64,000 nt of DNA from Promethearchaeota archaeon. GTDB taxonomy: Archaea; Asgardarchaeota; Lokiarchaeia; Sigyniarchaeales; SOKP01. The position numbers were made by a program, and so were the translations under genes. The notes below the pieces were generated by a model. It saw only the letters and a list, made by a program, of their open reading frames with translations. It did not search any database and had not been told where the DNA came from. This document shows, piece by piece, positions 1 to 64,000 of the stretch. Numbering within the stretch: the stretch's first letter is position 1; every line of letters begins with the position of its first letter. The stretch is from contig JBHLPW010000013.1 in assembly GCA_048939015.1 (NCBI GenBank), positions 20,607 through 84,606 of the forward strand. The letters run 5' to 3'.

Positions 1-213
1 GATTTAACTATAGACGAGGGTGTAAAGATTAAAATAGATATTAAAGGAGAATTATTTGAAGGATTATTTACTTCTTATTATGAAAGCGTTCCAATTGGAT
101 CAATATTATTTCTCGTCGGCTCAACAGGTTTCCTTGAACTTTCAATTAATCAAGGAAATGCATCAAAAAAATTGGGTTTTAATGTAGGGGATATTATAAA
201 ATTAAAAATCTGA
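1..213 (+). CDS. 3' end of SAM-dependent chlorinase/fluorinase (SAM hydroxide adenosyltransferase, DUF62) family protein, truncated by window edge
   Basis: Frame 1 reads ...ESVPIGSILFLVGSTGFLELSINQGNASKKLGFNVGDIIKLKI*; GSxGxLEL..NQGNA is the C-terminal motif of this family. Confidence 0.8.
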   Translation, partial: DLTIDEGVKIKIDIKGELFEGLFTSYYESVPIGSILFLVGSTGFLELSINQGNASKKLGFNVGDIIKLKI

Positions 214-226
214 AGGAGATAAGTTT

Positions 227-1360
227 ATGCAACAAGAAATTTTAGCCTGTATTGATAAGATTAATAACAAATATTTACAATCAGGACAGATTTCCAAATA
301 TACATTTCCTATGGAACGAAATAAGGCACATAATAAAAAAGTTGGCCATTTAATTACAAGATTTTTTATATTATCAATAACTCCGGAAGGAGAAATATTA
401 TATTTGGTTCAAAAACGAAGTAAAACAAAAAAAACTTTTCCTGAATATTATACTGATTCATCCTCTGGGCATGTAATCTGGGAGAAAAATCTCGACTTAA
501 ATAAAATAAAGAACAACGCATTAAGAGAACTTGAAGAGGAATTTGGAATTACTCCAAAAATGGTTAAAAAAACGCTATTTCATGAGATTAATGTTGAAGG
601 TGATGAAATAGCATATATCTTTTTTGGAATTGTAGACCACGATGTTCCTATAAAGCCTAATTCGAAAGAGTTAGATGTTTATTCTAGTAAATTCTATAAT
701 AAAACTGAACTTAAACATTTGTTAGAAAGTGAAAAGAATGTCGACTACTCAAAACAAATTTGGAATAAACTTTTAAGTTTAGACATTGTTTCTCTTTTTA
801 AAAAAAATAATGAGTCATTAAATAAGGATAAAAATAAAATTGCTTTGTTTATTGGTAGATTTCAACCATTACACCACGGACATCTTTACGTTCTTAGAAC
901 AATTTTAAAATCGTTTAGTAAGGTAAAGATTGGAATAGGAAGTTCTCAATTAAATAACACTATAAATGATCCATTTAAAAGCGAAGAAAGAAGAAAGTTC
1001 CTTAATGCCGTATTAGAAAAAAGAAAAATATCCTCAAAAAGATATGAAATTTTTGAAATTCCAGATATTTTTAATGCTAAAAAATGGGTTGACCATGTAA
1101 TCTCTATTGTCGGAAAAGTTCATTCCATTTTTTCCAATAGCGATTGGGTAAGAGAATTGTTTTTAAAAAAAGGGTTTAAAGTGGAAAAAAAGATATCCAT
1201 CTTCAAAAAGAAATTTAATGCTAATAATATCAGAAACTTAATTATAAAAAATGATAAGACGTGGAAAACACTTGTCCCAAAGGAAATAATTCAATTAATC
1301 GAGGATTTTGATGGTTTAAATCGGATTAAATCCTTACATGAAAAGGAAGATAATATATGA
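227..1360 (+). CDS. NUDIX hydrolase - nicotinamide-nucleotide adenylyltransferase (NadM-like) fusion
   Basis: N-terminal IDI-like NUDIX (QKRSKTKKTFP, ALRELEEEFGI); C-terminal GRFQPLHHGH, IGIGSSQ, DPF..EER NadM motifs. Confidence 0.85.
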   Translation: MQQEILACIDKINNKYLQSGQISKYTFPMERNKAHNKKVGHLITRFFILSITPEGEILYLVQKRSKTKKTFPEYYTDSSSGHVIWEKNLDLNKIKNNALRELEEEFGITPKMVKKTLFHEINVEGDEIAYIFFGIVDHDVPIKPNSKELDVYSSKFYNKTELKHLLESEKNVDYSKQIWNKLLSLDIVSLFKKNNESLNKDKNKIALFIGRFQPLHHGHLYVLRTILKSFSKVKIGIGSSQLNNTINDPFKSEERRKFLNAVLEKRKISSKRYEIFEIPDIFNAKKWVDHVISIVGKVHSIFSNSDWVRELFLKKGFKVEKKISIFKKKFNANNIRNLIIKNDKTWKTLVPKEIIQLIEDFDGLNRIKSLHEKEDNI

Positions 1361-2418
1361 CAACTCACCAATATTTAGAAATTGATGGATCTCTTGGAGA
1401 AGGAGGAGGTGCGATTGTACGCATTGGAGCAGGATTTTCAATATTATTCAAACGTCCAATTCGAATAAAAAATATTAGAGCTAATCGACCGAAGCCAGGA
1501 CTAAGAATGCAACACTTCATGGGATTAAAAACCTTATCTGAATTAACTAATAGTGAATTATCTAATTGTAATGTTGGAACTCAAGAAATAATACTAAATC
1601 CAGGGCAAACAATAAAAAACTATATTCAAGTTGAAATTAAAACTGCTGGGAATATTGGATTATTACTCCAGCCTATTCAAATTGCTTGTTTGGGTTTGAC
1701 TTCACCTGATAATATTGAAATTACTATAAATGGGGGAGGTACTTTTGGTAAATGGGCTCCCGGGCTTAATTATCTCGAAGAAGTTACCTACAAAATTTTT
1801 AAAAATCATGGTTTTAGAATTGATCTTGATATCCAAAAGCACGGTTTTTACCCCAGAGGAGGCGCTCTAATAAAATGCATTTTGCATTCTCCAAAAAATA
1901 AGTTAATACCACTATCTTTAACAGAATTAGGAAATATCGATTTAATTCAAGGTAAAATTATTTGTACCTCTCAATTGAAACAAAAAAAAGTAAGTGAAAG
2001 AATAAAAGAATCAGCTGAAAATCAACTTAGGAAAGAATTACAATTAGATGTTAACATCAAATTTAAATACATTAAAGCATTGAGTCCCGGAGTGGGTCTC
2101 TATTTATGGGCAGATTCTGAAACTGGGGCTTGTATTTCTTCTGGTACAATACTTGGTGAACGTAACATAACTTCTGAACACCTCGGTAAAATAGCTGCTA
2201 ATGAACTTATTAAATATATTAAAAAGGAGATTCCTGTTGATAATTATCTAAGCGATCAATTAATTCCTTTTATGGGTTTCGTAAATGAAGCATCACGAAT
2301 AAAAGTACTTGAACTTACAAACCATACTAGAACTAATCTAGAATTAATGAGACTATTTTTAAAAAGAAACTATAAAATCTTAAATAAGAAAAACTATTGT
2401 ATAATAGAACTTCAATAA
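1357..2418 (+). CDS. rtcA: RNA 3'-terminal phosphate cyclase
   Basis: IDGSLGEGGG, IRANRPKPGL..QH, GFYPRGG, DQLIPF, catalytic TNHTRTN. Confidence 0.95.
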   Translation: MTTHQYLEIDGSLGEGGGAIVRIGAGFSILFKRPIRIKNIRANRPKPGLRMQHFMGLKTLSELTNSELSNCNVGTQEIILNPGQTIKNYIQVEIKTAGNIGLLLQPIQIACLGLTSPDNIEITINGGGTFGKWAPGLNYLEEVTYKIFKNHGFRIDLDIQKHGFYPRGGALIKCILHSPKNKLIPLSLTELGNIDLIQGKIICTSQLKQKKVSERIKESAENQLRKELQLDVNIKFKYIKALSPGVGLYLWADSETGACISSGTILGERNITSEHLGKIAANELIKYIKKEIPVDNYLSDQLIPFMGFVNEASRIKVLELTNHTRTNLELMRLFLKRNYKILNKKNYCIIELQ

Positions 2419-2542
2419 TTATTTAACAATCCTAATTTAAAGAAAGGTATGATTGGAATAAAGATAAAAAAATTGAAGAAATTTTTAAAAGATTGTTTGA
2501 TTATATGATCATTATAAAAATTACTAATTTGAGCTAATAAGA

Positions 2543-3469
2543 ATGTCCCAAACAGTTGCAGCATTTCAACGTTGTCCTAGATGTGGAAATGAGAATACTG
2601 CTGATAGTTTTGCATGCAATTTCTGTGGTATTAGATTAAAAACAGAAAAGATTGAAAGTATAAGGTTTTTTAGAAGATATGAAGCAGAATGGACGTCTCC
2701 ATATCCATGGTTTATGAAATTTTTCTATCTCTTCGTGAACCCTCCAAAGGCCTTTTTTGACATTAATCACAAAAGAAGTAAAGCTCCTGGATGGCTAATT
2801 TTATTATTTTGCTCATTATTATATGGATTAATGGGTTTAGCTTTCTTATCACACTTTAATTTTGTTCAGCTTAATCTCTTCCATCCTCTCCGTGCTCTTT
2901 ATAATCTAAGCTTTTTTGCAGCTTTTTTTATTTTTGGCTTTATGTTTCAATTAATATTTTTCGCAATTTTAATATGGTTATTCAGTAAAGGCGCGAATTA
3001 TGCTGTTGGATTTACAGATAAATTAGAGAAACGTTTTGGAGGGATAAAGGAACAAAAAGAAAAATATAAGGAAACAGAAGTAAGTCCTTTCAGTATATAT
3101 AAAGGAGGTACAATGCTACAATTAGAAGCATCATATAAGTTTAAAATGCTGTTATGTGCATTTACGCCATTCTTATTAATCAATGCTATCAAAATATTAA
3201 TTGTTCTTGCTGCCTTTCCATCTGTTAATGTTAATGATATTTCATCATTTAATCAAGCAATACTAAATCAACTTTTTAATTCCAGATCTTGGGCAGCTTT
3301 AGATATACTGGATGCTTTAACTATTGCTATATGGGTCCCAATTTTGATGACCATAGCAATTAGAGAATTAAGTAATTCTTCTACTACGAGAGTTTTAATC
3401 CCTACCATTATTATTGGGATTTTAGTTGCTATAGTATTCTACTTTTTGCGCCCAACAATAATAGGTTAA
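2543..3469 (+). CDS. Zn-ribbon + Yip1-family multi-pass membrane protein
   Basis: N-terminal CPRCG..CNFCG ribbon; LFVNPPKAFFDI Yip1-like motif followed by about 5 TM helices. Confidence 0.7.
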   Translation: MSQTVAAFQRCPRCGNENTADSFACNFCGIRLKTEKIESIRFFRRYEAEWTSPYPWFMKFFYLFVNPPKAFFDINHKRSKAPGWLILLFCSLLYGLMGLAFLSHFNFVQLNLFHPLRALYNLSFFAAFFIFGFMFQLIFFAILIWLFSKGANYAVGFTDKLEKRFGGIKEQKEKYKETEVSPFSIYKGGTMLQLEASYKFKMLLCAFTPFLLINAIKILIVLAAFPSVNVNDISSFNQAILNQLFNSRSWAALDILDALTIAIWVPILMTIAIRELSNSSTTRVLIPTIIIGILVAIVFYFLRPTIIG

Positions 3470-3533
3470 ATTTATTAAATTTTAATCCAACTGTTATATA
3501 AAACTGGATTTTTTTTTACAATTTAGGTGTCTT

Positions 3534-4157
3534 ATGGTAAAAGATAATATTCACAATTCAGATATGGAATTTAAAATTGAATCTGAATTATTTGCTTTAG
3601 TTAAATCCATTACTAATTTGAACAATAAATATAAAAAAGGAATTGTCAACGAAAATTTTTTTAGAAAAACACTAAGAAATGCGATGAATAATTTTTTGAA
3701 ATTAAATTTTACTCTAAAGGAAAATAACCTTCATCTACCAGATCTAGTAAAAAGAATGGACTTATCTCAAGAATATAATACCGCATTAGATCTTATAAAT
3801 CGAGTATCTACTTTAAATATCACTGATAAAGATTTAAGTTCGAGAAGTAAATCATTTTTGGAACTACCAGGTATTACTTCAGAAATAACTTCTTCCTTTA
3901 TTACCCTAATGGATGCTTTAACATTAGAAGGTATGACGAAAAAAGATTTAATTGTTAAATTATTTGATGAATTGAATTCCAACTTAGGTAATTTTCCTGG
4001 ATTAGATGATTTATTAAATAAAGTAAAATCACTGCACAAATATACCATAAAGCATATGGAAAGATTTGAATCTGATAATAAATTACGAGAAAAGCTAATA
4101 GATGATTTATATCAAATCTTCAAAGAATTTCAAAATAAATTAAATCTTAAATCCTAA
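3534..4157 (+). CDS. vps28: Vps28-like protein (ESCRT-I subunit homologue)
   Basis: ELFALVKSITNLNNKYKKGIV and SEITSSFITLMDALTL resemble the Vps28 N-terminal (ELYAII..LEKAY) and C-terminal (FITVMDxLxL) motifs. Confidence 0.75.
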   Translation: MVKDNIHNSDMEFKIESELFALVKSITNLNNKYKKGIVNENFFRKTLRNAMNNFLKLNFTLKENNLHLPDLVKRMDLSQEYNTALDLINRVSTLNITDKDLSSRSKSFLELPGITSEITSSFITLMDALTLEGMTKKDLIVKLFDELNSNLGNFPGLDDLLNKVKSLHKYTIKHMERFESDNKLREKLIDDLYQIFKEFQNKLNLKS

Positions 4158-4244
4158 GGAAAATAGTAAAATTAATATTTTTTTTGTTATTTACAATATT
4201 AAATAATAGCTACTCAGAAATAAAACAAACGAAAGGTAATTAAA

Positions 4245-4514
4245 ATTCCCCGTCCAGGCTTACGATCTAAAGCACAAGCAAGGAAAAAATTAAGCACACC
4301 TGGGAACCGAAATGTCACCCATTATTGGCGAAAAAAACCCACAAGAGCAAAATGTGCGATATGTAAAAAACCTCTTCAGTCTATTCCAAGATTACGACCT
4401 TGCAAAATGACTAAAACGCAAAAAACGGCTAGAAGGGCAAATAGAATGGAAAGTGGAAGGTATTGTGCACAGTGCCTTCAGACTTTAATAAAAGAAACTG
4501 TTTGGAGCCAGTAA
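4245..4514 (+). CDS. rpl34e: 50S ribosomal protein L34e, ATT start, absent from ORF track
   Basis: Reads (I/M)PRPGLRS..RKKLSTPGNRNVTHYWRKKP..AKCAICKKPL..IPRLRP...RRANRMESGRYCAQC; no in-frame ATG/GTG/TTG between the upstream TAA (4221) and this N-terminus; canonical position before cmk-rpl14e. Confidence 0.92.
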   Translation: MPRPGLRSKAQARKKLSTPGNRNVTHYWRKKPTRAKCAICKKPLQSIPRLRPCKMTKTQKTARRANRMESGRYCAQCLQTLIKETVWSQ

Positions 4515-4618
4515 GTTTCATAAAACTTCTTTCTTAAATACACTCCCATAATAGTTAATATCATAAATATAATTTCTCTTAATTGAATAAAATTATAAAT
4601 TAAAAATATTCTGACAAA

Positions 4619-5149
4619 ATGATTATAACCATTTCAGGGCTTCATGGAACTGGAAAATCTACTATAGGAAAAATAATTGCTGAAAAGCTTAACCTCCAAT
4701 ATTATAGTACTGGACAAGCTTTTAGAGATCTAGCAAAAGAAATGAACATGACTTTAGAAGATTTTACAAAATATGTTGAACGCAATCCCGAAATTGATAA
4801 AAAACTAGATGATAAAATAAATCAAATTGCTCAACAAGGAAATATAATTATTGATAGCCAATTGAGTGGATATATCTTACAATCTAGTGCGGATTATAAA
4901 ATACTATTAACTTGTCCTCTAGAAACCAGAGTTAAACGAATGGCTGAAAGAGATAATACTAATTATGAAGAAAAATTAAAAGAGACAAATTTAAGAGAAA
5001 ATTCAGAACTAGAACGATTTAAAATGCTATATGATATTGATTTGGAAGACAAAGATGATTTAAACAGGATGTATGACTTAATTATAAACACAGAAAATCT
5101 CACAATAGAGGAAATAGTAAGAGAAATTCTCGCAAATTTAGAAAAGTAA
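4619..5149 (+). CDS. cmk: Cytidylate kinase, archaeal type
   Basis: ITISGLHGTGKST, FRDLAKE, EIDKKLDD; synteny with rpl34e and rpl14e. Confidence 0.93.
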   Translation: MIITISGLHGTGKSTIGKIIAEKLNLQYYSTGQAFRDLAKEMNMTLEDFTKYVERNPEIDKKLDDKINQIAQQGNIIIDSQLSGYILQSSADYKILLTCPLETRVKRMAERDNTNYEEKLKETNLRENSELERFKMLYDIDLEDKDDLNRMYDLIINTENLTIEEIVREILANLEK

Positions 5150-5287
5150 TTATCTATGGATAATATGAAAAACATAAAAAATTTATTTTTGGTTTGATTT
5201 TCAAAATTACTATCATTAATTATAGGTACTGGATAAAAAATTAACCAGTAATTTTGAAAGTTATAAAATAATTTGGTGACAAATTAT

Positions 5288-5560
5288 ATGAGTGTATATG
5301 ATATTGGAAGACTTTGCGTAAAAACTATGGGAAGAGAAGCGGGTTACTTATGTGTAATCGTTGATATTATTGATAAAAACTATCTGCTTATTGATGGATT
5401 AAATGTACGAAGAAGAAGAGTAAATTATAAACATATTGAACCAATAGCAGAAACTATTGAAATTAAGAAGGGCGCAACACACGAACAAGTAGAAACTGCC
5501 ATAAAAAAGGCTAAATTAGAGAAAAAAATGAATGAAGTTATCTCTGTCCCAATTAAATAG
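5288..5560 (+). CDS. rpl14e: 50S ribosomal protein L14e
   Basis: IGRLCVKTMGREAG..CVIVDIIDKNYLLIDG..VRRRRVNYKHIEP; ATG at 5288 preferred over TTG 5273. Confidence 0.95.
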   Translation: MSVYDIGRLCVKTMGREAGYLCVIVDIIDKNYLLIDGLNVRRRRVNYKHIEPIAETIEIKKGATHEQVETAIKKAKLEKKMNEVISVPIK

Positions 5561-5611
5561 CTTTAATATAGAGTAAAAAATAAAAATTTAATTTATTGTT
5601 ATTTTTTTTAA

Positions 5612-5741
5612 GCAACGGTTGCCTAGCCCGGTACGGCGCCGGCTTGGAGCGGAAATTTCCCAGAAAGCCGGTGTGGGTATCCACTCGGGGGTTCAAGTAA
5701 TAAGAATTGGCTTCTTATTAGAATAAATCCCTCCCGTTGCG
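5612..5741 (+). tRNA. tRNA-Ser(GGA) with two BHB introns: 5650-5665 at 37/38 and 5697-5726 at 58/59
   Basis: Acceptor GCAACGG/CCGTTGC + discriminator G; anticodon stem CCGGC/GCCGG with loop TT-GGA-G|A after splicing; long variable arm; T arm GGGGG-TTCAA|AT-CCCTC after splicing; both inserts form bulge-helix-bulge motifs. Confidence 0.93.
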
Positions 5742-5763
5742 TATTTTCCTAAAATTGATAAAA

Positions 5764-6366
5764 TTAAATATCAGGAAATTCTAGGGCTTTTGCTTTTTGC
5801 CCTGCAAACATTCCTCCCATTCCTCCTGAAGCTTGGGACTGAAGTTTTAGCAATCTTTGGGTCAATGTATTAATACCAAAAGAGCAAAGGAAATACCAAG
5901 CTGTAAAATTTATCCAAATTGGACCAGCACTGATAAAATTCCCTATTAATGGAATATCATTAGCATGCATAGGACTAAGGGCGACTGCAGCTCCTCTAAA
6001 TAACGTATTTATAAGACTAAAGATTACTATCATAGGAATAAACGTTATACAAGTTGGTTTCATCCTTTGAAGGGCCATTCTTTGTTGAGATTTCTTTATC
6101 ATCGCGTCTTTACGTTCCCATCTTTTTCGAGCTTTTCTATATCGATCAGGATCTACTTCCGCTAGGTCAATAATCTTTTGCTTTTCTTCTTCATGAGCTT
6201 TCATTTGTGTCTGTTTACGGTTTATTTCTTCTGTATCTACTAACCACCTTGTCAATAAAGTACTTATTGTAGCTGTGGTTAATGATAATAGTAGCACAAA
6301 TAGCATTGATCCCGGAGGAGTTGTAATCCAATCAAGAAATGCATTTTGATAAATTAAAGACAGCAT
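5764..6366 (-). CDS. EMC3/TMCO1/DUF106 (Oxa1 superfamily) membrane insertase
   Basis: TM, coiled coil, MKPTCITFIP, TM, WYFLCSF; directly downstream of secY. Confidence 0.88.
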   Translation of the reverse strand: MLSLIYQNAFLDWITTPPGSMLFVLLLSLTTATISTLLTRWLVDTEEINRKQTQMKAHEEEKQKIIDLAEVDPDRYRKARKRWERKDAMIKKSQQRMALQRMKPTCITFIPMIVIFSLINTLFRGAAVALSPMHANDIPLIGNFISAGPIWINFTAWYFLCSFGINTLTQRLLKLQSQASGGMGGMFAGQKAKALEFPDI

Positions 6367-6411
6367 GTCAATATTTAATTATATTGAAATTGTAATAAAG
6401 TTTTCAGATCA

Positions 6412-7890
6412 CTAATCCATTCCTAGCATTGCTCTCATGCCTGGATACTGTGAGGCAGCTAACTCTTTCGATATTGTTTCAGCATAATTATGAATAATTC
6501 CTATAGCTATTAGAAGCCCCGTACCTGAAGTTAACGCTCTTAATGTATCCGCAGTGAAACTTAACACTGCAATAATAATCCCATTGAGAATCACTAAGGT
6601 CGGTATATAGCGTTTCAAGATTCGCTCAATGATTTTGGAGGAGCTCCTGAACCCAGGTACTTGCATTTTTGAATCTATAATTTGATCTGCGATATCTCGT
6701 GGAGCTAAGCCACTAACTTCCACCCAAACACGTCCAAGAACTATACAAAGAAAAATAAATACTATTAAATAAAAAACAGCTCGGAATGGATTTGCGGCAA
6801 CTTGTTCAAGTCCTAATGGAGGAGTGAGTAAATACACTAACCCATAATATGGTATCAATTGCTGTCCTCCAGCAGTACCTGCGCTTTCTTCAATATTAAA
6901 TTTACCTATTAGATCAACCCAAAAATCAGGAATAAGTCCTCCCATAGTTTGGCGAACTGCTGAGTAAGGACCCGCAAATAATTGTCCGAAGAATAAAATA
7001 TTTGCATATAAAGCATTTACTAAAATTACAGGGATATTTGAAACATACAGTAGTTTCATGGGGTATTTTCCCTTAAAACCTCGATAACCTCGATATGCCA
7101 GTGGAATCTCTACACGGGTTGATTCGAACCAAATTACTAAAAGGAATATAACTATTGTAGTAATTATACCTATTAATGAGGGAAATTGACCTCTAAGTAC
7201 TAACTGACCCAGATTTGTGCTGGAATCCCCATCAAATAACACAGTAAAGAAAGCGATAACAACACCTCTCGGGAGCCCATCTTGAGCTGGAAGCCAGCTA
7301 AAGCTGTTAAAAAATATTTGACCAGCAACCCCAGCTGCTATAAATAAGGAAACTCCACTACCAAGACCCCATCCTTTCTGAAGTAATTCATCTAATAATA
7401 TTATAATGATTCCCGCAAATAATAGTTGAAAGAATATAAAAAATGCTCCCTGTATACCTATCTCAGCTAATGATCCAAATGCTCCTCCCAAAATATAAGC
7501 TAAGGAGTTGAAAATCGTTAGAAAGACCGCAAGCACTTTTTGAGAACCACTAAACATAGCTCTATCATACGGATCAGCCATATTAACGTTGATTATCTTA
7601 GATCCTAGTAATAATTGCATAATTAATCCTGCAGTGACTATCGGACCTATACCCAATTCTGTTAACGTTCCCCTCTGACTTGCCAGAATTACTCGTAACC
7701 AATAGAAATAATCAGTTGATTGTGCTAGGCTTATTCCATACAAAGGGACATTGCTTAATACTATATAGATAATAAGAACTATAGCAGTCCAAATAAATTT
7801 TTCTTTAAATGAAACCTCACGTTGCGGCTGTTTGATTTCTGGCATTGCTTTAACAAACGGTGAGAAGAATCTAATGAATTTTCCAGCCAT
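6412..7890 (-). CDS. secY: Protein translocase subunit SecY/Sec61alpha
   Basis: GTLTELGIGPIVTAGLIMQLL, KGWGLGSGVSLFI, KLLYVSNIPVIL, GTGLLIA. Confidence 0.98.
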   Translation of the reverse strand: MAGKFIRFFSPFVKAMPEIKQPQREVSFKEKFIWTAIVLIIYIVLSNVPLYGISLAQSTDYFYWLRVILASQRGTLTELGIGPIVTAGLIMQLLLGSKIINVNMADPYDRAMFSGSQKVLAVFLTIFNSLAYILGGAFGSLAEIGIQGAFFIFFQLLFAGIIIILLDELLQKGWGLGSGVSLFIAAGVAGQIFFNSFSWLPAQDGLPRGVVIAFFTVLFDGDSSTNLGQLVLRGQFPSLIGIITTIVIFLLVIWFESTRVEIPLAYRGYRGFKGKYPMKLLYVSNIPVILVNALYANILFFGQLFAGPYSAVRQTMGGLIPDFWVDLIGKFNIEESAGTAGGQQLIPYYGLVYLLTPPLGLEQVAANPFRAVFYLIVFIFLCIVLGRVWVEVSGLAPRDIADQIIDSKMQVPGFRSSSKIIERILKRYIPTLVILNGIIIAVLSFTADTLRALTSGTGLLIAIGIIHNYAETISKELAASQYPGMRAMLGMD

Positions 7891-8130
7891 ATTTAATCAG
7901 CAGTGTGAGTCTTTTAGAATTTTTGGAGCTAATATTACCAAATTTTTAATATTAAAATTGTAAATTCAAAATGTAATTTAAAAAAAACTGAATTTTAAAA
8001 AAAGTTTGCGATTTAAGTATGCATCTGATATGATAATACAGTGAATTATAAAATTACAATAGTACTTAAAAAAAAATAAATAAAAAAATAAATAATTCTT
8101 GATTATTAAATTCGCTAACTCTAAGTGTTT

Positions 8131-8421
8131 TTAAAAGAGACTTCCAATACCTGTTGGTTCTTCGTCTTCTGGTTCCTCTTCTTTTTTCTTCTCTGCCTCT
8201 TTCTTTTCAACAGTTCCACTTGTTGGAGCAGCAGCTACAGGTACTGCACTGGCAGATTTTATAATATCCTCTATATCTGTCTCCTTAAGCCCAGCAATGA
8301 GTTTTGCGATTTCCCCTTTATCAATTTTAGCGCCTGCGGCAGTTAATACTTTTTCAACATTTGATGCATTAATCTTACCTCCAGCTTTATGAAGTAATAA
8401 AGCCGCATAGATACTTTCCAT
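8131..8421 (-). CDS. rpl12: 50S ribosomal stalk protein L12/P1
   Basis: MESIYAALLLH, acidic hinge, C-terminal GIGSLF. Confidence 0.96.
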   Translation of the reverse strand: MESIYAALLLHKAGGKINASNVEKVLTAAGAKIDKGEIAKLIAGLKETDIEDIIKSASAVPVAAAPTSGTVEKKEAEKKKEEEPEDEEPTGIGSLF

Positions 8422-8495
8422 ATATTATAACCTCTTTTTTATTTTTATTATCATTATATTTGTATTTTTCATTCAAATTTAAAAAAAACTCTAAT

Positions 8496-9392
8496 TTATC
8501 CAAATAATCCTCCAATACCAACACTTTCTTCTTCTTCTTCTTCCTCCTCTGGTTCTTTTTCTTCAGCTTTTGGCTTTTCTTCCAGGATTAAAGCCTGAAT
8601 TACCTCTCCAAAAATGATAGCATTTAATAGATTTGCTTCAGAAGCAGCTTTTCGTAAATAATCTTCTGACATATCTTCTATATAGAAAGGCATCTCGAAT
8701 AAAATCGCAAGTGCTTCTCTATATGCTTTACCGAAATTGTGTTTAAACCCCTCCATATCCATATATAATATTTCTTCGGGGATAATTTCTCCATCACTCC
8801 ACGCAAAATGAATCCTAATCAACGATTCTATTGGTGTTATTCCTAATTTTTTCAAAACTGCTGCTTGTTTAACATCAACTAAATCACCGGCTTTATGAGT
8901 TCTTGTATCTTCACGAACGTGAATTGTATCATTCATAATTCTCGTTGGTAATCTTAGTGTCATATTTAATTCACTAATTACTTGTCCCGTGGGTAACCCA
9001 GTATCTCCTGCAGGAACCCAAATATCAACAGGAGTAATTTCATTGGGTTTTGCAGGTACCATCCATTCATTTTCATGAAATATCCTTTTTAATTCGAACA
9101 AATCAATATTTGTAAATACAAGACTAGATTGCCCTGGGATATGCTTTGCAAATTCATCCAAGTTTTTCTTTTTCGAGGTACTTTTAAATTGCTCTATCGC
9201 TCGTAATTGAAGCGACTTTTTAGACATTCTAAATACCGCTTTATCTCTCAAAATTTTCCTCATTGTTTGAAATTGGGTATCATTTATATGATGGACATCG
9301 ATTACAGCGACATTCTTATAGTTTTTAAATAAATCAACTAAATGGTTGATTTCCTCAACTTTCCATTGTGGTATGTGTTTGCTTTTACTCAT
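8496..9392 (-). CDS. rpl10: 50S ribosomal protein L10/P0
   Basis: IPQWKVEE, PAGDTGLPTG, acidic tail GIGGLFG. Confidence 0.95.
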   Translation of the reverse strand: MSKSKHIPQWKVEEINHLVDLFKNYKNVAVIDVHHINDTQFQTMRKILRDKAVFRMSKKSLQLRAIEQFKSTSKKKNLDEFAKHIPGQSSLVFTNIDLFELKRIFHENEWMVPAKPNEITPVDIWVPAGDTGLPTGQVISELNMTLRLPTRIMNDTIHVREDTRTHKAGDLVDVKQAAVLKKLGITPIESLIRIHFAWSDGEIIPEEILYMDMEGFKHNFGKAYREALAILFEMPFYIEDMSEDYLRKAASEANLLNAIIFGEVIQALILEEKPKAEEKEPEEEEEEEESVGIGGLFG

Positions 9393-9396
9393 TTTT

Positions 9397-10125
9397 TCAC
9401 ACCTCGATACCTTTTAGGAATTCTTCTGTCATTTTTACAGGTCTTCCCATTGTAGATTTAAGAAACATAGACTTAAAATTGTTAAATTTATGTGGCATTT
9501 GATCAGCAATAAAGTTCACTACGGTCTTCATATTCTCGTACAATTTTTCTTTATCTAGCGATTTTTTACCGATCTTAGCAAATATAATTGGTTGTTTTTT
9601 CATTTGAATCCTTATTACTTTTTTATACCGTTCATATGCTACATTTAAATCTTCTGGACTTGAAATAATTCCATAACCTGTCGGGAAAGGTTTTGGCATT
9701 TTACCAACTGGGCCAAGAAATCGAGCTAAGTATCGAGCAACGTCTCTCATCATTTTATCTTCTACTACAAAAAAATCATATTTTTTAGCGAATTTTTTCT
9801 TAGATTTCTTCTCTTCCCTATCCAAATTAACTAAGCCCTCTGAATCAAGAGTATCAACTCCCAGTTTTTTTGCGGCTAACAAAATCTCATCAGAAGCAAT
9901 TACACATATATTGGGTTTATCTTCAGAAGATATGTCATTGGATAAGATAATTTCTTTATCGATTCTGTTTTTTGGATCATTTAGATTCACATCCTTGATA
10001 TTTATGATAAGATCAATTGATTCATCAAATTTTCTAACTTTGTCTTTGTACCCTTCTTTTTTAATTACAGATAAGTCAATAGCAGCATTTAATGATCTCT
10101 TTAATAATTTATCATCCACTTTCAA
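9397..10125 (-). CDS. rpl1: 50S ribosomal protein L1
   Basis: RKFDESIDLII, LGPVGKMPKP, KSTMG. Confidence 0.95.
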   Translation of the reverse strand: MKVDDKLLKRSLNAAIDLSVIKKEGYKDKVRKFDESIDLIINIKDVNLNDPKNRIDKEIILSNDISSEDKPNICVIASDEILLAAKKLGVDTLDSEGLVNLDREEKKSKKKFAKKYDFFVVEDKMMRDVARYLARFLGPVGKMPKPFPTGYGIISSPEDLNVAYERYKKVIRIQMKKQPIIFAKIGKKSLDKEKLYENMKTVVNFIADQMPHKFNNFKSMFLKSTMGRPVKMTEEFLKGIEV

Positions 10126-10131
10126 TCCTTC

Positions 10132-10626
10132 TTATTCACCCCTGATTTTATCATCAAATTCTCCATTACTAATTTTTTCTTGTATAATTCGTGGATCCTC
10201 GCCTTCAACTGTTAAGCCTACTGATAATGCTGTCCCTAACACCGTTTTTAGAGCAGCTTTATATGTTTTATCTAAGAATTTATCTCTTTTTGCATCAACG
10301 ACATTTTGAATTTGATCAAGTGTTATATTTCCTATCTTTGTTTCTGAACAACTTGAACTCCCCTTTTCAACACCTACTTCTTTAAGCAATAAGGATGCCG
10401 TGGATGGAGTTTCGACAAAGATTTCGAATTGCTTTGTTTCTGGATCGCATTCAATTCTAACTGGAACCGTTAGACCCCTAAAGACAGTCGTCTGTTTGTT
10501 GATCTCATCCACTACATCTTTAATATTAATACCTGTGGGACCAACAGCAGGACCAATTGGGGGACCACCACTTGCACTACCCCCTGTCACAAGAGCCTTT
10601 ACAACAACTTTTCCTTTTTCACTCAC
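10132..10626 (-). CDS. rpl11: 50S ribosomal protein L11
   Basis: GGSASGGPPIGPAVGPTGIN, PSTASLL, GTALSVG. Confidence 0.96.
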   Translation of the reverse strand: MSEKGKVVVKALVTGGSASGGPPIGPAVGPTGINIKDVVDEINKQTTVFRGLTVPVRIECDPETKQFEIFVETPSTASLLLKEVGVEKGSSSCSETKIGNITLDQIQNVVDAKRDKFLDKTYKAALKTVLGTALSVGLTVEGEDPRIIQEKISNGEFDDKIRGE

Positions 10627-10839
10627 TTAATCTCACTGTATTTCTTATTTAGATTTAATTAAAAAAATATATTCAAGCATAAGACCGCGAAATTAACCAT
10701 AATTCCAATTTCAATATATCTTTTATATCGAAACCGCACTAATTTGCGTCCTAAGTTTCTTAGAATAATATTTTTTTAAACTTAGTATATATGAGAATAA
10801 AGCGCTGTTAAAAAATTTTTCCAAAATTGAATGGTATAT

Positions 10840-11022
10840 TTATCTGCAACACAATCTACGTCCATGGTCTAAATTGCATCTAAAATATTCTTCAGATAAT
10901 ATATTTTTTACAGTCTCAAGATCTAAATCAACTTTTTTACTTATCTCCTCAATATCCATACCTGGAATTGATATTAATTTCAAAATCTCCTCTTTGACTG
11001 CATCATTAATTTCTGTACTCAT
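10840..11022 (-). CDS. Small hypothetical HTH-like protein
   Basis: 60-aa ORF; GMDIEEISKKVDLDLETVKNIL has a helix-turn-helix pattern. Confidence 0.5.
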   Translation of the reverse strand: MSTEINDAVKEEILKLISIPGMDIEEISKKVDLDLETVKNILSEEYFRCNLDHGRRLCCR

Positions 11023-11069
11023 TATGATAAATCATTGGTTTTCATTAATAAATTTTAACTTAATAAATT

Positions 11070-12206
11070 TTAACTGGTAAATCTGATCATTTCATCAATA
11101 ATTTGATGATTTGGAATTATTAATTCTGCAGCACCAGTTTCAGCAGCCACTTTAGGCATTCCATATAGTATACTTGTCTCCTCTGACTCTGCAATTGTAG
11201 TTCCACCTAACGCTTTAATAGCTCTTAAGCCTTCTACTCCATCTCTTCCCATTCCAGTCAACAATATACCAAGTGTGTTTTCTCTGTAAACACGTGCAGT
11301 CGAATAAAATAAGACATCTACGGATGGTCTGCAGAAATTAACTGGTTCTCCTTCAAAAGTTCTTATGTAAGGCTTGTCATTTTTGACCGTTACCTGCATA
11401 TGTTTATCTCCTGGAGAAATATAGATAATTCCAGGTTCAATTTCCTCATAATTCATCCCAATTTTTACTCTAGCTTTACAGATACTTTTTAAAGATGTTG
11501 CAAACTGTCGCATGAAGAGATGGTTTAAGTGTTGCACCACCAAAATAGGCGCAGGATAATTTTGAGGAATTTCGCTTAGGATTGCGCTTAAAGTTCTTGG
11601 ACCACCTACACTTGCTCCAATAACAACTACTTTGGTTGGTATTTTTGTTAATTTAACAGGTGTAAGGTCTAAAAAATAATCTTCTGATCGGTATTCAAAG
11701 GTGGTTATTGATTTGATATTAAATTGAGGTTCTACTTTCTTTTCCTGTTTTTGTTGAGTTATAATCTGTTTATGTATCAATCTAGATTTACTATCTATTT
11801 TCTTTCTTTTAGAAAAATCTAACTTAAAAATTTTAGAGACTATTTCATCTTTAATCTTCGGGAGGGTTTCTCTCCATATACCAGGTGGTTTAACGATATA
11901 TTCATGTGATTTTAATATAACAGGAATTTCTAAAGATTCTAATTTGTTAGGATCACAATCAGTTAGTATTATAGTTGGAATATCATAATTTTTTGTTATT
12001 TGATTGAATGGGTAAAACCACTCTTTATTTTCATATTCAATATCGACGATTAATATATCGGGATTTTTTTCTTCAATAATATCTATTGTTTCTTGACCAT
12101 TTCTGGCCGTACCAACTATGATTATATCTTTATAAGGTGATAAAATTTCAGTCAATAAAGTTCTACGAAAAGCTGATACAGAAGCTATTAAAACAATACG
12201 TGACAT
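11070..12206 (-). CDS. cheB: CheB-type protein-glutamate methylesterase with atypical receiver domain
   Basis: GASVGGP (Ser), VQHL (His), RPSVDVLF, LTGMGRDG (Asp), LYGMP. Confidence 0.9.
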   Translation of the reverse strand: MSRIVLIASVSAFRRTLLTEILSPYKDIIIVGTARNGQETIDIIEEKNPDILIVDIEYENKEWFYPFNQITKNYDIPTIILTDCDPNKLESLEIPVILKSHEYIVKPPGIWRETLPKIKDEIVSKIFKLDFSKRKKIDSKSRLIHKQIITQQKQEKKVEPQFNIKSITTFEYRSEDYFLDLTPVKLTKIPTKVVVIGASVGGPRTLSAILSEIPQNYPAPILVVQHLNHLFMRQFATSLKSICKARVKIGMNYEEIEPGIIYISPGDKHMQVTVKNDKPYIRTFEGEPVNFCRPSVDVLFYSTARVYRENTLGILLTGMGRDGVEGLRAIKALGGTTIAESEETSILYGMPKVAAETGAAELIIPNHQIIDEMIRFTS

Positions 12207-12285
12207 TATTAAATTTTTATTCTACTATTTCATAATATAAAAGCCTAAGTTTATATATCTACTGAAAAGATAAAAAATAGAATAG

Positions 12286-12978
12286 TTAAAAATTCCATTC
12301 TTCTTTCTCTAAGATGACTTTATGTGATATTGAACCAATTTGTTCTATTGAAGCTTCAACCAAATCACCGGGTTGAATTGGACCTACTCCACTAGGAGTA
12401 CCAGTTGCAATAATATCTCCAGTAAATAATGTGACAAACTTAGAGATATATGATAAAATTTCAGGAATCTTAAAAATCATATATTTTGTATTTGATTGTT
12501 GACGGATTTCTCCATTAATTTTTAACTCAATATCTAAATTATGTGGATCTTTGATTTCATTAAAATCAACGATTTTTGGACCAATTGGTCCAAATGTATC
12601 AAAATTTTTACTCCTATACCAAGGTAAATTAATATTTCTATCACTTATCTGCATTTTTCTAGCAGTTATATCTAGAAAAATAGAATATCCTTCAATATAT
12701 TCATCTGTATGCTCCTTTTGAATATTTTTGCAAGGCTTAGAAATTATAAACGCTAATTCTACTTCATGATCTACTTGATTATAATCTTTATTATCATACA
12801 GTATTTTGGGATAGATTATTGGATTCCCATCAGATACTAAGGTGTTAACAGTTTTTCCAAAAAAGACGGGACTTTTGGGGACTTGTGCTTTCATCTCCTT
12901 TGCATGTTCTATATAATTACGCCCTAAACAAATTATTTTTGTAGGATTTATCTCTTTTTCTCCAACCTTGATAATAAT
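12286..12978 (-). CDS. Fumarylacetoacetate hydrolase family protein (paralogue 2), probable ATT start
   Basis: DHEVELA, KNFDTFGPIGP, GDIIATGTPSG; frame stays open upstream of the track's ATG (12894) through INPTKIICLGRNYIEHAKEM to ATT at 12978. Confidence 0.88.
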   Translation of the reverse strand: MIIKVGEKEINPTKIICLGRNYIEHAKEMKAQVPKSPVFFGKTVNTLVSDGNPIIYPKILYDNKDYNQVDHEVELAFIISKPCKNIQKEHTDEYIEGYSIFLDITARKMQISDRNINLPWYRSKNFDTFGPIGPKIVDFNEIKDPHNLDIELKINGEIRQQSNTKYMIFKIPEILSYISKFVTLFTGDIIATGTPSGVGPIQPGDLVEASIEQIGSISHKVILEKEEWNF

Positions 12979-12981
12979 TTT

Positions 12982-13656
12982 TTATTCACCCTCCAAAATT
13001 ACTTTATTTGTGAGTGTACCAATCTTTTCTATTGTGGCTTCAATGATATCACCTGGTTGTACTGGGCCAATACCACTTGGAGTCCCTGTAGCTATAATAT
13101 CTCCAGGCTCAAGAGTAAACATTGTACTTATGTATTCCATAAGTTTCGGTATTTTAAATAATAGATGCTTAGTGTTTGAATATTGCTTAACCTCTCCATT
13201 TAACTTTAATTCGATATTTAAATTATGTGGATCTTTGATTTCGTTAGTATCAACAATTCTTGGTCCAATGGGTCCAAACGTGTCAAATGATTTAGACCGA
13301 AACCATGGTAATTTTGAAATTATGTCCTTTGCTTGCATTTTCCGCGCAGTAATATCATTAAATACAGTATAACCGAGAATATGGTTATATACATCATCTA
13401 ATGGAACATATTTACATTTATCTTTTATAATAAATGCCAATTCTACTTCATAATCCACTCTATTATATTTCCGTTGGTTAAATAAAAATTTAGGATAAAT
13501 AATCGATTCATTATCGGAAATCAAGCAATTTAAAGTTTTAGGAAAAAGAACTGGCTCTTTTGGAACATCTAAACCTGTTTCTTCGATATGATCCATGTAA
13601 TTTGTTCCAATACAGATTATCTTTGTCGGATTTATTGTATGTATTCCAATTCTCAT
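12982..13656 (-). CDS. Fumarylacetoacetate hydrolase family protein (paralogue 1)
   Basis: KIICIGTNYMDH, DYEVELA, KSFDTFGPIGP, GDIIATGTPSG. Confidence 0.92.
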   Translation of the reverse strand: MRIGIHTINPTKIICIGTNYMDHIEETGLDVPKEPVLFPKTLNCLISDNESIIYPKFLFNQRKYNRVDYEVELAFIIKDKCKYVPLDDVYNHILGYTVFNDITARKMQAKDIISKLPWFRSKSFDTFGPIGPRIVDTNEIKDPHNLNIELKLNGEVKQYSNTKHLLFKIPKLMEYISTMFTLEPGDIIATGTPSGIGPVQPGDIIEATIEKIGTLTNKVILEGE

Positions 13657-13790
13657 GATTTCCTATATCACAGATTTTCTATATCAAACTTTAAATTAAT
13701 TTAGAATATGATTAAACTTTAATGAAATTTATTCTTCAAAATTATAGTAAGTCAGTTACAAAAATAGACATAATAAATTATTGAAAAACT

Positions 13791-14381
13791 ATGAATGAAA
13801 AGGATTCAAATAAGATAAAGGGAGACATTGAAGAAAAAAAATTTTTTCAAAATACAGTAACTAAAAAAATAGCAACATCAGCAATTTTTGTTGGAGTCGG
13901 TATAGTTTTAAGTCATATTAATCCTTTTGCCTTCATACCCATAATTGGAGCAAAAATTTTTCCATTTGCCCATTTTATTAATGCGATAACGGGAGTTCTA
14001 TTAGGCCTCGCATTCTCAACCACTACTGCTTTAGGAATTGCAATTGTACGATTTTCTTTAGCATTAGGGACAATACACGCATTTCATGGACATTTATCTG
14101 GAGCTGTTATAGTTTCTATAACAGCTTATTTCTTATGGAAATATAAACCAAAATATATAGATTTGGCAGCTTTAACTGAACCTTTGGGAACCGTTTTTAT
14201 TGCTGGAACAATAGCAGAAATGATAACTCCAGTTCAAGGCGTTGCGTCATTAACAGGTTTATTGTTTTTTTGGGGCTTATTTGGACTGAGTAGTATCCCC
14301 GGGTGTGTATTGGGATATTTAGCATTAAAAATCTTGAGAAGAACTGGAATTACAAGAGAAGATTTCATTCAACAATTATAA
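13791..14381 (+). CDS. thiW: ECF transporter S-component, ThiW-like
   Basis: KIFPFAHFINAITGVLLG, GTIHAF, EPLGT, SSIPG. Confidence 0.8.
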   Translation: MNEKDSNKIKGDIEEKKFFQNTVTKKIATSAIFVGVGIVLSHINPFAFIPIIGAKIFPFAHFINAITGVLLGLAFSTTTALGIAIVRFSLALGTIHAFHGHLSGAVIVSITAYFLWKYKPKYIDLAALTEPLGTVFIAGTIAEMITPVQGVASLTGLLFFWGLFGLSSIPGCVLGYLALKILRRTGITREDFIQQL

Positions 14382-14401
14382 TCACCAAAAATTAAGGTAA
14401 A

Positions 14402-14989
14402 ATGGTATTACGTGATAAGTTTGAATTTGATGATTTAATAGGGCATTATACTTTCCTTTATGGTGAAACTAATACTAAAAAGACATTTTATACTGCAAAA
14501 TTCGTTCAATATCTCATAGAATCAAGAAATTTTGACCCAAAAGAAATCAGTATTTTGGATTTCGCTCCACCACATAGTATTATTGGCGGGGTTAAAATTG
14601 GAGGTAAAATCAAAGATTTTTACCAAGAGATTGATAACTGTAATAATTTGTATTTTGAAGGAGAGATTCTTCCACCTCGTCTTAATGCAAGAAATATCAA
14701 AGAACTTTACGAAAATGCATGTAAAAATTTTGAAAAAGCATTTAAAATATTAAATTTATTTAACAATAAACCTACTTCAATTTTAATTATCAATGATATA
14801 TCAATTTATTTTCATATAGGAAATAAAAAACTACTATTAGACTCAATAAATAAAACCAATACTTTTTTTGGAAATTCATATTATGGCTCTTCTATAAAAA
14901 GTGATTTTGACACTCTATTTAGTTTAAGAGAAAAGAGATTAGTAGAATATTTGGTAAAAAAGATAGAAAATTCTTATTTCACTGGGTAA
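14402..14989 (+). CDS. Hypothetical protein with degenerate P-loop
   Basis: LYGETNTKKT Walker-A-like; ILDFAP, INDISIY. Confidence 0.55.
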   Translation: MVLRDKFEFDDLIGHYTFLYGETNTKKTFYTAKFVQYLIESRNFDPKEISILDFAPPHSIIGGVKIGGKIKDFYQEIDNCNNLYFEGEILPPRLNARNIKELYENACKNFEKAFKILNLFNNKPTSILIINDISIYFHIGNKKLLLDSINKTNTFFGNSYYGSSIKSDFDTLFSLREKRLVEYLVKKIENSYFTG

Positions 14990-15077
14990 ATTTTGCTAAA
15001 ACATACTAAGACAAAATAAATTTAATTAATGTCCAATTAATTTATCTACAAAATATATATAAAATTAATTGGGTAAG

Positions 15078-15722
15078 ATGAAAAAATTAATATTATTTGG
15101 GCCACCTGGAGCAGGAAAAGGCACTTTTTCAGGCCAAATAAAAAAGGTCGCTCCGGAAATTGTTCATATAAGCACAGGAGATATTTTTAGAGAAAATTTA
15201 AAAAATGAAACACCTCTAGGAATGAAAGCCAAAGCTTATATGGATAAAGGTGAATTAGTACCTGATGATGTTACTATTGATATGGTTAAGGATAGGTTGA
15301 ATAGAGAGGATGTGAAGAAAAATGGTTTTATTCTTGATGGATTTCCTCGTACTCTAACTCAAGCTGAAGCATTAACAGATATAACTGATATAGATTTACT
15401 TCTTTTATTAAAGGTTTCTCGGGATATAATATTTAAAAGAATATTAGGAAGGTATAGCTGTAAAAATTGCGGAGAAATATATAATAAATACACTCTTCCA
15501 CCAAAAGTGGAAGGTAAGTGTGATAAATGTGGTGCTGAAATTAAGTTTGAACAAAGAAGTGATGATAATGAAGAAACCTTGAAAAATAGGTTAGATGCTT
15601 ATGAGAAAAATGCCAAGCCACTTATCAAGTATTATAAGAAAGGAGGAAAGCTGAAAAAGGTTGATGCCACAGATACTTTGAGTTTCACTGAAGAAGATAT
15701 AAAGAAAATTATAGAAATATAA
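15078..15722 (+). CDS. adk: Adenylate kinase, bacterial/long type with Zn lid
   Basis: GPPGAGKGT, HISTGDIFR, GELVPD, LDGFPRT, CKNC/CDKC lid, QRSDD. Confidence 0.95.
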   Translation: MKKLILFGPPGAGKGTFSGQIKKVAPEIVHISTGDIFRENLKNETPLGMKAKAYMDKGELVPDDVTIDMVKDRLNREDVKKNGFILDGFPRTLTQAEALTDITDIDLLLLLKVSRDIIFKRILGRYSCKNCGEIYNKYTLPPKVEGKCDKCGAEIKFEQRSDDNEETLKNRLDAYEKNAKPLIKYYKKGGKLKKVDATDTLSFTEEDIKKIIEI

Positions 15723-15749
15723 AATTTTTCTTTCAATTTCATTCTAATT

Positions 15750-16490
15750 ATGAATTTTAATCTCTGTATACCAATACCTATTAAATATTCAAGGATAGAA
15801 CAAGTTAAACCACTCATAGATAAAGCAATAAAATCAAAACCTAATCTAATTGAACTAAGATTTGACTATATTCCTAATATTCAGGCACTTTCAGTAGGTT
15901 TTGTAAAAGATTTATTAAATATTATTGATCCTAATGTTGCTGTTATCTTCACCTTAAGAGACTCATCTGAAGGTGGTAAACTTAAAATAAATCAAAATGA
16001 GCGCTTTAAATTATTGAAAATGTTAATAGAGACTAAACCTGAATATCTTGATATAGAGATGAATACAGAAAACAATTTTCTTGTTGAGATCATCAATTTA
16101 GCAATTCAAAATAAAGTTAAAATAATTTTTTCATACCATAATTTTGAAAATACATTAACTTTCGAAGAATCGATCAAACTCATAAAAGATCTCAATCAAA
16201 AATTAACTCAAGATTTATCCTTAGATTTGATAAATCTTGAAGAAGTTGTTTATAAAGTTATTTTTACAGCTCAAAATTTCGAAGATAATTTAATACCCTT
16301 AAAACTCTGTAAAGATTTCTCTCATTCCAATCAAAAGATCATCTCATTCTGTATGGGAGAATTAGGCATCTTCTCAAGAATCATGTGTGTTCTTACTGGT
16401 TCATTTTTAACTTATACATCTTTAGAAGAACAAACAGCACCAGGACAAATAAATATAAGAAAACTAAGGGAAATCTACAATCTATTATAA
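15750..16490 (+). CDS. aroD: 3-dehydroquinate dehydratase type I
   Basis: IELRFD, FTLR..EGG, SYHNF, FCMGELG..SRI, TAPGQ. Confidence 0.93.
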   Translation: MNFNLCIPIPIKYSRIEQVKPLIDKAIKSKPNLIELRFDYIPNIQALSVGFVKDLLNIIDPNVAVIFTLRDSSEGGKLKINQNERFKLLKMLIETKPEYLDIEMNTENNFLVEIINLAIQNKVKIIFSYHNFENTLTFEESIKLIKDLNQKLTQDLSLDLINLEEVVYKVIFTAQNFEDNLIPLKLCKDFSHSNQKIISFCMGELGIFSRIMCVLTGSFLTYTSLEEQTAPGQINIRKLREIYNLL

Positions 16491-16529
16491 AAGAATCATT
16501 AAATTTAGGCTCTTCTGAAAATGTGAACA

Positions 16530-16627
16530 TTTAATATCATTTTCACATGTATTATCACCCTTTTGAACACACATTTTGTCTGTTTAACCTCACCAGTATG
16601 TATCTCCAGCATTCTTAATATTCCTAA
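16530..16627 (-). pseudogene. Frameshifted remnant of a V4R-like domain gene
   Basis: LGILRMLEIHTGEVKQTKC then, after an extra GT dinucleotide, VQKGDNTCENDIK (ExxC..KGD..CE pattern). Confidence 0.5.
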
Positions 16628-16709
16628 ATAAATATTTTCAATTCAATAATAAATACTCTTTACAAAAAAGTATAAATAATGACCTAATAATAATTATCTT
16701 AATAGGAAA

Positions 16710-16922
16710 ATTTCCAATTTGCATAAAAAAAATGATTAGATCATGATTTAACATTTCCAATTTATATAACAGAAATGATTAGATTATGACTAAAAATATC
16801 CAATTTACAAAAAAAAATGATTAGATCATGATTAAACATTTCCAATTTGCAAAAAAAATGATTAGATCATGATTCAACTTTTCCTATTTACATAAAAAAA
16901 AATGATTAGAACATGATTAAAA
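16710..16922 (+). repeat. Five imperfect tandem copies of a 41-44 bp unit (consensus atttccaatttrcaw-polyA-tgattagatcatgattnaac)
   Basis: Units start at 16710, 16753, 16796, 16838, 16879; the last contains the ATG (16913) of the downstream gene. Confidence 0.92.
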
Positions 16923-19567
16923 ATAAACTTTTGATTAAGGTATTGACATTTTTGATAATAGGCACTATTATAATCCAAATTGCACCACTTCCAACAAATA
17001 ATTATATACAAGCTAAGAGTATAGAGAAAGATAACACCCCGATGAACGAAATTGAGCCACTAGACCTTGGGATTATCCACCTAAATTATAAAGCTGATGG
17101 ATCAATCATGGAGGTAGAAGAAGGTATTAATCAATTAGATTCAGAAACACCCGGTGTTGAATCGGGAGATCATCCATTAGGAATAGATGAAATTCGATTT
17201 ATTCCTAATAATGAATTAGCGTTTGTTTGTCCGGGATTAAGTACAGATTTTTTGAATCTAAATCATGTAGATATCAATCTACTTGAAAATGGAGTTGCTT
17301 CAACCCCTTATCAGGATATGTTGGATGTAAGTTGTAGTTATGACGTTCTAGGAGGACAAGCTGTTGATGCAACAAGTGGAGATGTTGATGGTGATATGAA
17401 AGATGAACTTGTAATAATTGATGAATACGGAAGAGTCCGGATTTATAAATACAATACGACTTTAAAAACGTTTAACATTACTCAATACAATCTAGATATA
17501 GGTGAAGATTCTTATTATTATAGTATTTCTCTGAATCAATTTAATACAGATTCTGGTTTAGAAATCGTAATTGGATGTGGTTGGAGAAGTACAATCCAAA
17601 TCTGGGATCCAGTTAATGCTTTAGGCGATTATTATACCCCAGGTGTACAAACAACTACAAGTGGAAAACCAGGTGGTATTGCTGAGTTCCAAATTACCAC
17701 AGATATTAATCTTTGGGATTATATTATGGATATAGAAACTGGAGATTTTAATGGAAATGGGTTCTGTGATATTGTTACTCTCGATTATAGTGGAAATTTA
17801 GTAGCATTTGAATGTAACTCAGGAGTTATAACCCAATTAGGGAGTAGGGTCGAAATAAGTAATGATGCTCATCAAGGATATCCCATGAATTTCCCAATGG
17901 CTCTTGCTTCCGGAGATTTTAATGGAGATTCTCGGTTAGATATAGCTGTTATGAAGTGTGTTATTAACCCAGGTAGTCCTGAGTATCATTGTGAATTTCA
18001 TTACGTTGAGACTGTTTACTGGAAAGGATTTTCAGCAGGAGGTACTGAATTTGAGAATATAGGTGAAATAGATCTATCAGGTTACAATGTCTTTTACCCT
18101 TCAATTGGAGCGGGTGATATTGATGGTGATGGATTATCTGAAACAGTATTAGTGGGGAAAGGTGGACAAAGTGTTGAAATAGAGTCATGGTGGGTATTGA
18201 TTTTTGATGATTGGGCTATTCCCCAAACATCTCCAATAGTAACCTTTTATGGTGAATCACAATGTCCTTGGGCTGCAAAATCCTTCTCTTTTTCTGATGT
18301 AGATTTGGATGGGATTGATGAAATTTGTTTTTCAAGTGTCGAGAAATATGGACATCTTCAAACTAATTATTATTTAGCACAATTAGAAGGGAGAAATACA
18401 TCTGTAGTTAAAATTAATACAGAAACAAATCCATGGACTGCTACGGTGTTATTTCCAAATGAACTCATAATCGGATATCCAGTTCCAGGAGATTATGATG
18501 GGGATGCGGTTGTAATAGAATATTCTGGTCAACATTTCCCTCGGATAACTCCTCAAATCCCTATTTTTGTGTTGGCAGCACCACCTAATTATTTTGATCT
18601 AAATGGTGAAGGTAGTGGTACTGCTGTATCAAAAGAAGAAACCACTTCAATGGATGTGTCTGAAAGATTTAGTGTTATGGCGGGAATGAGAGTTTCTTTT
18701 GAAACCGGATTTGAATTTTTTGGTACAGGGCTAAAATTTAAAACTAGTTTAGAGGTCAATTATCAATTTTCTCAAACTCAAACTACTACACAAACCGAAA
18801 CGATAGGTGTACGATATTCATCTGGTCATATGGAAAATCAGATCATTTGTGATGCGGTTGACTATGAATCTTATTTATACACGGTAACAAAGCATCCAAA
18901 GTCAGAAATGATAGGAAAAAATATATCAATAGATGTCCCTATAAAAGTATCTATCTATAGTATTACAGAGTCTTTATATAATAGTGCCAATTCTACAAAT
19001 TCCATAGGTTCTGAAACTTATACACATACACCAGGAAAACCTGAAACTTATCCAACTCGAGAAGAAGTAAATGCATTAGAAGGTGTTGTGAAGATTATTG
19101 ACAAAATAGAAGTACCACAGGGGACTGGTACCGCCTGCGGAAGTACATTAAAATATACAAGGGAAAATGCGAAATCTGTTGAAAAGGAACATGCAATGGA
19201 ACTAATTTTCTCAGCGGGTATACAAGCAGGAGGTTTTGGACTTGATGTAAGTGTAGGTTTTGGTGCTGCTTGGGCCAATAAAGTCACTTATGGTGAAAGT
19301 ATGACATACGAGGGTACGGTTGCATGTATCTCCGATGCTAAAGATTGGAGGGACCATAAATTTTCATGGGGTCTCTTTATACAAAATATTGAACCAGATG
19401 AAGGTTTTTCATATCAATTGGTCCACTATTATACTGAAGATGTTCCTAGTGATGGTACTCCTTCCGAAGCAGTTCCAGGTTACAATATAATTTTAGTTAT
19501 TGGAGTATTGATCATTTCACTTATTGTCCTAATATATTTTAAAAAACGAAAAAGTCAGATCTATTAA
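16913..19567 (+). CDS. Secreted, C-terminally anchored FG-GAP/VCBS repeat surface protein with Loki-CTERM-like sorting signal
   Basis: Signal peptide; repeated GDxDGDGxxD/E motifs (GDVDGDMKDE, GDFNGNGFCD, GDFNGDSRLD, GDIDGDGLSE); ends VPGY-TM-KKRK. Confidence 0.85.
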   Translation: MIKNKLLIKVLTFLIIGTIIIQIAPLPTNNYIQAKSIEKDNTPMNEIEPLDLGIIHLNYKADGSIMEVEEGINQLDSETPGVESGDHPLGIDEIRFIPNNELAFVCPGLSTDFLNLNHVDINLLENGVASTPYQDMLDVSCSYDVLGGQAVDATSGDVDGDMKDELVIIDEYGRVRIYKYNTTLKTFNITQYNLDIGEDSYYYSISLNQFNTDSGLEIVIGCGWRSTIQIWDPVNALGDYYTPGVQTTTSGKPGGIAEFQITTDINLWDYIMDIETGDFNGNGFCDIVTLDYSGNLVAFECNSGVITQLGSRVEISNDAHQGYPMNFPMALASGDFNGDSRLDIAVMKCVINPGSPEYHCEFHYVETVYWKGFSAGGTEFENIGEIDLSGYNVFYPSIGAGDIDGDGLSETVLVGKGGQSVEIESWWVLIFDDWAIPQTSPIVTFYGESQCPWAAKSFSFSDVDLDGIDEICFSSVEKYGHLQTNYYLAQLEGRNTSVVKINTETNPWTATVLFPNELIIGYPVPGDYDGDAVVIEYSGQHFPRITPQIPIFVLAAPPNYFDLNGEGSGTAVSKEETTSMDVSERFSVMAGMRVSFETGFEFFGTGLKFKTSLEVNYQFSQTQTTTQTETIGVRYSSGHMENQIICDAVDYESYLYTVTKHPKSEMIGKNISIDVPIKVSIYSITESLYNSANSTNSIGSETYTHTPGKPETYPTREEVNALEGVVKIIDKIEVPQGTGTACGSTLKYTRENAKSVEKEHAMELIFSAGIQAGGFGLDVSVGFGAAWANKVTYGESMTYEGTVACISDAKDWRDHKFSWGLFIQNIEPDEGFSYQLVHYYTEDVPSDGTPSEAVPGYNIILVIGVLIISLIVLIYFKKRKSQIY

Positions 19568-19610
19568 CCTCTAAGTCTTAATTTCTTTTTTTTTTCCTTC
19601 TTATATTGTT

Positions 19611-19715
19611 GGATTTTTTTTAACTTACACTTCCTTAGAAGAAAAGACAGCACCAGGACAACTTAATATCGGAAAAATGAGAGAAATATATGATTTGTTT
19701 CTCAATAACCTTTAG
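19611..19715 (+). pseudogene. Displaced duplicate of the aroD 3' end
   Basis: GFFLTYTSLEEKTAPGQLNIGKMREIYDLFLNNL* vs aroD 16398-16490 GSFLTYTSLEEQTAPGQINIRKLREIYNLL*. Confidence 0.9.
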
Positions 19716-19874
19716 AAGTTTCTATTTTTAAAATTTTACTTCATTTTTATCTTCAAAATATGGAAAAAGGCAAATTATTCAAGAAATTATTTTAATGTTG
19801 TCGCTTCTTGATTTTATATAAAAAGCTAATAATTTTTTTTAATTCAGTTTGTTTATAACTATGTAAAGAGGAAT

Positions 19875-21044
19875 ATGAAGTTTTCTCATATTGTGTTCAA
19901 GATTATATGGTTTACTTCAATTTTATTATTAATTTTTGAATTGATAATCGGAGCAATTTCGCTAAGTTTTATAATATTTAAAATAGAAAATGCTTTAATT
20001 TTTCGGTTAAATCCTATCATAATTCCAATAATCTGCATTTTATTTTTATTTCTTATTTTTTTCTATCCAACTTTCTATAAAAATAGAAAAAATCCAAATT
20101 TTACATTTATCTCTAAACACGAGACGATTAGAGGTACCAATTTTTACTCTCAAATTGGTATAGATTTGCTTTTTGGAAATCTCTTTTTTTTTTTGATTTT
20201 TCTCTTCCTAACTCCTTTAATATTTTATGGTATTTTAGATTTAGATCTAGAAGTCGTAAGATTTGGTGGTTATGCGTCAATGATTATTTTTTTTGATCTA
20301 ATAATAATTAGCATTAAGTATTACAAATTATACTTGAAATTTTTTAGTTCCTTTGTGCTATTTAGTTCGGTATTCGCCATTATAATAGCTCCAATGTTGA
20401 TATTTGTTGGAATTCCATTCGTTATTTTCTATTTTTATGATACCTCTTGGTATTTTGCTGACCCTACAATCTTATTAAACGATCTCATATCTTCACATGC
20501 TACAAATTTAAGAGATATATGGTTGAATGCATATCTAGAAAGCTCATTTATTTACTCTGAAGCATTTTTAATAATTAAAATGATTATATTTCTTGCTGGA
20601 TTAATTTTTTTTACAGTTTCAATAACTCAATTAATTTATTGGCTTAAAAAGGAAAAAAATCTAGTTCAAAAAGGTATTTATAAATATATTCGGCATCCTC
20701 AAAATATGGCAATAATAATTATGGCTTTTCCGTTTTTTATTTGGTATAGTGTCAGAATAGGAGACATTGTAACTTGGGTACAATTCGTCTTTCTTATGAT
20801 TCTTTACTCTGATTTTGGGGATCTTAAATTAAACCAGAAATATCCTGATGAATTTCAGAATTATTACTTGAATACAGGATTTTTCCTTCCAAAAGCTATT
20901 TCAATAAAGTCTATAGAGCCTCTCTCTATCTTTAAAAATAAAAAATTACGGTATATTATTCTTGTTCTCATTTATGTTTTAACAATTATAATTTTGTATG
21001 TTTTTTACCGAATTCTTCCATTCCATGTCTCTATTAGTTTTTAA
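19875..21044 (+). CDS. Multi-pass membrane protein with ICMT/PEMT-like methyltransferase domain
   Basis: LVQKGIYKYIRHPQN motif; KYPDEFQNY..TGFFLP tail. Confidence 0.75.
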   Translation: MKFSHIVFKIIWFTSILLLIFELIIGAISLSFIIFKIENALIFRLNPIIIPIICILFLFLIFFYPTFYKNRKNPNFTFISKHETIRGTNFYSQIGIDLLFGNLFFFLIFLFLTPLIFYGILDLDLEVVRFGGYASMIIFFDLIIISIKYYKLYLKFFSSFVLFSSVFAIIIAPMLIFVGIPFVIFYFYDTSWYFADPTILLNDLISSHATNLRDIWLNAYLESSFIYSEAFLIIKMIIFLAGLIFFTVSITQLIYWLKKEKNLVQKGIYKYIRHPQNMAIIIMAFPFFIWYSVRIGDIVTWVQFVFLMILYSDFGDLKLNQKYPDEFQNYYLNTGFFLPKAISIKSIEPLSIFKNKKLRYIILVLIYVLTIIILYVFYRILPFHVSISF

Positions 21045-21113
21045 GAACAAAATTATAAAGATTAAAAAAAGGAAATAATTACTCCTCCATTTTTTGAAGA
21101 AATGTTATCACTC

Positions 21114-22229
21114 CTATTTATTTTCTAAAAGCTCCATACAATTTAAGTCATCTATAGTGGCGAAGGAATTTTTCAAAGCAAACCACGTATCAAGCCGATC
21201 ACGCTCCCAATAGTTAACTACCTTGTAAAGGTTCAAAAATGCTAATAACCGATAATCATACCAAAATTCATCCCAACTATAATTTTTTACACCGAGATCT
21301 ATAAGATTATTATGATATCGCTTGATAAGATCTTTTTCTAGTGCATGTCTGGCTTCAGGAGGCCACATAAATCCCATCATTAAAGTTAAATCTTGACCTC
21401 CTACGCCTATACTCCAAAAATCCCAATCACTTAATATCGCTTTAAAATTTTTATTTTCAATATCTTTAGGGTAAAAATAATTCCATTGGTGAGCATCACC
21501 ATTTAAAACTGTGATATTTCCTTGTTTCATTCGTTCAGAAGCAACTTCTGGAAATATCGAGAACACAGTCTCAAATAGCTCTTTTTGTTTATCACTTATT
21601 TGATCTCCAGAGAGTTTTAACATTCGATTTAAGGTTCGGTGTTCATTTTTAAACCAACTACTAATTTCTTTTTCATTAAAAGAATTTTCTTTAAAAGTAT
21701 ATAATATAAAGGAATATTTAGAGAGTTGCTTAAGTTTAGGATGATCCCACCAAAACGCATGGAATTCTGCCAAAGAATCAATTGCCATTTTAATCCAATG
21801 TATTCTTTGTGCACGAGGATATTCATCCAGCCATGTAGTATGTGTATCAGATAAATTTTTAAGTATAATATGAGATAAACCAGTTTCTTTAGAATATGCA
21901 GCATCATAGCAAATCGGAATTGGTATTTCCTTCATCAATTTAGCTACTATGTTATAAAATTTAACCTCATGCTTCCCTACAAAATAATTAGGTAGGTAGG
22001 TAAGTTTGGGGATTTTTACAACTATTTCAAGAGAACTTGATTCCATTTGAGCATCAGCAGAAAAGCATATCTCTAAAAAGTGTACAAAAGAACTGTTGGT
22101 TTCTTGCGATTTTTTCTTATTTACTTTTGTTACTTGTCCTTGGCTAAGGTAACCTTTATTTTTAAAAATTATCGTTAACCATTCAGGAGTTAACTGCTCT
22201 ATATTAGTAATAACATTATTAAGTTTCAT
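21114..22229 (-). CDS. APH / ecdysteroid-kinase-like phosphotransferase
   Basis: VVKIP, EVKFY, LAEFHAFWW, GDAHQWN, DWD kinase-fold motifs. Confidence 0.85.
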   Translation of the reverse strand: MKLNNVITNIEQLTPEWLTIIFKNKGYLSQGQVTKVNKKKSQETNSSFVHFLEICFSADAQMESSSLEIVVKIPKLTYLPNYFVGKHEVKFYNIVAKLMKEIPIPICYDAAYSKETGLSHIILKNLSDTHTTWLDEYPRAQRIHWIKMAIDSLAEFHAFWWDHPKLKQLSKYSFILYTFKENSFNEKEISSWFKNEHRTLNRMLKLSGDQISDKQKELFETVFSIFPEVASERMKQGNITVLNGDAHQWNYFYPKDIENKNFKAILSDWDFWSIGVGGQDLTLMMGFMWPPEARHALEKDLIKRYHNNLIDLGVKNYSWDEFWYDYRLLAFLNLYKVVNYWERDRLDTWFALKNSFATIDDLNCMELLENK

Positions 22230-22251
22230 CTGGTAATATAACCATAATTTT

Positions 22252-22497
22252 TTAAGACACTTTTTCCTTATGTAGAGTTGCTACCACTAAACATAATAGT
22301 CCAATTATCATTAGAATAATACCAATATACCAAAAAACAAAAACAGGTACAAGAAGCATCCCAGTCATACCAGAAAACTCCCAAGCCCAAACATTTACGT
22401 CTGGCGCAGACATGGATACTATAATAGACAGAAAGATTGAAAAGATTATCAAACCTACAATTAAGAGTATCAAACCTGCTTTTCGTTTTTTTTCCAC
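22252..22497 (-). CDS. Small two-TM membrane protein
   Basis: 81-aa ORF, two hydrophobic helices, GGAGGA SD upstream. Confidence 0.6.
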   Translation of the reverse strand: MEKKRKAGLILLIVGLIIFSIFLSIIVSMSAPDVNVWAWEFSGMTGMLLVPVFVFWYIGIILMIIGLLCLVVATLHKEKVS

Positions 22498-22624
22498 ATT
22501 TCATCCTCCTTATTCTGTTATGATTTTACACTTCTATCCTTCAAATCCGAAAATTTATTTTGATTTTTACTTCGTTTACAAATGTGTGGATTTCACATTT
22601 TTGTTGTTAATAAGTTATGATTGT

Positions 22625-23263
22625 TTAAAAAACTAAGGATACTATGAAGATAATCATGAAAATAACAGCAAAAATTATCATGAGGCAACATTCACATTGA
22701 TCACATATACTCTCTTGTCTCTCTTGTCTCTCTCTTCTTTTTCGTATTAATTCTGACCTAATTTTTTTTTCTTCAACAGATTTTTTAACTACAACCTTAA
22801 TTTCTTCATTCGACATTTGAGTATATTGTACTAGTTTTCGTGAAGTTGACCTTTCTGGCATATGTTGTACTTTACTATATAATGGATTTCCACTAAGAAA
22901 AAACCATTTCAAATTATCTATATTCTTTAAACTTTCAACTTGGGAGATCTTATTGTTAGAAAGGTTTAAATCTGTTAAATTTACAAGATTATCAAAACCT
23001 TTAATCACCTCAATTTGATTATGTGAAAGGTCTAATGATTGTAAATTCGTAAGATTTTCAAGGTTTTTTATTTCCTTAATTTGATTGTGTGAAAGGTTTA
23101 ATGATTGTAAATTCGTAAGATTTTCAAGATTTTCAATCTCGGAAATATCATTTATCTTCTTTAAAGATAAATCAAGCGTTAAAAGTCTACCTTTTCTTTT
23201 CAGTTTATATGTTTTGCTTTTGTAAACTACAGAATTTACTTCTCTTTCCATTTTAGATTTCAC
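22625..23263 (-). CDS. Leucine-rich repeat protein with C-terminal tail anchor
   Basis: SDS22-like LRRs (LENLTNLQSLNLSHNQI, near-exact 66-bp tandem duplication), charged helix, CDQCECC, terminal TM. Confidence 0.85.
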   Translation of the reverse strand: MKSKMEREVNSVVYKSKTYKLKRKGRLLTLDLSLKKINDISEIENLENLTNLQSLNLSHNQIKEIKNLENLTNLQSLDLSHNQIEVIKGFDNLVNLTDLNLSNNKISQVESLKNIDNLKWFFLSGNPLYSKVQHMPERSTSRKLVQYTQMSNEEIKVVVKKSVEEKKIRSELIRKRRERQERQESICDQCECCLMIIFAVIFMIIFIVSLVF

Positions 23264-23528
23264 TTATAAGTAGTAATATCATCATATATACTTTTTTGTA
23301 TAATAATTAAATCATCTATTTTTTATATATAAACATATCATCCTAAAATGGTGCTAAAAGAGAAGAAATTAGTGGTAATACATTAAAAATGGGGGTAAAA
23401 TAATTGTTTTAACAATATAAGAAACATAGTTTTCTCCTATAATCTATTTGTAATTAAACATTAAATTCATTATCCTTCAAAAATTTGAACTATGAAGATT
23501 AAAAAAAGTGTGAGGTTTACTATATTAT

Positions 23529-24734
23529 ATGGTAGTCTATTTTGGCTTTTTATTTCATATTTATCAACCTCCTGTTCAAATCCCCGCAGTCGTCAAACAA
23601 ATTGTAAATGAATCATATAGACCGATAATTGAAGCTCTGAGAGATCATCCAGAAGCTAAAATTACGTTAAATATTAATGCGACTCTAACTGAACAATTAC
23701 ACGACTTCCAACATGATGATTTAATAGGCGCAATTACAACATTAGCGTCAAGAGGACAAATAGAATTTACAGGTTCGGGTAAGTTTCATCCTTTGCTTCC
23801 CTTAATCCCTGAACCGGAAATTATGCGCCAAATTGAATTAAATAATGAGACTAACAGACATTTTTTTGGTAAGCTATTTAATCCACGCGGATTTTTTCCA
23901 CCAGAAATGGCGGTTTCTGAAGAAGTGTTTAAAACTGTTAAAAAAGCTGGGTTTGATTGGATGATCATGAGTGGAATTGCCAATACTTTACCAGAATTTC
24001 CTACAAACCATATATCAGTACATCCAAATGGCTTAAAGGTATTGTTTAGAGATGATTATACCTCAATTGATTGTGCCTTTGATAAAATTAATAATGTAGA
24101 TGCTTTTGTTTCTCGTTTATATTATAGACACACTTCCGAAGATTATTACGTGATACTTGCCATGGATGGAGAAACTTTTGGTCATCATGTGAAACACGCG
24201 ATAAAGGATTTTCTTATCCCTCTGTTTCAAGTTCTTCCCCACAGAGATGATGTGAAAATCTGCACCATTTCAGAAATCGTAGATAAGTTTCCAAAAGGTT
24301 TCACTCAAATTCCACGTGATTCTAGTTGGTCTACAATGCCCTATGATATCGCTCATGATGTCCCATTCCCTTTATGGTTCGACCCTCAAAATGAAATTCA
24401 TATCGAACAACATAAATTTTTCATGTACGCGCTTACATTAATCCATTTAGCAGCAAAATATCGGGATGGGATGAACGATGATAAAAAAAGAATTTTTGAT
24501 AATGCCAGAAACTTGTTGGATCGTGGAATTCATAGCTGTCAGCAATGGTGGGCTTCTAAACGCCCTTGGTACAGCCCTGATATGATTTTAAGGGGTTTAA
24601 ATGAAGTTTTAATGGCGAGTGTAAATGCAAAGCGCAGTATCCCTGAAGATAATCCCGATATTAAAGATGCTATGGAACTTATTATGGGAGATATGTTAAA
24701 AGCCCAAAATAAAATTGTTCTATCTTTAATGTAA
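23529..24734 (+). CDS. Glycoside hydrolase family 57
   Basis: HIYQP, ESY, HPLLPL, FPPEMA nucleophile, DGETFGHH, SSW. Confidence 0.92.
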   Translation: MVVYFGFLFHIYQPPVQIPAVVKQIVNESYRPIIEALRDHPEAKITLNINATLTEQLHDFQHDDLIGAITTLASRGQIEFTGSGKFHPLLPLIPEPEIMRQIELNNETNRHFFGKLFNPRGFFPPEMAVSEEVFKTVKKAGFDWMIMSGIANTLPEFPTNHISVHPNGLKVLFRDDYTSIDCAFDKINNVDAFVSRLYYRHTSEDYYVILAMDGETFGHHVKHAIKDFLIPLFQVLPHRDDVKICTISEIVDKFPKGFTQIPRDSSWSTMPYDIAHDVPFPLWFDPQNEIHIEQHKFFMYALTLIHLAAKYRDGMNDDKKRIFDNARNLLDRGIHSCQQWWASKRPWYSPDMILRGLNEVLMASVNAKRSIPEDNPDIKDAMELIMGDMLKAQNKIVLSLM

Positions 24735-24791
24735 GAATAAAAAAGAAAAAAAGCATTATTTAGCTAGTACGATTGGGAGACACTGCTAATA

Positions 24792-25139
24792 TTATACATT
24801 TGCAGTTTCAAGAGGTGATTTTTTGAGATTTCCCTCTATCAAATCAAAAATAGCATTCCAAAGGAGTTTTTTAGACTTTTTACCACTCTTTTCATACTCA
24901 ATTTTCAAAATTTTTCCTTCAGATGGATCATCAATAATATGAAAGGTTCCAATAAAATCTTTGCCTGATTTTATTTCAGTTATATTGGATGCAATATTAT
25001 TAATTATCGTCTCTTTTCCAAGAAATTTAAATAAGAATTGACCTCGTAGGCTTTCTAGAAATGCTTCAACTGCGCTGTTAATAACAGTATTAACTAAATT
25101 ATCAGTCCAATCAGGATGACATTTTATAATTTTTGGCAT
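24792..25139 (-). CDS. Hypothetical protein, stand-alone paralogue of the C-terminal domain of 25199-27370
   Basis: IKCHPDW...GTFHIIDD...LKIEYE vs ICHPKW...ATFHIIEE...LQIEWE. Confidence 0.7.
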   Translation of the reverse strand: MPKIIKCHPDWTDNLVNTVINSAVEAFLESLRGQFLFKFLGKETIINNIASNITEIKSGKDFIGTFHIIDDPSEGKILKIEYEKSGKKSKKLLWNAIFDLIEGNLKKSPLETANV

Positions 25140-25198
25140 AGTATTATATGTGTTATTTTATCTTTTATAAAGGTTTAGATTAATAGAAAATCATCGTA

Positions 25199-27370
25199 TT
25201 ATTTTTTCAAGGATTTTATACCTGGTTTTTTAAACAGATCTGTCAATTGGTTAGTAATTCCTTCCCATACTTGTCTTGTCACCGGACTCCTTTCTTCCCA
25301 TTCAATCTGGAGGGTCATTTTCTTCTTACTTTCTTCAATAATATGAAAAGTGGCTTTAAAATTATCACCAGAGGAGATTTCTAACAGGTTTGGTTGCAAT
25401 TCATTACAATTTGTTACAACTCTTTGCCAATTGAGTGAATCTCTAAAAGCGTCAAAAAAAGGTTTTATAAATCCTTTTAAAAAATTCTTAATGTCGTTTG
25501 AATTCCATTTTGGATGGCAAATGATATCTTGTTTTATTTTTCTTATTCCTTGAGTATCTCCATCTTTGACTACCATACCTATAGTTTCCGCCGTTTTACT
25601 TTTAGCTGCTTTAATTAAATCAAGGATGGAGTTTTTTGTTTCTTTCTCTCCAATTATTTCAGCAATCTCACTTGCTTCTTCATATAAATCAACTGCTTTT
25701 TGAAAATTTCCTTGATATTCATTTATCCTTGCTAAATTTGCTAAGCATGCGATTTTTAAACTCGGATTTCCCAACTGTTCAGAGATTTTTAATGCTTCTT
25801 CCATACTTTTCTTAGCTTCCGTATAATTTCTAGATGCTGCATAGATGTTCCCTATATTATTTAGAATAATCCCTTTTGGCTTAAGTAGTCCTAATTTTTC
25901 GGTGATTTTTAATCCTTCAAAATAATGCTTTAAAGCCTCAGAATATTGCTCTTGATTACTGTATAAATCACCAAGATTATTATAATGAGAAATTTGTTTC
26001 TTTAGATCTCCTAATCTTTTATCGATGTTAATTGATTCTTTATACCTTATAATAGCTGCAGGATAATCTTTAATTGCTGTATAAGCTAATGCCATATTAT
26101 TAAAGATGGTAGATTTTAGAGATAAATTACTGGAAATTGTAGGAAGCTCAAAAGCGTCCTCTAATTTTTTTAAGGCTTCTGAATATTTTCCTTGATTTAT
26201 TAAAACTTCTGCAATATCATTGAGTGCAATTGCTTTCCATATATTATACTTTTCTTCATTAGCAATTTGTAGAATTTTTTCACTACTCGTTATTACATTT
26301 GAATATAGATCCAATGTACGGTAGATTCTATTAGGAATATAAAGTTGAGTTAACTCAATGACATCTTGATAAATTTTATAGAGATATTCTTTGATATCCA
26401 AAGAAAAATTTTCATTTCTTATATTAGGTTTCATTTCTAATAATGCTTCTACCATTTCATCTGTGTTTATATTTGTCAGGTATATTTGATTTATATTCTT
26501 CATTTGCCATATTTCAAAAAGAATCTGAGCAACTTTCCTTAAATTCATTTCCAATTTGTCTAAAGATTGAAATGTGTTATCATTAATCTCATATATCTGT
26601 TCTTTTCCCATTTCTATGTTAGGAGTATAATTTATCCATATAATATTCTGTACATTTTTCAATATTTTTAAGGTAGGTACAATATCAAAATCATCACTTC
26701 CAGAATAACCCATTACTATTAAAGAGCGATCTTTTGTGATATTTTCAAATAAAGGGCGTTTAAATGGTTCAAGTTGAAATACATTTTCTCCCTGTTTGTT
26801 TGATCCAAATGCTTGAATCGTGGCAACTAGAGATTCTCTAGTATTTTCTTGAGTTGCAAAATTTTTAGTAGATCCATGTATTTTATACAATGATTTTTTT
26901 CCTTGATTTAACTGCTCATATGGATCTGCAAATTTTTCAAAATCCTCTTTTGTTATTACTGGAACAATCTCCTCAAGAGGTACTCCTGACTGATTTAAAG
27001 CATATTCAATTAAATAATCGAAATTAGTAGTAACAACAAAATTTCCACGTTTTATCATCTCTGATAAGAAAAAATGTTGGATATTTGGCTTATCACATTG
27101 ATCATAGTAATCGATAAGCTTGAGATCTTCATCTAATTGATCTCGAATAATCTCAACTAGAGCTTCAAATCTTAATTTTCCTAATTTCATTAACTCTATT
27201 ATATTATTTATCTCAGATTGAGCACATGTATGATTAATAAGTGCTTTCATCATTGCATATCCTGCTGGAAGACATGAAGGAGCACTGACGGAACAACCTG
27301 CTCCTACTAAAAAAGTACATTTTTGATCGATATTTAACAAATCGTTTATCTTAAGGTTAGTAAGTTTCAT
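25199..27370 (-). CDS. SIR2-like (SIR2_2) domain + TPR repeats + C-terminal unknown domain
   Basis: LVGAGCS, TTNFD, KIHGS, MGYSGSDDFD; TPRs of the NNLGxxY..G.Y.EA type. Confidence 0.88.
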   Translation of the reverse strand: MKLTNLKINDLLNIDQKCTFLVGAGCSVSAPSCLPAGYAMMKALINHTCAQSEINNIIELMKLGKLRFEALVEIIRDQLDEDLKLIDYYDQCDKPNIQHFFLSEMIKRGNFVVTTNFDYLIEYALNQSGVPLEEIVPVITKEDFEKFADPYEQLNQGKKSLYKIHGSTKNFATQENTRESLVATIQAFGSNKQGENVFQLEPFKRPLFENITKDRSLIVMGYSGSDDFDIVPTLKILKNVQNIIWINYTPNIEMGKEQIYEINDNTFQSLDKLEMNLRKVAQILFEIWQMKNINQIYLTNINTDEMVEALLEMKPNIRNENFSLDIKEYLYKIYQDVIELTQLYIPNRIYRTLDLYSNVITSSEKILQIANEEKYNIWKAIALNDIAEVLINQGKYSEALKKLEDAFELPTISSNLSLKSTIFNNMALAYTAIKDYPAAIIRYKESINIDKRLGDLKKQISHYNNLGDLYSNQEQYSEALKHYFEGLKITEKLGLLKPKGIILNNIGNIYAASRNYTEAKKSMEEALKISEQLGNPSLKIACLANLARINEYQGNFQKAVDLYEEASEIAEIIGEKETKNSILDLIKAAKSKTAETIGMVVKDGDTQGIRKIKQDIICHPKWNSNDIKNFLKGFIKPFFDAFRDSLNWQRVVTNCNELQPNLLEISSGDNFKATFHIIEESKKKMTLQIEWEERSPVTRQVWEGITNQLTDLFKKPGIKSLKK

Positions 27371-27464
27371 AAGATTTCTCTATTAAAATATAAAATTTAG
27401 GAGTAATAAGTAAGAGCATTATTTATTTATTATGTTTCTCCTTAAATGTAAAAAAGACAAAACT

Positions 27465-27527
27465 AATGCGATGGAGTTTATTATGGAAGATAAGCTAAAA
27501 GCAAAATACAAGATTGTCTTATCTTAG
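27465..27527 (+). pseudogene. Displaced duplicate of the GH57 3' end
   Basis: NAMEFIMEDKLKAKYKIVLS* vs DAMELIMGDMLKAQNKIVLSLM* (24666-24734); 46/60 nt identical by hand count. Confidence 0.8.
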
Positions 27528-27555
27528 TAAAAATTTAGGTAGGAAAATTTGATTT

Positions 27556-27918
27556 TTATTGTAATATTTTTTCAATTTCTTTAATAAAAGATTCTGGAAT
27601 AATAGGTTTTTCAATATAAGATACAGCACCAGCCTCTAACGCTTTTTCTCTATCTCCTCTCATAACACTAGACGTACAAAAAACAATTGGACAATCCTTA
27701 AGAGCTTTATTATTCTTTAATCCCTTTGTTAGCTCTAATCCATCTATGTCTGGAAGCTGCCAGTCCATTACAATCAAGTCTGGTCTATTTTCTAAGGCAA
27801 TTTTCAGACCATCTTTACCATTATATGCTTGTAATACTCCATATCCATGCTTCTCTAAGATGAAACTGATGAGATACATGTTCGACTCATTATCTTCAAT
27901 AATTAAAATGGTTTTCAT
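27556..27918 (-). CDS. Single-domain response regulator (DivK/CheY-like)
   Basis: IIEDN, DLIVMDWQLP, YIEKPI. Confidence 0.93.
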   Translation of the reverse strand: MKTILIIEDNESNMYLISFILEKHGYGVLQAYNGKDGLKIALENRPDLIVMDWQLPDIDGLELTKGLKNNKALKDCPIVFCTSSVMRGDREKALEAGAVSYIEKPIIPESFIKEIEKILQ

Positions 27919-29045
27919 TTAGAAATATCCTCACCATTTAATTTTAATGACAGTGTGAAAATACTTCCCTTCCCAAATTCACTTTCAACAAATAAATCTC
28001 CCCCTAATTGATTTGCTAGTTTTTTTGATAGGTGAAGGCCTAAACCAGTTCCCTCTTTAAATTTCCCAGGTTCGATAATACGACTAAAAGGTTTAAACAA
28101 TTTTTCTTGATCTTTCTCTCTTATCCCTAAACCCGTGTCTGTTACTGAAATTTCAACCGTTTCATTTAATTTTTGAATTTTTATTGAAATTTTTCCTTCA
28201 TCCGTAAATTTTACTGCATTCCTAAATAAATTCTCTATAATTTGATTTATTCTCCGTTTATCATTAAATATTACGAGACTTTCAGGGGTATCTATGAGAA
28301 GTTCTAGCCCTTTCTTCTCTAAAGCAATATTAAATTTTTCTTTTAATTTTAGCAACTCATTAACAAGGTTATATCTGTCTTTTTGTATATCTAATTTTTC
28401 TGCTTCAATTTTAGTTACGTCAATAACATCATCAATTAATCTGTGCAAATTATTTGCACTTTTCAAAATAATTTTTAGTTGTTTCTCTTGTTCTTCATTT
28501 ATTTCCCCTACCCAACCTTTTAACATCATTCTTGTAAATCCTATTATGGAAGTTAATGGAGTTCTCAATTCATGGCTCGTACTTGCTATAAATATACTTT
28601 TTAACTGATCTAATTCTTTTAGTTTTAAATTTTGGATTAAATTGTAAATTATAGAAACCAAAGCTACTATTAGTATAATTAAGCAAAACGGTATTAAAAA
28701 TACCCAAATAAAAACACCTGTTTTAAATATTGGAGCATATAAAGAAATAACCAAGTTTATTCCCGAAATTATCAATGAACAAGTTACATTTGAAATGTTG
28801 AAAAAAAATGAAAATTCCTCTATTTCAAATTTACGCTTTAAAAAAAATCTCATATATAAAAATGCAAAGTAAAATACGAGAATAGGAATTTCAAGTACAA
28901 TCAACCATATAAATACAGGTGGTAGATCTGTAAGACATATTAAAACAATTGTTAGGATTGCTAGTATTATTACTCCTATTATGAATAAAAATAGATACTT
29001 TATAAGATAAATAACCTTTTTTGAGAGATTTTTCATGATTATCAA
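27915..29045 (-). CDS. Membrane sensor histidine kinase (4 TM)
   Basis: SHELRTPL H-box, NAVKF, DTGLGI, GTGLGL. Confidence 0.93.
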   Translation of the reverse strand: MIIMKNLSKKVIYLIKYLFLFIIGVIILAILTIVLICLTDLPPVFIWLIVLEIPILVFYFAFLYMRFFLKRKFEIEEFSFFFNISNVTCSLIISGINLVISLYAPIFKTGVFIWVFLIPFCLIILIVALVSIIYNLIQNLKLKELDQLKSIFIASTSHELRTPLTSIIGFTRMMLKGWVGEINEEQEKQLKIILKSANNLHRLIDDVIDVTKIEAEKLDIQKDRYNLVNELLKLKEKFNIALEKKGLELLIDTPESLVIFNDKRRINQIIENLFRNAVKFTDEGKISIKIQKLNETVEISVTDTGLGIREKDQEKLFKPFSRIIEPGKFKEGTGLGLHLSKKLANQLGGDLFVESEFGKGSIFTLSLKLNGEDISK

Positions 29046-29171
29046 ATTTTAATTTGATTTCATATTAATATTTGATTTAAATTTATTAAATCATAAGAAT
29101 AATTACTTTTTTGTCCAATTTTTATATAAATCTTTGATTTTCCATATTATTATTAACAATTTAAATGATTT

Positions 29172-30857
29172 TTAAAAAGACATATCCTCTTCTTCTCTTG
29201 TTAAGATTAATTTGAAAGTGCTTCCTTTCCCTAATTTGCTTTTTACTGTAATATCTCCCCCGAGTAGATTCGCTATTTTCTTAGAAAGATGAAGTCCCAG
29301 ACCACTTCCCTCTGTATATTTCCCAGGTTCAAGAATTCGACTAAATGGTTTGAACAACTTTTTTAAATCTTCTGTTTGTATTCCTGGACCTGTATCTTTA
29401 ACTGAGATTATTATATTTTCTTTTTTTCTTTTAATTTTTATGGAAATCCTTCCGCTATCAGTGAATTTTATTGCATTTCTAATTAAATTTATTAATATTT
29501 GATTTATTCGTTGTTTATCATTGTAAATTATTAGGTTTTCGGGAGCATCCAGAAAAAGATCTAGTCCTTTTTCCTTAGCAGAAACAGCAAAATTTTCTTT
29601 CAACTTTATTAATTCTTCTATGAGATTAAATTTATCTTTTCTTATAGTTAACTTGTTTATTTCTATTTTAGTCATATCAAGTACTCGATTAATCAATTCA
29701 TCTAAATGAGTTGCATTATTTAGAATAATTTTAAGTTGGTTTTCTTGTTCTTCATTTATCTCTCCAGCCCTCCCCTTCAATATCGTTCTTGTAAAACCTA
29801 TTATTGAAGTTAATGGAGTTTTTAATTCATGACTTATACTCGCTAAAAAGCTGACTTGTTGTGGTCTCGTGAACATGGCTAAAAATTCGGTTTTATATGT
29901 ATCATCTTCTTTCAATATTTCTTGACTCTTTGATTTGATTTCAGAATGTATGTTTTTTGTTATGAGATAAAACAATATGGATATATATATGATTGCTATT
30001 AAAAATGTAATCAAAAAGAGTATCCAATCAGTATCTATACCCTCTTTCTTTGATACTAACTCAAAAATATCTGAAGTTATTATCACAATCAGTAAAGTGA
30101 TGGTTAAAATTGCAAATATTACCCAATATGTTAAAGGTCGAGAAATAATTTTAGGATCAATAATTATCGGAAATATAAATAAAAAACATCCTGCTATTAA
30201 AAAAAGGGGACTTAATATTAAGGGGAATATATTGAGCTCCTTATGAGCACTCTTCGCTAAAATTAATGAAATCATGCATAATACAAAACCAAAGAATAAA
30301 AATGAAGATACGGCTTTAAACTCAAAATGAGACCATTTTGTATAAAGAAATAATATAAATGGAATAAAGAATACTAATTCAAGTATTAAAGAATAATTAA
30401 ATACAGCTCTCGCAAGCTCTGTACTTAAAAATGCAAAAACAATTTCTATTGCTATTAGTACCGAGGAAATAATTGTAAGGAGAAATTTCGTGTGTTTTAC
30501 GATTATATCATAAGTTAATACAAAGAATGTACCTACTAATCCAAAAGATACGTAACTTAATACACCAAGAAGTTCATATGGTTCTTCAGTAAAGTTTTCA
30601 TAATTCCCACAAAAAATAAAGTTATTGAAATCTCCATGAACTTGAAGAACTTGAAAATAAGTAAAAAACAAGCTAAGTGCAAAACCGATAGGCAGACTAG
30701 CTAGCCCTAACATGATTATTCTTTCATTAAAGACTTCTCTTTTTTTAGCTATACGTATAAAATATATTCCACATATGAATGCTATAGTTATTGCAATCCC
30801 CCATAAAAATCGTTCAAGGGAATCCCAAACAATCACCGATCCTTCAGGACATGCCAT
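29172..30857 (-). CDS. Multi-TM sensor histidine kinase
   Basis: About 9 TM N-terminal region; SHELKTPL, NAIKF, DTGPGI, GSGLGL. Confidence 0.93.
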   Translation of the reverse strand: MACPEGSVIVWDSLERFLWGIAITIAFICGIYFIRIAKKREVFNERIIMLGLASLPIGFALSLFFTYFQVLQVHGDFNNFIFCGNYENFTEEPYELLGVLSYVSFGLVGTFFVLTYDIIVKHTKFLLTIISSVLIAIEIVFAFLSTELARAVFNYSLILELVFFIPFILFLYTKWSHFEFKAVSSFLFFGFVLCMISLILAKSAHKELNIFPLILSPLFLIAGCFLFIFPIIIDPKIISRPLTYWVIFAILTITLLIVIITSDIFELVSKKEGIDTDWILFLITFLIAIIYISILFYLITKNIHSEIKSKSQEILKEDDTYKTEFLAMFTRPQQVSFLASISHELKTPLTSIIGFTRTILKGRAGEINEEQENQLKIILNNATHLDELINRVLDMTKIEINKLTIRKDKFNLIEELIKLKENFAVSAKEKGLDLFLDAPENLIIYNDKQRINQILINLIRNAIKFTDSGRISIKIKRKKENIIISVKDTGPGIQTEDLKKLFKPFSRILEPGKYTEGSGLGLHLSKKIANLLGGDITVKSKLGKGSTFKLILTREEEDMSF

Positions 30858-30942
30858 ATTTTCGACCTCTCGTTACGAAGTAAATATTACATTTAAATTT
30901 AATAAAGACTTAAATATCAATGTTATTCAAGAGGGATAAAAA

Positions 30943-31836
30943 ATGAAACCATTAATAATCTTAGTTGAGGATGACCCCAATATCTTAAAATATCTTAAAA
31001 TGACATTAGAATTTAACGATTGCCAAGTAATTACAGCATCAAATGGAAAAGAGGGGCTTAATGTTCTTTCCGAGTTGAATGAGTATCCCGATCTCATCAT
31101 CAGTGATATAATGATGCCAGAAATGAATGGGTATGACTTTTTTGATGCCGTTTCTAATAATCCAACTTATTGTCATGTATCATTTATTTTCTTATCAGCT
31201 CTCGATTCTCCTGAAGATGTGCGATTTGGAAAGATGCTTGGAGTAGATGATTACCTCACAAAACCTATTGATGAAGATGATTTCTTAGCAATTGTCTTTG
31301 GTAAAATCAAACGTAACAAAACTATTAACTTGATTAATGATAGGATTAATGAAATTTATTCATCACATGAGATTACAAAAGAGTTAGTTTCTAGAGATAC
31401 AGAAGACCTAATTCTATTGATTGAAGTAGATTGGGATGATATAATAGGTCCAAACCCAGTAAATCATTTCCCCAAAGAAACTATATTAGAATCTTCAATT
31501 AGAAGTATTAGTGATCAACTTTATGATGTAGTTAAAGCAATGTATGGTCATGATTCCATTTTAACTGGAGAAGGGGCATTAATACCTTTAAAAAACTATA
31601 ATCTTATGACTTATGTATTTTTTGATTCTTATCCTGATGAATCTTTTAGAGCTAAAAGGAAGGACTATATGTTTTCTCTTATTGCTACGACTATCACATA
31701 TTTCCAATCATTAAAAATAAAGCAAATTTTAATAGAACTCTCCTCACTGTATAAAAAGGATAAAAAATGGGACATAGAACTGTTTTGGAATAAATGTTCT
31801 GAAATCCTCACAAAATCATCACTAATATCAACTTAA
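30943..31836 (+). CDS. Response regulator with C-terminal uDENN/longin-like domain
   Basis: Intact receiver (VEDD, DLIISDIMMP, FLSA, TKP); C-terminal LLIEVDWDDIIGPNPVNHFP resembles the uDENN FDxxxGP..YP start. Confidence 0.75.
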   Translation: MKPLIILVEDDPNILKYLKMTLEFNDCQVITASNGKEGLNVLSELNEYPDLIISDIMMPEMNGYDFFDAVSNNPTYCHVSFIFLSALDSPEDVRFGKMLGVDDYLTKPIDEDDFLAIVFGKIKRNKTINLINDRINEIYSSHEITKELVSRDTEDLILLIEVDWDDIIGPNPVNHFPKETILESSIRSISDQLYDVVKAMYGHDSILTGEGALIPLKNYNLMTYVFFDSYPDESFRAKRKDYMFSLIATTITYFQSLKIKQILIELSSLYKKDKKWDIELFWNKCSEILTKSSLIST

Positions 31837-31932
31837 TCACTTTTGTGTCAAATCTTTAAATATTTTCTTAACTTCATAGAATTCATTGATGCGTTTTTAA
31901 AAATTATTTAAATTAAAAAGTGGAAATATACA

Positions 31933-32487
31933 ATGAATAATCCAAAAAATGAAGATCAACCAATAAAGCTTGTAATCATGGGTATGGAAAATGCTGGAAA
32001 AACCACAATATTAGATGTGCTTACAGGCAAAATTAATGAGACTCCCAATAGACCACCAAGCATGAATCCAACTAAAGGGATAGAAAGAAGTACAATCTTA
32101 TTTTTTCAGGAGGAAACTAAGGTTTGGGATTTTGGGGGACAAGAAAGCTATCGCAATGAATACTTAGCAAATCCCACAAAATACTTTTACTCAATCTCCT
32201 TTTTTTATTATGTAGTAGATATTCAAGATTATTACCGATTGCCTCAATCAGTGATGTATTTTAGAGGTGTTTTCAATATGATTATAAATCATAGCCCAGA
32301 TGCAAAAATTATTTTTCTATTTCACAAAAATGATCCTGATTATATTGCAGATGAGAGAAATCTAAAAGGAAAATTCATAGAGAAGATAGAACCAAGTTTA
32401 AAGGCGGCTAACATACCTTATACTATGTATGATACCACTATATATGATTTATCTAGCATTAAAACTGCCTTTGGTCTTGATTCATGA
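31933..32487 (+). CDS. Small GTPase, Arf/Rag(Gtr1)-like
   Basis: G1 GMENAGKTT, G2 PTKG, G3 WDFGGQ, G4 HKND, G5 TTIYD. Confidence 0.9.
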   Translation: MNNPKNEDQPIKLVIMGMENAGKTTILDVLTGKINETPNRPPSMNPTKGIERSTILFFQEETKVWDFGGQESYRNEYLANPTKYFYSISFFYYVVDIQDYYRLPQSVMYFRGVFNMIINHSPDAKIIFLFHKNDPDYIADERNLKGKFIEKIEPSLKAANIPYTMYDTTIYDLSSIKTAFGLDS

Positions 32488-32683
32488 CTTTTGGGATAAA
32501 TTCCAAATTAAACGAAAATATACTTTCAAATCAATTGAATTCAAAGAAATAGAACAACTTCATAAAAATTATTATATTTCTTATTACCTTTTTTTGAAAA
32601 TCTATAAATAAATCTTCAGCTGAGATAAGATTAACAAAATTCTAATAGAAATAGAGAAGTTTTAAATAACAAAATATAATAGA

Positions 32684-34075
32684 GTGAGAAAAATGACAGA
32701 GTCACCAAATTTGAAATACTCTGAAACACTAACTACGAAAAGAATGATATTATTTACGTTACAAGGAGTTAGTACAGGATTTTTATTTGCAATGTGGGGT
32801 CAAATTCAATTTTATGCAGCTAATATACTTTTAATTCCACAACTACTGATTTCATTTATTTATCTTATATATTCTATTTTAGAGGGAATTAATGATCCAA
32901 TAATAGGCTATTTAGCAGACAGATCAAAAAGATTTACATCTCGATTTGGAAAAAGGTATCCCTGGATTATGGCGGGATTGATATTTGGACCAGTTTTTTT
33001 AATCCTTAGTTTTATTAAAATTTCATCTGATATAACTGTATTAGTGGTATGGTTAATTTTTACCATGATTATCCATGATACTTTTATGACGAGTGTCGAA
33101 ATCAATCATAATGCATTATTTCCTGATTTATTTAGGGGATCTACTCACAGGGGTAAGGTAATATGGATTGGATCAATTCTTGGTGGAATTATTTCTATAA
33201 TAGCTAATGGTTTGGTTCCGGGATTAATAGAAAGGCTAGGATATTTTGTTGCGGTTGTATTAATTGTTATAATTGCATATATATTTGTTATTCCTTATAA
33301 TTATGGAATACGAGAGCCAGAAGAGATGAAAAGTTTTCGTGCTGAATTAGATGCAACCAATAGAGGGACTTCATCTGTAAAAGAGATTCTTAAACGAGTA
33401 TTTACTGATAAGAATTGGATGGGGATTGTAATAGCTGGTTTTACATGGGCTGTTGGAGGTGCCTGTTTCCTATATGGACTCAATTTCTTCGTTGTAGATA
33501 ACCTAGGAATGGAAATCGGAGATACTACTTTACCCCTTGTAATGCTATATCTTGTAGGGTTTCTTTTAGCTCCTTTATGGGTTTGGATATCAAAAAAAAT
33601 TGGAAACAAAAACGCTTATATAATAGGAATGGCTTTAAATATTCTTGGATTCTTCCTTTTATTCTTTATTACCAGTTTGTCAGGATTAATATTAATGTTT
33701 ACATTTCAAGGTATTGGATTTAGTGCTACTTCTGGAGCAATTTTTGGTCTATTAAGAGCAGAAGGAATTGATAATGCATCAGTCAACTCAGGAAAACGAG
33801 AAGAAGGAAGTTATACTAGTGTTTGGAAATTTTTTACAGCATTCTCTTACTTCTTCCAAACAGTAATATTTACCATTGTTTCAGCGATAACTGGATATGA
33901 TGCTGCTCTTGGAACTGGAAATAGTGATACTGCGAAAGCTGGTTTGATCTTTCAAATGTCGATTATCCCGATGATAATATTTTTAATTGGACTACTTGCT
34001 TTCATATTTATGTACAAAATATCCAAAGAGGATGCGATTGCAAACAAAATTAAACTAGAAGACATGAATCTTTAA
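32684..34075 (+). CDS. MFS transporter, GPH/MelB family
   Basis: NDPIIGYLADR, RFGKRYPW, GKREEG, about 12 TM. Confidence 0.92.
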   Translation: MRKMTESPNLKYSETLTTKRMILFTLQGVSTGFLFAMWGQIQFYAANILLIPQLLISFIYLIYSILEGINDPIIGYLADRSKRFTSRFGKRYPWIMAGLIFGPVFLILSFIKISSDITVLVVWLIFTMIIHDTFMTSVEINHNALFPDLFRGSTHRGKVIWIGSILGGIISIIANGLVPGLIERLGYFVAVVLIVIIAYIFVIPYNYGIREPEEMKSFRAELDATNRGTSSVKEILKRVFTDKNWMGIVIAGFTWAVGGACFLYGLNFFVVDNLGMEIGDTTLPLVMLYLVGFLLAPLWVWISKKIGNKNAYIIGMALNILGFFLLFFITSLSGLILMFTFQGIGFSATSGAIFGLLRAEGIDNASVNSGKREEGSYTSVWKFFTAFSYFFQTVIFTIVSAITGYDAALGTGNSDTAKAGLIFQMSIIPMIIFLIGLLAFIFMYKISKEDAIANKIKLEDMNL

Positions 34076-34155
34076 AATTATTATTTTTTTTTATTAGTAT
34101 TGATTAAAATCTATTTTTCATTTAATACTGATATTTTATAGTACCAATAAAAAAT

Positions 34156-35586
34156 TTAGGAATCAATTTTTAATTCATTTTTCCTTTTCTTATGTCGCTC
34201 TTTTTTACTTAGAACAAGACTTCTTAATTCATTTACAGTATAATCCTTTAAAGAAACAATCATTCTTATGATTGCTCGGGTAATTGGTTCATAGCTTTCT
34301 TGATGAATTTTATCTAAGGTATCAGCTGGATCAAAGAGATATGGTGGTGCTGCCAAAAATGATATGAAGGGAATTCCTTCAGGATGATAAAAACTACCAT
34401 CAGTAGGAGGACTATCTCTTCCAGGGGGAAATCCATCTGGAGGTAGTAAAATGGAGCGTTCTAAGTTCTCTTTTATAATTGCATCTTCAACAATTTCTTC
34501 AAGTGGTAATATTCGACTTACAAACCACCATCTAACTGTTGGATCATCTAAAGGTATAAGCTTTCCATTTTCACTCTTTACATCTCGAGCCACATGTTCT
34601 AAATGAATTCCTACAACAACTTTTTCTAAAAACTCCTTATTTTGATCTACAAAAGAAACCGCGCCTTTTGCTCCAGCCATATGAGCACAATTCATCAAAA
34701 AAAGGAGATTGAAGGGACGTTGGTCTTCAGGAATTTGAGACCAATACTTTGCTTGGGCAAGCACTAACGCCATACCAGAAGCATCCTCTACTGCTGAGTT
34801 CCAAGGCCCATCGTGGTGAGTACCTATAACAATCCATTCATCAGATGTCCCATATAAACAACCTAAAATATTATGTGAAGTAACTTTAGAAATAGTAGCT
34901 TTATATGACAAATTTGCTTTCACAGCACCATTTTCAATAAATTCTAAAATTTTTTTCCCATTATTTCGACTGACATAAACACCAGAAATTTTCCTTTCAA
35001 CTGCATCGTAAGGAACATAATATTTTTCAGTTTCCCAAGGATAACCAGAAAGAATTCCAATAAAACCAACAATAATGTCTTTCAATGGGGGCTCTAAAAA
35101 TTTTCGTCTTTTATAATCAAATGGAACGGTTTGCTCTAAATTTTCAAATTCATTTTTTGGATCATAAAATCTATCTATTCCAGATATACCCTTTAGTCCT
35201 TGAACCGGAAACTTAAGAAGATTTAATTCTGAAACTATTATAGCTCCCGATTGTGGTGGTTCTCTTGATTCTAAACATAATTCCGCTTCAAGATCCTCTA
35301 CTGGTTTAGTATACGGTACTGGGAAACAAGGAATGTCTAAAACCAATCTAGGATTGTCAACCATCCAAATCTTAAGTTTAGCATTATAAGTTTCCCATTT
35401 TTTTACTGGAACGGGGTTTAATGAAATATTTTGTAACCCTATTGCTTTAAATCGCTCTTCCACCCAAGCTTCTATTTTATAATCTGCAGGATACCCTGGG
35501 CGACGAATACCTTGGTTAAATATTTCTGTAGTCCAAGCCATCATCTCAGCCATAGTTGGTACAAATTCTTTCTTAAGTGAACTCAT
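34156..35586 (-). CDS. M28 family metallopeptidase
   Basis: IGTHHDG, AVEDASG, HLEH, PTDG. Confidence 0.8.
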   Translation of the reverse strand: MSSLKKEFVPTMAEMMAWTTEIFNQGIRRPGYPADYKIEAWVEERFKAIGLQNISLNPVPVKKWETYNAKLKIWMVDNPRLVLDIPCFPVPYTKPVEDLEAELCLESREPPQSGAIIVSELNLLKFPVQGLKGISGIDRFYDPKNEFENLEQTVPFDYKRRKFLEPPLKDIIVGFIGILSGYPWETEKYYVPYDAVERKISGVYVSRNNGKKILEFIENGAVKANLSYKATISKVTSHNILGCLYGTSDEWIVIGTHHDGPWNSAVEDASGMALVLAQAKYWSQIPEDQRPFNLLFLMNCAHMAGAKGAVSFVDQNKEFLEKVVVGIHLEHVARDVKSENGKLIPLDDPTVRWWFVSRILPLEEIVEDAIIKENLERSILLPPDGFPPGRDSPPTDGSFYHPEGIPFISFLAAPPYLFDPADTLDKIHQESYEPITRAIIRMIVSLKDYTVNELRSLVLSKKERHKKRKNELKIDS

Positions 35587-35705
35587 AATTATTACTTTTA
35601 TTAAGAATAATTAAATGTTGTAAATGCAAAATGATTTTATATAAATTAAATCTCGTTGTTTAATAATATAATCTTGGTTAAAAATAAAAAAAAATAAGAA
35701 AAAAA

Positions 35706-35905
35706 TTAGTCTTTTTTGAAAAGGTTTCCACATTCTCCACACTTCATGTTCTTAGAATATACAGGAGTGCCTTGCTTCAGCGATTGACTGAAATAGTTCA
35801 ACCTATACTGTAATAGAGCACACTGTTCTTATCTGCTTCTTCATGAAGTTTGCGTGGATTCTCATTACCACATTTTGGACATTTTACTCTTTTATATTCT
35901 GTCAT
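35706..35905 (-). CDS. 56-aa Zn-ribbon protein encoded in two exons, join(35805-35905, 35706-35775)
   Basis: Spliced product MTEYKRVKCPKCGNENPRKLHEEADKNSVLYYSMQGTPVYSKNMKCGECGNLFKKD*; matches the CPACG..EDKS.I..YPRVYGKKYRCGRCG ribbon at the end of 62406-63302. Confidence 0.82.
35776..35804 (-). other. Candidate 29-nt bulge-helix-bulge intron in mRNA
   Basis: Minus strand CAGT-AT|A-GGTTGA..TCAATC-GCTG-AA|G: 4-bp helix CAGU/GCUG flanked by two 3-nt bulges; cutting after nt 2 of each bulge gives AGT ATG CAA in frame. Confidence 0.8.
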
Positions 35906-35962
35906 TAACCTTAACTCTGTAAAAATTGTATTAAATAGTTAGTAGAGTTTATAAATTTAAAT

Positions 35963-36493
35963 TTAGGTTTTTAAATGGGTTTTTATTATTATCTCTCGAA
36001 CAATACTATCAATGGTTTTATTAGTTGTATCAATTGTAATTTCTGCTGCTGCCTCATAATAAGGTTTTCTAAAACTTAAAACATTCTCAATTTCTTTTTT
36101 TAAATCTTCTTTATCAATAATCGGGCGTGTTTCTTTCCCATTTTTTAATGCTCTTTCGTATATTTCATTTATTGTGGCATTTAGTAACACTATATAACAA
36201 TTTTTTTTTAAGTTTTTAACATTTTTTGTATCTAAAACCACACCCCCTCCACATGAAATAACCACTTTATTATATTTAGAAATTTTCTCACACACTGAAA
36301 TTTCATATTTCCTAAACTTTTCTTCACCTTCTTCAGCAAAAATTTCAGGAATTGATTTTCCAATTTCTTGAATAATTTCTTGATCTGTTTCTATAAATCT
36401 ATAATCTTTATCGAGGTGTTTTATTAATGTTTTGCCTATTGTAGTTTTTCCAGTAGCCATAAAACCAATAAGCGCAATGGAATCTTTTGCCAT
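35963..36493 (-). CDS. aroK: Shikimate kinase (AroK type)
   Basis: IGFMATGKTT, IFAEEGEEKFR, SCGGG, RPII, RKPYY. Confidence 0.93.
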   Translation of the reverse strand: MAKDSIALIGFMATGKTTIGKTLIKHLDKDYRFIETDQEIIQEIGKSIPEIFAEEGEEKFRKYEISVCEKISKYNKVVISCGGGVVLDTKNVKNLKKNCYIVLLNATINEIYERALKNGKETRPIIDKEDLKKEIENVLSFRKPYYEAAAEITIDTTNKTIDSIVREIIIKTHLKT

Positions 36494-36548
36494 AATATAT
36501 TACAACCATTGATTTCTATATAATCATACCTCTATCTTTTCTCAGAGA

Positions 36549-37103
36549 TTATTCTTGTGAAAATCCATGTTTCTCTAGAAGTCCTTTTTTAATTTCAAGG
36601 TAATTACCAGCAATATAAGTAGGAAAATCAAATTTTTCTGGATCCAAAGCCTCATTTTTAACATATTTAGGATTAGTATGTGTAGCAACAACCCGACCGA
36701 AGTAACAGACATGTGATCCAAGTTCTATTCTTTTTATTACCTTACATTCCATATTCCAAGGAAATTCTTTAACCATTGGAACTTTTACTACTGAAGCTTC
36801 TTCTTTTGTTAAACCCAATTTACTCCATTTATTAATGTCCCTTCCTGAACGCGTTCCAATATAATCTGTTTCTCTCAATTGTTCTATAGTTGGATAATTA
36901 ATAACAAATTCATTATGTTTTTCAATTAAGTGATACGAATGTCTTTTTGGTTGAATAGAAACTGCAATGATTGGAGGATCATAACACACTTTTCCTACAT
37001 AAGCCAATGTTATTAAATTTGCTTCTTCCCCTAATCCTACAGAAACCACTGCTGTAGGCATTGGAAATGTTGAGATCTTTGGACTTAAATCCACTTTTTT
37101 CAT
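36549..37103 (-). CDS. Flavin reductase family protein
   Basis: FPMP, EFVIN, GTRSGRD, MECKV, GSH. Confidence 0.9.
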   Translation of the reverse strand: MKKVDLSPKISTFPMPTAVVSVGLGEEANLITLAYVGKVCYDPPIIAVSIQPKRHSYHLIEKHNEFVINYPTIEQLRETDYIGTRSGRDINKWSKLGLTKEEASVVKVPMVKEFPWNMECKVIKRIELGSHVCYFGRVVATHTNPKYVKNEALDPEKFDFPTYIAGNYLEIKKGLLEKHGFSQE

Positions 37104-37263
37104 TCTAATTTCATCTTACTGATTTGATTTATTAAATATTTTAATTATTATAATATTAAATAATTTTAATGTAAATAATAGCAATTTTTCTTATAAAACT
37201 CTTAAATAATAAAAGATTAGTAAATAATCAAAATCCTTTGAAAGTAATAAAAAGTGAAAGACT

Positions 37264-37884
37264 ATGATAATAAAACATCGAGGTTTCGAACCCAAAATCG
37301 ATGAAACTGTATTTATAGCACCAACAGCAGCGGTTATAGGTAATATTACTATTGGAAAAAATTCAAGGATATTGTACGGTTCTGTTCTTGATTCAGAAGG
37401 TTCTAGGATTACAATTGGAGATTACTCTATAATATGTGAAAATGCTGTTCTTAGAGCAACAGCAATGGGAAACAGGGACTATCCAGTTATAATTGGAGAT
37501 CATGTTTTTATCTCACCACAATCAACCCTAATTGGATGTGAAATCGAATCTAATTCTTATATAGCGACGGGAGCTACGGTCTTGCAAGGGGCGATTATTC
37601 AATCTGGAGCTGCGGTGGCTGTTGGAGCTTTAGTTCATGCAAATACTATGGTTCCTGCAAATGCTTTTATTCCTCCAAATAATATAGCTATAGGGGATCC
37701 AATGAGAATTTATAGGCCCAAAGATCAAGAAGCATTAACTAAAGCTATTAAATCAATTGGATTTGCCAAGATTGCATTTAATATTGAAGCAGAATGGGAA
37801 GATCGCTTTGAGAGATATAGACAAGCAACAACGGTTCGTTCAAAAGAATTTGAGAGCCATTTTAATGATGAGATTATAGAATGA
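37264..37884 (+). CDS. Gamma-carbonic anhydrase-like hexapeptide repeat protein
   Basis: PKIDETVFIAPTAAVIGNITIG, left-handed beta-helix repeats; Zn-ligand His residues not evident. Confidence 0.8.
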   Translation: MIIKHRGFEPKIDETVFIAPTAAVIGNITIGKNSRILYGSVLDSEGSRITIGDYSIICENAVLRATAMGNRDYPVIIGDHVFISPQSTLIGCEIESNSYIATGATVLQGAIIQSGAAVAVGALVHANTMVPANAFIPPNNIAIGDPMRIYRPKDQEALTKAIKSIGFAKIAFNIEAEWEDRFERYRQATTVRSKEFESHFNDEIIE

Positions 37885-37909
37885 ACCAAATTTTCTTCGG
37901 AGAGATAGC

Positions 37910-38779
37910 ATGATTGAGAAGAATTTTTTTACTTCCCAAACAAAGGTTTTATGTTTAATTGGAAATCCAATTGAACATTCTATGAGTCCAATAATGCATA
38001 ATGCTGCTATATTTGATTTGAATCTTGATTACGTTTATCTAGCATTTAAAATTAAGCCAGAAAATTTGAGGGTTGCGGTGAAAGGGATTAGAACATTCAA
38101 TTTTATCGGAATTAATGTGACACTTCCCTTCAAACAAAAAATTATGCAATATCTAGATGAAATTGATCCAATAGCCAAAAAAATTGGGGCAATAAATACA
38201 ATAAAAAATGATGAAGGATATCTAACTGGTAAGAACACAGACGCAGATGGAGGTATAACTGCATTAAAAAATACAGGATATAAAATTTCAGGAAAAAATA
38301 TCTTATTGTTAGGGGCTGGAGGAGCAGCAAGGGCTTTGGTCTATAAAATGGCAGAAGAAGCTAATAAGATAATAATAATTAATAGGAATCTAAAACGAGC
38401 ACTGAAACTATCAAATAACATTAGAAAGAATTTTGGGATAAATATTGAAGCGAAGAAATTGAGTAGAAATACTGTCAAAAATGGATGTATGAAAGCGGAT
38501 ATTATTATTAACACTACTCCAATTGGTATGTATCCAAATATAGATGAATCTCCTATACCAATAGAATGTTTGCATGAAGGTTTAATTGTTTATGATATTA
38601 TTTACAATCCAATAGTGACTAAATTGATTAGAGATGCTAATCAGAAAGGATGTAAAACACTTGGAGGTTTAGATATGTTAGTAAATCAAGGAGCTTTAGC
38701 ATTCGAATGGTGGACAAATGAGAAACCCAATATAGGTTTAATGAAAACAAAAGTAGTAGAATTTTTAGAGACGAATTAG
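37910..38779 (+). CDS. aroE: Shikimate dehydrogenase
   Basis: GNPIEHSMSP, NVTLPFK, GAINT, NTD, GAGGAAR, NTTPIGM, GLDMLVNQG. Confidence 0.96.
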   Translation: MIEKNFFTSQTKVLCLIGNPIEHSMSPIMHNAAIFDLNLDYVYLAFKIKPENLRVAVKGIRTFNFIGINVTLPFKQKIMQYLDEIDPIAKKIGAINTIKNDEGYLTGKNTDADGGITALKNTGYKISGKNILLLGAGGAARALVYKMAEEANKIIIINRNLKRALKLSNNIRKNFGINIEAKKLSRNTVKNGCMKADIIINTTPIGMYPNIDESPIPIECLHEGLIVYDIIYNPIVTKLIRDANQKGCKTLGGLDMLVNQGALAFEWWTNEKPNIGLMKTKVVEFLETN

Positions 38780-38848
38780 TAAGTTACAAGAAGTAGATTA
38801 TTATTTTTAATTATTTTAATAGATTAATAAAAGGAAATAAAAAAAAAT

Positions 38849-39217
38849 TTAAATTGAACTTCCACATAGTGCACAGAATTTAGCATCTGCATTTCTATCT
38901 AATTCAGTTCCACAATTATAACAATAAAGTGCTTTTTCTTCTTCTTTCTCGGATTTACCAATTACTTGTATAGTTTGTGGTTGATGAGCAACGCTTTGAA
39001 CTTGATAATTTGAAATTGGTTCAGTAATATTCTCTTTTTGCTCATAACAAACTGAATCACAATGAATACAACGAGGTTTATGCGCTCTATCTAAGTAAAT
39101 GGCAATATAAATTAAAAGTCCAAGACCACCAGTAAATATAGCAAGAATAATAGCTAATCCTATGTTAAACTCATTTTTTTTCGTATAAACATTCATATTA
39201 CATTTCGGACAATACAT
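38849..39217 (-). CDS. LITAF-like Zn-ribbon membrane-hairpin protein with C-terminal Zn ribbon
   Basis: CPKC - hydrophobic hairpin - CIHC, then CYNCG..CALCG. Confidence 0.75.
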   Translation of the reverse strand: MYCPKCNMNVYTKKNEFNIGLAIILAIFTGGLGLLIYIAIYLDRAHKPRCIHCDSVCYEQKENITEPISNYQVQSVAHQPQTIQVIGKSEKEEEKALYCYNCGTELDRNADAKFCALCGSSI

Positions 39218-39339
39218 TTTTCTCTCACTAAAAATATGTTATTTTAATTAAAGAGAGATTTTATTTAAATTAAAAAAAATTGGAGTCCAATTTTTAAAAA
39301 TAATTTGAAAAATCTACAATCTTATTTAAAAAAAAGCAT

Positions 39340-39723
39340 TTAACTTTCAGAAATTTGACTCCCACAATTCGGACAAAATTTTATTCCTGGATCTAATTTT
39401 TCTCCGCATAGAGCACAAAAATTTGGTCGAGAGCCTGTAATTTCCTCAGAAACATTTCCTGGTGTCGAATATGACTGTTGTTGAATTGGAGTTTGAGTTT
39501 GATATGCATATGGGCTTGAAATTTGTAAGGATGTTACTCTTGCTCCACAATGTATACATCTGTCTTCCGCTTTACTATAATAAATAGCAAGATAAATCAA
39601 TAATCCAATTCCCGCTGTAAAAATCAATAAAATAATAGCAAGACAAGTATCAATTTCCTCGCGTTTTAATAAAACATTCTGTTGGCACCTTGGACAATAT
39701 CCTGTTGGATTTTTAGTTGTCAT
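39340..39723 (-). CDS. LITAF-like Zn-ribbon membrane-hairpin protein with C-terminal Zn ribbon
   Basis: CPRC - hydrophobic hairpin - CIHC, then CALCG..CPNCG. Confidence 0.75.
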   Translation of the reverse strand: MTTKNPTGYCPRCQQNVLLKREEIDTCLAIILLIFTAGIGLLIYLAIYYSKAEDRCIHCGARVTSLQISSPYAYQTQTPIQQQSYSTPGNVSEEITGSRPNFCALCGEKLDPGIKFCPNCGSQISES

Positions 39724-39795
39724 TTTACTCGATCATTTATATTTCCTATTATTCTTTAAACTTTAAGATTATCAAATAATTATTCATTTAAATTT

Positions 39796-40185
39796 TTATT
39801 CCATTAGGTCAGCACCACAACTTGGACAGATTTCTGCCTTTTCTAATACTTCTTGCTTACAATATGGACAGTAAGTTTTCTCCTTGTCTCTTTTTTCATT
39901 TTCAATTGATTGTACTATTCGGTTAATTTGGGCTTTTGGATCTGGAATTTCTTCATGAGAATTGTAAATATTTAATTCATTTTTGCAATTTGGACAGATA
40001 TTTCTTTTTAAAATTAAAAACCGATAAATCAGGAAGGGAATTATAGCAAAACCTAATGAAGAGATAATTGCAAGTATCCAAATATTAATATACATATTTT
40101 CAATTGATTTTCTCTTTGGTTTAAAAATTTCTTTTTCACAATTACTGCAATATGCGAATTTCTTATTTGTATGCATTCCTCTCAA
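39796..40185 (-). CDS. LITAF-like Zn-ribbon membrane-hairpin protein with C-terminal Zn ribbon
   Basis: CSNC - hydrophobic hairpin - CPNC, then CPYC..CPSCG. Confidence 0.7.
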   Translation of the reverse strand: MRGMHTNKKFAYCSNCEKEIFKPKRKSIENMYINIWILAIISSLGFAIIPFLIYRFLILKRNICPNCKNELNIYNSHEEIPDPKAQINRIVQSIENEKRDKEKTYCPYCKQEVLEKAEICPSCGADLME

Positions 40186-40388
40186 TTAAATTATGAATAT
40201 TTAATTATTTTAATTTTTGTGGTTATGATGATAAAAGACTATATTATGATAAGATTATGGGCTTTAAATTGTTAAAAAAATTAATAATATAAGTTAATTA
40301 AAAATAAATCAAATAAGTCCTTATTTATTAATAATTTACCAAATCTAAGTTAAATTTTAGAAAGAATACAATTTATATCTGAATTGAT

Positions 40389-40988
40389 TTGAATCATAAA
40401 TCTTTATTTATTGCATTAGAAGGAATTGATGGATCAGGTACAAGTACCCATAGTCACCTTCTTAAAGGTTTTTTAGAAAGTAAAGGTTTCAACGTACATT
40501 TAACGATGGAACCCTCTGAAAGTGATATTGGAAAATTAGTTAGGAAATATTTAAAAAATAAAAATATACCACCTGCTACTGATGCATTATTATTTGCTAC
40601 TGATAGAAACTTGCATTATCATAACGAAATCAAGAAAAAACTTGAGGAAGGTTATATTGTCATATCTGATCGTTATATAGAATCTTCAATAGTCTATCAA
40701 TCGGCACAATCAGATAAAATATCAGTTGAATGGGTTATCGAAATAAACAAATTTGTAGAATTTCCTGATGTAACAATTGTTTTAGATATCGATCCAAAAA
40801 TGGCTTTAGCACGAAAAGAAGTTAAAGAATTAGAAAAATTTGAGGATAATTCATTCTTAAATAAAGTAAGAGATATTTATATTAAACGTGCTGAAAAAGA
40901 AGGATATTTTATTATTAATTCTGATGATATAATTGAAATTGTACAAGAAAAGATCCAGAAAATTGTAGTCGATAAACTTAAGACCTGA
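40389..40988 (+). CDS. tmk: Thymidylate kinase
   Basis: FIALEGIDGSGTST, EP, LLFATDR, SDRYIESSIVYQ. Confidence 0.95.
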   Translation: MNHKSLFIALEGIDGSGTSTHSHLLKGFLESKGFNVHLTMEPSESDIGKLVRKYLKNKNIPPATDALLFATDRNLHYHNEIKKKLEEGYIVISDRYIESSIVYQSAQSDKISVEWVIEINKFVEFPDVTIVLDIDPKMALARKEVKELEKFEDNSFLNKVRDIYIKRAEKEGYFIINSDDIIEIVQEKIQKIVVDKLKT

Positions 40989-41083
40989 ATTAAATTATTA
41001 AAAAAAAAACAAAGCATTTATTTTCTATACTATAATACATATCGAAAAAATCAAATAATAATTTATTAGTTGTATAACTAAAG

Positions 41084-42373
41084 TTGAATACAAGGAATCC
41101 AATAAAAGAAAATTCATTTAAAATTGATCGCCTTTTTAATTATGTTAAGATTTTTAGTTTCCCACGTCTAGCTGGAACTAATGGAGAAACTAAAGCTGTT
41201 GATTTAACAAGCAAAACTTTCAATGAAATTGGCTTTACTAATCAACAAATAAAAAAAAGAACATTTGAATTTTCTGATTTCTACTCTACAACACTTATAA
41301 AATTAATAATGGTCATAAACTTAACCTTTTCCTTATTCATATTGATGTTTGCATACATAGATCTACGTGTGACAATTTTTATCTGTCTCCTTATGATAGT
41401 TGTCTTTATTCTAATTATTAAAGGTTTAAAACATCCTGAACATCGAGGATTCTGGGGAGAATATTATGGAAAACTGATTTCAGCAACTAATATCTTTATA
41501 AAAATACCTGCAAAGAAATTACCATCAAATTTAGCTGGCAATATTATCATATCTGCTCATTTAGATTCTAAATCTCAATCTTTCAAGACTTATTGGAGAG
41601 TATTCTTCTATAGAATATGGTTGTATGGCGGAATTATTCTTGTTGGCTTTTTCATAGCTTTATTCATCCACGTGTATACAAGAATTGAATTTAATCTTTT
41701 GGTCATTGGTGTGGGTATTTGGAGTTTTACTATGCTTATTTCGATTTCAAATGTATTTTTAATGTTTTTGAATACTCATAATAAATCTCCTGGAGCTTTA
41801 GATAATGCTTCTGGAATGGCAGTAGTGTTTCAATTAAGTGAATATTTTAAAGAAAACCTGCTGGATAATTTTAATATTTGGTTTTGCCAGTTTTCCGCAG
41901 AAGAAATGGGAACTATGGGTTCCAGGTTCTTTGTAAATGATCATGAAACTGAATTCATAAAAGGAAGAGTATTTCAAATTAATTTGGACATGGTTTCTTG
42001 TGCATGTGAACCTAAAAATCGTATAGAATATTTAAAATCTTATAGTGTTCTACCACGGAAGAAAATCGCTCCATTGCTTAGTAAATATTTAGAAAAAGCA
42101 GCGGAAGAGGAACATGTGGAAATTAAAGGATTTCATTTATCCACTGGTGCACATACAGATTCTGTTCCATTTCATTTAAGGGGATATGATTCTGTCGATA
42201 TAGTTACAAGAGCAGGAGGAAAATATGCTCATAATAAAGTAGATACACCTGATAAAGTGGATCCTCACATATTATTGGAGGCATGCTTAATAATTAAAAG
42301 AGTAGTAATTTCATTAGACAAAGATTATGAGATTTTATGCAGAAATCTAGAATTAGTTTGTAAAAAAAGTTAA
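41084..42373 (+). CDS. Membrane-embedded M28 family peptidase
   Basis: SAHLDS, GALDNASG, AEEMG, NLDMV, HTD, H...DTPDK; 4 TM inserts. Confidence 0.88.
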   Translation: MNTRNPIKENSFKIDRLFNYVKIFSFPRLAGTNGETKAVDLTSKTFNEIGFTNQQIKKRTFEFSDFYSTTLIKLIMVINLTFSLFILMFAYIDLRVTIFICLLMIVVFILIIKGLKHPEHRGFWGEYYGKLISATNIFIKIPAKKLPSNLAGNIIISAHLDSKSQSFKTYWRVFFYRIWLYGGIILVGFFIALFIHVYTRIEFNLLVIGVGIWSFTMLISISNVFLMFLNTHNKSPGALDNASGMAVVFQLSEYFKENLLDNFNIWFCQFSAEEMGTMGSRFFVNDHETEFIKGRVFQINLDMVSCACEPKNRIEYLKSYSVLPRKKIAPLLSKYLEKAAEEEHVEIKGFHLSTGAHTDSVPFHLRGYDSVDIVTRAGGKYAHNKVDTPDKVDPHILLEACLIIKRVVISLDKDYEILCRNLELVCKKS

Positions 42374-42395
42374 TCTAATAAACTAAAAAAAGTGT

Positions 42396-42932
42396 CTACA
42401 TTAATTCTTCAATTTCTTTTTGAATCTTTTCAATCCTTTTTTTTGATTTCAACAAAATTTTGCTCCTACCATATTTTTGAAACCACCTATTAAATCTTTT
42501 TTGAATTGTAACTTCTCTCGTACCAGCCATTTGTTTATCTGCTAAACAGATTATTTTTTCTTCTAATGTTTCCGGTAAATAGTCTTTCTCAGGTAAACCT
42601 ACATCTTTTGCATCGTCTTTATCTAAGCCTCCTAAGATATGAGTCTCACAAATACGTGCCAGTTTTTCGGAGAATCCTCTCTGCCTTAAAATTTTACCTC
42701 CTATTAACGCATGTTTAAAATCATGGGTTTTGGTCCTCCCAATATCATGCAATAAGGCTCCAATTTCAATCAAATCCAGATCTACTTTCGCTTTTTTTAT
42801 TTTACTCGCAATTTCTAAAGCTTTATCTGCAACTTTTTCTGAATGGCGTCGAACTGAAAGCGGAATTTTCAAAATTCTTAATAAGTCTAATGCAAATTCC
42901 CGGTCTGGTAAAATTTCTTCTTTCTTCACCAT
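42396..42932 (-). CDS. HD domain (HDIG) protein
   Basis: RRHS, ALLHDIGR, HA..G, ETH, EEKIICLADK. Confidence 0.9.
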   Translation of the reverse strand: MVKKEEILPDREFALDLLRILKIPLSVRRHSEKVADKALEIASKIKKAKVDLDLIEIGALLHDIGRTKTHDFKHALIGGKILRQRGFSEKLARICETHILGGLDKDDAKDVGLPEKDYLPETLEEKIICLADKQMAGTREVTIQKRFNRWFQKYGRSKILLKSKKRIEKIQKEIEELM

Positions 42933-43101
42933 TATTTTTTATAATTATACAATTAACTTTAAAGTTGGGTTATTATAAAATTCATTAAATATGTATTCTA
43001 AGAAATATATCTGCAATCTTGAAACTTTTAAAATTAATAGATTACTAATAATAGAATTTAAACAGTAAAGTAATGTAAAAGAAAATTTGCCTTAGAGATT
43101 C

Positions 43102-43584
43102 TTAATAGAACTCTTCATATGGACCACTTACTAATCCGCCAAGCATACCTCCGATTAAAACTCCTACAAAAGCACTAATTATTCCTCCTAAAGTTTCAAT
43201 TAATTGGGATCCTTGGAATAATGACATTAAGTCCTCGCCAGAAAAAATACTCAATAAAATCCAAATTAATAAAACTATAATAACTACTAAAGAGCTAGCT
43301 AAAACTCCTCTTCTCAGCCCTTTTGATATCGAACCTGTGATATAACCTATAAAAATCCAAGCTAAAATCTCAGGGACAAAAAAACCAAGAATAGTGGGAG
43401 AACCTGTAAAGAATGAAATCATATCGAAATCAAAATTTGCACCTACTAATTTTGCTGCTACTTTTAATCCACTAATTCCGGAAGATATAACAGTAATAAT
43501 ATCAGTCATATTAAAGAAAAAAGCTGTAAAGAAGCTAAATACAATTCCAATAATGATTCCAATAATTAATCGATACGACGTCAT
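43102..43584 (-). CDS. Hypothetical four-TM membrane protein
   Basis: Gly-rich hydrophobic helices. Confidence 0.7.
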   Translation of the reverse strand: MTSYRLIIGIIIGIVFSFFTAFFFNMTDIITVISSGISGLKVAAKLVGANFDFDMISFFTGSPTILGFFVPEILAWIFIGYITGSISKGLRRGVLASSLVVIIVLLIWILLSIFSGEDLMSLFQGSQLIETLGGIISAFVGVLIGGMLGGLVSGPYEEFY

Positions 43585-43814
43585 TAATAAAACCGATTAA
43601 GATCTAAATGATTATATTATAGAAATATACTATAAATTATATTATTATTTAAAATCATTTTGCCATATTAATACTTTAGTTCTTAAGGATTTAGAAAATT
43701 CTACTCAATAAAATATTAAAGTTATTATGTATTCAATAATATATTCATTGATTTGTTAGACTTAAATAAATTTAAAAATAATCAACATTAGAACAAAAAA
43801 GCAAGGCTACTAAT

Positions 43815-44624
43815 TTGGCTCGAAAGAAAAAAAAGACTGAAGAACCAGAAACCGATAAATTAACCGATGATTTAAAAGATTTTACCGAAGAATTAGAGAT
43901 TGATTTCGAAGAGGATTTAGATTTAGAAGAGGAACTTGATTTATTAGACACTAAAGATATTGAAGCAGGACTAGAGGTAAAAGAAGAATTAATAGATAAA
44001 GATGAAGAAAGAAAACAACTCTATTTAAGTTGTGGTATACATATTGGAACAAAGCTGTTGACTGGAGATGCTCGACGGTTTATCTATAGACAGACTAATT
44101 ATGGATTGTATGTGATTGATTTAACACAAACAGATGAACGGCTTAAGATAGCTGCAAAATTTCTGAGTAAATTTGTTGAAGAAGGAAGTGATAGAGTTAT
44201 TGTTACATCAGTTCGACGATATGGAAAAGAACCAGTAAAAAAGTTCAGCGAAGCACTAGGATGTAGAGCTATAACTTCTAGATTTATTCCAGGCTCACTT
44301 ACAAATCCAATTATTGATACTTATATCAAAGATGCAAGTGTGGTGGTGATTGTGGATCCTCACGCCGATAAAGTGGTTCTACGAGAAGCTAAATTAGCTA
44401 GAATACCTGTAGTATCTCTTTTTGACACTGATGATACTCTAACTGGTATAGATCTTGCGATCCCAGCTAATAATCGCGGTAAAAAAGCATTAGGTTTAGC
44501 CTTTTGGCTATTAGCAAGACAGATCATGTTAGAATTGGGTAAAATCTCCAGTGAAGAAGAGTTTCCTTATGCTTTAGAAGAATTTACCTCAAAAATTGTT
44601 CCAATGTATCGACAAGAACAATAA
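43815..44624 (+). CDS. rps2: 30S ribosomal protein S2 with long acidic N-terminal extension
   Basis: YLSCGIHIGTK, RFIPGSLTNP, DP..D, IPANNRG.KALGLAFWLLAR. Confidence 0.96.
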   Translation: MARKKKKTEEPETDKLTDDLKDFTEELEIDFEEDLDLEEELDLLDTKDIEAGLEVKEELIDKDEERKQLYLSCGIHIGTKLLTGDARRFIYRQTNYGLYVIDLTQTDERLKIAAKFLSKFVEEGSDRVIVTSVRRYGKEPVKKFSEALGCRAITSRFIPGSLTNPIIDTYIKDASVVVIVDPHADKVVLREAKLARIPVVSLFDTDDTLTGIDLAIPANNRGKKALGLAFWLLARQIMLELGKISSEEEFPYALEEFTSKIVPMYRQEQ

Positions 44625-44828
44625 AAATCTAGATCGAACTGATTATTATTTATCTTTAAGAAGACATCCAAAAATCATTGGTTTTACCGCATACACTTAA
44701 AAGGAAGTCTATATTTTGAATTCTCATCAACCTAATTATTCTTTTTAATTTATGAATACTAAATTTTTTAATTGCAACAGATATAATATTAATAATTTTA
44801 TTGAAGATAATTAAAAGTATGCTCTAAA

Positions 44829-45680
44829 ATGAATGACCTTATTTTATATAGTCAGATCATATTAATTATAATTCGGATAATAGGATTAGGTGTTTCATTT
44901 GAATTCTATTATGATATAAAGAAAAACAAATTTATTCTTTTCATAATAAGTTGGATTTTATGGATATTATCAACACTATTAGCTTTAATTTCGATATTTT
45001 GGGAGGACCAAACAATAAACCAATTGTTTTTAATTCTAAATGTACTTTTTACAAGTCTAGGTGTAATTTTTTATATATGGGGTATTTATGTATACTTTAT
45101 CTCAATAAATCCAAGATTAATGTTAATTTTTCTTATTTTATTTACAATTATAGCGTTTATTTTGCATTTTACTATTAATTCTCTAACAGCAATACTTTTT
45201 ATGGTAATAGGATTCAATATAGTGCTAATATCTACATATATAATACCACCTTTAAAAATTACACAATTTAAAAATTATTTGGGAAAAAGTATTAGATGGT
45301 ATTATTCAGTATTAGTATTTCTTTTACCATATATCATTATTTCAATATACACAAGCTTATTAGGATATAGTTATGGTTTATATGAAAGCAATAATATCAT
45401 TATGATACTTCTTTATTATATCCCAATCAATTTTATTTCTATTATACTGATTATACTATTGATACACTTGGAGTATGGAATATCAACAAGTGAAGTTTAT
45501 GATTTAAAAGATAAATATTCTCATGATTTGGGAAATATATTACAAGTTATTTCCACAGCTTCAGAAATTTCGAATAACAAAGAGAATTTCCAAAAAGAAA
45601 TTTTGGAAGAAATGAAAGATTTATTACAACATAAGGTAAAAGAGGCCTCAAATTTAATAAAAGAAATAAGAGACTTATAA
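44829..45680 (+). CDS. 7-TM membrane protein ending in a HisKA-like helix pair, no ATPase domain
   Basis: About 7 TM then KYSHDLGNILQVI; stop after the dimerisation helices. Confidence 0.7.
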   Translation: MNDLILYSQIILIIIRIIGLGVSFEFYYDIKKNKFILFIISWILWILSTLLALISIFWEDQTINQLFLILNVLFTSLGVIFYIWGIYVYFISINPRLMLIFLILFTIIAFILHFTINSLTAILFMVIGFNIVLISTYIIPPLKITQFKNYLGKSIRWYYSVLVFLLPYIIISIYTSLLGYSYGLYESNNIIMILLYYIPINFISIILIILLIHLEYGISTSEVYDLKDKYSHDLGNILQVISTASEISNNKENFQKEILEEMKDLLQHKVKEASNLIKEIRDL

Positions 45681-45719
45681 AAACCAAAAAAAATAGATTT
45701 TGCGTTTATAAATCTTAAG

Positions 45720-45797
45720 ATCTCCAGAGAAGAAGGGTTTCCTTATACTTTAGAAGAATTTACCTCTAAAATTGTTCCAATGTATTAACAAGAACAA
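45720..45797 (+). repeat. Duplicate of the rps2 3' end (44544-44621)
   Basis: 72/78 nt identical by hand alignment; the CGA codon has become TAA. Confidence 0.93.
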
Positions 45798-45831
45798 GCA
45801 TAATATTGGCAATAGGTACTGTTTTTATTTC

Positions 45832-46509
45832 TTATTCTATATGCAATAGGTTAAGAAGTTCAGAAAGCTCACCAAGAAATTCTCGAACTTGATATGGTCT
45901 AAACGCTTTTCTAGGGGTAACCCCTGAGAGAACCGCAATAAAAGGAATATCTGCTCTATTAGCTGTTTCAGCATCAGTTATACTGTCTCCTATATAGATA
46001 ACTTCTGAATGAAGTAAATTTAAATTTTTTACAGCTAACATCAAACCAAAGGGATCTGGTTTAGGTGTTGAAATATCTTCTCCACCTACAATAAACTCAA
46101 AATTATCTAAAAGGTTTTCTCTACTCAAAATAGTCTTTATTCTATAACGAAATTTCGTAGACACAATACTAAGCTTTAATCCATGATTATATAATTTTTT
46201 AATTACATTAGGCGTTTCTGGAAATAATATTGTTAAGTTTGCCATAATATCATCTGCTTTTTTGATAAAATAATGCTTAAATAACTCAATTTTATCTACA
46301 TGGTGGTTTCCAACTAGCTGTATTAGTGTATGATCAAGTGACAGACCAATGGTTTTATAAATCTCTTTTTCTGGATATTCTTCGAGACCAAGTTGTTTTA
46401 ACGCATAATTTACACATTTTACCACACCTTTGGACGAATTTGCTAATGTAAAGTCAAAATCAAAAATAACTCCTTTTATACTACTCAGTTCATCATTATT
46501 CAACCGCAT
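45832..46509 (-). CDS. HAD-family hydrolase (phosphoglycolate phosphatase-like)
   Basis: FDFDFTL, VSTK, KPDP, YIGDS..D. Confidence 0.92.
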   Translation of the reverse strand: MRLNNDELSSIKGVIFDFDFTLANSSKGVVKCVNYALKQLGLEEYPEKEIYKTIGLSLDHTLIQLVGNHHVDKIELFKHYFIKKADDIMANLTILFPETPNVIKKLYNHGLKLSIVSTKFRYRIKTILSRENLLDNFEFIVGGEDISTPKPDPFGLMLAVKNLNLLHSEVIYIGDSITDAETANRADIPFIAVLSGVTPRKAFRPYQVREFLGELSELLNLLHIE

Positions 46510-46677
46510 AAGGTTCAGGATCGTTTTGAGGTTAGAAATTTTTCTATTTATTATTAATAATCCTGTTTAACAGGTTTATTTTTGTTAAAGGAAAGCATCT
46601 TAATCTTTTAAATTATTTATAATAAATTTTGAATTTTAAATCCGGGATTATACGAAAGTGAGTAATCTTTGAGAATT

Positions 46678-47667
46678 TTAAATATGTTCTAGTTGCCTTA
46701 TTTTTAGAATAAATCTATCATAATTAATATGTATTTTTGAAAAAATCCTCCTTATAAACATATTTTGTATGGTTTTTATAATAAATTTGATAAAAAAGCC
46801 AAAGTATTTCTCTTCCTGTGATAATATCGTTTTCCATGCACTCATTCTATATCGTGCTAGATGACTAAATAGAAAAGATAAACAATAAAATGTAAATAGA
46901 TCCAAATCTTCAAATCTCCACATTTTCTTTGTCATTTCAGAAGATTTGAAAAATTCTTTATATTCATCTATAAATCTATTTTGGATTTCCCTTGAAATAC
47001 CAATGCTAGTTCTTATGAAAAAGCATTGAAGCAGGTCAATCAATGAAATTTCTTTATGTTTAATGAAAAAATATTCAGTTGGAAAATCTAATAACAAAAA
47101 AAATCTAGGAGCCAAACCATATTTTCCAAATTTTAATCTTGAGTTTAATAAGTCCTCTAAATTAAATTCAGAGGTAATATCATAGAAACTAAATGGGTTA
47201 ATTCCATGAATTCTTACTTTTCTTCTACTTAAACTACTTAAATTTGAATTTTCTTCAGTAAAATTCAGATGAAGATTTAAGTAGAAAGTGGATAAATGTT
47301 CAATACCATAAAAAAGCAATACGGGCTTATTCAATTCAATTACTTTATCTATACTATTAATATAGTCATAACCAGATCTTCCAATATCAGCAATAAATCT
47401 ACTCACTCTTTCTAATTGAGAATTATCCCGATATCTAAGACATTCTGGATTAAAACTAGATGAAAGTAGTTTATAATAATTCTTAATTTCTCTTTTATAA
47501 CATGGAAAATAATATGTTCTCTTCCGATTTTGAATGATTAAAAGTTTTTGAAGATAATGTTGAATACTATAGGGTTCGAGATATAGCTTATAATCATCTG
47601 TACTTAGTTTTTTATATTTATCACTCTCAAATGAATCTCCATATCCTGCTTGCCATCTTCCTATCAT
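46678..47667 (-). CDS. YaaC-like protein
   Basis: KPVLLFYG, HGI, SHLARY...W motifs. Confidence 0.65.
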   Translation of the reverse strand: MIGRWQAGYGDSFESDKYKKLSTDDYKLYLEPYSIQHYLQKLLIIQNRKRTYYFPCYKREIKNYYKLLSSSFNPECLRYRDNSQLERVSRFIADIGRSGYDYINSIDKVIELNKPVLLFYGIEHLSTFYLNLHLNFTEENSNLSSLSRRKVRIHGINPFSFYDITSEFNLEDLLNSRLKFGKYGLAPRFFLLLDFPTEYFFIKHKEISLIDLLQCFFIRTSIGISREIQNRFIDEYKEFFKSSEMTKKMWRFEDLDLFTFYCLSFLFSHLARYRMSAWKTILSQEEKYFGFFIKFIIKTIQNMFIRRIFSKIHINYDRFILKIRQLEHI

Positions 47668-47707
47668 AGTTTAATTTTGATTCTGTTTAATTGAAATTTG
47701 ATTTTTA

Positions 47708-48139
47708 TCAAACCATATTATTTTTAAAAACCTCAATATGGTATTTATTAATGTCTATTAGCTGAATAGTCGCTCCAAATTCATAATAATAGGGATCAAT
47801 AAACCAATTTTCTTCTATTTTATCTCTATCACTTCTGGTGTTTCTTTGGCGTTTTACTTCGATAACAAGAAAATTATTTTTATGAGTTCCTCTTGTATGG
47901 AGTACTATATCTGGTCTTTTATCTCCAGCAGAACTTTTAATTAATTCTATATCATGTTGATAATCAGGAAATTCCTTTTGTATTTCAAAGGCTAAATGAT
48001 GAGCAAGATTCCACTCAGTTATCCTTGTTTCTGGAGTATAATCGAATATATCTGGTTGGTTTTGGAAAAGGTTTTTAACTGCATTTTCTAATTTTTCTTT
48101 TATTTGTGATTTATTCATTATTTTATTTTGGTGATTCAT
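47708..48139 (-). CDS. PD-(D/E)XK nuclease-fold protein
   Basis: E..LAHHLA, DIE, RPDIVLHTRG..NFLVIEVK. Confidence 0.7.
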   Translation of the reverse strand: MNHQNKIMNKSQIKEKLENAVKNLFQNQPDIFDYTPETRITEWNLAHHLAFEIQKEFPDYQHDIELIKSSAGDKRPDIVLHTRGTHKNNFLVIEVKRQRNTRSDRDKIEENWFIDPYYYEFGATIQLIDINKYHIEVFKNNMV

Positions 48140-48174
48140 ACATTTTCAGTAAAAAATAAGTTTTTTATTTTAAA

Positions 48175-48750
48175 TCAATTTTCTAAGTTTAATCTATCCA
48201 GTAGATTTAAATCAGGTCTGTAAATATTTACATGTCCACATTTTAAACATTGCAACACATTAGGATTTTCAGATTTAATAAATTTAAACATGTTCTTTTT
48301 ATTACAGTTTCCACATATATAATCAATTGATTTATCTTGTGTTTTAATAGTAGCTCCTGAATCTGAAACTTTTCCACTTATTTCTTTTCCAGATTTCAAT
48401 TTAAGAGTTAACAATTTAGGATTAAAATATACATCACGTAGATTTCTAATAAGGAGATTCGATATAAAATCTTTTGTAATATCTGGAAAATCATCGTAAT
48501 TTAATTTCTTTCCGCATCTAGGACATGTCCAATTAGTTAAACCAATTTCTCTCTTATCAAAATTAGTCACAACATCATAGGTTATTGTTTGACGATTTGG
48601 GTTAAACAAGAATTTTTTTCCTTCCATTTTTGTTAAATCATCACATGTTGGGCAAGGAAATAATTTTTTTTTTTTAATTTTTCTGGATGGTTTGATCTTC
48701 CAACTTTTGTATCGCCTATTCCATTTAATATAACGCTCTTTCCTTCTCAT
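48175..48750 (-). CDS. Hypothetical protein with two Zn-ribbon pairs
   Basis: CPTC/CPRC and CGNC/CLKC. Confidence 0.65.
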   Translation of the reverse strand: MRRKERYIKWNRRYKSWKIKPSRKIKKKKLFPCPTCDDLTKMEGKKFLFNPNRQTITYDVVTNFDKREIGLTNWTCPRCGKKLNYDDFPDITKDFISNLLIRNLRDVYFNPKLLTLKLKSGKEISGKVSDSGATIKTQDKSIDYICGNCNKKNMFKFIKSENPNVLQCLKCGHVNIYRPDLNLLDRLNLEN

Positions 48751-48887
48751 GATTATTGGATTTCCTGGAAATTACACTTTTTTGTAATAATTTAATATTT
48801 ATTCCTATTTAAATTTCTTTTAAAAATAATTTAGAGTTAGAGTTTTGATTATTAATAATACGAATGGTAATAACCTACCCATAATCA

Positions 48888-49280
48888 TTACTTTCTTTTT
48901 CCTTTTATCTTTTTTATACTGAACTTTATTTTTCCTAGTTTTATTGTCCCTTTCTTAGATCTTGAACGGGAAGGATAATCCAATTCAATCACATATTTAG
49001 GAGAAAACTGAAAAGATCCAATGATGCCAATCGTAGAGATAAAGGTATACGGTGATGCCGTTATATTTTCCTCAGAATATGTGAAAAATTGCGTTCTTAC
49101 ACATAAAAGACATAATAAGACGAGTGAAAATGGAATAATTATACATTTCAAACTGAGAGTAAGCCATTTAAAATGACCGATAACGTTTAGTTTTATCTCT
49201 CGTAATCGAAATAAATAGGTTAAACCAGCTAAAAGAGAAAGAATAAGACTTAAAACACTACTTATTACAAAAAAGATCAT
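48888..49280 (-). CDS. Hypothetical membrane protein, possibly 5'-truncated
   Basis: Hydrophobic helices; frame open a short way upstream with no start codon. Confidence 0.45.
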   Translation of the reverse strand: MIFFVISSVLSLILSLLAGLTYLFRLREIKLNVIGHFKWLTLSLKCIIIPFSLVLLCLLCVRTQFFTYSEENITASPYTFISTIGIIGSFQFSPKYVIELDYPSRSRSKKGTIKLGKIKFSIKKIKGKRK

Positions 49281-49376
49281 CGTAAATATAAGTTTGAAAA
49301 AAGAATTATAGACTACTTCATTTTATTTTGAATTACATAACGTATCACGAAATTAGAAGTAAAAAATGTTTTAGGG

Positions 49377-50489
49377 TTAGATAAATAAGTATGCAATAAT
49401 CGGTATAAAGGTTAAAAGTAATGAAAATAATGTAAGAAATTTAGGTATTTTTTGTGAAGACAATAATTGTTTTTTTTCCAGTGCTATAGCAATTTGTAAA
49501 TATACTTGCTTCTCATTTTCTTCTAGATGATTATATACAATTTTATACAAATTTTGCAGAGATTTAGACTTAAGTGTTTTATTTCCTGTATAGTTTCGTA
49601 TAAAGGTTAGAATTTCAAATATTAATAATATAACCATTGCTATAAAAACTATGATCGTAACAACATTTAATTCTCTTCTATAGATAACTGTAAATCCAAA
49701 AAGAAAAAACTGCCCAAATACTATTATTGCTTCGGAAATATTGATAGTCTCAAATGAATTGGTAAAGGGAATAGAATATTCAAGTTTAATTTTCTGGGGA
49801 TCAATTCTTAATTTTCTCATTGTATAAATACCATAATACAAAGAATAAAAACAAAAAATCAGTAACCAAAATAAAAAAATAGGAACAACTATATTAACGT
49901 CTGGTGTATATACTTCAAGAACAAGCAAAATAAAAAAAGCAATAATATTGTACCAAGTTATAGTAAACCAAGCTTTACTAATGAAATTTAGAACGATAGC
50001 AAAAATTTTCTTCCATATTGGTCTCTTTGAGTTATTTATTATATGAATTAATCCATCTAATGTGTAAATTGAGCCCTTCCTCTCATCCTTTTTATTTATG
50101 TCGAAATCTCTGAAATATGAAATCTTTTTATTGTCCTTTACTCGATATGATTCTTGATTATGCTTTGTAATAATTAGTTTATTTGTAATTATCCTTGGTG
50201 GAAATAAAACATCTTGGTCATAAGATATTTCTTTCAGGATATTTTTTAAAGAAGGAAGAGTAACCTCACTAATATCTTGTCCACTAAATTCGTACTTTAA
50301 GTCTTTAATATTAAAATTTTCAACTAGAATCTTTACAGTTCCTTCCATGCTTTCCACTAATGATTCTTTTAATAATTCCTTGTGCTTATTAAAAAAATAA
50401 AACTTAATAAATTTATACGGATAGAATTTAACTGATTTATTCAAGAAACTAAACAATTTATTTATGAAAAAGAGCTTATTAGGCTTCAT
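49377..50489 (-). CDS. Hypothetical protein with about 5 C-terminal TM helices
   Basis: 370-aa ORF, soluble N-half, hydrophobic C-half. Confidence 0.65.
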   Translation of the reverse strand: MKPNKLFFINKLFSFLNKSVKFYPYKFIKFYFFNKHKELLKESLVESMEGTVKILVENFNIKDLKYEFSGQDISEVTLPSLKNILKEISYDQDVLFPPRIITNKLIITKHNQESYRVKDNKKISYFRDFDINKKDERKGSIYTLDGLIHIINNSKRPIWKKIFAIVLNFISKAWFTITWYNIIAFFILLVLEVYTPDVNIVVPIFLFWLLIFCFYSLYYGIYTMRKLRIDPQKIKLEYSIPFTNSFETINISEAIIVFGQFFLFGFTVIYRRELNVVTIIVFIAMVILLIFEILTFIRNYTGNKTLKSKSLQNLYKIVYNHLEENEKQVYLQIAIALEKKQLLSSQKIPKFLTLFSLLLTFIPIIAYLFI

Positions 50490-50622
50490 ATGATTAGATT
50501 TGTAAGTAACATGTTTGTTTCTTTAATATCTCATAAAATCAAACCTTAAATGAAGTAAACTCTTTTTCTCACTTAGAACTCTCTAACACTGGTATTAAAA
50601 ACAAAAAAATGGTAAAACCAAT

Positions 50623-51402
50623 ATGCGAAAAATTGTATCATTCTCAGGAAAAGGCGGAGTAGGAAAATCCACACTTCTTGTTCTTATGCTCAAGTATCTC
50701 CTCGAAAAATTTAAAGATCTCAACATCCTCGTAATTGATGCTGATCCCGATGCTAATATCGGAGACATCATTGGAAAAGAAATTCATTTCAAAGAAACCA
50801 TTGGAGGAAAAATGGCTGAATTTAAACATAAAATCCAAAAAAGACTAATACCTCTAGATGTCTCAAAGGATCAAATCGTCGAATCTGAGGTATTTGATGC
50901 ACTTATTGAAATGGATGATTTTGATATTTTGGAAATGGGACGCGGAGAGGGAAGCGGGTGTTACTGTAGCATCAATAACTATTTGAAACGCATTATTGAT
51001 GTATTAGCAAGAAATTATGATATAGTGCTTATCGACGCTCCTGCAGGGCTGGAGTTTTTTTCCCGAAAAACAGGACAAAATGTCACGGATTTAGTTATCG
51101 TGAGTGATCCTTCTAAAATGGGCATTCACACCATGAAACGCATATTAGAAGTAACCAAGGAGGTCGATTTAAAATTTGAAAATGTCTGGATCCTTGGTAA
51201 CAGGTTTCCAGAAAATTCTTTAAGAGAGATTTTTGAAAAAGAAGTCGTAGGTATCGGAAAAGAATATGTGAAGCTCCTCGGGTTCATCTCAAATGATGAT
51301 GAGATTAGTAAAATGAACATAGTAGGAGAAAACTTATTGTTGTTGCCTAATGAGAGTGTAGCATATAAAACTGGAAAGGAATTATTTGCTAAAATAGTTT
51401 AA
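50623..51402 (+). CDS. cooC: CooC/AcsF-type nickel-insertion ATPase
   Basis: SGKGGVGKST, IDADPD, MGRGEGSGCYC, DAPAGLE..SR. Confidence 0.92.
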   Translation: MRKIVSFSGKGGVGKSTLLVLMLKYLLEKFKDLNILVIDADPDANIGDIIGKEIHFKETIGGKMAEFKHKIQKRLIPLDVSKDQIVESEVFDALIEMDDFDILEMGRGEGSGCYCSINNYLKRIIDVLARNYDIVLIDAPAGLEFFSRKTGQNVTDLVIVSDPSKMGIHTMKRILEVTKEVDLKFENVWILGNRFPENSLREIFEKEVVGIGKEYVKLLGFISNDDEISKMNIVGENLLLLPNESVAYKTGKELFAKIV

Positions 51403-51442
51403 TCTTACAAAAACTATATATATTGTTCTCGAAATGTATAAA

Positions 51443-54400
51443 TTATTCCTTATATAGAATCTCCTCGTCAAAAAGCGGTAGGTCACAGTTAGGGTGTACT
51501 TTGATTATGTAATAATCAGGATCTGGGATTTTCAAATATTCAGTAATCGAGTTTTTAATATCTTCTTTTCTATAAAGCTTTATTTTCTTTGTATCAATAA
51601 AATATAATTCAAAATCAGGTGGAAGTTTTTTCACGTCTGGGAGATCAATCCATACATGTGTCAAATGCTTCATTTGAAGTAAAAATCGAGGAAATTCGCA
51701 AGAATTTGCTACTTTAAACAGAAGTCGATATTCATTTTCAGGAGAATCAAAGGGAGCCCATATATAATCTAATGATTTTGAAGTTATTATAAGTTGTTTA
51801 AATCGAGATAAATTTGATATAAAATCAGGTAGTTTATTTAATCCAGGAAGATTAATCTGAAAATGAGTTAAATTTTTTAATTGATTATCTATTTCTGGTA
51901 TTTTACAATTTATTTTAACTCTTAATTGAAATAATCCCTTATTTTCGGCAATAAAAGTATCTTGAATTGCTTGGGGGAGCCCTTCATTAGTGATTATCAA
52001 TTTTTTAATATTAGGAGATTCCAACATCCATTCACTTAGATTGACGGTTTGAAGATGTTCAAATCTAAAATGAGTGAGATTTGAAAAATCCGCTTTTATT
52101 TTAGGAATATCAGATCCTGGATGTTCGTAAACAAAAATATAATTGCCTGTTTCAGAGAGTCTCCATAAATGTTCATTTTTAAAATGACTCCTTCCTATCC
52201 TTCCAAGTGGACAAATTATTAATTTTTTTATTATCCCTTTAATTTCAAAGTTTTTTGATAGAAATTGATAATTAGAAATAAACAAATTCATAATATTCTC
52301 TTCAATAGTCAGATCTGATATCTTATAATAACGATCATACGTCAATAGGACTTGTGGTTCTTGTGATTTTTCATTTTCGATAATGTTATTAAATTCTAAT
52401 TCCTTAGAATGTGCATTTATTATCACATGTGAATAAATTTTTAGTTCCAACAAAGAGAGAGGGAGATTCTTTATCTTAGGTGAATCAATTATTAATTTTT
52501 TTATATTAGTAAGAAATGTAAGGCGTTTGGGAAATTTAATATTATTAAAGCCTTCTATATGAAGAAATTCTAACTCTTTAAGTTGAGAAATCGTATCATG
52601 GATATCTAAGGGTATAATAGATTCAAATTTATTTGGCACACTAATTTTTAATTTTTTAATTGATTTATTTAATCCAAATTGTAAAGCCCTATTAACCAAT
52701 TCTAAGGACCCTAATCGCTCTAATGACCAAAATAATGGCTTTAAAGAGGAAGATGGATTTGTTATTTTTAATGAATTTATTCTGAAGTCATCAAATTCAA
52801 AGTTATAAGTTATTTCTTTATGAATTTTTTTTTCTTCATTTAAATAATTAATGACCACTGCATCTTTGATGTATAAATATTCTAATTGACTTATTTCTTT
52901 TTCTTTGAAATATTTTGGAGTTATAGCGTCTTTAAAATTTAATCCATCATCAATAAAATTAATCGAAATAGGATTTTGATCTTGTACTTTATTACTAATA
53001 GTATTATTATAAAAACAAACATACTCTAAATTTTTGAAATCATGCCACCATGAGTCTAAATTTTCTATATTATTTCCTTCTAGGTTTAGAAATCTTAATG
53101 ATTCTAGACCTAATAGAGAGTTAGGCAACTTCTTTAATTGATTGTTGCTTAAATCTAGGATTTGCAGATTTTTTAGATTACCGATAGATTTATGGATTCT
53201 TACTAGCTTATTTAATTTAAGATCTAATTTTTCTAATCCAAGTAATTTAAAAATACTATTCGGGAAATAAGGTAATTGAGATTTCCGAAGTCTTAATTCT
53301 ATAACTCTGCCTTTTTCGTTACAAATAAAACCTTTTAAGCTTTTCTGTTCTTTTAAGTCAGTAATATTTTGTAATTTAATAGTTTGCCCTAATTCCTTTA
53401 ATTCTATCTCCAGTATTTCTAACCAATATTTATCAGCTTTACATATGTCAGTGCCATGGAAATTAGCAATTAAATTAGAAATATACACTTCTATAAATTT
53501 TTGATATTCATCTTGAAATATGAATTCTTCTTGAAAGTTCTTTCTCCTCTTTTTGATAATACCACTGGAAAAAATAACGTTCCAACCATACTGATTTTCT
53601 TTAATAAAGTCTTTTAAATCATCTTCTGGAATTGGATCATAAGGATCAGCAATAATACATGTTAATTCTTGAAATATTTTTTCTATGTTATCAAAGATAC
53701 CCATTCTACTTAAAATAGTGTCCTCATTATTTGGGTCAGCAAATAATCTAAACCACTCAGGATCTTCTGGATCGAAGATATAATCCTCAAGATTAGTTGC
53801 ATTTCTAAAAAATAAATTAATGATAAATGGCTTCTTTAACAGCTTTTTTAATCTTGAATCTTGTATTTCTGAATAATTAATTCCATATCTTTCATTAATA
53901 TCTAATAATCTTTCTTCATCCACGAGATCAGATAAAATATAACTGGCTCCTGTAAATATTCGAATGTCATCAAAATATGTATACCTATCATTGTTGTATA
54001 TAAACTGTTTGTAATGTCTAAAATTGTATGAGATTTCTTCGGTATTAATCCAATCTACTAAACGTGAGGTTAATAATACCATTAAATGCTCTGGGTTGTT
54101 TTTAATACATTCTGTAAGGTCATTTAAAAACTTTTTTCGTTCATCTGGTAGTAGTTCATCAAATCCATCAAATACAAGTAATATTTTTTTGTTTTGGCTA
54201 TCAAAATTTTGTACTATCTTTTCAATTTGAGGAGACCTAAATCCTCCAAATAAATTCAAAAAATCGGACTCATAAGAACTACCTAAATGAAAATAGAAAG
54301 TTGGGAATATTTTTACATATCTGAAAGCCAAGAAGCAAACATTCCAGGTTTTTCCTAAACCCATATGTCCCAATAATAAAAAAATTCGGCTATTAGTTTT

Positions 54401-55783
54401 CGGATCCTCTATGCTGTTATAGAAATCTTCAAACTCTAAACTCAGTTTTGGATCTTCAATAAAAAAAGATTCATCATACCTATATCCATATTTAGATGAT
54501 AAATCTGCGTTATTCAAGTGATTTCTACAATATTCCAGAATATTCTTATTATCAGAATCGAAAATCTCATCATAATTTTTATTCTTATACTCTCTAAGGA
54601 CTTTATTGAAATTTTCTTTGAGAATTTCTAATATAGTTACGTTTTCGAGTTGTAATTTCTCGATTTCCTCAATTTTCACATCTTTAAATAATGGATTCTT
54701 CAATAAATAGTGAGAACTGTAAGTTAGTATTGTACGTTTGAAATCTTCAGAGTTAAATTCGAGTTCTTTAATTATATTATCTAAAATATATATAATCTTT
54801 CGAAAAATATCTTCTAACTTAATAAGAAAGAGAATTCCTCCATCCTCAATTCCTTCAATAACTTTTTTTATCAATAATTTCTGTTGAATCATGTCAAAAT
54901 TCGAAACGCAGTTTCTTGTTATTTTATCTGATATAGAAATAACAAGAGATTGTTCCAGTAAGTAACATAGATTCTGTGAAATTAGTTCTCTATCATCAAG
55001 ATCCATGGATATTATTAGATTAATTAGATTCTGCACTAAAGGCTGTATCTCTGGATTAAATCTTAGCAAGAAATCATACCAAAAATTAATTTCAAGAAGG
55101 GTATCTATATTGATATTAGAAGCTTCTACCTGATTACTAATTGTATAATCGTCTCTTCTTGCTGAAAACCTTATTTTTAAACTTTTCTCTTCAGAACTAG
55201 TATTTGCTAATATATTTTCTCTCTTTTCAAAAAATTTTAAATATTCTGTAATTCCGTTCTTAAATGAATTGTATATATTATCTCCATTACAAAATACATT
55301 GTAAAAACCTTTCGTAAAACCAATTGCACCCTCATCATTTACTTTCTTTTTAACTCCAATTGAAATGTCAATGATATTTTTTAGTTTTTCAGCTAAATCT
55401 CCCGTGTAACAGGTATTAAAAATGACTAACTTAATGAAATTACTGTATTTATTGATTGTTGAGATAAGATCGAATTCAAGAATATTCGAATTTGTATCTA
55501 AATCATCTCCAGGAAAAACAGCACCTATTTTCTCAACACCATGTCCAACAAAGTGAAGCACTTGAGGACGATATTTTAAAATTCTACTTTTTAATTGATT
55601 TCTCTTGATTGAAAGTGCAGGGATGATTTGAATATAATCTTTATAATTACTTTCCTCGATTAAATCGTAAATTAACTGAAATTCTTCGTTAGATTTCAAT
55701 ATATCCATGTCTTTAATATCTAATCCTAAAAATAGAATTGTAATCTTTTTTCTTTTGGTAGTAAACATTTTCTCTTGAATCAA
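51443..55783 (-). CDS. NLR-like protein: CHAT (caspase-like) protease - STAND/NACHT-like NTPase - leucine-rich repeats
   Basis: LHFVGHG and FNTCYT catalytic dyad; Walker A GHMGLGKT, Walker B LLVFDGFDE, LLTSR; LRRs (IGNLKNLQILDLSNNQLKKLP). Confidence 0.85.
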   Translation of the reverse strand: MIQEKMFTTKRKKITILFLGLDIKDMDILKSNEEFQLIYDLIEESNYKDYIQIIPALSIKRNQLKSRILKYRPQVLHFVGHGVEKIGAVFPGDDLDTNSNILEFDLISTINKYSNFIKLVIFNTCYTGDLAEKLKNIIDISIGVKKKVNDEGAIGFTKGFYNVFCNGDNIYNSFKNGITEYLKFFEKRENILANTSSEEKSLKIRFSARRDDYTISNQVEASNINIDTLLEINFWYDFLLRFNPEIQPLVQNLINLIISMDLDDRELISQNLCYLLEQSLVISISDKITRNCVSNFDMIQQKLLIKKVIEGIEDGGILFLIKLEDIFRKIIYILDNIIKELEFNSEDFKRTILTYSSHYLLKNPLFKDVKIEEIEKLQLENVTILEILKENFNKVLREYKNKNYDEIFDSDNKNILEYCRNHLNNADLSSKYGYRYDESFFIEDPKLSLEFEDFYNSIEDPKTNSRIFLLLGHMGLGKTWNVCFLAFRYVKIFPTFYFHLGSSYESDFLNLFGGFRSPQIEKIVQNFDSQNKKILLVFDGFDELLPDERKKFLNDLTECIKNNPEHLMVLLTSRLVDWINTEEISYNFRHYKQFIYNNDRYTYFDDIRIFTGASYILSDLVDEERLLDINERYGINYSEIQDSRLKKLLKKPFIINLFFRNATNLEDYIFDPEDPEWFRLFADPNNEDTILSRMGIFDNIEKIFQELTCIIADPYDPIPEDDLKDFIKENQYGWNVIFSSGIIKKRRKNFQEEFIFQDEYQKFIEVYISNLIANFHGTDICKADKYWLEILEIELKELGQTIKLQNITDLKEQKSLKGFICNEKGRVIELRLRKSQLPYFPNSIFKLLGLEKLDLKLNKLVRIHKSIGNLKNLQILDLSNNQLKKLPNSLLGLESLRFLNLEGNNIENLDSWWHDFKNLEYVCFYNNTISNKVQDQNPISINFIDDGLNFKDAITPKYFKEKEISQLEYLYIKDAVVINYLNEEKKIHKEITYNFEFDDFRINSLKITNPSSSLKPLFWSLERLGSLELVNRALQFGLNKSIKKLKISVPNKFESIIPLDIHDTISQLKELEFLHIEGFNNIKFPKRLTFLTNIKKLIIDSPKIKNLPLSLLELKIYSHVIINAHSKELEFNNIIENEKSQEPQVLLTYDRYYKISDLTIEENIMNLFISNYQFLSKNFEIKGIIKKLIICPLGRIGRSHFKNEHLWRLSETGNYIFVYEHPGSDIPKIKADFSNLTHFRFEHLQTVNLSEWMLESPNIKKLIITNEGLPQAIQDTFIAENKGLFQLRVKINCKIPEIDNQLKNLTHFQINLPGLNKLPDFISNLSRFKQLIITSKSLDYIWAPFDSPENEYRLLFKVANSCEFPRFLLQMKHLTHVWIDLPDVKKLPPDFELYFIDTKKIKLYRKEDIKNSITEYLKIPDPDYYIIKVHPNCDLPLFDEEILYKE

Positions 55784-55871
55784 TAAAACTAATTGAACCT
55801 TATTATGTTAATATAAATTAACAAATTTTAACATTATTGTCTTTTCAAGTAAATATTGAGATTTAGGGAAA

Positions 55872-57218
55872 TTAAAAAAAAACTTTTAATCTAGAATTAG
55901 GTTCATTAAATTTCTTCCAGTCGTATTTTTGTTTAACATCCAATTCTTTCCCTGTTAATTTCTGAAATTCAGCTATAATATAATCCTGAAACTCTTCATA
56001 GTTTAATGTGTGCGGGACGGTAATTAGGACAACATTGTATTGTTTGCACAATTCCATCTTGACTTTGTCCCGTTCTTGTTGTTTAACAAAATCCTTGTAT
56101 TTCCTATGGTACTTAGGATATAAAACATAATGTTGCGGTCCGTTAAACTCGAATGCTAACCTCAATTTTTCATTATATCCGTCAAGATGCATCTGTCCCC
56201 CACTAAATGGGTTCACTAACCATTCAGGACGTTCTTTAGGAAAGCTTGCTTTAAAAATACGTTCAAAAAAGCCTCGACACACTTGCTCTCCTTCCCCCTC
56301 TGTACAAGTAGGACACCACTGAGGACGTCGAACGTGAGTTATATCCATCTCAAAAGTATTCTCACATTTTCCGCACTTCCACTTGAATTTATAATGGCTG
56401 GGATCATGAGCTTTAAGATATTCCTCTTTACTTGATAAAAATTCTCCCTCATACCCAGTTTTAATAATCCCGATTCTTTTTGCCAATTCTAAGATTTTAT
56501 TATATGGAGTGCGGAATTTACGGGAAAGAAGGGAATATTGACAATTTCTGCACCATGATCCTGATTTTATATTTCTGGCTGTTGCCTCCCAGATATTACC
56601 ACATTTTCCACATTTCCAATGATATTTGCTCATATCGGGATGTTTGGATGTTTCATAGTCCTTCTTACTCGTTAATAATTTTCCCTCAACACCAGTTTTT
56701 TCTAAACCCCGTGTTTTAGCAAGTTCAAGCATCTGTTTATATGTCCATGTCTCCCGTCCTTGACAACGAAGGCACCATTGCTTCCGATAGAGAACTGCAT
56801 TCGGCGAGGTATTCCATATCTTTCCACACTTTCCGCATTGCCATTTAGAAGAGACATTCAATCCTTTAAACTCTTCTGAAATAAATTTCCCAGCTACTCC
56901 TGTTTTTTCCATCCCTACAATTTCAGCTAATTTCTCCATGGAGTGTTTGTCATAAGTATTTCTGCATTTAATCTCTTTCACCTGAAGTGAAGCATTAACT
57001 TCCTCAGCTAATTTTTTGAATTTCTGGAAACTTTTTTCGGGAATAGAAGAACCCTTATTTAGAACATTTCCAATAAAAAATTCAATCTCTTTACTGATAG
57101 TTTCTTGGGATAATCCTTTCTCAGTTTTCAATAATAATACAATACGACGAACCTTCTCAGGCTTTAATAGATACCGCTTCGTTATGACTCGTATATCATC
57201 CAAACTTTCACTAACCAT
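55872..57218 (-). CDS. Zn-ribbon repeat protein with C-terminal Vsr / PD-(D/E)XK-like endonuclease domain
   Basis: Three W.CGKC...WC..C repeats; E..CR..FERIF, LDGYN...AFEFNGPQHY, D..K. Confidence 0.8.
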   Translation of the reverse strand: MVSESLDDIRVITKRYLLKPEKVRRIVLLLKTEKGLSQETISKEIEFFIGNVLNKGSSIPEKSFQKFKKLAEEVNASLQVKEIKCRNTYDKHSMEKLAEIVGMEKTGVAGKFISEEFKGLNVSSKWQCGKCGKIWNTSPNAVLYRKQWCLRCQGRETWTYKQMLELAKTRGLEKTGVEGKLLTSKKDYETSKHPDMSKYHWKCGKCGNIWEATARNIKSGSWCRNCQYSLLSRKFRTPYNKILELAKRIGIIKTGYEGEFLSSKEEYLKAHDPSHYKFKWKCGKCENTFEMDITHVRRPQWCPTCTEGEGEQVCRGFFERIFKASFPKERPEWLVNPFSGGQMHLDGYNEKLRLAFEFNGPQHYVLYPKYHRKYKDFVKQQERDKVKMELCKQYNVVLITVPHTLNYEEFQDYIIAEFQKLTGKELDVKQKYDWKKFNEPNSRLKVFF

Positions 57219-57516
57219 TAATTTCCCTCTGCTTTATTTCATTTATATCATCAAAATATGCTAAAATCTCAATATTGTCTCTGTATTTTCTGTTAAATTT
57301 GGGTTTTTTATATTTTACTTCCTTGATAAGAAAGTCCTTATTCTTTTCCAAAATTCTAACTTTTACCATTAGTTTCCGACTCTTTTTAATATTGTTAGTG
57401 TTAGATTAAGTGTTATACTTAGTATACTGTCTTTTCATACTTATATCTTCTTAGACCCCTCTGATTTTGTGTATTATACCAAAACGTATATATAGTATAT
57501 TACTTACTAATATACT

Positions 57517-57669
57517 ATGGACTCGAAAGCAATCACTACCCTCATAAAAAGACCGACTAAGAAAGGAAAGAACTATTACTTCAATATCCCCATCGAATAT
57601 ATTCGTTCGGGAAAGATTGACCCCAAAAAAGAATATGAGCTCCAGATTATCGCTATTTCAAGTGAATAA
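57517..57669 (+). CDS. Small AbrB/SpoVT-like DNA-binding protein (50 aa, below ORF-track cutoff)
   Basis: MDSKAITTLIKRPTKKGKNYYFNIPIEYIRSGKIDPKKEYELQIIAISSE*; K.G..Y...IP..Y swapped-hairpin pattern. Confidence 0.6.
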   Translation: MDSKAITTLIKRPTKKGKNYYFNIPIEYIRSGKIDPKKEYELQIIAISSE

Positions 57670-58066
57670 CGCTAATACATACCATAAGTAACAGGGATGG
57701 GTTTCCCACACAGGAGCGAAGCTAAAACCTAAGAAGACTAATTGTTTTCTGCTTCAAGTACAGTCCCACATCAAAAAAATCATCACACTCTATACTAATT
57801 TTAGTAAGAAAAAGCGAAATCGAAGAAATTTTCGAATATTAAGCTCTGACCTATACCTCTGCTCGAGTCTTCAGGTGAATGACAAATACTTTAATTGTTC
57901 ATTTAAAAATTTAGATCTTCCTTCGAGTTGAGAAGTAATTAAGTATATTCTTAAGCTTACAAAAAAGTAAAAAGATTAAAATAATGTGGAAAATATATTA
58001 TATTAATTCAAATTTTTAATGAAATCTACAATAGAATATTAGTCTATGTAATAGTTTAAATTTGAA

Positions 58067-58504
58067 TTGGAGGGTGTTTTAAAATTGGAACCAAATGAAG
58101 AAAGTAAAAAAGAATTAAATAGTTTAATGGAAAAAATTGAAAAAAAAAGATCTCCAAAAGATAGAATTGAAGCGCAGCTAGATCTGATTGCTGGTTTTGA
58201 TGAGCCTAGTGCTAAATTGTTAACCCTAAAGGAATTATTATTAGAGGAAAAAGAAAAGGAACTTGCTTTCCCATTGCTTAGCTTCGATAAACAAGCAGAA
58301 ATTACCATGGAAAGAATAAAAGCACAAGAAAAGTTTGAAATTTATATAGTGGATGTGGGTATTATTGATAGAGAAAGAGCATTAAAAGAAATAGAAGAAA
58401 AAAGTGAAATCGGAATGGAAATAATTGAAATCGAAAAAATAGCAGTTAAATTTGCTTTAGAAGATATTAGAAAACAAATAAGTGAGGGGAACATGCAATT
58501 ATGA
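58067..58504 (+). CDS. Hypothetical acidic/helical protein, translationally coupled to the downstream protease
   Basis: 145-aa ORF; stop overlaps next ATG (ATGA). Confidence 0.65.
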   Translation: MEGVLKLEPNEESKKELNSLMEKIEKKRSPKDRIEAQLDLIAGFDEPSAKLLTLKELLLEEKEKELAFPLLSFDKQAEITMERIKAQEKFEIYIVDVGIIDRERALKEIEEKSEIGMEIIEIEKIAVKFALEDIRKQISEGNMQL

Positions 58505-59130
58505 CAGGGACAGTATTAGCAATAGACTCAAATTATGAGACATTAACAAATGTTGCATGGAATTATCGAAAGAGTCTTATCTATCCATATATGGCTAATA
58601 AAGGATTTTCCTTTATTCACGCGGAGGGTATTTATGCCAAACGCTGGTTTGTTAGATTAAATGCTATTAAACCTGAAGTTGTATATATGACAGGTGTTGG
58701 TCACGGTTCTCCACATGAATACACAGGGCACAATGGAATGCCTGTTTTTAAACAGGGGCGATATTTAAGACAAGAAGTAGAAGATAAAGTAGTACATTTC
58801 TTATCATGCTATACTGCTCGGATTTTAGGACCTAGTTTTGTAAGGCATGGATGTAAAGCATACTTCGGATACAGTGAAGCTTTTGTTGTTTCAGATCTAA
58901 GGTATAAGGATGTCTTTTTTAGATGCGATAGTGAAATTGATATCGCATTTGCAGATGGTTTACAAGCACATCAAGTTCATGAGAGAGCAATTAGCATTTT
59001 TAGATATACTATCCAAAGTTTGCGAAACGATGGAAAATATCATACCGCAGCAGCTTTACAGCATAATCTAGACTGTTTATGTTCTCCAGAAACTTCAAGT
59101 ATATGGGGAGATCGAGAAGCAACTATTTAA
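58501..59130 (+). CDS. Clan CD (caspase / gingipain C25-like) cysteine protease domain
   Basis: YMTGVGHG and VHFLSCYTA His-Gly/Cys dyad; G..FV..G.KAYFGY. Confidence 0.7.
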   Translation: MTGTVLAIDSNYETLTNVAWNYRKSLIYPYMANKGFSFIHAEGIYAKRWFVRLNAIKPEVVYMTGVGHGSPHEYTGHNGMPVFKQGRYLRQEVEDKVVHFLSCYTARILGPSFVRHGCKAYFGYSEAFVVSDLRYKDVFFRCDSEIDIAFADGLQAHQVHERAISIFRYTIQSLRNDGKYHTAAALQHNLDCLCSPETSSIWGDREATI

Positions 59131-59225
59131 AAAATTTCCTTTTTTTTTTTAAATTTTTCATAACAATGCTGAATAATATAGCGTCTGGATTTTTACTTTT
59201 TCTAGCTTTATTTTGACTTGAGCTT

Positions 59226-59453
59226 CTACTCTTCTTTTTCCAACTCTTTTAAATTTTCTTCAAATCTCTGATATCCATTTACTTTTTTTTTGGAAATATT
59301 GGTTTTAGAAACAAATCTTTCAGTAGTAGATTCAGTCGCAAATTTAACCTTCATAAATTTCTTTATCGCAACTCTATATTTCTCCCTTTTACTTTTTGTT
59401 ATCCGAACACTCACAAAGTCCGACTCCTCCCCAAATTTCCGCTTCCTCACCAT
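59226..59453 (-). CDS. Small ribbon-helix-helix-like DNA-binding protein (copy 1)
   Basis: RKRKFGEESDFVSVRITKSKREKYRVAIKKF; paralogue of 60712-60954. Confidence 0.65.
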   Translation of the reverse strand: MVRKRKFGEESDFVSVRITKSKREKYRVAIKKFMKVKFATESTTERFVSKTNISKKKVNGYQRFEENLKELEKEE

Positions 59454-59654
59454 GTCATCCCGTCTCTTTCTTCCGATTCCTCACCTAAACTGCTATTGCA
59501 AATATCTTACACCTCGGATTTTTAGACTTCACAATCAGTCCAAAGACCCCCAAATATTAAAAAAATTAATTGTACTGACATTCAAAACTATATGATTTTG
59601 GGTGATCCAGCAGCTTGTTTTAGAATTCCAGCAAATCAATAATGAAATACATAA

Positions 59655-60536
59655 CTACAAGAGAATATCCGATATATCTTTAATAACTCTAAAATCTTTT
59701 CCAAACACTTTATACCTATCCATTGGATCATACTGTATAAGTTCTTTAAAATTAATGCCTGTAACCTCAACAATTCTTTTGATGGGTACCTGATAAGTTT
59801 TAGCTTCTTCGGGTGAAAAAGTTTTCAGAGTGTCAATTAAATTTTTTTGACTTAATAAGTAAGCAGTCGCAGTAAATTCATTCTTTAGTTTGTCCTTTCC
59901 TATTACTATCTTCCAGAATTCATTTGGAATTTTTACAGTAGTATATATCCTGTCATTGTCATTAAAAATAGGTCCGGTGAACACAGACAACCTTGAACTT
60001 TCTATCTCAGCTTTATTTAAGATTAAATCTTCTAAATCAACCCAAGGCAATCTATTAAATTTCTCATGTTGGGGACAACAATTAGTATAGAAAAACGTAT
60101 CTTTATTCGCTAATTTTGCCTCCTCTAAAGAACCCCAAACAGGATCTAATCTTCTTACTAAATGACCTCTATCAAGGGGATTATCTTTGTAAACCTCATT
60201 ACCAATCTGGCTAGTATCCTCGATTCTTGGATCAAATCTCCATTCTTGGTTTCTTAAAATCCCATCATCACTATCTTTCAGTTTTGACCCATCTATATTA
60301 CATGCAGTGTATAATGCTAATTTTCTTTTCTTATTCATCAGTATTGAAAAGTGATGATATTTTAAGAAATATCTGTCAATAGAATCAGAAGCTTTAGAGT
60401 CGATTATTAAAGATTTTTCTATAATTCCTCTATTTATTGGTAATTCGATGGTTTTATGTAAGAATGAGTTTGAATAACCTTCTCTATCAAGTCGTAAATT
60501 TTCTGCCAAAGATTTAGAATTAGAACCATTTTTCAT
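59655..60536 (-). CDS. DNA/RNA non-specific endonuclease (NucA/EndoG family)
   Basis: YHHFS, DRGHLVRRLDPVWG, TF.YTNCCPQ..FN..W..LE, IP..FWK. Confidence 0.92.
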   Translation of the reverse strand: MKNGSNSKSLAENLRLDREGYSNSFLHKTIELPINRGIIEKSLIIDSKASDSIDRYFLKYHHFSILMNKKRKLALYTACNIDGSKLKDSDDGILRNQEWRFDPRIEDTSQIGNEVYKDNPLDRGHLVRRLDPVWGSLEEAKLANKDTFFYTNCCPQHEKFNRLPWVDLEDLILNKAEIESSRLSVFTGPIFNDNDRIYTTVKIPNEFWKIVIGKDKLKNEFTATAYLLSQKNLIDTLKTFSPEEAKTYQVPIKRIVEVTGINFKELIQYDPMDRYKVFGKDFRVIKDISDILL

Positions 60537-60711
60537 TTCTCTTTCTTCATTAACATCATCTAGTGGTATTTCGATTTCACCCCTATAATTATGAAAATTT
60601 TTATAGAATAATATACAAATATGTCAAGCTTCTTTTTAATTTTTGTAACGAATTTTTGATTTCATTAAAAATAGCATATAAATAATCTAATCAATTATAA
60701 AATCAGTTATT

Positions 60712-60954
60712 TTAATCTTGATTATCGCTTTTATCTTTCTTAATATGATCAACAAATTCTTCAAATTTCCAAAATCCGGTAGGTTCGATTTTGTAAAGTC
60801 TAATTATAGGATCTCTCTCATTAGATATGCATTCACTCGCAAACATCTTCTCTACAAACCTCTTTATCGCAATCCTATAGTCCTTTCTTTTGCTTTTTGG
60901 AACGCGAACGCTTACAAAATCCGACGCTTCTCCAAATTTCTGCTTTCTCCCCAA
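60712..60954 (-). CDS. Small ribbon-helix-helix-like DNA-binding protein (copy 2)
   Basis: TTG start at 60954 by alignment with copy 1: GRKQKFGEASDFVSVRVPKSKRKDYRIAIKRF. Confidence 0.65.
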   Translation of the reverse strand: MGRKQKFGEASDFVSVRVPKSKRKDYRIAIKRFVEKMFASECISNERDPIIRLYKIEPTGFWKFEEFVDHIKKDKSDNQD

Positions 60955-61013
60955 GCCATCACATCTCTTTTTGACGATTCCTATCATAAAATGCTATTAC
61001 ATATATCTTGCAA

Positions 61014-61096
61014 CTCCGATTTTTAAACTTCTCATATTATCCAAATTCCCCCAAAATAGCATATCACGAAATTCCAATACCGTATCATCAAAAGTG
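61014..61096 (+). repeat. Conserved non-coding module with TATCACGAAAT repeats (copy B)
   Basis: ttatccaaa..c.c.aaaatagc.tatcacgaaattccaatacc.tatca shared with 63357-63436; upstream part shared with about 59512-59556. Confidence 0.8.
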
Positions 61097-61263
61097 AATT
61101 ATTATATTAAAAAATTTAAGGATTTCTTCTTATTCATCCTTTAATATAACTTTTATAAATAAAGAAAAACTAAGTAATAAAGCGAAAACAAAAATATTTT
61201 TGTCTACAATATCAATTTATTTAATTTTAATTATATGACTGAAATAATTTCTTTTTTAATATA

Positions 61264-62391
61264 ATGACAGAATCATTCGAAATAAAAACGAAAGAATTTG
61301 ATAAGAATACAATCGATACAGATGTTCATGTGCTTGTTGTTTCTGATATTCATCTTGGGTCCAGGAATTGTAATTTAATTCAGCTAAAAGAGTTTTTAGA
61401 TGCAATTAAGAATAATAAATTCGGTCAGAACTTAGAGAAATTAATCATAATTGGAGATTTCTTAGATTTGATGATAAACTTTAAAAAAAATTTCACAACA
61501 CCTACAAGAAGGATAATTTTTAAAAGAACAATGATATCAAAAAGCCCACAATTAATGGCAGATTATATGAGAATAGAACGAAACCAATTTACCTATAGAG
61601 ATGTGATTTGTTATTTATGCGGAATTTTACAATCAAAAACTAATTTAAAAATAATTTTTGCATTAGGGAATCATGAAATCAAGATCTATGGAAATTCTGA
61701 TAAAAAATTTAGTACTCGAAGCGAAGAAATTGCTAACATCTTTCAAAAGAGATGCATCAATTGTACACAAAAGAAGAACATGCTGGATAATATTGAAATA
61801 ACCCAATATGTGGTTATTGATAAGAATTTGAACCCAAAATGTTACCATTCTGTTAAAGATTTTAAAAATGAAGCTTTTCCAATTCTACTCTCTCATGGAC
61901 ATCAATATGAGAGTAAATTTTTTCGGGAAATTGTTGGGAGATTTGTGTGGCGTCGAATCTTTAATATAAAAGAAGACTGGAAAAAATCTTTATATGATTA
62001 TATATGGAACGATTATTTATATCGAGAAAAAGAGAAGAGAATGATGAATCCAGATCATCCGCAACAAAATATCTTAACCGAAAAATGGGTTCGAAAAAAA
62101 TTAGCTGAACAAGGAATTAAAGGTACTAAAATTGAAAAGGATATCATATTTTATCTAAAATCAGTAAGAGAACTAAAATGGTTATTAACTCGAAAAACCG
62201 CACACAATTATCATAAGGCAATTGAAAAATTTATCAAAAAAAAGCTTAAAAGGGAAGGACTGCATGTAATATATGGACATACTCATATTAAGGAAGAAGA
62301 AGGTGAAAATTTAATTTCAAATACAGGAACATGGCAAAATTATTATTCAGAACAACATAAAAAATCAACTTATATCACAATTTCTCTATAA
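61264..62391 (+). CDS. Calcineurin-like metallophosphoesterase (LpxH-like motifs)
   Basis: SDIHLG, GDFLD, GNHE, HGH, GHTH, NTGTW. Confidence 0.88.
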   Translation: MTESFEIKTKEFDKNTIDTDVHVLVVSDIHLGSRNCNLIQLKEFLDAIKNNKFGQNLEKLIIIGDFLDLMINFKKNFTTPTRRIIFKRTMISKSPQLMADYMRIERNQFTYRDVICYLCGILQSKTNLKIIFALGNHEIKIYGNSDKKFSTRSEEIANIFQKRCINCTQKKNMLDNIEITQYVVIDKNLNPKCYHSVKDFKNEAFPILLSHGHQYESKFFREIVGRFVWRRIFNIKEDWKKSLYDYIWNDYLYREKEKRMMNPDHPQQNILTEKWVRKKLAEQGIKGTKIEKDIIFYLKSVRELKWLLTRKTAHNYHKAIEKFIKKKLKREGLHVIYGHTHIKEEEGENLISNTGTWQNYYSEQHKKSTYITISL

Positions 62392-62405
62392 TCGAGGTAA
62401 AAATT

Positions 62406-63302
62406 ATGATCGAAGATACACATAAAATAAAAAACGAGACCGATCTTAAAAATCAATATAGTAGAGCTCTAGACTTGTTAGAATCAGAGATATTGGATAA
62501 ATTAATGCCTCTTCTGTTAAAAGGTAAATCGAAAAAGGAAAAAAAAAAGCAGCTTGAAATTATTGGGAACATTCTCAATGGACCTAAACACCAAATATAT
62601 ATGAATGCTCTAGAAAATGGATTAATAGATGAAAAAGATTTAGAAGCTATAGCAAATTGGACTGAATGTCGTTTTACTCTCTTATTTCCAAACAAACAAC
62701 CCAAGAAATTTGAAAAACTGAACATGCATCTTCTAAAAAAGGATCTTATAGAAATAGCTAATTTGAGAAAAAAAGTGAAAACTTTTTCACCAACTTTAGA
62801 CGGCTATTTAGAAATGCTTTATAAAATCATTAAGCGTGAATATATTAGGCGATGCGAAGCATATCCTCTTAAATTAATAGAGAACGACCTAATTAAAACA
62901 GCTAAAATATTTAAACTAAAAAGAAAAATGCTTATCGAATTATTGATGAAAAAGTACTCAGACATACTCATTATGAACCAGGAATTAAAAGGTGATGAAT
63001 CTCATAAATATCAACTGCTTGTATCAATTCCATCATTAGAGAAAAAAATTCGTACATTTAATGCTGGTATTGATATCTTGTCTGAATCTAAAATGCAAGA
63101 TATGGCGGTTCCTGACTATACATTCAGAAATATACTCATTTCTAAAATGGAAGAAATAATAAGGTGTCCTGCCTGTGGAGAAGAAAGTATGAATGTTATT
63201 CAAGTAGTTGAAGACAAATCAAATATAATCCTTGATTATCCACGCGTTTATGGGAAGAAATATCGATGTGGACGATGTGGACAAGTATGGCGAGAAAAAT
63301 AG
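62406..63302 (+). CDS. Hypothetical protein with C-terminal Zn ribbon
   Basis: CPACG...EDKS...YPRVYGKKYRCGRCG. Confidence 0.75.
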   Translation: MIEDTHKIKNETDLKNQYSRALDLLESEILDKLMPLLLKGKSKKEKKKQLEIIGNILNGPKHQIYMNALENGLIDEKDLEAIANWTECRFTLLFPNKQPKKFEKLNMHLLKKDLIEIANLRKKVKTFSPTLDGYLEMLYKIIKREYIRRCEAYPLKLIENDLIKTAKIFKLKRKMLIELLMKKYSDILIMNQELKGDESHKYQLLVSIPSLEKKIRTFNAGIDILSESKMQDMAVPDYTFRNILISKMEEIIRCPACGEESMNVIQVVEDKSNIILDYPRVYGKKYRCGRCGQVWREK

Positions 63303-63356
63303 TACAAATATCTTTTAATTTATAGAATTTTCTTCCTTAGAAATCAACTTCTTCCA

Positions 63357-63470
63357 ATCCAAATTTTTAACCTCCCAAATTATCCAAAGTCACCTAAAAT
63401 AGCGTATCACGAAATTCCAATACCATATCACGAAATCCCTTCTGTATCTTTGTAACATTATACGAAAGTG
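63357..63470 (+). repeat. Conserved non-coding module (copy C): two TATCACGAAAT repeats 21 bp apart plus ATTATACGAAAGTG; probable element end
   Basis: Repeats at 63405-63415 and 63426-63436; 14-mer at 63457-63470; 30 bp before the cooC fragment. Confidence 0.75.
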
Positions 63471-63500
63471 GACGAACCCCTCACAAAATACAAAAAAAAA

Positions 63501-63947
63501 GGATGCTATTGCAGTATCAATAATTATTTGAAACGCATTATTGACATACTAGCGAAGAATTATGAAGTCGTACTTATAGATGCTCCTGCGGGATTGGAAT
63601 TTTTCTCCCGAAAAACAGATCGAAATGTGACCGATTTAGTTATTGTAAGCGACCCAAGTAAAATGGGAATCCATACCATGAAACGCATATTAGAAGTAAC
63701 CAAAGAAGTCGATTTAAAATTTGAAAATGTCTGGATCCTTGGTAATAGGTTCCCAGAAAACTCCATAAGAGATATATTAGAAAAAGAAGTAGAGCAAATT
63801 GGTAAAGAATATGTAAAGTTCCTTGGTTTTGTCGAAAATAGCGATGAAATTAGTAGAATTAATATTGTAGGAGAAAATCTTTTAGATCTATCAAATGAAA
63901 GTAAACCATATAAAACAATAAAAGATTTATTTGCTAAGATAGTTTGA
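63501..63947 (+). pseudogene. cooC: 5'-truncated duplicate of cooC (3' 447 nt)
   Basis: Colinear, same length as 50956-51402, starts exactly at GCYC; lacks the Walker A half; the track's MDEPLTKYKKK leader is non-homologous. Confidence 0.9.
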
Positions 63948-64000
63948 ATTTAAAGATAATCATTAATATTTTTATTTCGAAAACGTTTTTCTACACCACC

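Follow-up and report, generated by a model that had tools for sequence, protein, structure and literature searches.

Four genes in the stretch of DNA analyzed here (the window, 64,000 nucleotides, from an Asgard archaeon of the Loki type) raise the same question. The genes for type I dehydroquinase (aroD), a GH57 glycoside hydrolase, ribosomal protein S2 (rps2) and a cooC-type maturation ATPase are each intact, and each is followed by 1–12 kb of cargo and then by a start-less, same-strand copy of its own 3′ end. What process leaves a second gene end behind accessory cargo, and which of the two ends belongs to the genome? The original prediction was a general route of homology-facilitated illegitimate recombination (HFIR), in which DNA from a relative enters by homologous recombination in the gene and an illegitimate join near its 3′ end. 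We compared the window with the rest of its genome (G000, a metagenome bin with 6.5% contamination), with the closest relative of that genome (G052) and with 54 genomes of the genus. All four pairs lie where they had been predicted, and when the window was searched against itself in six frames, the four tails were the only C-terminal fragment matches for aroD, GH57, rps2, and cooC.

Table 1. Genes, cargo and orphan tails at the four sites, in window coordinates
Feature	Position	Strand	Evidence or remark
aroD, type I dehydroquinase, in-use copy	15750..16490	+	Pfam DHquinase_I, 2e-47
FG-GAP cassette	16573..19620	+	Pfam FG-GAP; gene at 16913-19567
aroD orphan tail, codon 217 to stop	19611..19715	+	native remnant
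GH57 glycoside hydrolase, in-use copy	23529..24734	+	Pfam Glyco_hydro_57
SIR2-TPR cassette, 2.72 kb	24736..27456	-	Pfam SIR2_2 and TPR
GH57 orphan tail, from codon 377, old and decaying	27456..27531	+	tblastn, 65% over 23 aa
rps2, ribosomal protein S2, in-use copy	43815..44624	+	Pfam Ribosomal_S2
rps2 cargo, 283-aa membrane-like protein	44829..45680	+	Pfam, weak matches only
rps2 orphan tail, from codon 243	45717..45803	+	in-frame stop
Five-gene block, HAD gene to cooC, absent from G052	46643..50560	-	synteny
cooC-type maturation ATPase, in-use copy	50623..51402	+	Pfam AAA_31/CbiA/ParA; tail from codon 113 foreign
STAND NTPase with LRR, 1446 aa, defense-like	51443..55783	-	Pfam
Zinc-ribbon protein P0121, 448 aa, homing-endonuclease-like C-terminal domain (predicted)	55872..57218	-	DUF4379 zinc ribbons (Pfam)
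Small gene X in cooC cargo	59290..59595	+	repeats D3, D9; six-frame matches
27-nt stretch just upstream of cooC orphan	63443..63469	+	same place in L061 element
cooC orphan, codons 112/113-259, open frame	63501..63947	+	native remnant

The two copies of each tail are 70–83% identical, and their longest exact runs (15, 9, 19, and 38 nt) fall at different positions; the repeat-pair alignments contained no core or motif common to the four sites and no identical att core. At cooC, aroD, and GH57, silent sites are saturated and dN/dS is about 0.07. The aroD pair spans 31 codons with eight amino acid differences (dN/dS 0.07, dS 1.6), the cooC pair 147 codons (63504–63947) with 92 nucleotide and 23 amino acid differences (dN/dS 0.07, dS 1.5), and the GH57 pair 23 codons (377–399, at 27456–27524) with 19 nucleotide and eight amino acid differences, plus one 3-nt indel further on. 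Many of the differences at aroD, GH57, and cooC had been described as synonymous or conservative; the amino acid changes at GH57, where silent sites are saturated, are mostly nonconservative. Low dN/dS between the tails, the check proposed against simple duplication and decay, was found at three of the four sites and in most of 15 further tail pairs (median 0.15).

At cooC, the proposed comparison of upstream and downstream tail trees placed the orphan as sister to the G052 tail (UFBoot 98) and the in-use tail, as a foreign sequence, on a long branch. Nucleotide identity to G052 is 85% for the orphan (dS 0.83) and 75% for the in-use tail. The orphan lies at the end of contig C77 (window position 64000). 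The last 76 nt of C77 match the beginning of contig C74 except at one position, which places the orphan against its native convergent neighbor, a DUF4130 gene on C74. A donor search through 5.8 billion proteins returned a top identity of 88% for the in-use tail, and the donor lineage is therefore unsampled. At aroD, judged against 12 relatives, the in-use gene ends in an atypical NLL* and the orphan retains the canonical ...DLFLNNL* end. The aroD orphan, its downstream flank and a 389-aa gene are 89% identical to, and collinear with, the aroD tail and neighbor of G052, where the site is empty; a relative with an empty site had been predicted to match the downstream tail in this way. Both orphans adjoin their ancestral neighbors. 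Given the cooC tree, the aroD C terminus and flank, and the low dN/dS, we conclude that upstream tails were imported and downstream tails are native: at cooC and aroD, the orphan is the native end and the in-use tail is foreign.

A foreign in-use tail had been predicted for rps2 as well, and there the data do not bear it out. Codons 243–269 and the orphan differ at seven nucleotides, an in-frame stop among them, both tails carry the lineage-specific residue PMY, and rps2 of relatives without the cargo ends like the in-use copy. The orphan adjoins a HAD hydrolase gene, which directly follows rps2 in four relatives. The 283-aa cargo gene (80% amino acid identity) and the orphan are also present in G052; the insertion predates the G000/G052 split. 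Duplication followed by decay fits rps2 as well as gene-end replacement does, and a very close donor may also account for it.

The cooC cargo includes a candidate homing nuclease, P0121. The nuclease domain had no match in Pfam or in phmmer searches against the PDB, and Foldseek on the nuclease model gave weak matches only. For the C-terminal domain of the AF2 model (pLDDT 77), the best PDB match by VIA-align was the catalytic domain of I-Bth0305I (Z 8.1, a value at which a fold match may still be generic; rmsd 2.9, 96/98 residues), followed by Vsr (Z 6.8). Homologues of P0121 stand convergent at the cooC stop in four other assemblies (L061, L059/L060, and G017), 12–18 nt from it in G017 and L061. 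In G000, the gene is 4.4 kb from cooC, separated by the inserted STAND gene, which the L061 element lacks. Members of the family are present in 28 of the 54 genomes of the genus, with many broken copies, and its subfamilies are each tied to a single host gene (cooC, smc, and two others); a P0121 paralogue heads the smc island.

L061 is a second lineage that shares the element backbone with G000, including the 27 nt before the orphan (blastn of L061 against the window matches 63357–63949), and its cooC orphan starts at the same place, codon 113 in the CxC motif (112/113 in G000). In the L061 cooC tree, the head groups with G004 (95), the orphan with G004/G007 (84), and the in-use tail elsewhere (85); the in-use L061 gene is a chimera with discordant head and tail trees. 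The codon-112/113 boundary could be the cut site, or it could have been inherited with the element's relic. Ser116 is encoded by AGC in the three in-use alleles linked to the nuclease; the two orphans and most element-free alleles have AGT. This hints that the nuclease may spare its own allele. An arbitrary breakpoint left by random HFIR, as originally predicted for cooC, does not fit the same codon in an independent lineage, a shared backbone, and a nuclease-like gene. A candidate homing endonuclease encoded by the element most likely drives the cooC event, through gene conversion like that of the WHO elements discussed below. In the tree of cooC heads, the head of the in-use G000 gene has no firm place, and its 5′ third may be native or imported. 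The head does not group with G052 and the nuclease gene lies at a distance from cooC, so the whole in-use cooC, perhaps with five upstream genes, may have come in together, and one-ended recombination would therefore fit better than clean homing. Homology to the G052 intergenic region ends at about 46642, and the five-gene block beyond it arrived either by an insertion of its own or as the left part of the import at cooC.

No integrase or transposase was found by Pfam in any cargo ORF of the window or of 17 further sites (∼45 cargo proteins). The four PF00589 tyrosine recombinases of G000 are on other contigs, away from any site, and a search of the genome for PF16795 gave no match. The earlier statement that no recombinase accompanies any site stands for integrases and transposases, but it needs amending for cooC, whose cargo contains the homing-endonuclease-like gene and a nonspecific endonuclease gene. 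For aroD, GH57, and rps2, neither the cargo, nor that of the relatives, nor the DNA up to 9 kb from GH57 in 79 loci contained a nuclease gene. The nuclease-domain profile matched none of the ORFs of 79 GH57/aroD loci and showed no similarity by hhalign to the 115-aa, 155-aa, and 283-aa cargo proteins; the ESM Atlas gave no lead for the 115-aa and 155-aa proteins. An endonuclease gene directly behind the rebuilt 3′ end, with P0121 as the candidate nuclease, is thus a feature of cooC only. Cargo at ∼20 sites is heterogeneous and consists of everyday genes without mobility genes. A diversity-generating retroelement was also considered and rejected because the cargo holds no reverse transcriptase and the mismatches are of all kinds, not adenine-specific.

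The FG-GAP cassette at aroD, in which five 42-nt repeats (16689–16924) lie ahead of the gene, is absent from G052 and is 86% identical over 3.07 kb to a cassette in G035 (L031:4222-7216). The G035 copy has a head fragment of GH57 on one side and an orphan aroD tail on the other, and is joined at different breakpoints. At the right junction with aroD in the window, the 5-nt TGGAT is common to the cassette end (as in G035) and to aroD codons 216–217. The SIR2-TPR cassette at GH57 carries genes for 723-aa (25199–27370) and 115-aa (24792–25139) proteins and has defined ends, with CTTTTTTA at each. It is found with the same ends, the left one to the nucleotide, and the same junction in G035 and G036, which have orthologous GH57 orphans at the same DKTNAM junction. 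GH57 orphan breakpoints range widely across genomes (codons 162 to 378), and orphan starts for aroD, too, differ between genomes. G035 and G048 have a second GH57 orphan behind a 184-aa gene; no counterpart was found in the window, and a chimeric in-use GH57 switching at codon 377 was rejected because the gene stays G052-like over its whole length, including the tail. In G052 and G005, the SIR2-TPR cassette has the same ends, again with the left one exact to the nucleotide, on the opposite side of GH57 and in opposite orientation. Neither of these two contexts can be derived from the other by a single inversion or crossover, and a cassette with the same left end in both is cleanly explained by neither a homing nor an HFIR model.

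The count of orphan tails across the genome, proposed with the original prediction, gave 23 such sites with 81 kb of cargo in total, and the process recurs at the same genes across the genus. Tail fragments downstream number 56 against 27 head fragments upstream. The claim that four cases in 64 kb point to a major mode of genome growth was correct about frequency but overstated the density, which is about one site per 210 kb.

We interpret these sites as scars of gene-end replacement, probably left by a homing element at cooC and by recombination with an illegitimate join at aroD, GH57, and rps2. DNA from related Lokiarchaeia would recombine into a conserved gene, where the donor version would overwrite the recipient's 3′ part and bring along whatever accessory genes followed it in the donor. 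Downstream, beside its original neighbor, the displaced 3′ end of the recipient would be left without a start, and repeated events would stack cargo and old tails. The cooC unit would consist of the 3′ part from codon 113, the convergent zinc-ribbon nuclease gene, cargo, and the cooC relic; the nuclease would cut element-free cooC near the CxC codons, and the break would be repaired from an element-bearing copy with the gene body as one arm and the relic as the other. For aroD, GH57, and rps2, the best reading is homologous recombination with an illegitimate or relic-templated join: founding events would combine homologous recombination in the gene with a microhomology join, and the units could later spread through ordinary homologous recombination in which the stranded tail supplies the second arm of homology. 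A wider view, which we hold tentatively and consider rather doubtful, is that conserved Lokiarchaeia gene ends serve as landing pads that are themselves portable. A unit of new tail, cargo, and old tail would first be founded by a homing nuclease or an infrequent illegitimate join, and ordinary recombination would then pass it on; with the two tail copies as homology arms, any cargo between them could move between species, and defense and accessory genes would pile up at housekeeping genes.

Under HFIR at all four sites, linear DNA from a relative would be anchored by homology in or upstream of the gene and its far end joined illegitimately within the recipient's copy; no enzyme encoded by an element would take part, and the cooC nuclease-like gene would be mere cargo. 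This reading would account for the TGGAT microhomology and the other breakpoints of that cassette in G035, for the variable orphan starts of GH57 and aroD, for varied everyday cargo without mobility genes at ∼20 sites, and for foreign DNA in G000 that may begin 4 kb upstream of cooC, and it has been invoked for a published analogue, the Vibrio T6SS arrays (PMC5361080). We nevertheless consider it unlikely. Against it stand the same cooC boundary and backbone in an independent lineage and a nuclease family tied to specific host-gene ends in many genomes, with the decay pattern of homing genes. A strong excess of tails over heads is not what it predicts, and in bacteria it is orders of magnitude rarer than homologous recombination (reviewed in PMC5361080). 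As the general route originally proposed, it probably does not extend to cooC, and its direct support comes from one junction, FG-GAP/aroD, where a donor sequence was available for comparison. Local duplication of the gene end during an unrelated insertion, followed by decay and with no foreign tail, suits rps2, given the shared PMY, the seven differences with a stop codon in the orphan, and the cargo-free relatives that end like the in-use copy. As an account of the sites in general, we give it little credence: the silent sites and dN/dS of cooC, aroD, and GH57, the median of the 15 further pairs, and a cooC orphan that stays open over 147 codons despite 92 substitutions and is sister to a working G052 gene all speak against it.

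Integrative elements served by a site-specific recombinase in trans, with the replacement tail as part of the attachment site (CIME-like accretion), are hardly credible here. Replacement of gene 3′ ends is typical of such elements, G000 does encode four tyrosine recombinases elsewhere, the SIR2-TPR cassette has defined ends, and the tandem arrays of cargo and tails look like accretion at an att site. Against this stand the zero integrases among ∼45 cargo proteins, the lack of a conserved core (longest exact runs of 9–38 nt at differing positions), breakpoints that vary between events at one gene, repeats that are diverged orthologous coding sequence (dS 1.5) and not identical att cores, and an orphan that is native over its entire length. 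An assembly artifact, with bin contigs switching between co-occurring strains or species at conserved genes, is extremely improbable, despite the contamination of the bin and the position of the cooC orphan at a contig end. Orthologous orphans with the same junctions occur in independent assemblies (rps2 in G052; GH57 in G035, on a 1.05-Mb contig, and in G036; cooC in L061), the C77/C74 overlap is clean, and a graph switch would not give an abrupt start-less tail behind unique cargo.

The preferred reading, gene-end replacement, has a close parallel in the WHO elements at FBA1 of Torulaspora and Lachancea yeasts (Coughlan et al. 2020, PMC7282813; Osborne et al. 2026, 10.64898/2026.08.13.744650). 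As we propose for cooC, these pair an endonuclease gene with a new 3′ portion for an essential host gene, move the old 3′ part downstream as a fragment that serves as the second homology arm, form arrays by repeated events, and leave discordant host-gene 5′ and 3′ trees. Here, however, the host is an archaeon without meiosis, the nuclease is not a LAGLIDADG enzyme but a multi-zinc-ribbon protein with a Vsr/EDxHD-like domain predicted from its fold, its gene and the host gene converge, the element brings as much as 12 kb of unrelated cargo (STAND NTPase, nucleases, phosphoesterase), and three of the four sites are without a nuclease gene. The mORFs of fungal mitochondria form gene hybrids with a duplicated C terminus (Beaudet et al. 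2013, PMC3630166). They too place a free-standing endonuclease ORF at the 3′ end of a conserved gene with a foreign in-frame C terminus and the native one behind, but they belong to organelle genomes, use LAGLIDADG or GIY-YIG enzymes and have essentially no passenger genes. Paquin and colleagues reportedly described an mORF case at Allomyces atp6 in 1994. Gene-end homing of the WHO or mORF kind has so far been published for yeasts and fungal mitochondria, and the predicted nuclease makes it likely that it also occurs in an archaeon. I-Bth0305I, the founding member of the EDxHD homing endonuclease family (Taylor et al. 2011, PMC3239194), shares a Vsr-like core with the P0121 C-terminal domain, whose best structural match it is, at 16% identity. 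Its EDxHD motif is not evident in P0121, where E..E, LDGYN, and EFNGPQH are conserved, and it sits in a phage group I intron, whereas in P0121 the domain is part of a free-standing protein with three or four zinc ribbons.

Other parallels lie among bacteria. Integrating elements such as ICESt1/ICESt3 at fda rebuild the 3′ ends of protein or tRNA genes, with CIME accretion. As here, incoming DNA supplies the 3′ end, the gene stays intact, the displaced end becomes the far repeat, and accretion is in tandem; unlike here, those elements depend on a recombinase of the tyrosine or serine type and on short att cores that are identical. C-terminal displacement in Rhs/CdiA, as it is summarized in a later paper (Jackson et al. 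2009, PMC2935791, via PMC5361080), and the sequential displacement of Vibrio cholerae T6SS effector-immunity modules, for which HFIR without an integrase was proposed (PMC5361080), also proceed by recombination via a conserved 5′ region, turning the old 3′ region and its companion genes into downstream orphans and building arrays. Those ends are nonhomologous toxin domains under diversifying selection; ours are orthologous housekeeping ends under purifying selection, and any benefit would lie in the cargo.

Asgard archaea have large, gene-rich genomes and poorly known routes of gene uptake, and their published mobile elements are viruses, plasmids, integrase-bearing islands, and aloposons (PMC11529989, PMC8813620). 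The sites described here record an integrase-free route at base-pair resolution, as datable and countable scars (23 in this genome) that recur across a 54-species genus, and the cooC site associates this route with a new gene family that is free-standing and homing-endonuclease-like and has subfamilies specific to particular host genes. Should the predicted cutting hold true, these nucleases would be natural cut-and-rescue drives on essential genes and a source of enzymes with long recognition sites. Were the landing-pad view true, it would describe an integrase-free counterpart of integrons and a substantial route by which the archaeal relatives of eukaryotes turn over their accessory genomes. 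Orphan tails also mark the polarity and relative order of transfers and the foreign part of a "housekeeping" marker gene, which matters to phylogenies built from such genes.

The cooC cargo itself holds a fifth, nested case. The tail of gene X recurs at 60831–61092 and 63358–63435, and its copies bracket an Endonuclease_NS gene (59655–60536) and a Metallophos gene with a 298-aa gene (61264–63302), as assigned by Pfam.

The window occupies the final 64 kb of contig C77 in a metagenome bin (4.86 Mb, 29% G+C, 95% complete, 6.5% contamination; genome G000), which protein matches assign to Lokiarchaeia/Promethearchaeota (Asgard archaea) and which we compared with 54 congeneric species genomes. Comparison of the window with itself in six frames, together with local alignments of its DNA, confirmed the four predicted pairs of an intact, in-use gene (aroD, GH57, rps2, or cooC) and an orphan, a start-less same-strand copy of its 3' end lying beyond a block of cargo. 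In all four, homology begins abruptly within the gene and is lost at most ~50 nt past the stop codon, and a fifth case is nested within the cooC cargo, where the tail of the small gene X is repeated twice. The low dN/dS expected of tails that diverged as functional orthologs was found for aroD and cooC; silent sites are saturated in GH57, and the ratio is not informative in rps2. These pairs are best explained if recombination with congeners replaced the ends of the genes.

Coordinates of gene/orphan pairs and other features (window positions unless a contig is named; cargo assigned by Pfam scans)
Feature	In-use part	Position of orphan or feature	Details	Cargo
aroD pair	codon 217 to end	19611-19715	31 codons; dN/dS 0.07	FG-GAP surface protein
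GH57 pair	codons 377-399	27456-27524	19 nt/8 aa differences	SIR2-TPR protein, 115-aa protein
rps2 pair	codons 243-269	45717-45803	7 nt differences, one creating a stop	283-aa membrane-like protein
cooC pair	codons 113-259	63504-63947	92 nt/23 aa differences, open frame; dN/dS 0.07	STAND NTPase-LRR protein, zinc-ribbon protein, non-specific endonuclease, metallophosphoesterase, small unknown proteins
Gene X	59290-59595	60831-61092, 63358-63435	repeated tails	
Zinc-ribbon protein		55872-57218	448 aa	
Five-gene block 5' of cooC		46643-50560		
C77/C74 overlap		63924-64000	last 76 nt of C77 = C74:1-76	
42-nt repeats		16689-16924	five, tandem	
SIR2-TPR cassette ends		24736, 27456	both carry CTTTTTTA	
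Adjacent minus-strand paralogs		12286-13656	202/224 aa, 61% identity	
Adjacent minus-strand paralogs		27915-30857	376/561 aa, 64% identity over C-terminal 224 aa	
Small paralogs		38849-40185	three in tandem: 122, 127, 129 aa	
Inverted cooC, genome G017		C35 9751-13997 (L019)		
degT-like/110-aa gene pair		C12:129544-136623 (L043)	degT-like protein 411 aa	4.7-kb ABC-exporter cassette

In the relatives, rps2 is followed by cooC and the DUF4130 gene, and aroD, at a separate place, by GH57; we took this order as ancestral, and in many species the genes are directly adjacent. The nearest of the 54 genomes, G052 (protein identity 96% for GH57 and 95% for rps2), is an empty site for the FG-GAP insertion behind aroD and lacks the cooC cargo, which shows the cooC event in G000 to be recent. 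At both genes, the G052 tail matched the orphan rather than the in-use copy, as the original prediction had anticipated. The G052 cooC tail is 85% identical to the orphan (dS 0.83) but only 75% to the in-use tail, and a maximum-likelihood tree placed orphan and G052 as sisters (UFBoot 98), with the in-use tail on a separate long branch. The G052 aroD body aligns with in-use aroD, and the final 100 nt of the G052 gene, the spacer behind it, and the gene that comes next match the orphan and its 3' flank at 89%; the aroD C terminus of all relatives, DLFLNNL, is kept in the orphan, and the in-use copy is four residues shorter. The rps2 insertion is common to G000 and G052, a lineage-specific PMY is present in both tails, and the orphan adjoins the gene for a HAD hydrolase, which in four relatives comes after rps2; these sequences appear compatible with both a close donor and a local duplication and do not separate them. 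Because the GH57 orphan lies at the same junction in two other genomes (G035 and G036) and in-use GH57 is G052-like to its last base, this event is evidently old and little informative.

Strain-chimera contigs could in principle produce such orphans, and the assembly breaks directly behind the cooC orphan, at the contig end. Arguing against this, other species, assembled independently, have orthologous orphans at these junctions, in one case on a contig of 1.05 Mb, and the overlap of C77 with contig C74 is clean (one mismatch in an A/T run, same orientation). The cooC orphan therefore adjoins the DUF4130 gene, the convergent cooC neighbor in all relatives. Gene-end import from relatives by recombination is supported, as the original prediction had it; its claim that the blocks are integrase-free also held, as Pfam scans of the cargo found no integrase, transposase, or reverse transcriptase, and the four tyrosine recombinases of G000 are all away from these sites. 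What did not stand is an enzyme-free route, homology-facilitated illegitimate recombination, as one general account: it is compatible with aroD, GH57, and rps2 but not favored at cooC, where a homing-type nuclease is preferred.

No nuclease-like protein was found in the aroD, GH57, and rps2 cargo of the window or in the relatives' cargo at these genes, which holds response regulators, HTH proteins, a histidine kinase, and a CAAX protease instead; likewise, a nuclease profile had no match within 9 kb around GH57 at 79 Lokiarchaeia loci. The same cassettes are bounded by different remnants in different genomes: in G035, the FG-GAP cassette has 270 nt more of its end, with a GH57 head fragment on one side and a shorter aroD orphan on the other, and in G052 and G005 the SIR2-TPR cassette lies upstream of GH57 in opposite orientation. 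The FG-GAP/aroD join has a 5-nt microhomology, and orphan starts vary (aroD codons 171, 217, 217, and about 224; GH57 162 to 378; rps2 231 and 243). These features fit founding events of homologous recombination plus one putative illegitimate join, a model put forward to explain T6SS arrays in Vibrio and Rhs loci (PMC5361080). One such join would create a unit of new tail, cargo, and old tail. Both ends of this unit would be homologous to any empty allele, so that it could spread by ordinary recombination; this homology would explain why junctions are conserved between species. At the three genes, the best explanation would be homologous plus illegitimate or relic-templated recombination. Outside this account, the SIR2-TPR left end is nucleotide-identical in two different contexts. 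In genome G053, the SIR2-TPR cassette is present without this left end and without an orphan. Each 42-nt repeat, just 5' of the FG-GAP gene, has the palindrome ATCATGAT inside AATGATTAGATCATGATT, and three of them recur at the equivalent place in G035 (L031:4400-4520). The repeats resemble a series of regulator binding sites, carried along with the cassette.

At cooC, we consider it likely that the island is a homing-type element whose predicted nuclease drove gene-end replacement. The zinc-ribbon protein has a paralog as the first gene behind smc, another tail-replacement site, and a conserved domain (E..E, LDGYN, EFNGPQH) makes up its C-terminal 150 residues. Among 48,161 PDB representatives, the top match of its AlphaFold model (pLDDT 77) was the I-Bth0305I catalytic domain (Z 8.1, rmsd 2.9, 96/98 residues), followed by a Neisseria endonuclease-like protein and Vsr; a homing-endonuclease-like fold is probable, though a Z near 8 can be generic, and cooC is its putative target. 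Homologs converge on cooC in G017 and GCA_048941405.1 (L061), at 12-18 nt from its stop; at L059 and L060 one gene intervenes, and in G016 and G050 broken remnants lie at the cooC end. Members of the domain family are present in 28 of the 54 genus genomes, many copies being stop-containing fragments, and each subfamily is tied to the end of a single host gene (cooC, smc, or those at C105:42552 and C122:15840). Homing endonuclease genes typically form host-site-bound subfamilies with many decayed copies, and the common broken copies and single host-gene end per subfamily thus argue for homing behavior.

L061 shows the full layout of in-use cooC, predicted nuclease, cargo, and orphan (codons 113-259) adjoining the DUF4130 gene. 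Its in-use head groups with G004 (support 95), its orphan with G004/G007 (84), and its in-use tail elsewhere (85), a 5'/3' discordance like that of FBA1 in WHO-bearing yeasts (PMC7282813). Although L061 and G000 are separate lineages, both orphans start at codon 112/113, at a CxC motif, and the two elements have the predicted nuclease in common, along with an X-like segment and 27 nt directly 5' of the orphan. The G000 element is, on this comparison, the same backbone enlarged by the STAND gene and nested insertions, and the codon-113 boundary may be inherited with the element relic rather than re-made at each cut. Because the tree does not group the G000 cooC head as native and the five-gene block 5' of cooC is also missing from G052, the import may exceed a clean conversion tract. 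In G017, the zinc-ribbon nuclease gene separates cooC from rps2, relative to which cooC is inverted, and GH57 is inverted within a 14-kb island bounded by GH57 head and tail fragments, which suggests that such events could invert the host gene.

This architecture resembles WHO elements (PMC7282813; 10.64898/2026.08.13.744650) and fungal mitochondrial mORFs (PMC3630166), and its array logic resembles Rhs and T6SS displacement (PMC5361080). A limited literature search found no archaeal description. New here are the zinc-ribbon/Vsr-like family of predicted nucleases, whose subfamilies are specific to host genes, versions of the element that are large and laden with cargo, the occurrence of nuclease-bearing and nuclease-free sites within the same 64 kb, and a count over the whole genome. 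For that count, tblastn searches with all ORFs, each against its own contig, gave 56 same-strand downstream matches to C-terminal fragments and 27 upstream matches to N-terminal fragments, ~3 of these short and highly similar. After paralog removal, 23 genes had orphan tails, smc and degT among them, with 0.8-12 kb of cargo each (81 kb in total, 1.7% of the genome) and a median dN/dS of 0.15 over 15 measurable pairs. Their cargo is of an ordinary accessory kind, comprising ABC exporters, TetR, methyltransferases, a NosD-like surface protein, Fe-S proteins, a PAS kinase, and a peptidase.

At the degT-like site, two convergent genes bound the cassette and the tail of each recurs on its opposite side, as if insertion had duplicated a single segment covering both gene ends. 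The two minus-strand paralog pairs of the window were rejected as orphan tails, being tandem duplications. The three small tandem paralogs, zinc-ribbon-like in the relatives' annotation, keep their order across the genus.

Follow-up and report, generated by a model that had tools for sequence, protein, structure and literature searches.

A candidate tRNA-type (bulge-helix-bulge) intron within a small zinc-ribbon gene of a Promethearchaeota archaeon

A gene for a small zinc-ribbon protein on the minus strand of contig JBHLPW010000013.1 of a Promethearchaeota archaeon (GenBank assembly GCA_048939015.1) is interrupted by 29 nt at positions 35804-35776 of the window, by which is meant the whole stretch of 64,000 nucleotides that was analysed. 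The sequence evidence makes it very probable that these 29 nt are an archaeal bulge-helix-bulge (BHB) intron within a protein-coding sequence, spliced by the machinery that otherwise processes tRNA. This interpretation as a tRNA-type mRNA intron had been put forward in a preliminary description of the same DNA and draws support from the junctions of orthologues, from covariation, from restoration of the reading frame, from the enzymes encoded in the genome and from the cut rule of a tRNA-Ser in the window. Taken together, these lines of evidence suggest a well-supported case for rare mRNA splicing in archaea.

The coordinates and frames of the preliminary description proved exact when re-read from the sequence, and the gene is laid out as follows.

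35948-35963, minus strand: A/T-rich, TATA-like stretch between the aroK stop and the start of the ribbon gene, putative own promoter
35905-35805, minus strand: exon 1, from the ATG through the AU of the split Met-34 codon, with the first CxxC knuckle and the 3' end ...UAC AGU AU (...LYYS)
35804-35776, minus strand: candidate BHB intron, 29 nt, phase 2, length 3n+2, excision of which restores the frame and the invariant Met
35775-35706, minus strand: exon 2, starting G CAA GGC (the G completes AUG), reading QGTPVY..., with the second CxxC knuckle and a TAA stop
35680-35705, minus strand: T-rich tract directly 3' of the exon 2 stop, putative terminator of the archaeal type

Read without splicing, the frame of exon 1 meets a UGA two codons into the insert, and the product is limited to a 35-aa peptide with one zinc knuckle. 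The frame of exon 2 is offset by 3n+2 from that of exon 1 and resumes at 35774. Joining 35905-35805 to 35775-35706 gives a 56-aa CxxC..CxxC protein with two zinc knuckles, and the cut rule proposed beforehand (AU|A, AA|G), which removes 35776-35804, rebuilds the AUG codon, the frame and this protein. The splice junction is unambiguous, since an excision of 29 nt moved by one base either way leaves Lys or Ile instead of Met at the junction. Exon 1 aligns with residues 1-34 of intron-free orthologues. The predicted peptides are a junction-spanning tryptic peptide, ...YYSMQGTPVYSK, for the spliced form and the C-terminus ...YYSIG for read-through. In relatives a similar T-run is located 3' of exon 2, not of exon 1; a bacterial-type promoter and terminator scan of the ribbon gene was uninformative. 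Directly upstream of the ribbon gene lie genes for a P-loop (AroK-type) shikimate kinase and a flavin reductase (35963-37103, minus strand), and the order flavin reductase, aroK, ribbon gene is kept in intron-bearing and intron-free relatives and also on metagenome contigs. Downstream, an M28-like peptidase (34156-35586) adjoins the ribbon gene; among the loci examined this arrangement is peculiar to this genome.

The 56-aa spliced product is modelled by AlphaFold as a two-stranded ribbon (pLDDT 81), in which the intron position falls in the turn between the two strands. It matches no Pfam or NCBIfam family above the cut-off of that family, and a comparison of the model with the PDB gave no significant match, the best being generic zinc ribbons with E values of 0.3 or higher. 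The label "ribosomal protein S27AE" carried by some intact relatives in the JGI data is unsupported, with an NCBIfam score of 19 bits against a cut-off of 54. The preliminary description had also noted a likeness to the ribbon at the end of the open reading frame 62406-63302, which was recovered by tblastn with E = 1e-5, and had expected that gene callers would miss such genes; public calls indeed truncate the ribbon gene to 42-53 aa, reading into the intron. The entries of the public collection concerned by this truncation or by the S27AE label are P0043, P0045, P0046, P0047, P0048 and P0050-P0052.

The minimum free energy (MFE) fold of 35830-35755 reproduces the helices and bulges that had been claimed for the RNA: CAGU pairs with GCUG over 4 bp, followed by the 5' bulge AUA, the hairpin GGUUGA/UCAAUC and the outer helix GUGCU/GGCAC. 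The elements of the motif are the following.

35817-35821, minus strand: outer exon helix, 5' strand GUGCU, paired with 35767-35771 in the MFE fold
35807-35810, minus strand: central helix, 5' strand CAGU (exon), paired with 35778-35781 in the MFE fold
35804-35806, minus strand: 5' bulge AUA, predicted cut AU|A between 35805 and 35804
35782-35803, minus strand: intron hairpin GGUUGA ... UCAAUC with a 10-nt loop (MFE fold)
35778-35781, minus strand: central helix, 3' strand GCUG (intron), from the MFE fold and the 35-species alignment
35775-35777, minus strand: 3' bulge AAG, predicted cut AA|G between 35776 and 35775
35767-35771, minus strand: outer exon helix, 3' strand GGCAC, from the MFE fold and the 35-species alignment

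In its 5' half the modelled motif is canonical, and on the exon side it is relaxed, a qualifier that applies to the 3' side of the structure as first described. In the MFE fold the 3' cut site is placed inside a 6x6 internal loop; a clean 3-nt AAG bulge requires a weak exon helix that consists of an A.C mismatch and then two pairs, with a 3-nt asymmetry. Because of this weak exon-side helix and the position of the 3' site in an internal loop, cleavage would depend on an enzyme of broad specificity. The folding energy of the single sequence is ordinary (z = -1.8), and the evidence beyond chance appears to be comparative rather than energetic.

For this comparison the spliced product was searched against 41 related genomes, and a profile of intron-free orthologues was then searched against all 54 species of the genus. 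The gene is interrupted at the predicted junction in 35 species, continuous in 13 and interrupted elsewhere in one; the remaining five are without a detected orthologue. In the 35 interrupted species the match stops at the predicted junction and restarts about 29 nt further on in another frame, and at the nucleotide level all 35 genes contain a 29-nt insert at the same position. In three other families of the order the gene is continuous in every sampled genome. It had been set beforehand, both as a test and as a ground for refutation, that orthologues without the intron should read YYS-M-QG across the junction, and this is what they read: Met-Gln-Gly stands at the junction in all 90 distinct intron-free copies from Promethearchaeota, within the pattern LY[YF]S-M-QG, in which M, Q and G never vary.

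The exon strand of the central helix, CAGU, includes the codon for Ser-33 (window positions 35807-35809), which is AGY in 35 of 35 intron-bearing genes and TCN in 57 of the 90 intron-free copies. This codon usage is suggestive only and may reflect either structural constraint or shared ancestry, the species being related. As all 35 copies of the intron are alike, it may have a single origin within the genus. A tree of the neighbouring gene product AroK is too poorly resolved to order gain against loss in the intron-free congeners; two of these, genomes G002 and G018, retain the exon sequence ...ACAGUAUGCAAGGCAC and are possible cases of precise intron loss.

A BHB that covaries at the same site had likewise been predicted, and compensatory changes are present across the 35 species. 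Pairs were counted on the ungapped alignment for the structure of the preliminary description plus two extra exon pairs, 17 pairs in all. Paired bases occupy 96.8% of pair positions in the 35 species, in comparison to 23-53% in controls in which the 3' partners were slid by 1-3 columns. Changes on both sides occur in 9 of the 17 pairs. The central helix is paired at 99.3% of positions, with U.G replaced by C-G or U-A and one C-G by U-A, and the intron hairpin exhibits compensatory changes at six of six scored pairs. The middle pair of the outer exon helix is changed from G-C to A-U in seven species and to U-A in one, switches that leave the encoded Val and Gly unchanged. None of 500 shuffles attains the observed value on any pairing measure, a count that is not a probability because the species are related; neither the controls with slid partners nor the tally of distinct pair types is affected by relatedness. 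Since the 35 species are kin, species counts overstate independence, and the independent evidence lies in the compensatory changes and in separate introns at other sites. In the 5' bulge the first two bases (AU) are invariant and the third is A, G or U; in the 3' bulge the last base G is invariant and the middle base is A, G or C. The Met codon requires AU and G to be constant, and it is the bulge bases inside the intron that vary.

In the post-splice frame exon 2 has a mean dN of 0.10 and a dS above 1 (14 single-intron species), and the remaining frames contain stops; the values for exon 1 in 14 species are 0.08 and 1.26. By these values exon 2 is under purifying selection when read in the post-splice frame, from which it would follow that exon 2 is translated in a frame that can be reached only if 3n+2 nt are removed.

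The genome encodes the enzymes that such a reaction would need.

C72:13341-13937: EndA paralogue
C35:9790-10410: EndA paralogue
C105:33786-35093: RtcB, single copy, 570 bits

The two EndA paralogues, of 198 and 206 aa, are 35% identical and score above the Pfam and NCBIfam cut-offs. One copy retains the His of the catalytic stretch and the second is without it, and because of this missing His the genome probably possesses a two-subunit (alpha/beta) EndA of broad specificity. A tRNA of the window serves as comparator.

5612-5741, plus strand: tRNA-Ser(GGA) with a 16-nt intron at 37/38 and a 30-nt intron in the T-loop

Unspliced, this gene is detected in the window neither by ARAGORN nor by Rfam. 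ARAGORN recognizes it, as an 84-nt tRNA, once the BHB rule has been used to take out the two inserts, and not before; the clean 84-nt tRNA-Ser(GGA) bears out the earlier claim that one cut rule fits both of its introns. The 30-nt T-loop intron and the 29-nt ribbon intron are alike in size class (29-32 nt), in the 4-bp exon-intron helix, the 3-nt bulges, the hairpin and the cut rule, and are presumably cut by the same enzymes. They differ in that the ribbon intron resides in an mRNA, with no tRNA body to position the enzyme, and is unrelated in sequence to the tRNA-Ser intron. A blastn search found no second copy of the 29-nt intron in its own genome, where it is thus not a repeated element.

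The features by which an archaeal BHB intron is recognized are accordingly present at the ribbon gene: a central helix of 4 bp and, on either strand, a bulge of 3 nt, in relaxed form; helices maintained by compensatory change; an RNA that, joined after cuts at the second bulge base, is functional as far as frame and invariant Met can tell; and a genome that encodes a splicing endonuclease and an RtcB-type ligase. We infer that cleavage and ligation occur in the cell and that these are the enzymes responsible. The ribbon gene would be transcribed as a single short mRNA, in which exon CAGU would pair with intron GCUG, leaving a 3-nt bulge on each side, and the intron hairpin would close the motif. 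EndA, probably the two-subunit enzyme of broad specificity, would cut after the second base of each bulge; RtcB would then ligate the exons, creating the AUG codon, shifting the frame and allowing translation of the second CxxC knuckle. The excised 29-mer would probably be circularised.

The ribbon gene family contains at least four further intron positions, at least five in total within a gene of about 170 nt, and these are found in unlike lineages. Codons are numbered below by the 56-aa spliced product.

Genome G015, codon for Tyr-40: second intron, 31 nt, central helix CAGU/GCUG, spliced reading ...PVYSRSVKC...
Genome G016 (contig L013, 1501-1727, plus strand), codon 42, Lys, AA|A: second intron, 30 nt, central helix of three pairs and one A.G
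Genome G057 (= L103/L141) and contigs L082, L101, L143 and L144, codon 41, Lys, AA|A: introns of 30-33 nt, central helix UUAU or GUAC with its partner
Contig L142, another Promethearchaeota lineage without the first intron, codon 43: intron of 31 nt, central helix CUAG/CUAG
Contig L025 (= L096), about 1378-1611, minus strand: two-intron gene of G015 with two BHB introns 46 nt apart

With the cut placed behind the second base of the bulge, each of these genes regains its frame and reads like its orthologues; in G016 an alternative cut 3 nt upstream restores the frame too, and the exact junction of this second intron is uncertain. All carriers of codon-41 introns, that is G057 and four contigs of other Promethearchaeota, are without the first intron. 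The codon-41 inserts of L082 and L101 have 30 nt, a length divisible by three, yet contain stop codons.

The two introns of G015 are identical at 24 of 29 aligned bases, a similarity that is equalled in score by none of 5000 shuffles, and they are unrelated to the other introns of the ribbon gene family. The alignment identifies the second intron as a paralogue of the first. Both come after the exon hexamer CAGUAU, and the sister species G013 has the first intron only. The second intron has the appearance of a recent copy that entered a similar site close by, for which reverse splicing or a duplication at the DNA level might have been the route.

Apart from splicing, the interruption might be overcome by translational recoding, in which a programmed frameshift or a ribosome hop would carry translation over the insert on unspliced RNA. 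The frames of exon 1 and exon 2 do overlap inside the insert in most species, where one shift could fuse them, and cbf5 introns were formerly mistaken for frameshifts (PMC2738675). A frameshift would, however, add about ten residues encoded by the insert instead of the invariant Met, and the orthologues are without any insert-derived residues. In addition, the insert covaries as RNA pairs without conservation of amino acids, and neither a slippery site nor a matching pair of take-off and landing codons can be seen in the sequence. For the 30-nt codon-41 inserts of L082 and L101, in frame and with stops, a frameshift is no rescue and the BHB rule works; moreover, five different sites all fit the geometry of a 4-bp helix with 3-nt bulges. 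Recoding is on this evidence very unlikely. Slightly less credit still is given to a split gene, in which each of two small peptides would carry half a ribbon and the halves perhaps assemble later. A TTG inside the insert of this genome opens a 31-aa open reading frame that covers exon 2, but that start is missing in most other species, in G007 and G003, for instance, the exon 2 frame has none of the codons ATG, GTG and TTG within the insert, several inserts begin this frame with a stop, and a ribosome-binding context is lacking. Two peptides would also leave unexplained the BHB geometry and the rebuilding of the invariant Met from AU and G.

That the gene is a decaying pseudogene, killed by an ancestral 29-nt insertion and persisting as remnants, is as improbable as the split gene. 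The truncated products of 42-44 aa given by gene callers and the five genomes of the genus without any detected orthologue would agree with decay. Against it stand the two exons, intact in 35 of 35 species without extra stops or indels, a dN/dS of about 0.1 or less for exon 2 in the post-splice frame, the helices maintained through compensatory changes and the promoter-like and T-rich terminator-like flanks that have been kept. An error of assembly or sequencing deserves hardly any credence. It is true that the assembly, reconstructed from a metagenome, is a draft in 125 contigs and is estimated to be 6.5% contaminated; but genomes of 35 species, each assembled independently, have this insert at an identical site, and the copies differ in sequence and show covariation. 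Self-splicing introns of group I or group II were rejected as candidates, the insert being only 29 nt long and a ribozyme core comprising hundreds of nucleotides. Rfam reports no intron family in the window, either at the gathering threshold or at E values up to 1.

Among known organisms, Asgard archaea stand closest to eukaryotes, and introns are unusually abundant in their tRNA genes. Full-text searches of the literature found no description of BHB introns in Asgard protein genes, and a preprint of 2026 on tRNA introns in Asgard archaea leaves mRNAs aside. The documented splicing of archaeal coding sequences by the tRNA machinery is confined to cbf5 in Crenarchaeota (PMC2738675; stated explicitly in PMC7714728), the BHB intron of which is described by Watanabe 2002 and Yokobori 2009 (PMC2738675). 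The introns of cbf5 and of the ribbon gene are alike in several respects: each is a short BHB in a coding sequence that splits the codon of a conserved residue and has its cuts between the second and third bulge bases, each has a relaxed motif needing a hetero-oligomeric EndA, each is patchily distributed among close relatives, which implies gain or loss, and in each case the gene is mis-annotated. Membership of the cbf5 intron family, which calls for the cbf5 gene, a catalytic Asp codon and a homologous intron, was rejected; the host here is a zinc-ribbon gene. Unlike cbf5, this host encodes a 56-aa zinc ribbon rather than a pseudouridine synthase and belongs to the Promethearchaeota, an Asgard group of Loki type, the introns are non-homologous, and the ribbon family has at least five intron positions in a gene of about 170 nt and one duplicated intron. 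Splicing of cbf5 was demonstrated by cDNA, whereas splicing of the ribbon intron is predicted from DNA sequence. In Haloferax volcanii the gene HVO_1309 contains a BHB intron in the 5' UTR, with in vivo and in vitro support (PMC7714728). It shares with the ribbon gene an mRNA as substrate of the splicing endonuclease, which for the ribbon gene is predicted, and differs in that its element is located in the leader and leaves the reading frame uninterrupted.

Transposition and duplication of tRNA introns, with paralogous BHB introns at different sites, were reportedly described for Thermoproteales by Fujishima and colleagues around 2010. The G015 introns resemble these as paralogous BHB introns that imply spread within a genome, and differ in that a single protein-coding gene contains both copies, 46 nt from each other and each after CAGUAU. 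In eukaryotes, the mRNAs of HAC1 and XBP1 contain a short frame-shifting intron (26 nt in XBP1) that is removed without the spliceosome; the kinase-RNase Ire1 cuts at twin 7-nt stem-loops, a tRNA ligase (RTCB in animals) joins the exons, the unspliced mRNA encodes a truncated product and the process is regulated by stress. The preliminary description had seen an echo of this splicing. As an analogy it holds for the type of ligase and for the short frame-shifting intron (29 nt here), and it fails for the endonuclease, which would act on a BHB and not on twin stem-loops.

It is conceivable, if rather doubtful, that tRNA-type introns are still spreading into Asgard mRNAs at the RNA level and that splicing of the ribbon mRNA might serve as an on/off switch of the XBP1 kind instead of being a constitutive repair. 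An excised intron would find a transcript site resembling its exon partner and insert there by reverse splicing, or by cleavage and ligation run in reverse; the product would then be copied back into DNA. The mimic site would be the hexamer CAGUAU, used twice in G015, and the 170-nt gene would in this way have gathered introns at no fewer than five codons.

If spliced as proposed, the ribbon gene is not expressible without endonuclease and ligase, which would establish protein-only splicing of an mRNA in an Asgard lineage. The mechanism suggested is a known one with unusually strong comparative support, and what would be new is the evidence on intron gain, with several positions and one duplication; the recent intron duplication in G015 bears on how such introns are gained. 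The comparative material is unusually clean, with 35 intron-bearing and 13 intron-free congeners and several independent insertion sites. As public annotation truncates or mislabels ribbon genes, proteomes are under-called, and gene finders need a BHB-aware step.

In this genome a strict BHB scan was carried out that asked for a 4-bp central helix, an intron helix of at least 4 bp and a length of 14-65 nt, the intron fusing two open frames. It delivered 50,557 structural candidates, among which in-frame fusions were not commoner than out-of-frame ones at any threshold (73 versus 70 and 66 for lengths of 26-36 nt and at least 40 codons per side), nor did an in-frame excess appear when cases with a downstream start codon were removed. 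The top candidates resemble adjacent genes or antisense frames. Such a scan misses small genes and relaxed motifs, and it is no evidence that the ribbon intron stands alone. The same type of ribbon forms the C-terminus of larger proteins (about 300-360 aa), such as the product of 62406-63302 (plus strand) in the window, and copies of it, including small paralogues, occur elsewhere in this genome (C42:27378-27515, C51, C99 and C88) and throughout the genus; none of them is interrupted.

The public protein collection holds no entry identical to the spliced product. The closest database protein of 56 aa (89% identity) is encoded on metagenome DNA contigs with the same synteny, and hence originates from an intron-free relative and not from a transcript. 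A degenerate pattern of the junction, searched against the JGI metagenome contigs, matched eight records of 1.4-50 kb, all of them with the continuous gene and none a spliced transcript. The eight look like genomic copies rather than transcripts; one of them (L147) was looked at more closely. This contig carries, at 5454-6002 on the plus strand, two intron-free ribbon genes in tandem, separated by about 170 nt.

Follow-up and report, generated by a model that had tools for sequence, protein, structure and literature searches.

NLR-like proteins of prokaryotes are usually reported to have TPR or WD40 repeats as their sensors. Bacterial NACHT proteins act in anti-phage defense, and LRR sensors as well as caspase effectors occur among them (bioRxiv 10.1101/2022.07.19.500537). 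The initial annotation of the gene described here regarded the order effector-NTPase-LRR as the layout of plants and animals. This is only roughly true: a bacterial NACHT-LRR protein (bNACHT16) and caspase-type NACHT effectors have been published in the same work. Fusions of CHAT and NACHT are also common, and relatives of the compact CHAT domain found here are fused to NACHT in P0070, P0114, and P0200. Among Atlas clusters, CHAT+NACHT and C14+NACHT come nearest, with scores that serve as leads only. Because publications already describe both CHAT-NACHT fusions and NACHT-LRR proteins from bacteria, the Asgard CHAT-NTPase-LRR protein is not a new class. In the publications consulted, no description was found of a single chain that combines CHAT, a NACHT-like NTPase, and an LRR region of about 600 aa.

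The gene is located in a 64,000-nt stretch of DNA that was analyzed as a whole (hereafter the window; Table 1). The host is an Asgard archaeon of the Lokiarchaeia type and belongs to the order of Promethearchaeum syntrophicum. Its product is probably a single-chain, NLR-type (STAND) antiviral immune receptor, in which an LRR sensor would control a NACHT-like switch and oligomerization module and a CHAT protease effector. This reading draws on what was observed of the architecture, the conservation of catalytic and NTPase residues, the accessory and island status of the gene, and the defense-type neighborhoods of its homologs. With 26–27% GC around the ORF, an open frame of 1446 codons far exceeds chance. 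Translation probably begins at the ATG at 55768, which gives a product of 1441 aa, because the N-termini of close homologs read MFTTKRKK. That one gene encodes a caspase-like CHAT domain, a STAND NTPase, and a long LRR region was borne out by the intact single ORF and by profiles and structure models of the modules, and all of the motifs noticed beforehand are present (as HFVGHG, FNTC, GHMGLGKT, FDGFDE, and LTSR). The structure model that includes the N-terminal part covers 795 residues, and residues 780–1446 were modeled separately. The genome search recovered a single copy of the gene, and the profile search for paralogs found no second CHAT match in this genome. The NTPase profile gave one weak paralog match (C6:39440-40651, E = 9e-8). 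A search for gasdermin (PF04598) had no match in this genome, but it had none in the control genomes either and is no guide to whether the protein is present. No tRNA or Rfam elements were found within the window.

Table 1. Features of the CHAT-NTPase-LRR (NLR) gene and its island. Positions are those of the window; residue numbers count from the TTG of the 1446-codon ORF.
Feature	Position	Strand	Residues	Basis or remark
Whole ORF	51443..55783	-	1446 codons from TTG plus stop	Uninterrupted frame
Compact CHAT (clan CD, caspase-fold) protease domain	55184..55750	-	~12-200	Profile vs. 8TL0 and model
Catalytic His81 codon	55541-55543	-	81	Aligned to SAVED-CHAT H375
Catalytic Cys125 codon	55409-55411	-	125	Aligned to SAVED-CHAT C422
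Helical linker / N-terminal helical region	54464..55183	-	201-440	Helices in model
NACHT-like STAND NTPase and following helical/winged-helix region	53384..54463	-	441-800	Motifs, Pfam, structure neighbors
LRR solenoid	51446..53383	-	801-1446	Pfam LRR_8/LRR_14 and model
cooC/ParA-like gene, 3' half (left direct-repeat copy)	50956..51402	+		Whole gene 50623-51402; bounds island
Displaced cooC/ParA-like 3' fragment (right repeat copy)	63501..63947	+		Starts at GCYC motif; 80% identical to left copy
145-aa partner of 209-aa protease	58067-58504
Stand-alone 209-aa clan-CD protease	58501-59130			2.3 kb from NLR gene

The N-terminal domain has HFVGHG at residues 77–82, which holds His81-Gly82, and FNTC at residues 122–125, which ends in Cys125. 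A profile of this domain family matched SAVED-CHAT (PDB 8TL0) with E = 2.8e-33, and model residues 7–222 superpose on this structure with Z = 23.3 and an rmsd of 2.2 Å over 189 residues. Caspases, legumain, MALT1, gingipain, and metacaspase also superpose on the domain model (Z 12–13.6), and structure alignment thus places it in the caspase-hemoglobinase fold. H81-G82 and C125 line up with 8TL0 at its HFIGHG and NAC motifs, and these were equated with H375/C422 of the SAVED-CHAT paper through an inferred 20-residue numbering offset; mutation of H375/C422 abolishes the activity of SAVED-CHAT. The direct Pfam CHAT match of the whole protein is weak (E = 0.2), and the gathering cut-off of PF12770 (24 bits) was not reached by either the whole protein (11.5) or the domain alone (18.3). 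In a set of 30 diverse compact-CHAT proteins, 26 match Pfam CHAT at E ≤ 0.01 (best E = 5.7e-12), and His-Gly and Cys are nearly invariant. By these profile matches, the domain is a short, divergent CHAT subfamily. It is predicted to be a caspase-like cysteine protease that would act as a built-in effector.

The helical linker that follows is the fastest-evolving part of the protein, with 15–35% identity to distant homologs vs. 47–59% for the NTPase. The NTPase has a Walker A motif (GHMGLGKT, residues 472–479), a Walker B motif (FDGFDE, 538–543, within LLVFDGFDE at 535–543), and a sensor-1 motif (LTSR, 571–574, within LLTSR at 570–574). In the family alignment, GxxGxGKT, DGFDE, and LTSR are invariant, as expected of STAND/NACHT proteins. 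For Pfam, NPHP3_N scores 26.9–30.9 bits (cut-off 24.8), NACHT 17–21 bits (below its cut-off of 26.7), and nSTAND5 17.6–22 bits (below its cut-off of 34). Among the 33 members of the NTPase clade, 30 match NPHP3_N, 25 match NACHT, and 17 match nSTAND5. The first two of these counts support the earlier assignment to the STAND class, and the NTPases may be classified as a divergent, probably NACHT-like clade. The structure neighbors include Avs5 (Z 11.7), Avs4 (11.4), ZAR1 (10.6), CED-4 (10.6), and Avs3 (10.2), but BrxC (Z 12.6) and ORC/Cdc6 (Z 11.2) match as well as the STAND proteins do, such that the structure search cannot separate them. The model has low pLDDT at model residues 570–612 and 697–775. 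When the whole 795-residue model was searched with Foldseek, the NTPase part gave noisy Clp/AAA+ alignments, and the wider structure search was cleaner. The NTPase profile had only marginal matches in the PDB (FtsY, E = 0.003; NLRC4, E = 0.014–0.07), which are unhelpful for sub-classification.

The C-terminal part is a continuous LRR solenoid in the model of residues 780–1446, and all of its best structure matches are LRR proteins (Z 15–16.7). Direct Pfam matches above the cut-offs (LRR_8 and LRR_14) are limited to residues 826–930. Five to six canonical 23-residue repeats (about 827–925) are followed by an irregular insert (about 930–1010) and then about 18 degenerate repeats. The LRR region is about 600 aa in length, with the solenoid spanning residues 800–1430 approximately. 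As in NLR proteins, the solenoid comes directly after the NOD module on a single chain. LRR proteins without an assigned role are abundant in Asgard genomes in general (bioRxiv 10.64898/2026.10.28.762692), and for this reason LRRs alone are no evidence of immunity. Residues 1101–1200 approximately form a hypervariable stretch, with 47–53% identity among proteins that are >80% identical elsewhere. The homolog P0006 has 38% identity to the NLR protein in the CHAT/linker part and 71–79% in LRR residues 801–1100, and among the homologs different N-terminal modules are swapped onto a common NTPase-LRR chassis. These mosaic homologs and the partly hypervariable LRR suggest a receptor-like mode of evolution.

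The CHAT-NTPase-LRR layout is common to 15 proteins, all of which retain the His + Cys dyad and the NTPase motifs. LRR Pfam domains are present in all 28 proteins that the NTPase profile matches strongly. The named members of the clade belong to Promethearchaeota without exception, and the clade seems to be confined to this group. In 30 loci of the more distant Asgard members, no CHAT domain was found; as judged from these comparisons, the predicted caspase-like protease is an addition in one subclade of the LRR-fused NTPase clade. In 24 genomes of the same genus, no homolog of the CHAT-NTPase-LRR gene was found.

The gene is an accessory gene in a variable island. It is convergent with a cooC/ParA-like gene (gap of 40 bp), the 3' half of which is repeated 12.5 kb away, such that the NLR gene is inside an insert of about 12 kb. 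Beyond the right copy, the conserved chromosome picks up again, in contig C74. In the congener G017, the NLR gene is precisely missing, and the stop codons of cooC and ZnF are about 20 bp apart. Other cassettes occupy the same cooC hotspot in relatives. No integrase, replication, or mobility genes were recognized by Pfam in the insert. The genes flanking the NLR gene in the window have only faint PADLOC matches, and the island is therefore described as defense-like rather than as made of recognized systems. The NLR protein itself was not matched by the PADLOC-DB 2.0 models of Avs1-5 or bNACHT; its sole match was a weak one to SAVED_CHAT (E = 0.0028), on the protease domain. The neighbors of the homologs include an OLD-TOPRIM ATPase at one locus; SIR2-TPR and LRR proteins at another; TIR-LRR, NgoFVII/PLD-helicase (restriction-like), and ParE at a third; and NYN with DUF4238 at a fourth. 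The patchy distribution, the variable region, and these neighbors are features of a defense island, and the island location claimed initially is consistent with the insert bounded by the cooC duplication, the empty site in G017, and the defense-type genes near homologs. A separate observation concerns the two-gene module of a 209-aa protease and its 145-aa partner in the island, which is also present at four other loci; at one of these, it is directly after a ParA/cooC-like gene.

In the proposed mechanism, the LRR region would keep the NTPase closed in the resting state. Binding of a ligand to the LRRs, which may be a protein from a virus or mobile element or else a host protein that infection has disturbed, would release the NTPase for NTP-dependent oligomerization and thereby gather the CHAT domains. 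Protease activation may then occur by clustering, as in the SAVED-CHAT filament or for caspase-9 on the apoptosome. The substrates would be cellular or viral proteins, and their cleavage may cause growth arrest or cell death before the invader spreads, an antiviral outcome of the abortive-infection type.

Several other explanations may be considered. The same machine may respond to a non-viral trigger, as a STAND protein for cell death, stress, or self/non-self recognition that senses endogenous damage, a syntrophic partner, or conspecific cells. Fungal NLRs have a role in allorecognition, and the architecture suits any ligand-gated protease switch. Furthermore, many Asgard LRR proteins are of unknown function, a link has been drawn between prokaryotic NLR-like proteins and life as multicellular forms or aggregates, and no viral ligand is known for the CHAT-NTPase-LRR protein. 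However, the patchy and species-specific occurrence, the exact one-gene presence/absence polymorphism, the mosaic and partly hypervariable homologs, and the defense-type genes beside them are more in keeping with an arms-race gene than with a physiological regulator, and a non-viral trigger is considered unlikely. It is more doubtful that the gene is cargo in the service of a mobile island, either to exclude competing elements or as an addiction module, lethal to cells from which the island is lost. An insert between duplicated 3' halves of a target gene is typical of integrated elements, and the use of the hotspot by other cassettes points the same way, but the lack of recognized integrase or replication genes, the gain or loss of the NLR gene by itself within the block, and the unrelated contexts around homologs argue against this role. 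Defense genes often ride on such islands, so this explanation overlaps with that of an antiviral receptor.

The suggestion that the substrate is encoded nearby found no support. No partner gene is conserved across seven homolog loci, and G017 lacks the NLR gene only, with the same flanks. A specific version is a two-protease cascade, in which the CHAT-NLR protein would cleave and activate the 209-aa protease as SAVED-CHAT does PCaspase. Such a cascade has this precedent, and the 209-aa protein is a second caspase-fold protein within the same island (Atlas model TM 0.69–0.74 to CHAT/C25 clusters; one homolog is named "gingipain domain-containing"). However, the four other loci of the two-gene module have no CHAT-NLR gene nearby, and the 209-aa protease gene is present at none of the seven homolog loci. 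Because the loci do not coincide, the NLR gene and the module appear to travel independently, and a cascade is quite improbable. Least plausible is a catalytically silent CHAT domain that serves only for adaptor functions or oligomerization, with the protein as a scaffold or regulator. Although the weak direct Pfam score and the minimal size of the domain (about 170 aa) are compatible with this explanation, the invariance of His-Gly and Cys in the 15 relatives, the near invariance in the compact-CHAT family, and the superposition on the proven SAVED-CHAT dyad argue against it.

The CHAT-NTPase-LRR protein provides a compact, single-gene model of inflammasome-like logic among the archaea most closely related to eukaryotes. 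A NACHT-like switch with LRRs is the standard form in the Asgard NTPase clade, unlike the usual prokaryotic TPR or WD40 sensors, and receptors of this type are missed by current defense-system catalogs. They offer a testable case for LRR gating of a prokaryotic STAND NTPase, for what senses Asgard viruses, and for the cleavage targets of a minimal CHAT. A far-reaching and very unlikely extension is that the LRR-fused NACHT-like clade of Promethearchaeota represents an archaeal origin or pre-invention of the eukaryotic NOD-LRR coupling, with a caspase-type effector already attached. If so, the inflammasome logic (LRR sensing, NACHT oligomer, caspase) would predate eukaryotes in the ancestral archaeal lineage, as opposed to an independent assembly in animals and plants. 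The present sequence comparisons do not establish a descent of eukaryotic NLRs from this clade.

Compared with known systems, the animal inflammasome NLRs (NLRC4 and the NLRP family) with caspase-1 share the order effector-NACHT-LRR and a ligand-gated oligomerization that leads to caspase activation. However, they recruit a separate caspase via CARD/PYD adaptors, whereas the Asgard protease is built in, and the sequence affinity is very low, as in the NLRC4 match above. Known fusions of caspase-like proteases and STAND proteins also join the protease directly to the NTPase, with no adaptor domain in its stead, but their C-termini are WD40/beta-propeller, TPR, or unassigned, in contrast to the LRR sensor. 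For the protease domain, the closest solved relative is SAVED-CHAT from the type III-B CRISPR/CBASS hybrid of Haliangium ochraceum, with an aligned dyad and a protease that is activated through oligomerization of the fused sensor. That sensor is the cyclic-oligonucleotide-binding SAVED domain instead of an NTPase with LRRs, and the dedicated substrate PCaspase adjoins it, whereas the Asgard NLR loci have no conserved neighbor. The bNACHT proteins (Kibby et al., Cell 2023; bioRxiv 10.1101/2022.07.19.500537) differ in that the Asgard protein is archaeal, has an NTPase below the Pfam NACHT cut-off, and is unmatched by PADLOC models. Nevertheless, they have the same arrangement of effector, NACHT-type NTPase, and repeat sensor in one chain, the DGxDE Walker B and TSR sensor-1 motifs of the Asgard NTPase, and both LRRs (bNACHT16) and caspase-type peptidases among their listed fusion domains.

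The CHAT-NLR gene is a single unbroken open reading frame of 1446 codons in DNA with a G+C content of about 26–27%, and it is present as one copy in the source genome. The ATG at 55768 is probably the real start, because the N-termini of close homologs read MFTTKRKK. In direct Pfam scans of the product, LRR_8 and LRR_14 exceeded their cut-offs at residues 826–930 only, NPHP3_N scored 26.9 bits (cut-off 24.8), NACHT scored 17 bits (under the cut-off), and CHAT gave a weak match (E = 0.2). The NCBIfam scan returned only LRR similarity to Xop effectors, and the sole PADLOC match was a faint SAVED_CHAT.

To characterize the CHAT protease domain, residues 6–800 were used as the query of an exhaustive phmmer search, which retrieved 8092 proteins, many of them aligning solely to residues 1–175. 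These residues make up a compact module, about 170 aa long, found in many architectures. Among 30 aligned compact modules (alignment A4), the GHG histidine is invariant, the NxC cysteine is nearly invariant, and 26 match Pfam CHAT. The compact CHAT profile matches the solved SAVED-CHAT protein 8TL0 with E = 2.8e-33. In addition, an AlphaFold model of residues 6–800 (mean pLDDT 73; mostly 76–94 in the CHAT part) aligns structurally to 8TL0 (Z = 23.3; rmsd 2.2 Å over 189 residues) and matches caspases, legumain, MALT1, gingipains, and metacaspases with Z scores of 12–13.6. By the HMM alignment, the GHG histidine of 8TL0 is residue 355 of its sequence and the NAC cysteine is residue 402; an inferred 20-residue offset of the deposited chain makes them H375 and C422. 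Their counterparts in CHAT-NLR are His81 and Cys125. Mutation of the H375/C422 dyad abolished SAVED-CHAT activity (bioRxiv 10.1101/2023.06.23.546230).

The NTPase module has the motifs GHMGLGKT (472–479), LLVFDGFDE (535–543), and LLTSR (570–574), all without variation across the family. The combination of DGxDE and TSR is reportedly a signature of the NACHT type. Among 33 members of the NTPase clade, 30 match NPHP3_N, 25 match NACHT, and 17 match nSTAND5. The structural neighbors of residues ~406–747 are BrxC (Z = 12.6), Avs5 filaments (11.7 and 10.8), Avs4 (11.4), ORC/Cdc6 (11.2), ZAR1 (10.6), CED-4 (10.6), and Avs3 (10.2); the predicted fold is therefore AAA+/STAND. It is the sequence evidence only that points to a NACHT-like assignment specifically. 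The LRR region has five to six canonical repeats, followed by an irregular insert near residues 930–1010 and about 18 degenerate repeats. In the model of residues 780–1446 (pLDDT 75.8, pTM 0.71), these form an unbroken strand-turn ladder. In both Foldseek and VIA, the best-scoring matches to this model are LRR proteins without exception (Z = 15–16.7), namely the Roco LRR, plant LRR receptor kinases, SHOC2, TLRs, and VLRs.

Full-length relatives of CHAT-NLR are rare, with about 12 found among 5.8 billion proteins (33–76% identity), one of which is a Promethearchaeum syntrophicum protein without the CHAT domain. A profile search of longer proteins yielded further relatives; LRR Pfam domains are present in all 28 strong matches, and the named ones are all from Promethearchaeota. 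CHAT, NTPase, and LRR are combined in 15 proteins, all of which keep the His, Cys, and NTPase motifs, and sister proteins have the same NTPase-LRR chassis with different unannotated N-termini. None of 24 same-genus species genomes has an NTPase homolog at E ≤ 1e-10. Homologs of the NTPase are found in 7 of 16 genomes of other families within the order and in 18 of 300 sampled other genomes of the phylum; the homologs in those 18 show identity of 30% or less throughout and lack the CHAT domain. The homolog P0006 shares 38% identity with CHAT-NLR in the CHAT/linker and 71–79% in LRR residues 801–1100. P0006 is thus a mosaic, which indicates recombination between lineages and suggests that effector halves are swapped between receptor alleles. 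Furthermore, residues 1101–1200 are only 47–53% identical, even in proteins that are 80–89% identical elsewhere. This variability and the mosaicism point to receptor-type evolution.

CHAT-NLR is an accessory gene in a variable genomic setting (see table). In the congener G017 (locus L015, contig C35, 8231–8420), only about 20 bp separate the stops of the convergent cooC-like and Zn-finger genes; compared with window 51380–55900, the site is precisely empty, lacking the CHAT-NLR gene alone. The entire cooC–Zn-finger block of G017 is inverted relative to its flanks. In G023, G006, G002, and G024, the cooC-like gene passes directly into sequence found here on another contig, C74, and the segment 51403–63500 is missing in four congeners. 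The two copies of the cooC 3' half are 12.5 kb apart, the right copy being downstream, and 63501–63945 is 80% identical to 50956–51400. From this duplication and the cooC-to-C74 continuity in congeners, sequence comparison identifies the segment as an insertion at the cooC 3' half, in which no integrase was recognized. The window ends with its contig just past the right copy, and C74 continues with a 76-bp overlap. Within the island, direct repeats and small cargo genes between them have a cassette-like layout. A second variable block lies between a HAD hydrolase gene and the cooC-like gene; at this position, G023 carries unrelated DNA of about 3.3 kb. PADLOC matches among the window neighbors are faint only (PD-Lambda-3_A, 1e-6 over 30 residues; ZorE, 0.002).

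Features in and around the island that holds the CHAT-NLR gene (window coordinates)
Feature	Coordinates	Description
Second variable block	46678–50489	YaaC-like protein; small protein with PD-Lambda-3_A/VRR-NUC-like motif; multi-Zn-ribbon protein with weak ZorE/HNH match
cooC/ParA-like gene	50623–51402	Convergent with CHAT-NLR gene
Left repeat copy	50956–51402	3' 148 codons of cooC/ParA-like gene, from GCYC motif onward
CHAT-NLR gene	51443–55783	Minus strand
Zn-finger DUF4379/CapR gene	55872–57218	Next after CHAT-NLR gene
Overlapping gene pair	58067–59130	145 aa and 209 aa; second has stand-alone clan-CD (CHAT/gingipain-like) fold
209-aa ORF	58501–59130	Motifs GVGHG and LSC
Direct repeats	59330–59554 / 60831–61055	225 nt, 75% identity
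Endonuclease_NS gene	59655–60536	Small cargo gene
Direct repeats	61015–61092 / 63358–63435	78 nt, 83% identity
Metallophosphatase gene	61264–62391	Small cargo gene
Zn-ribbon protein gene		Small cargo gene, 298 aa
Right repeat copy	63501–63947	Second cooC 3' half, starts at GCYC; 80% identical to left copy

The Atlas model of the 209-aa protein has a pTM of 0.93 and TM scores of 0.69–0.74 to CHAT/C25 clusters, and one source labels a homolog as "gingipain domain-containing". This gene and its upstream partner (139–145 aa) form a module in four other metagenomic loci, all without CHAT-NLR; the module directly follows a ParA-like gene at one of them and elsewhere adjoins a protein-kinase/helicase fusion. 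Because the two-gene module is an independent cassette, a cascade between CHAT-NLR and this protease is possible but unsupported.

Among the homolog loci examined, no neighbor gene is recurrent. The homolog P0004 (75% identical) has the same convergent position and adjoins a ParA-like gene, while neighbors at other loci include an OLD-TOPRIM ATPase, a SIR2-TPR protein with LRR proteins, and NYN and DUF4238 genes. In P. syntrophicum (CP042905.2; locus L003), the gene at 14140–15291 encodes a TIR_2-LRR protein of 383 aa and lies 0.9 kb from the gene for the NTPase-LRR homolog without CHAT; an NgoFVII/PLD-helicase-DUF3427 protein and the toxin ParE are encoded in the vicinity. This gene set is likely a defense cluster in a cultured Asgard archaeon.

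The analysis establishes the domain layout, the conservation of the key residues, the accessory nature of the gene, and its genomic surroundings. By analogy with Avs/bNACHT proteins, the SAVED-CHAT filament, and caspase activation by the apoptosome and inflammasome, CHAT-NLR may form a ligand-gated, NTP-dependent oligomer that would switch on its own caspase-like protease to act on a substrate. The outcome would probably be abortive infection or dormancy, directed against viruses or mobile elements.

LRR solenoids with unknown function are enriched in Asgard proteomes (2026 preprint, bioRxiv 10.64898/2026.10.28.762692), and Leao et al. counted NLR systems in Asgard genomes and did not describe LRR or protease forms. 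We found no published description of the NACHT-like-LRR clade restricted to Asgard archaea or of its subclade that carries CHAT. Kibby et al. (bioRxiv 10.1101/2022.07.19.500537) listed LRRs among bacterial NACHT sensors and caspase among the peptidase effectors, and tested the NACHT-LRR protein bNACHT16. Given these precedents, and since compact CHAT modules of the same type are also fused to NACHT in other proteins, the kind of system represented by CHAT-NLR is already known.
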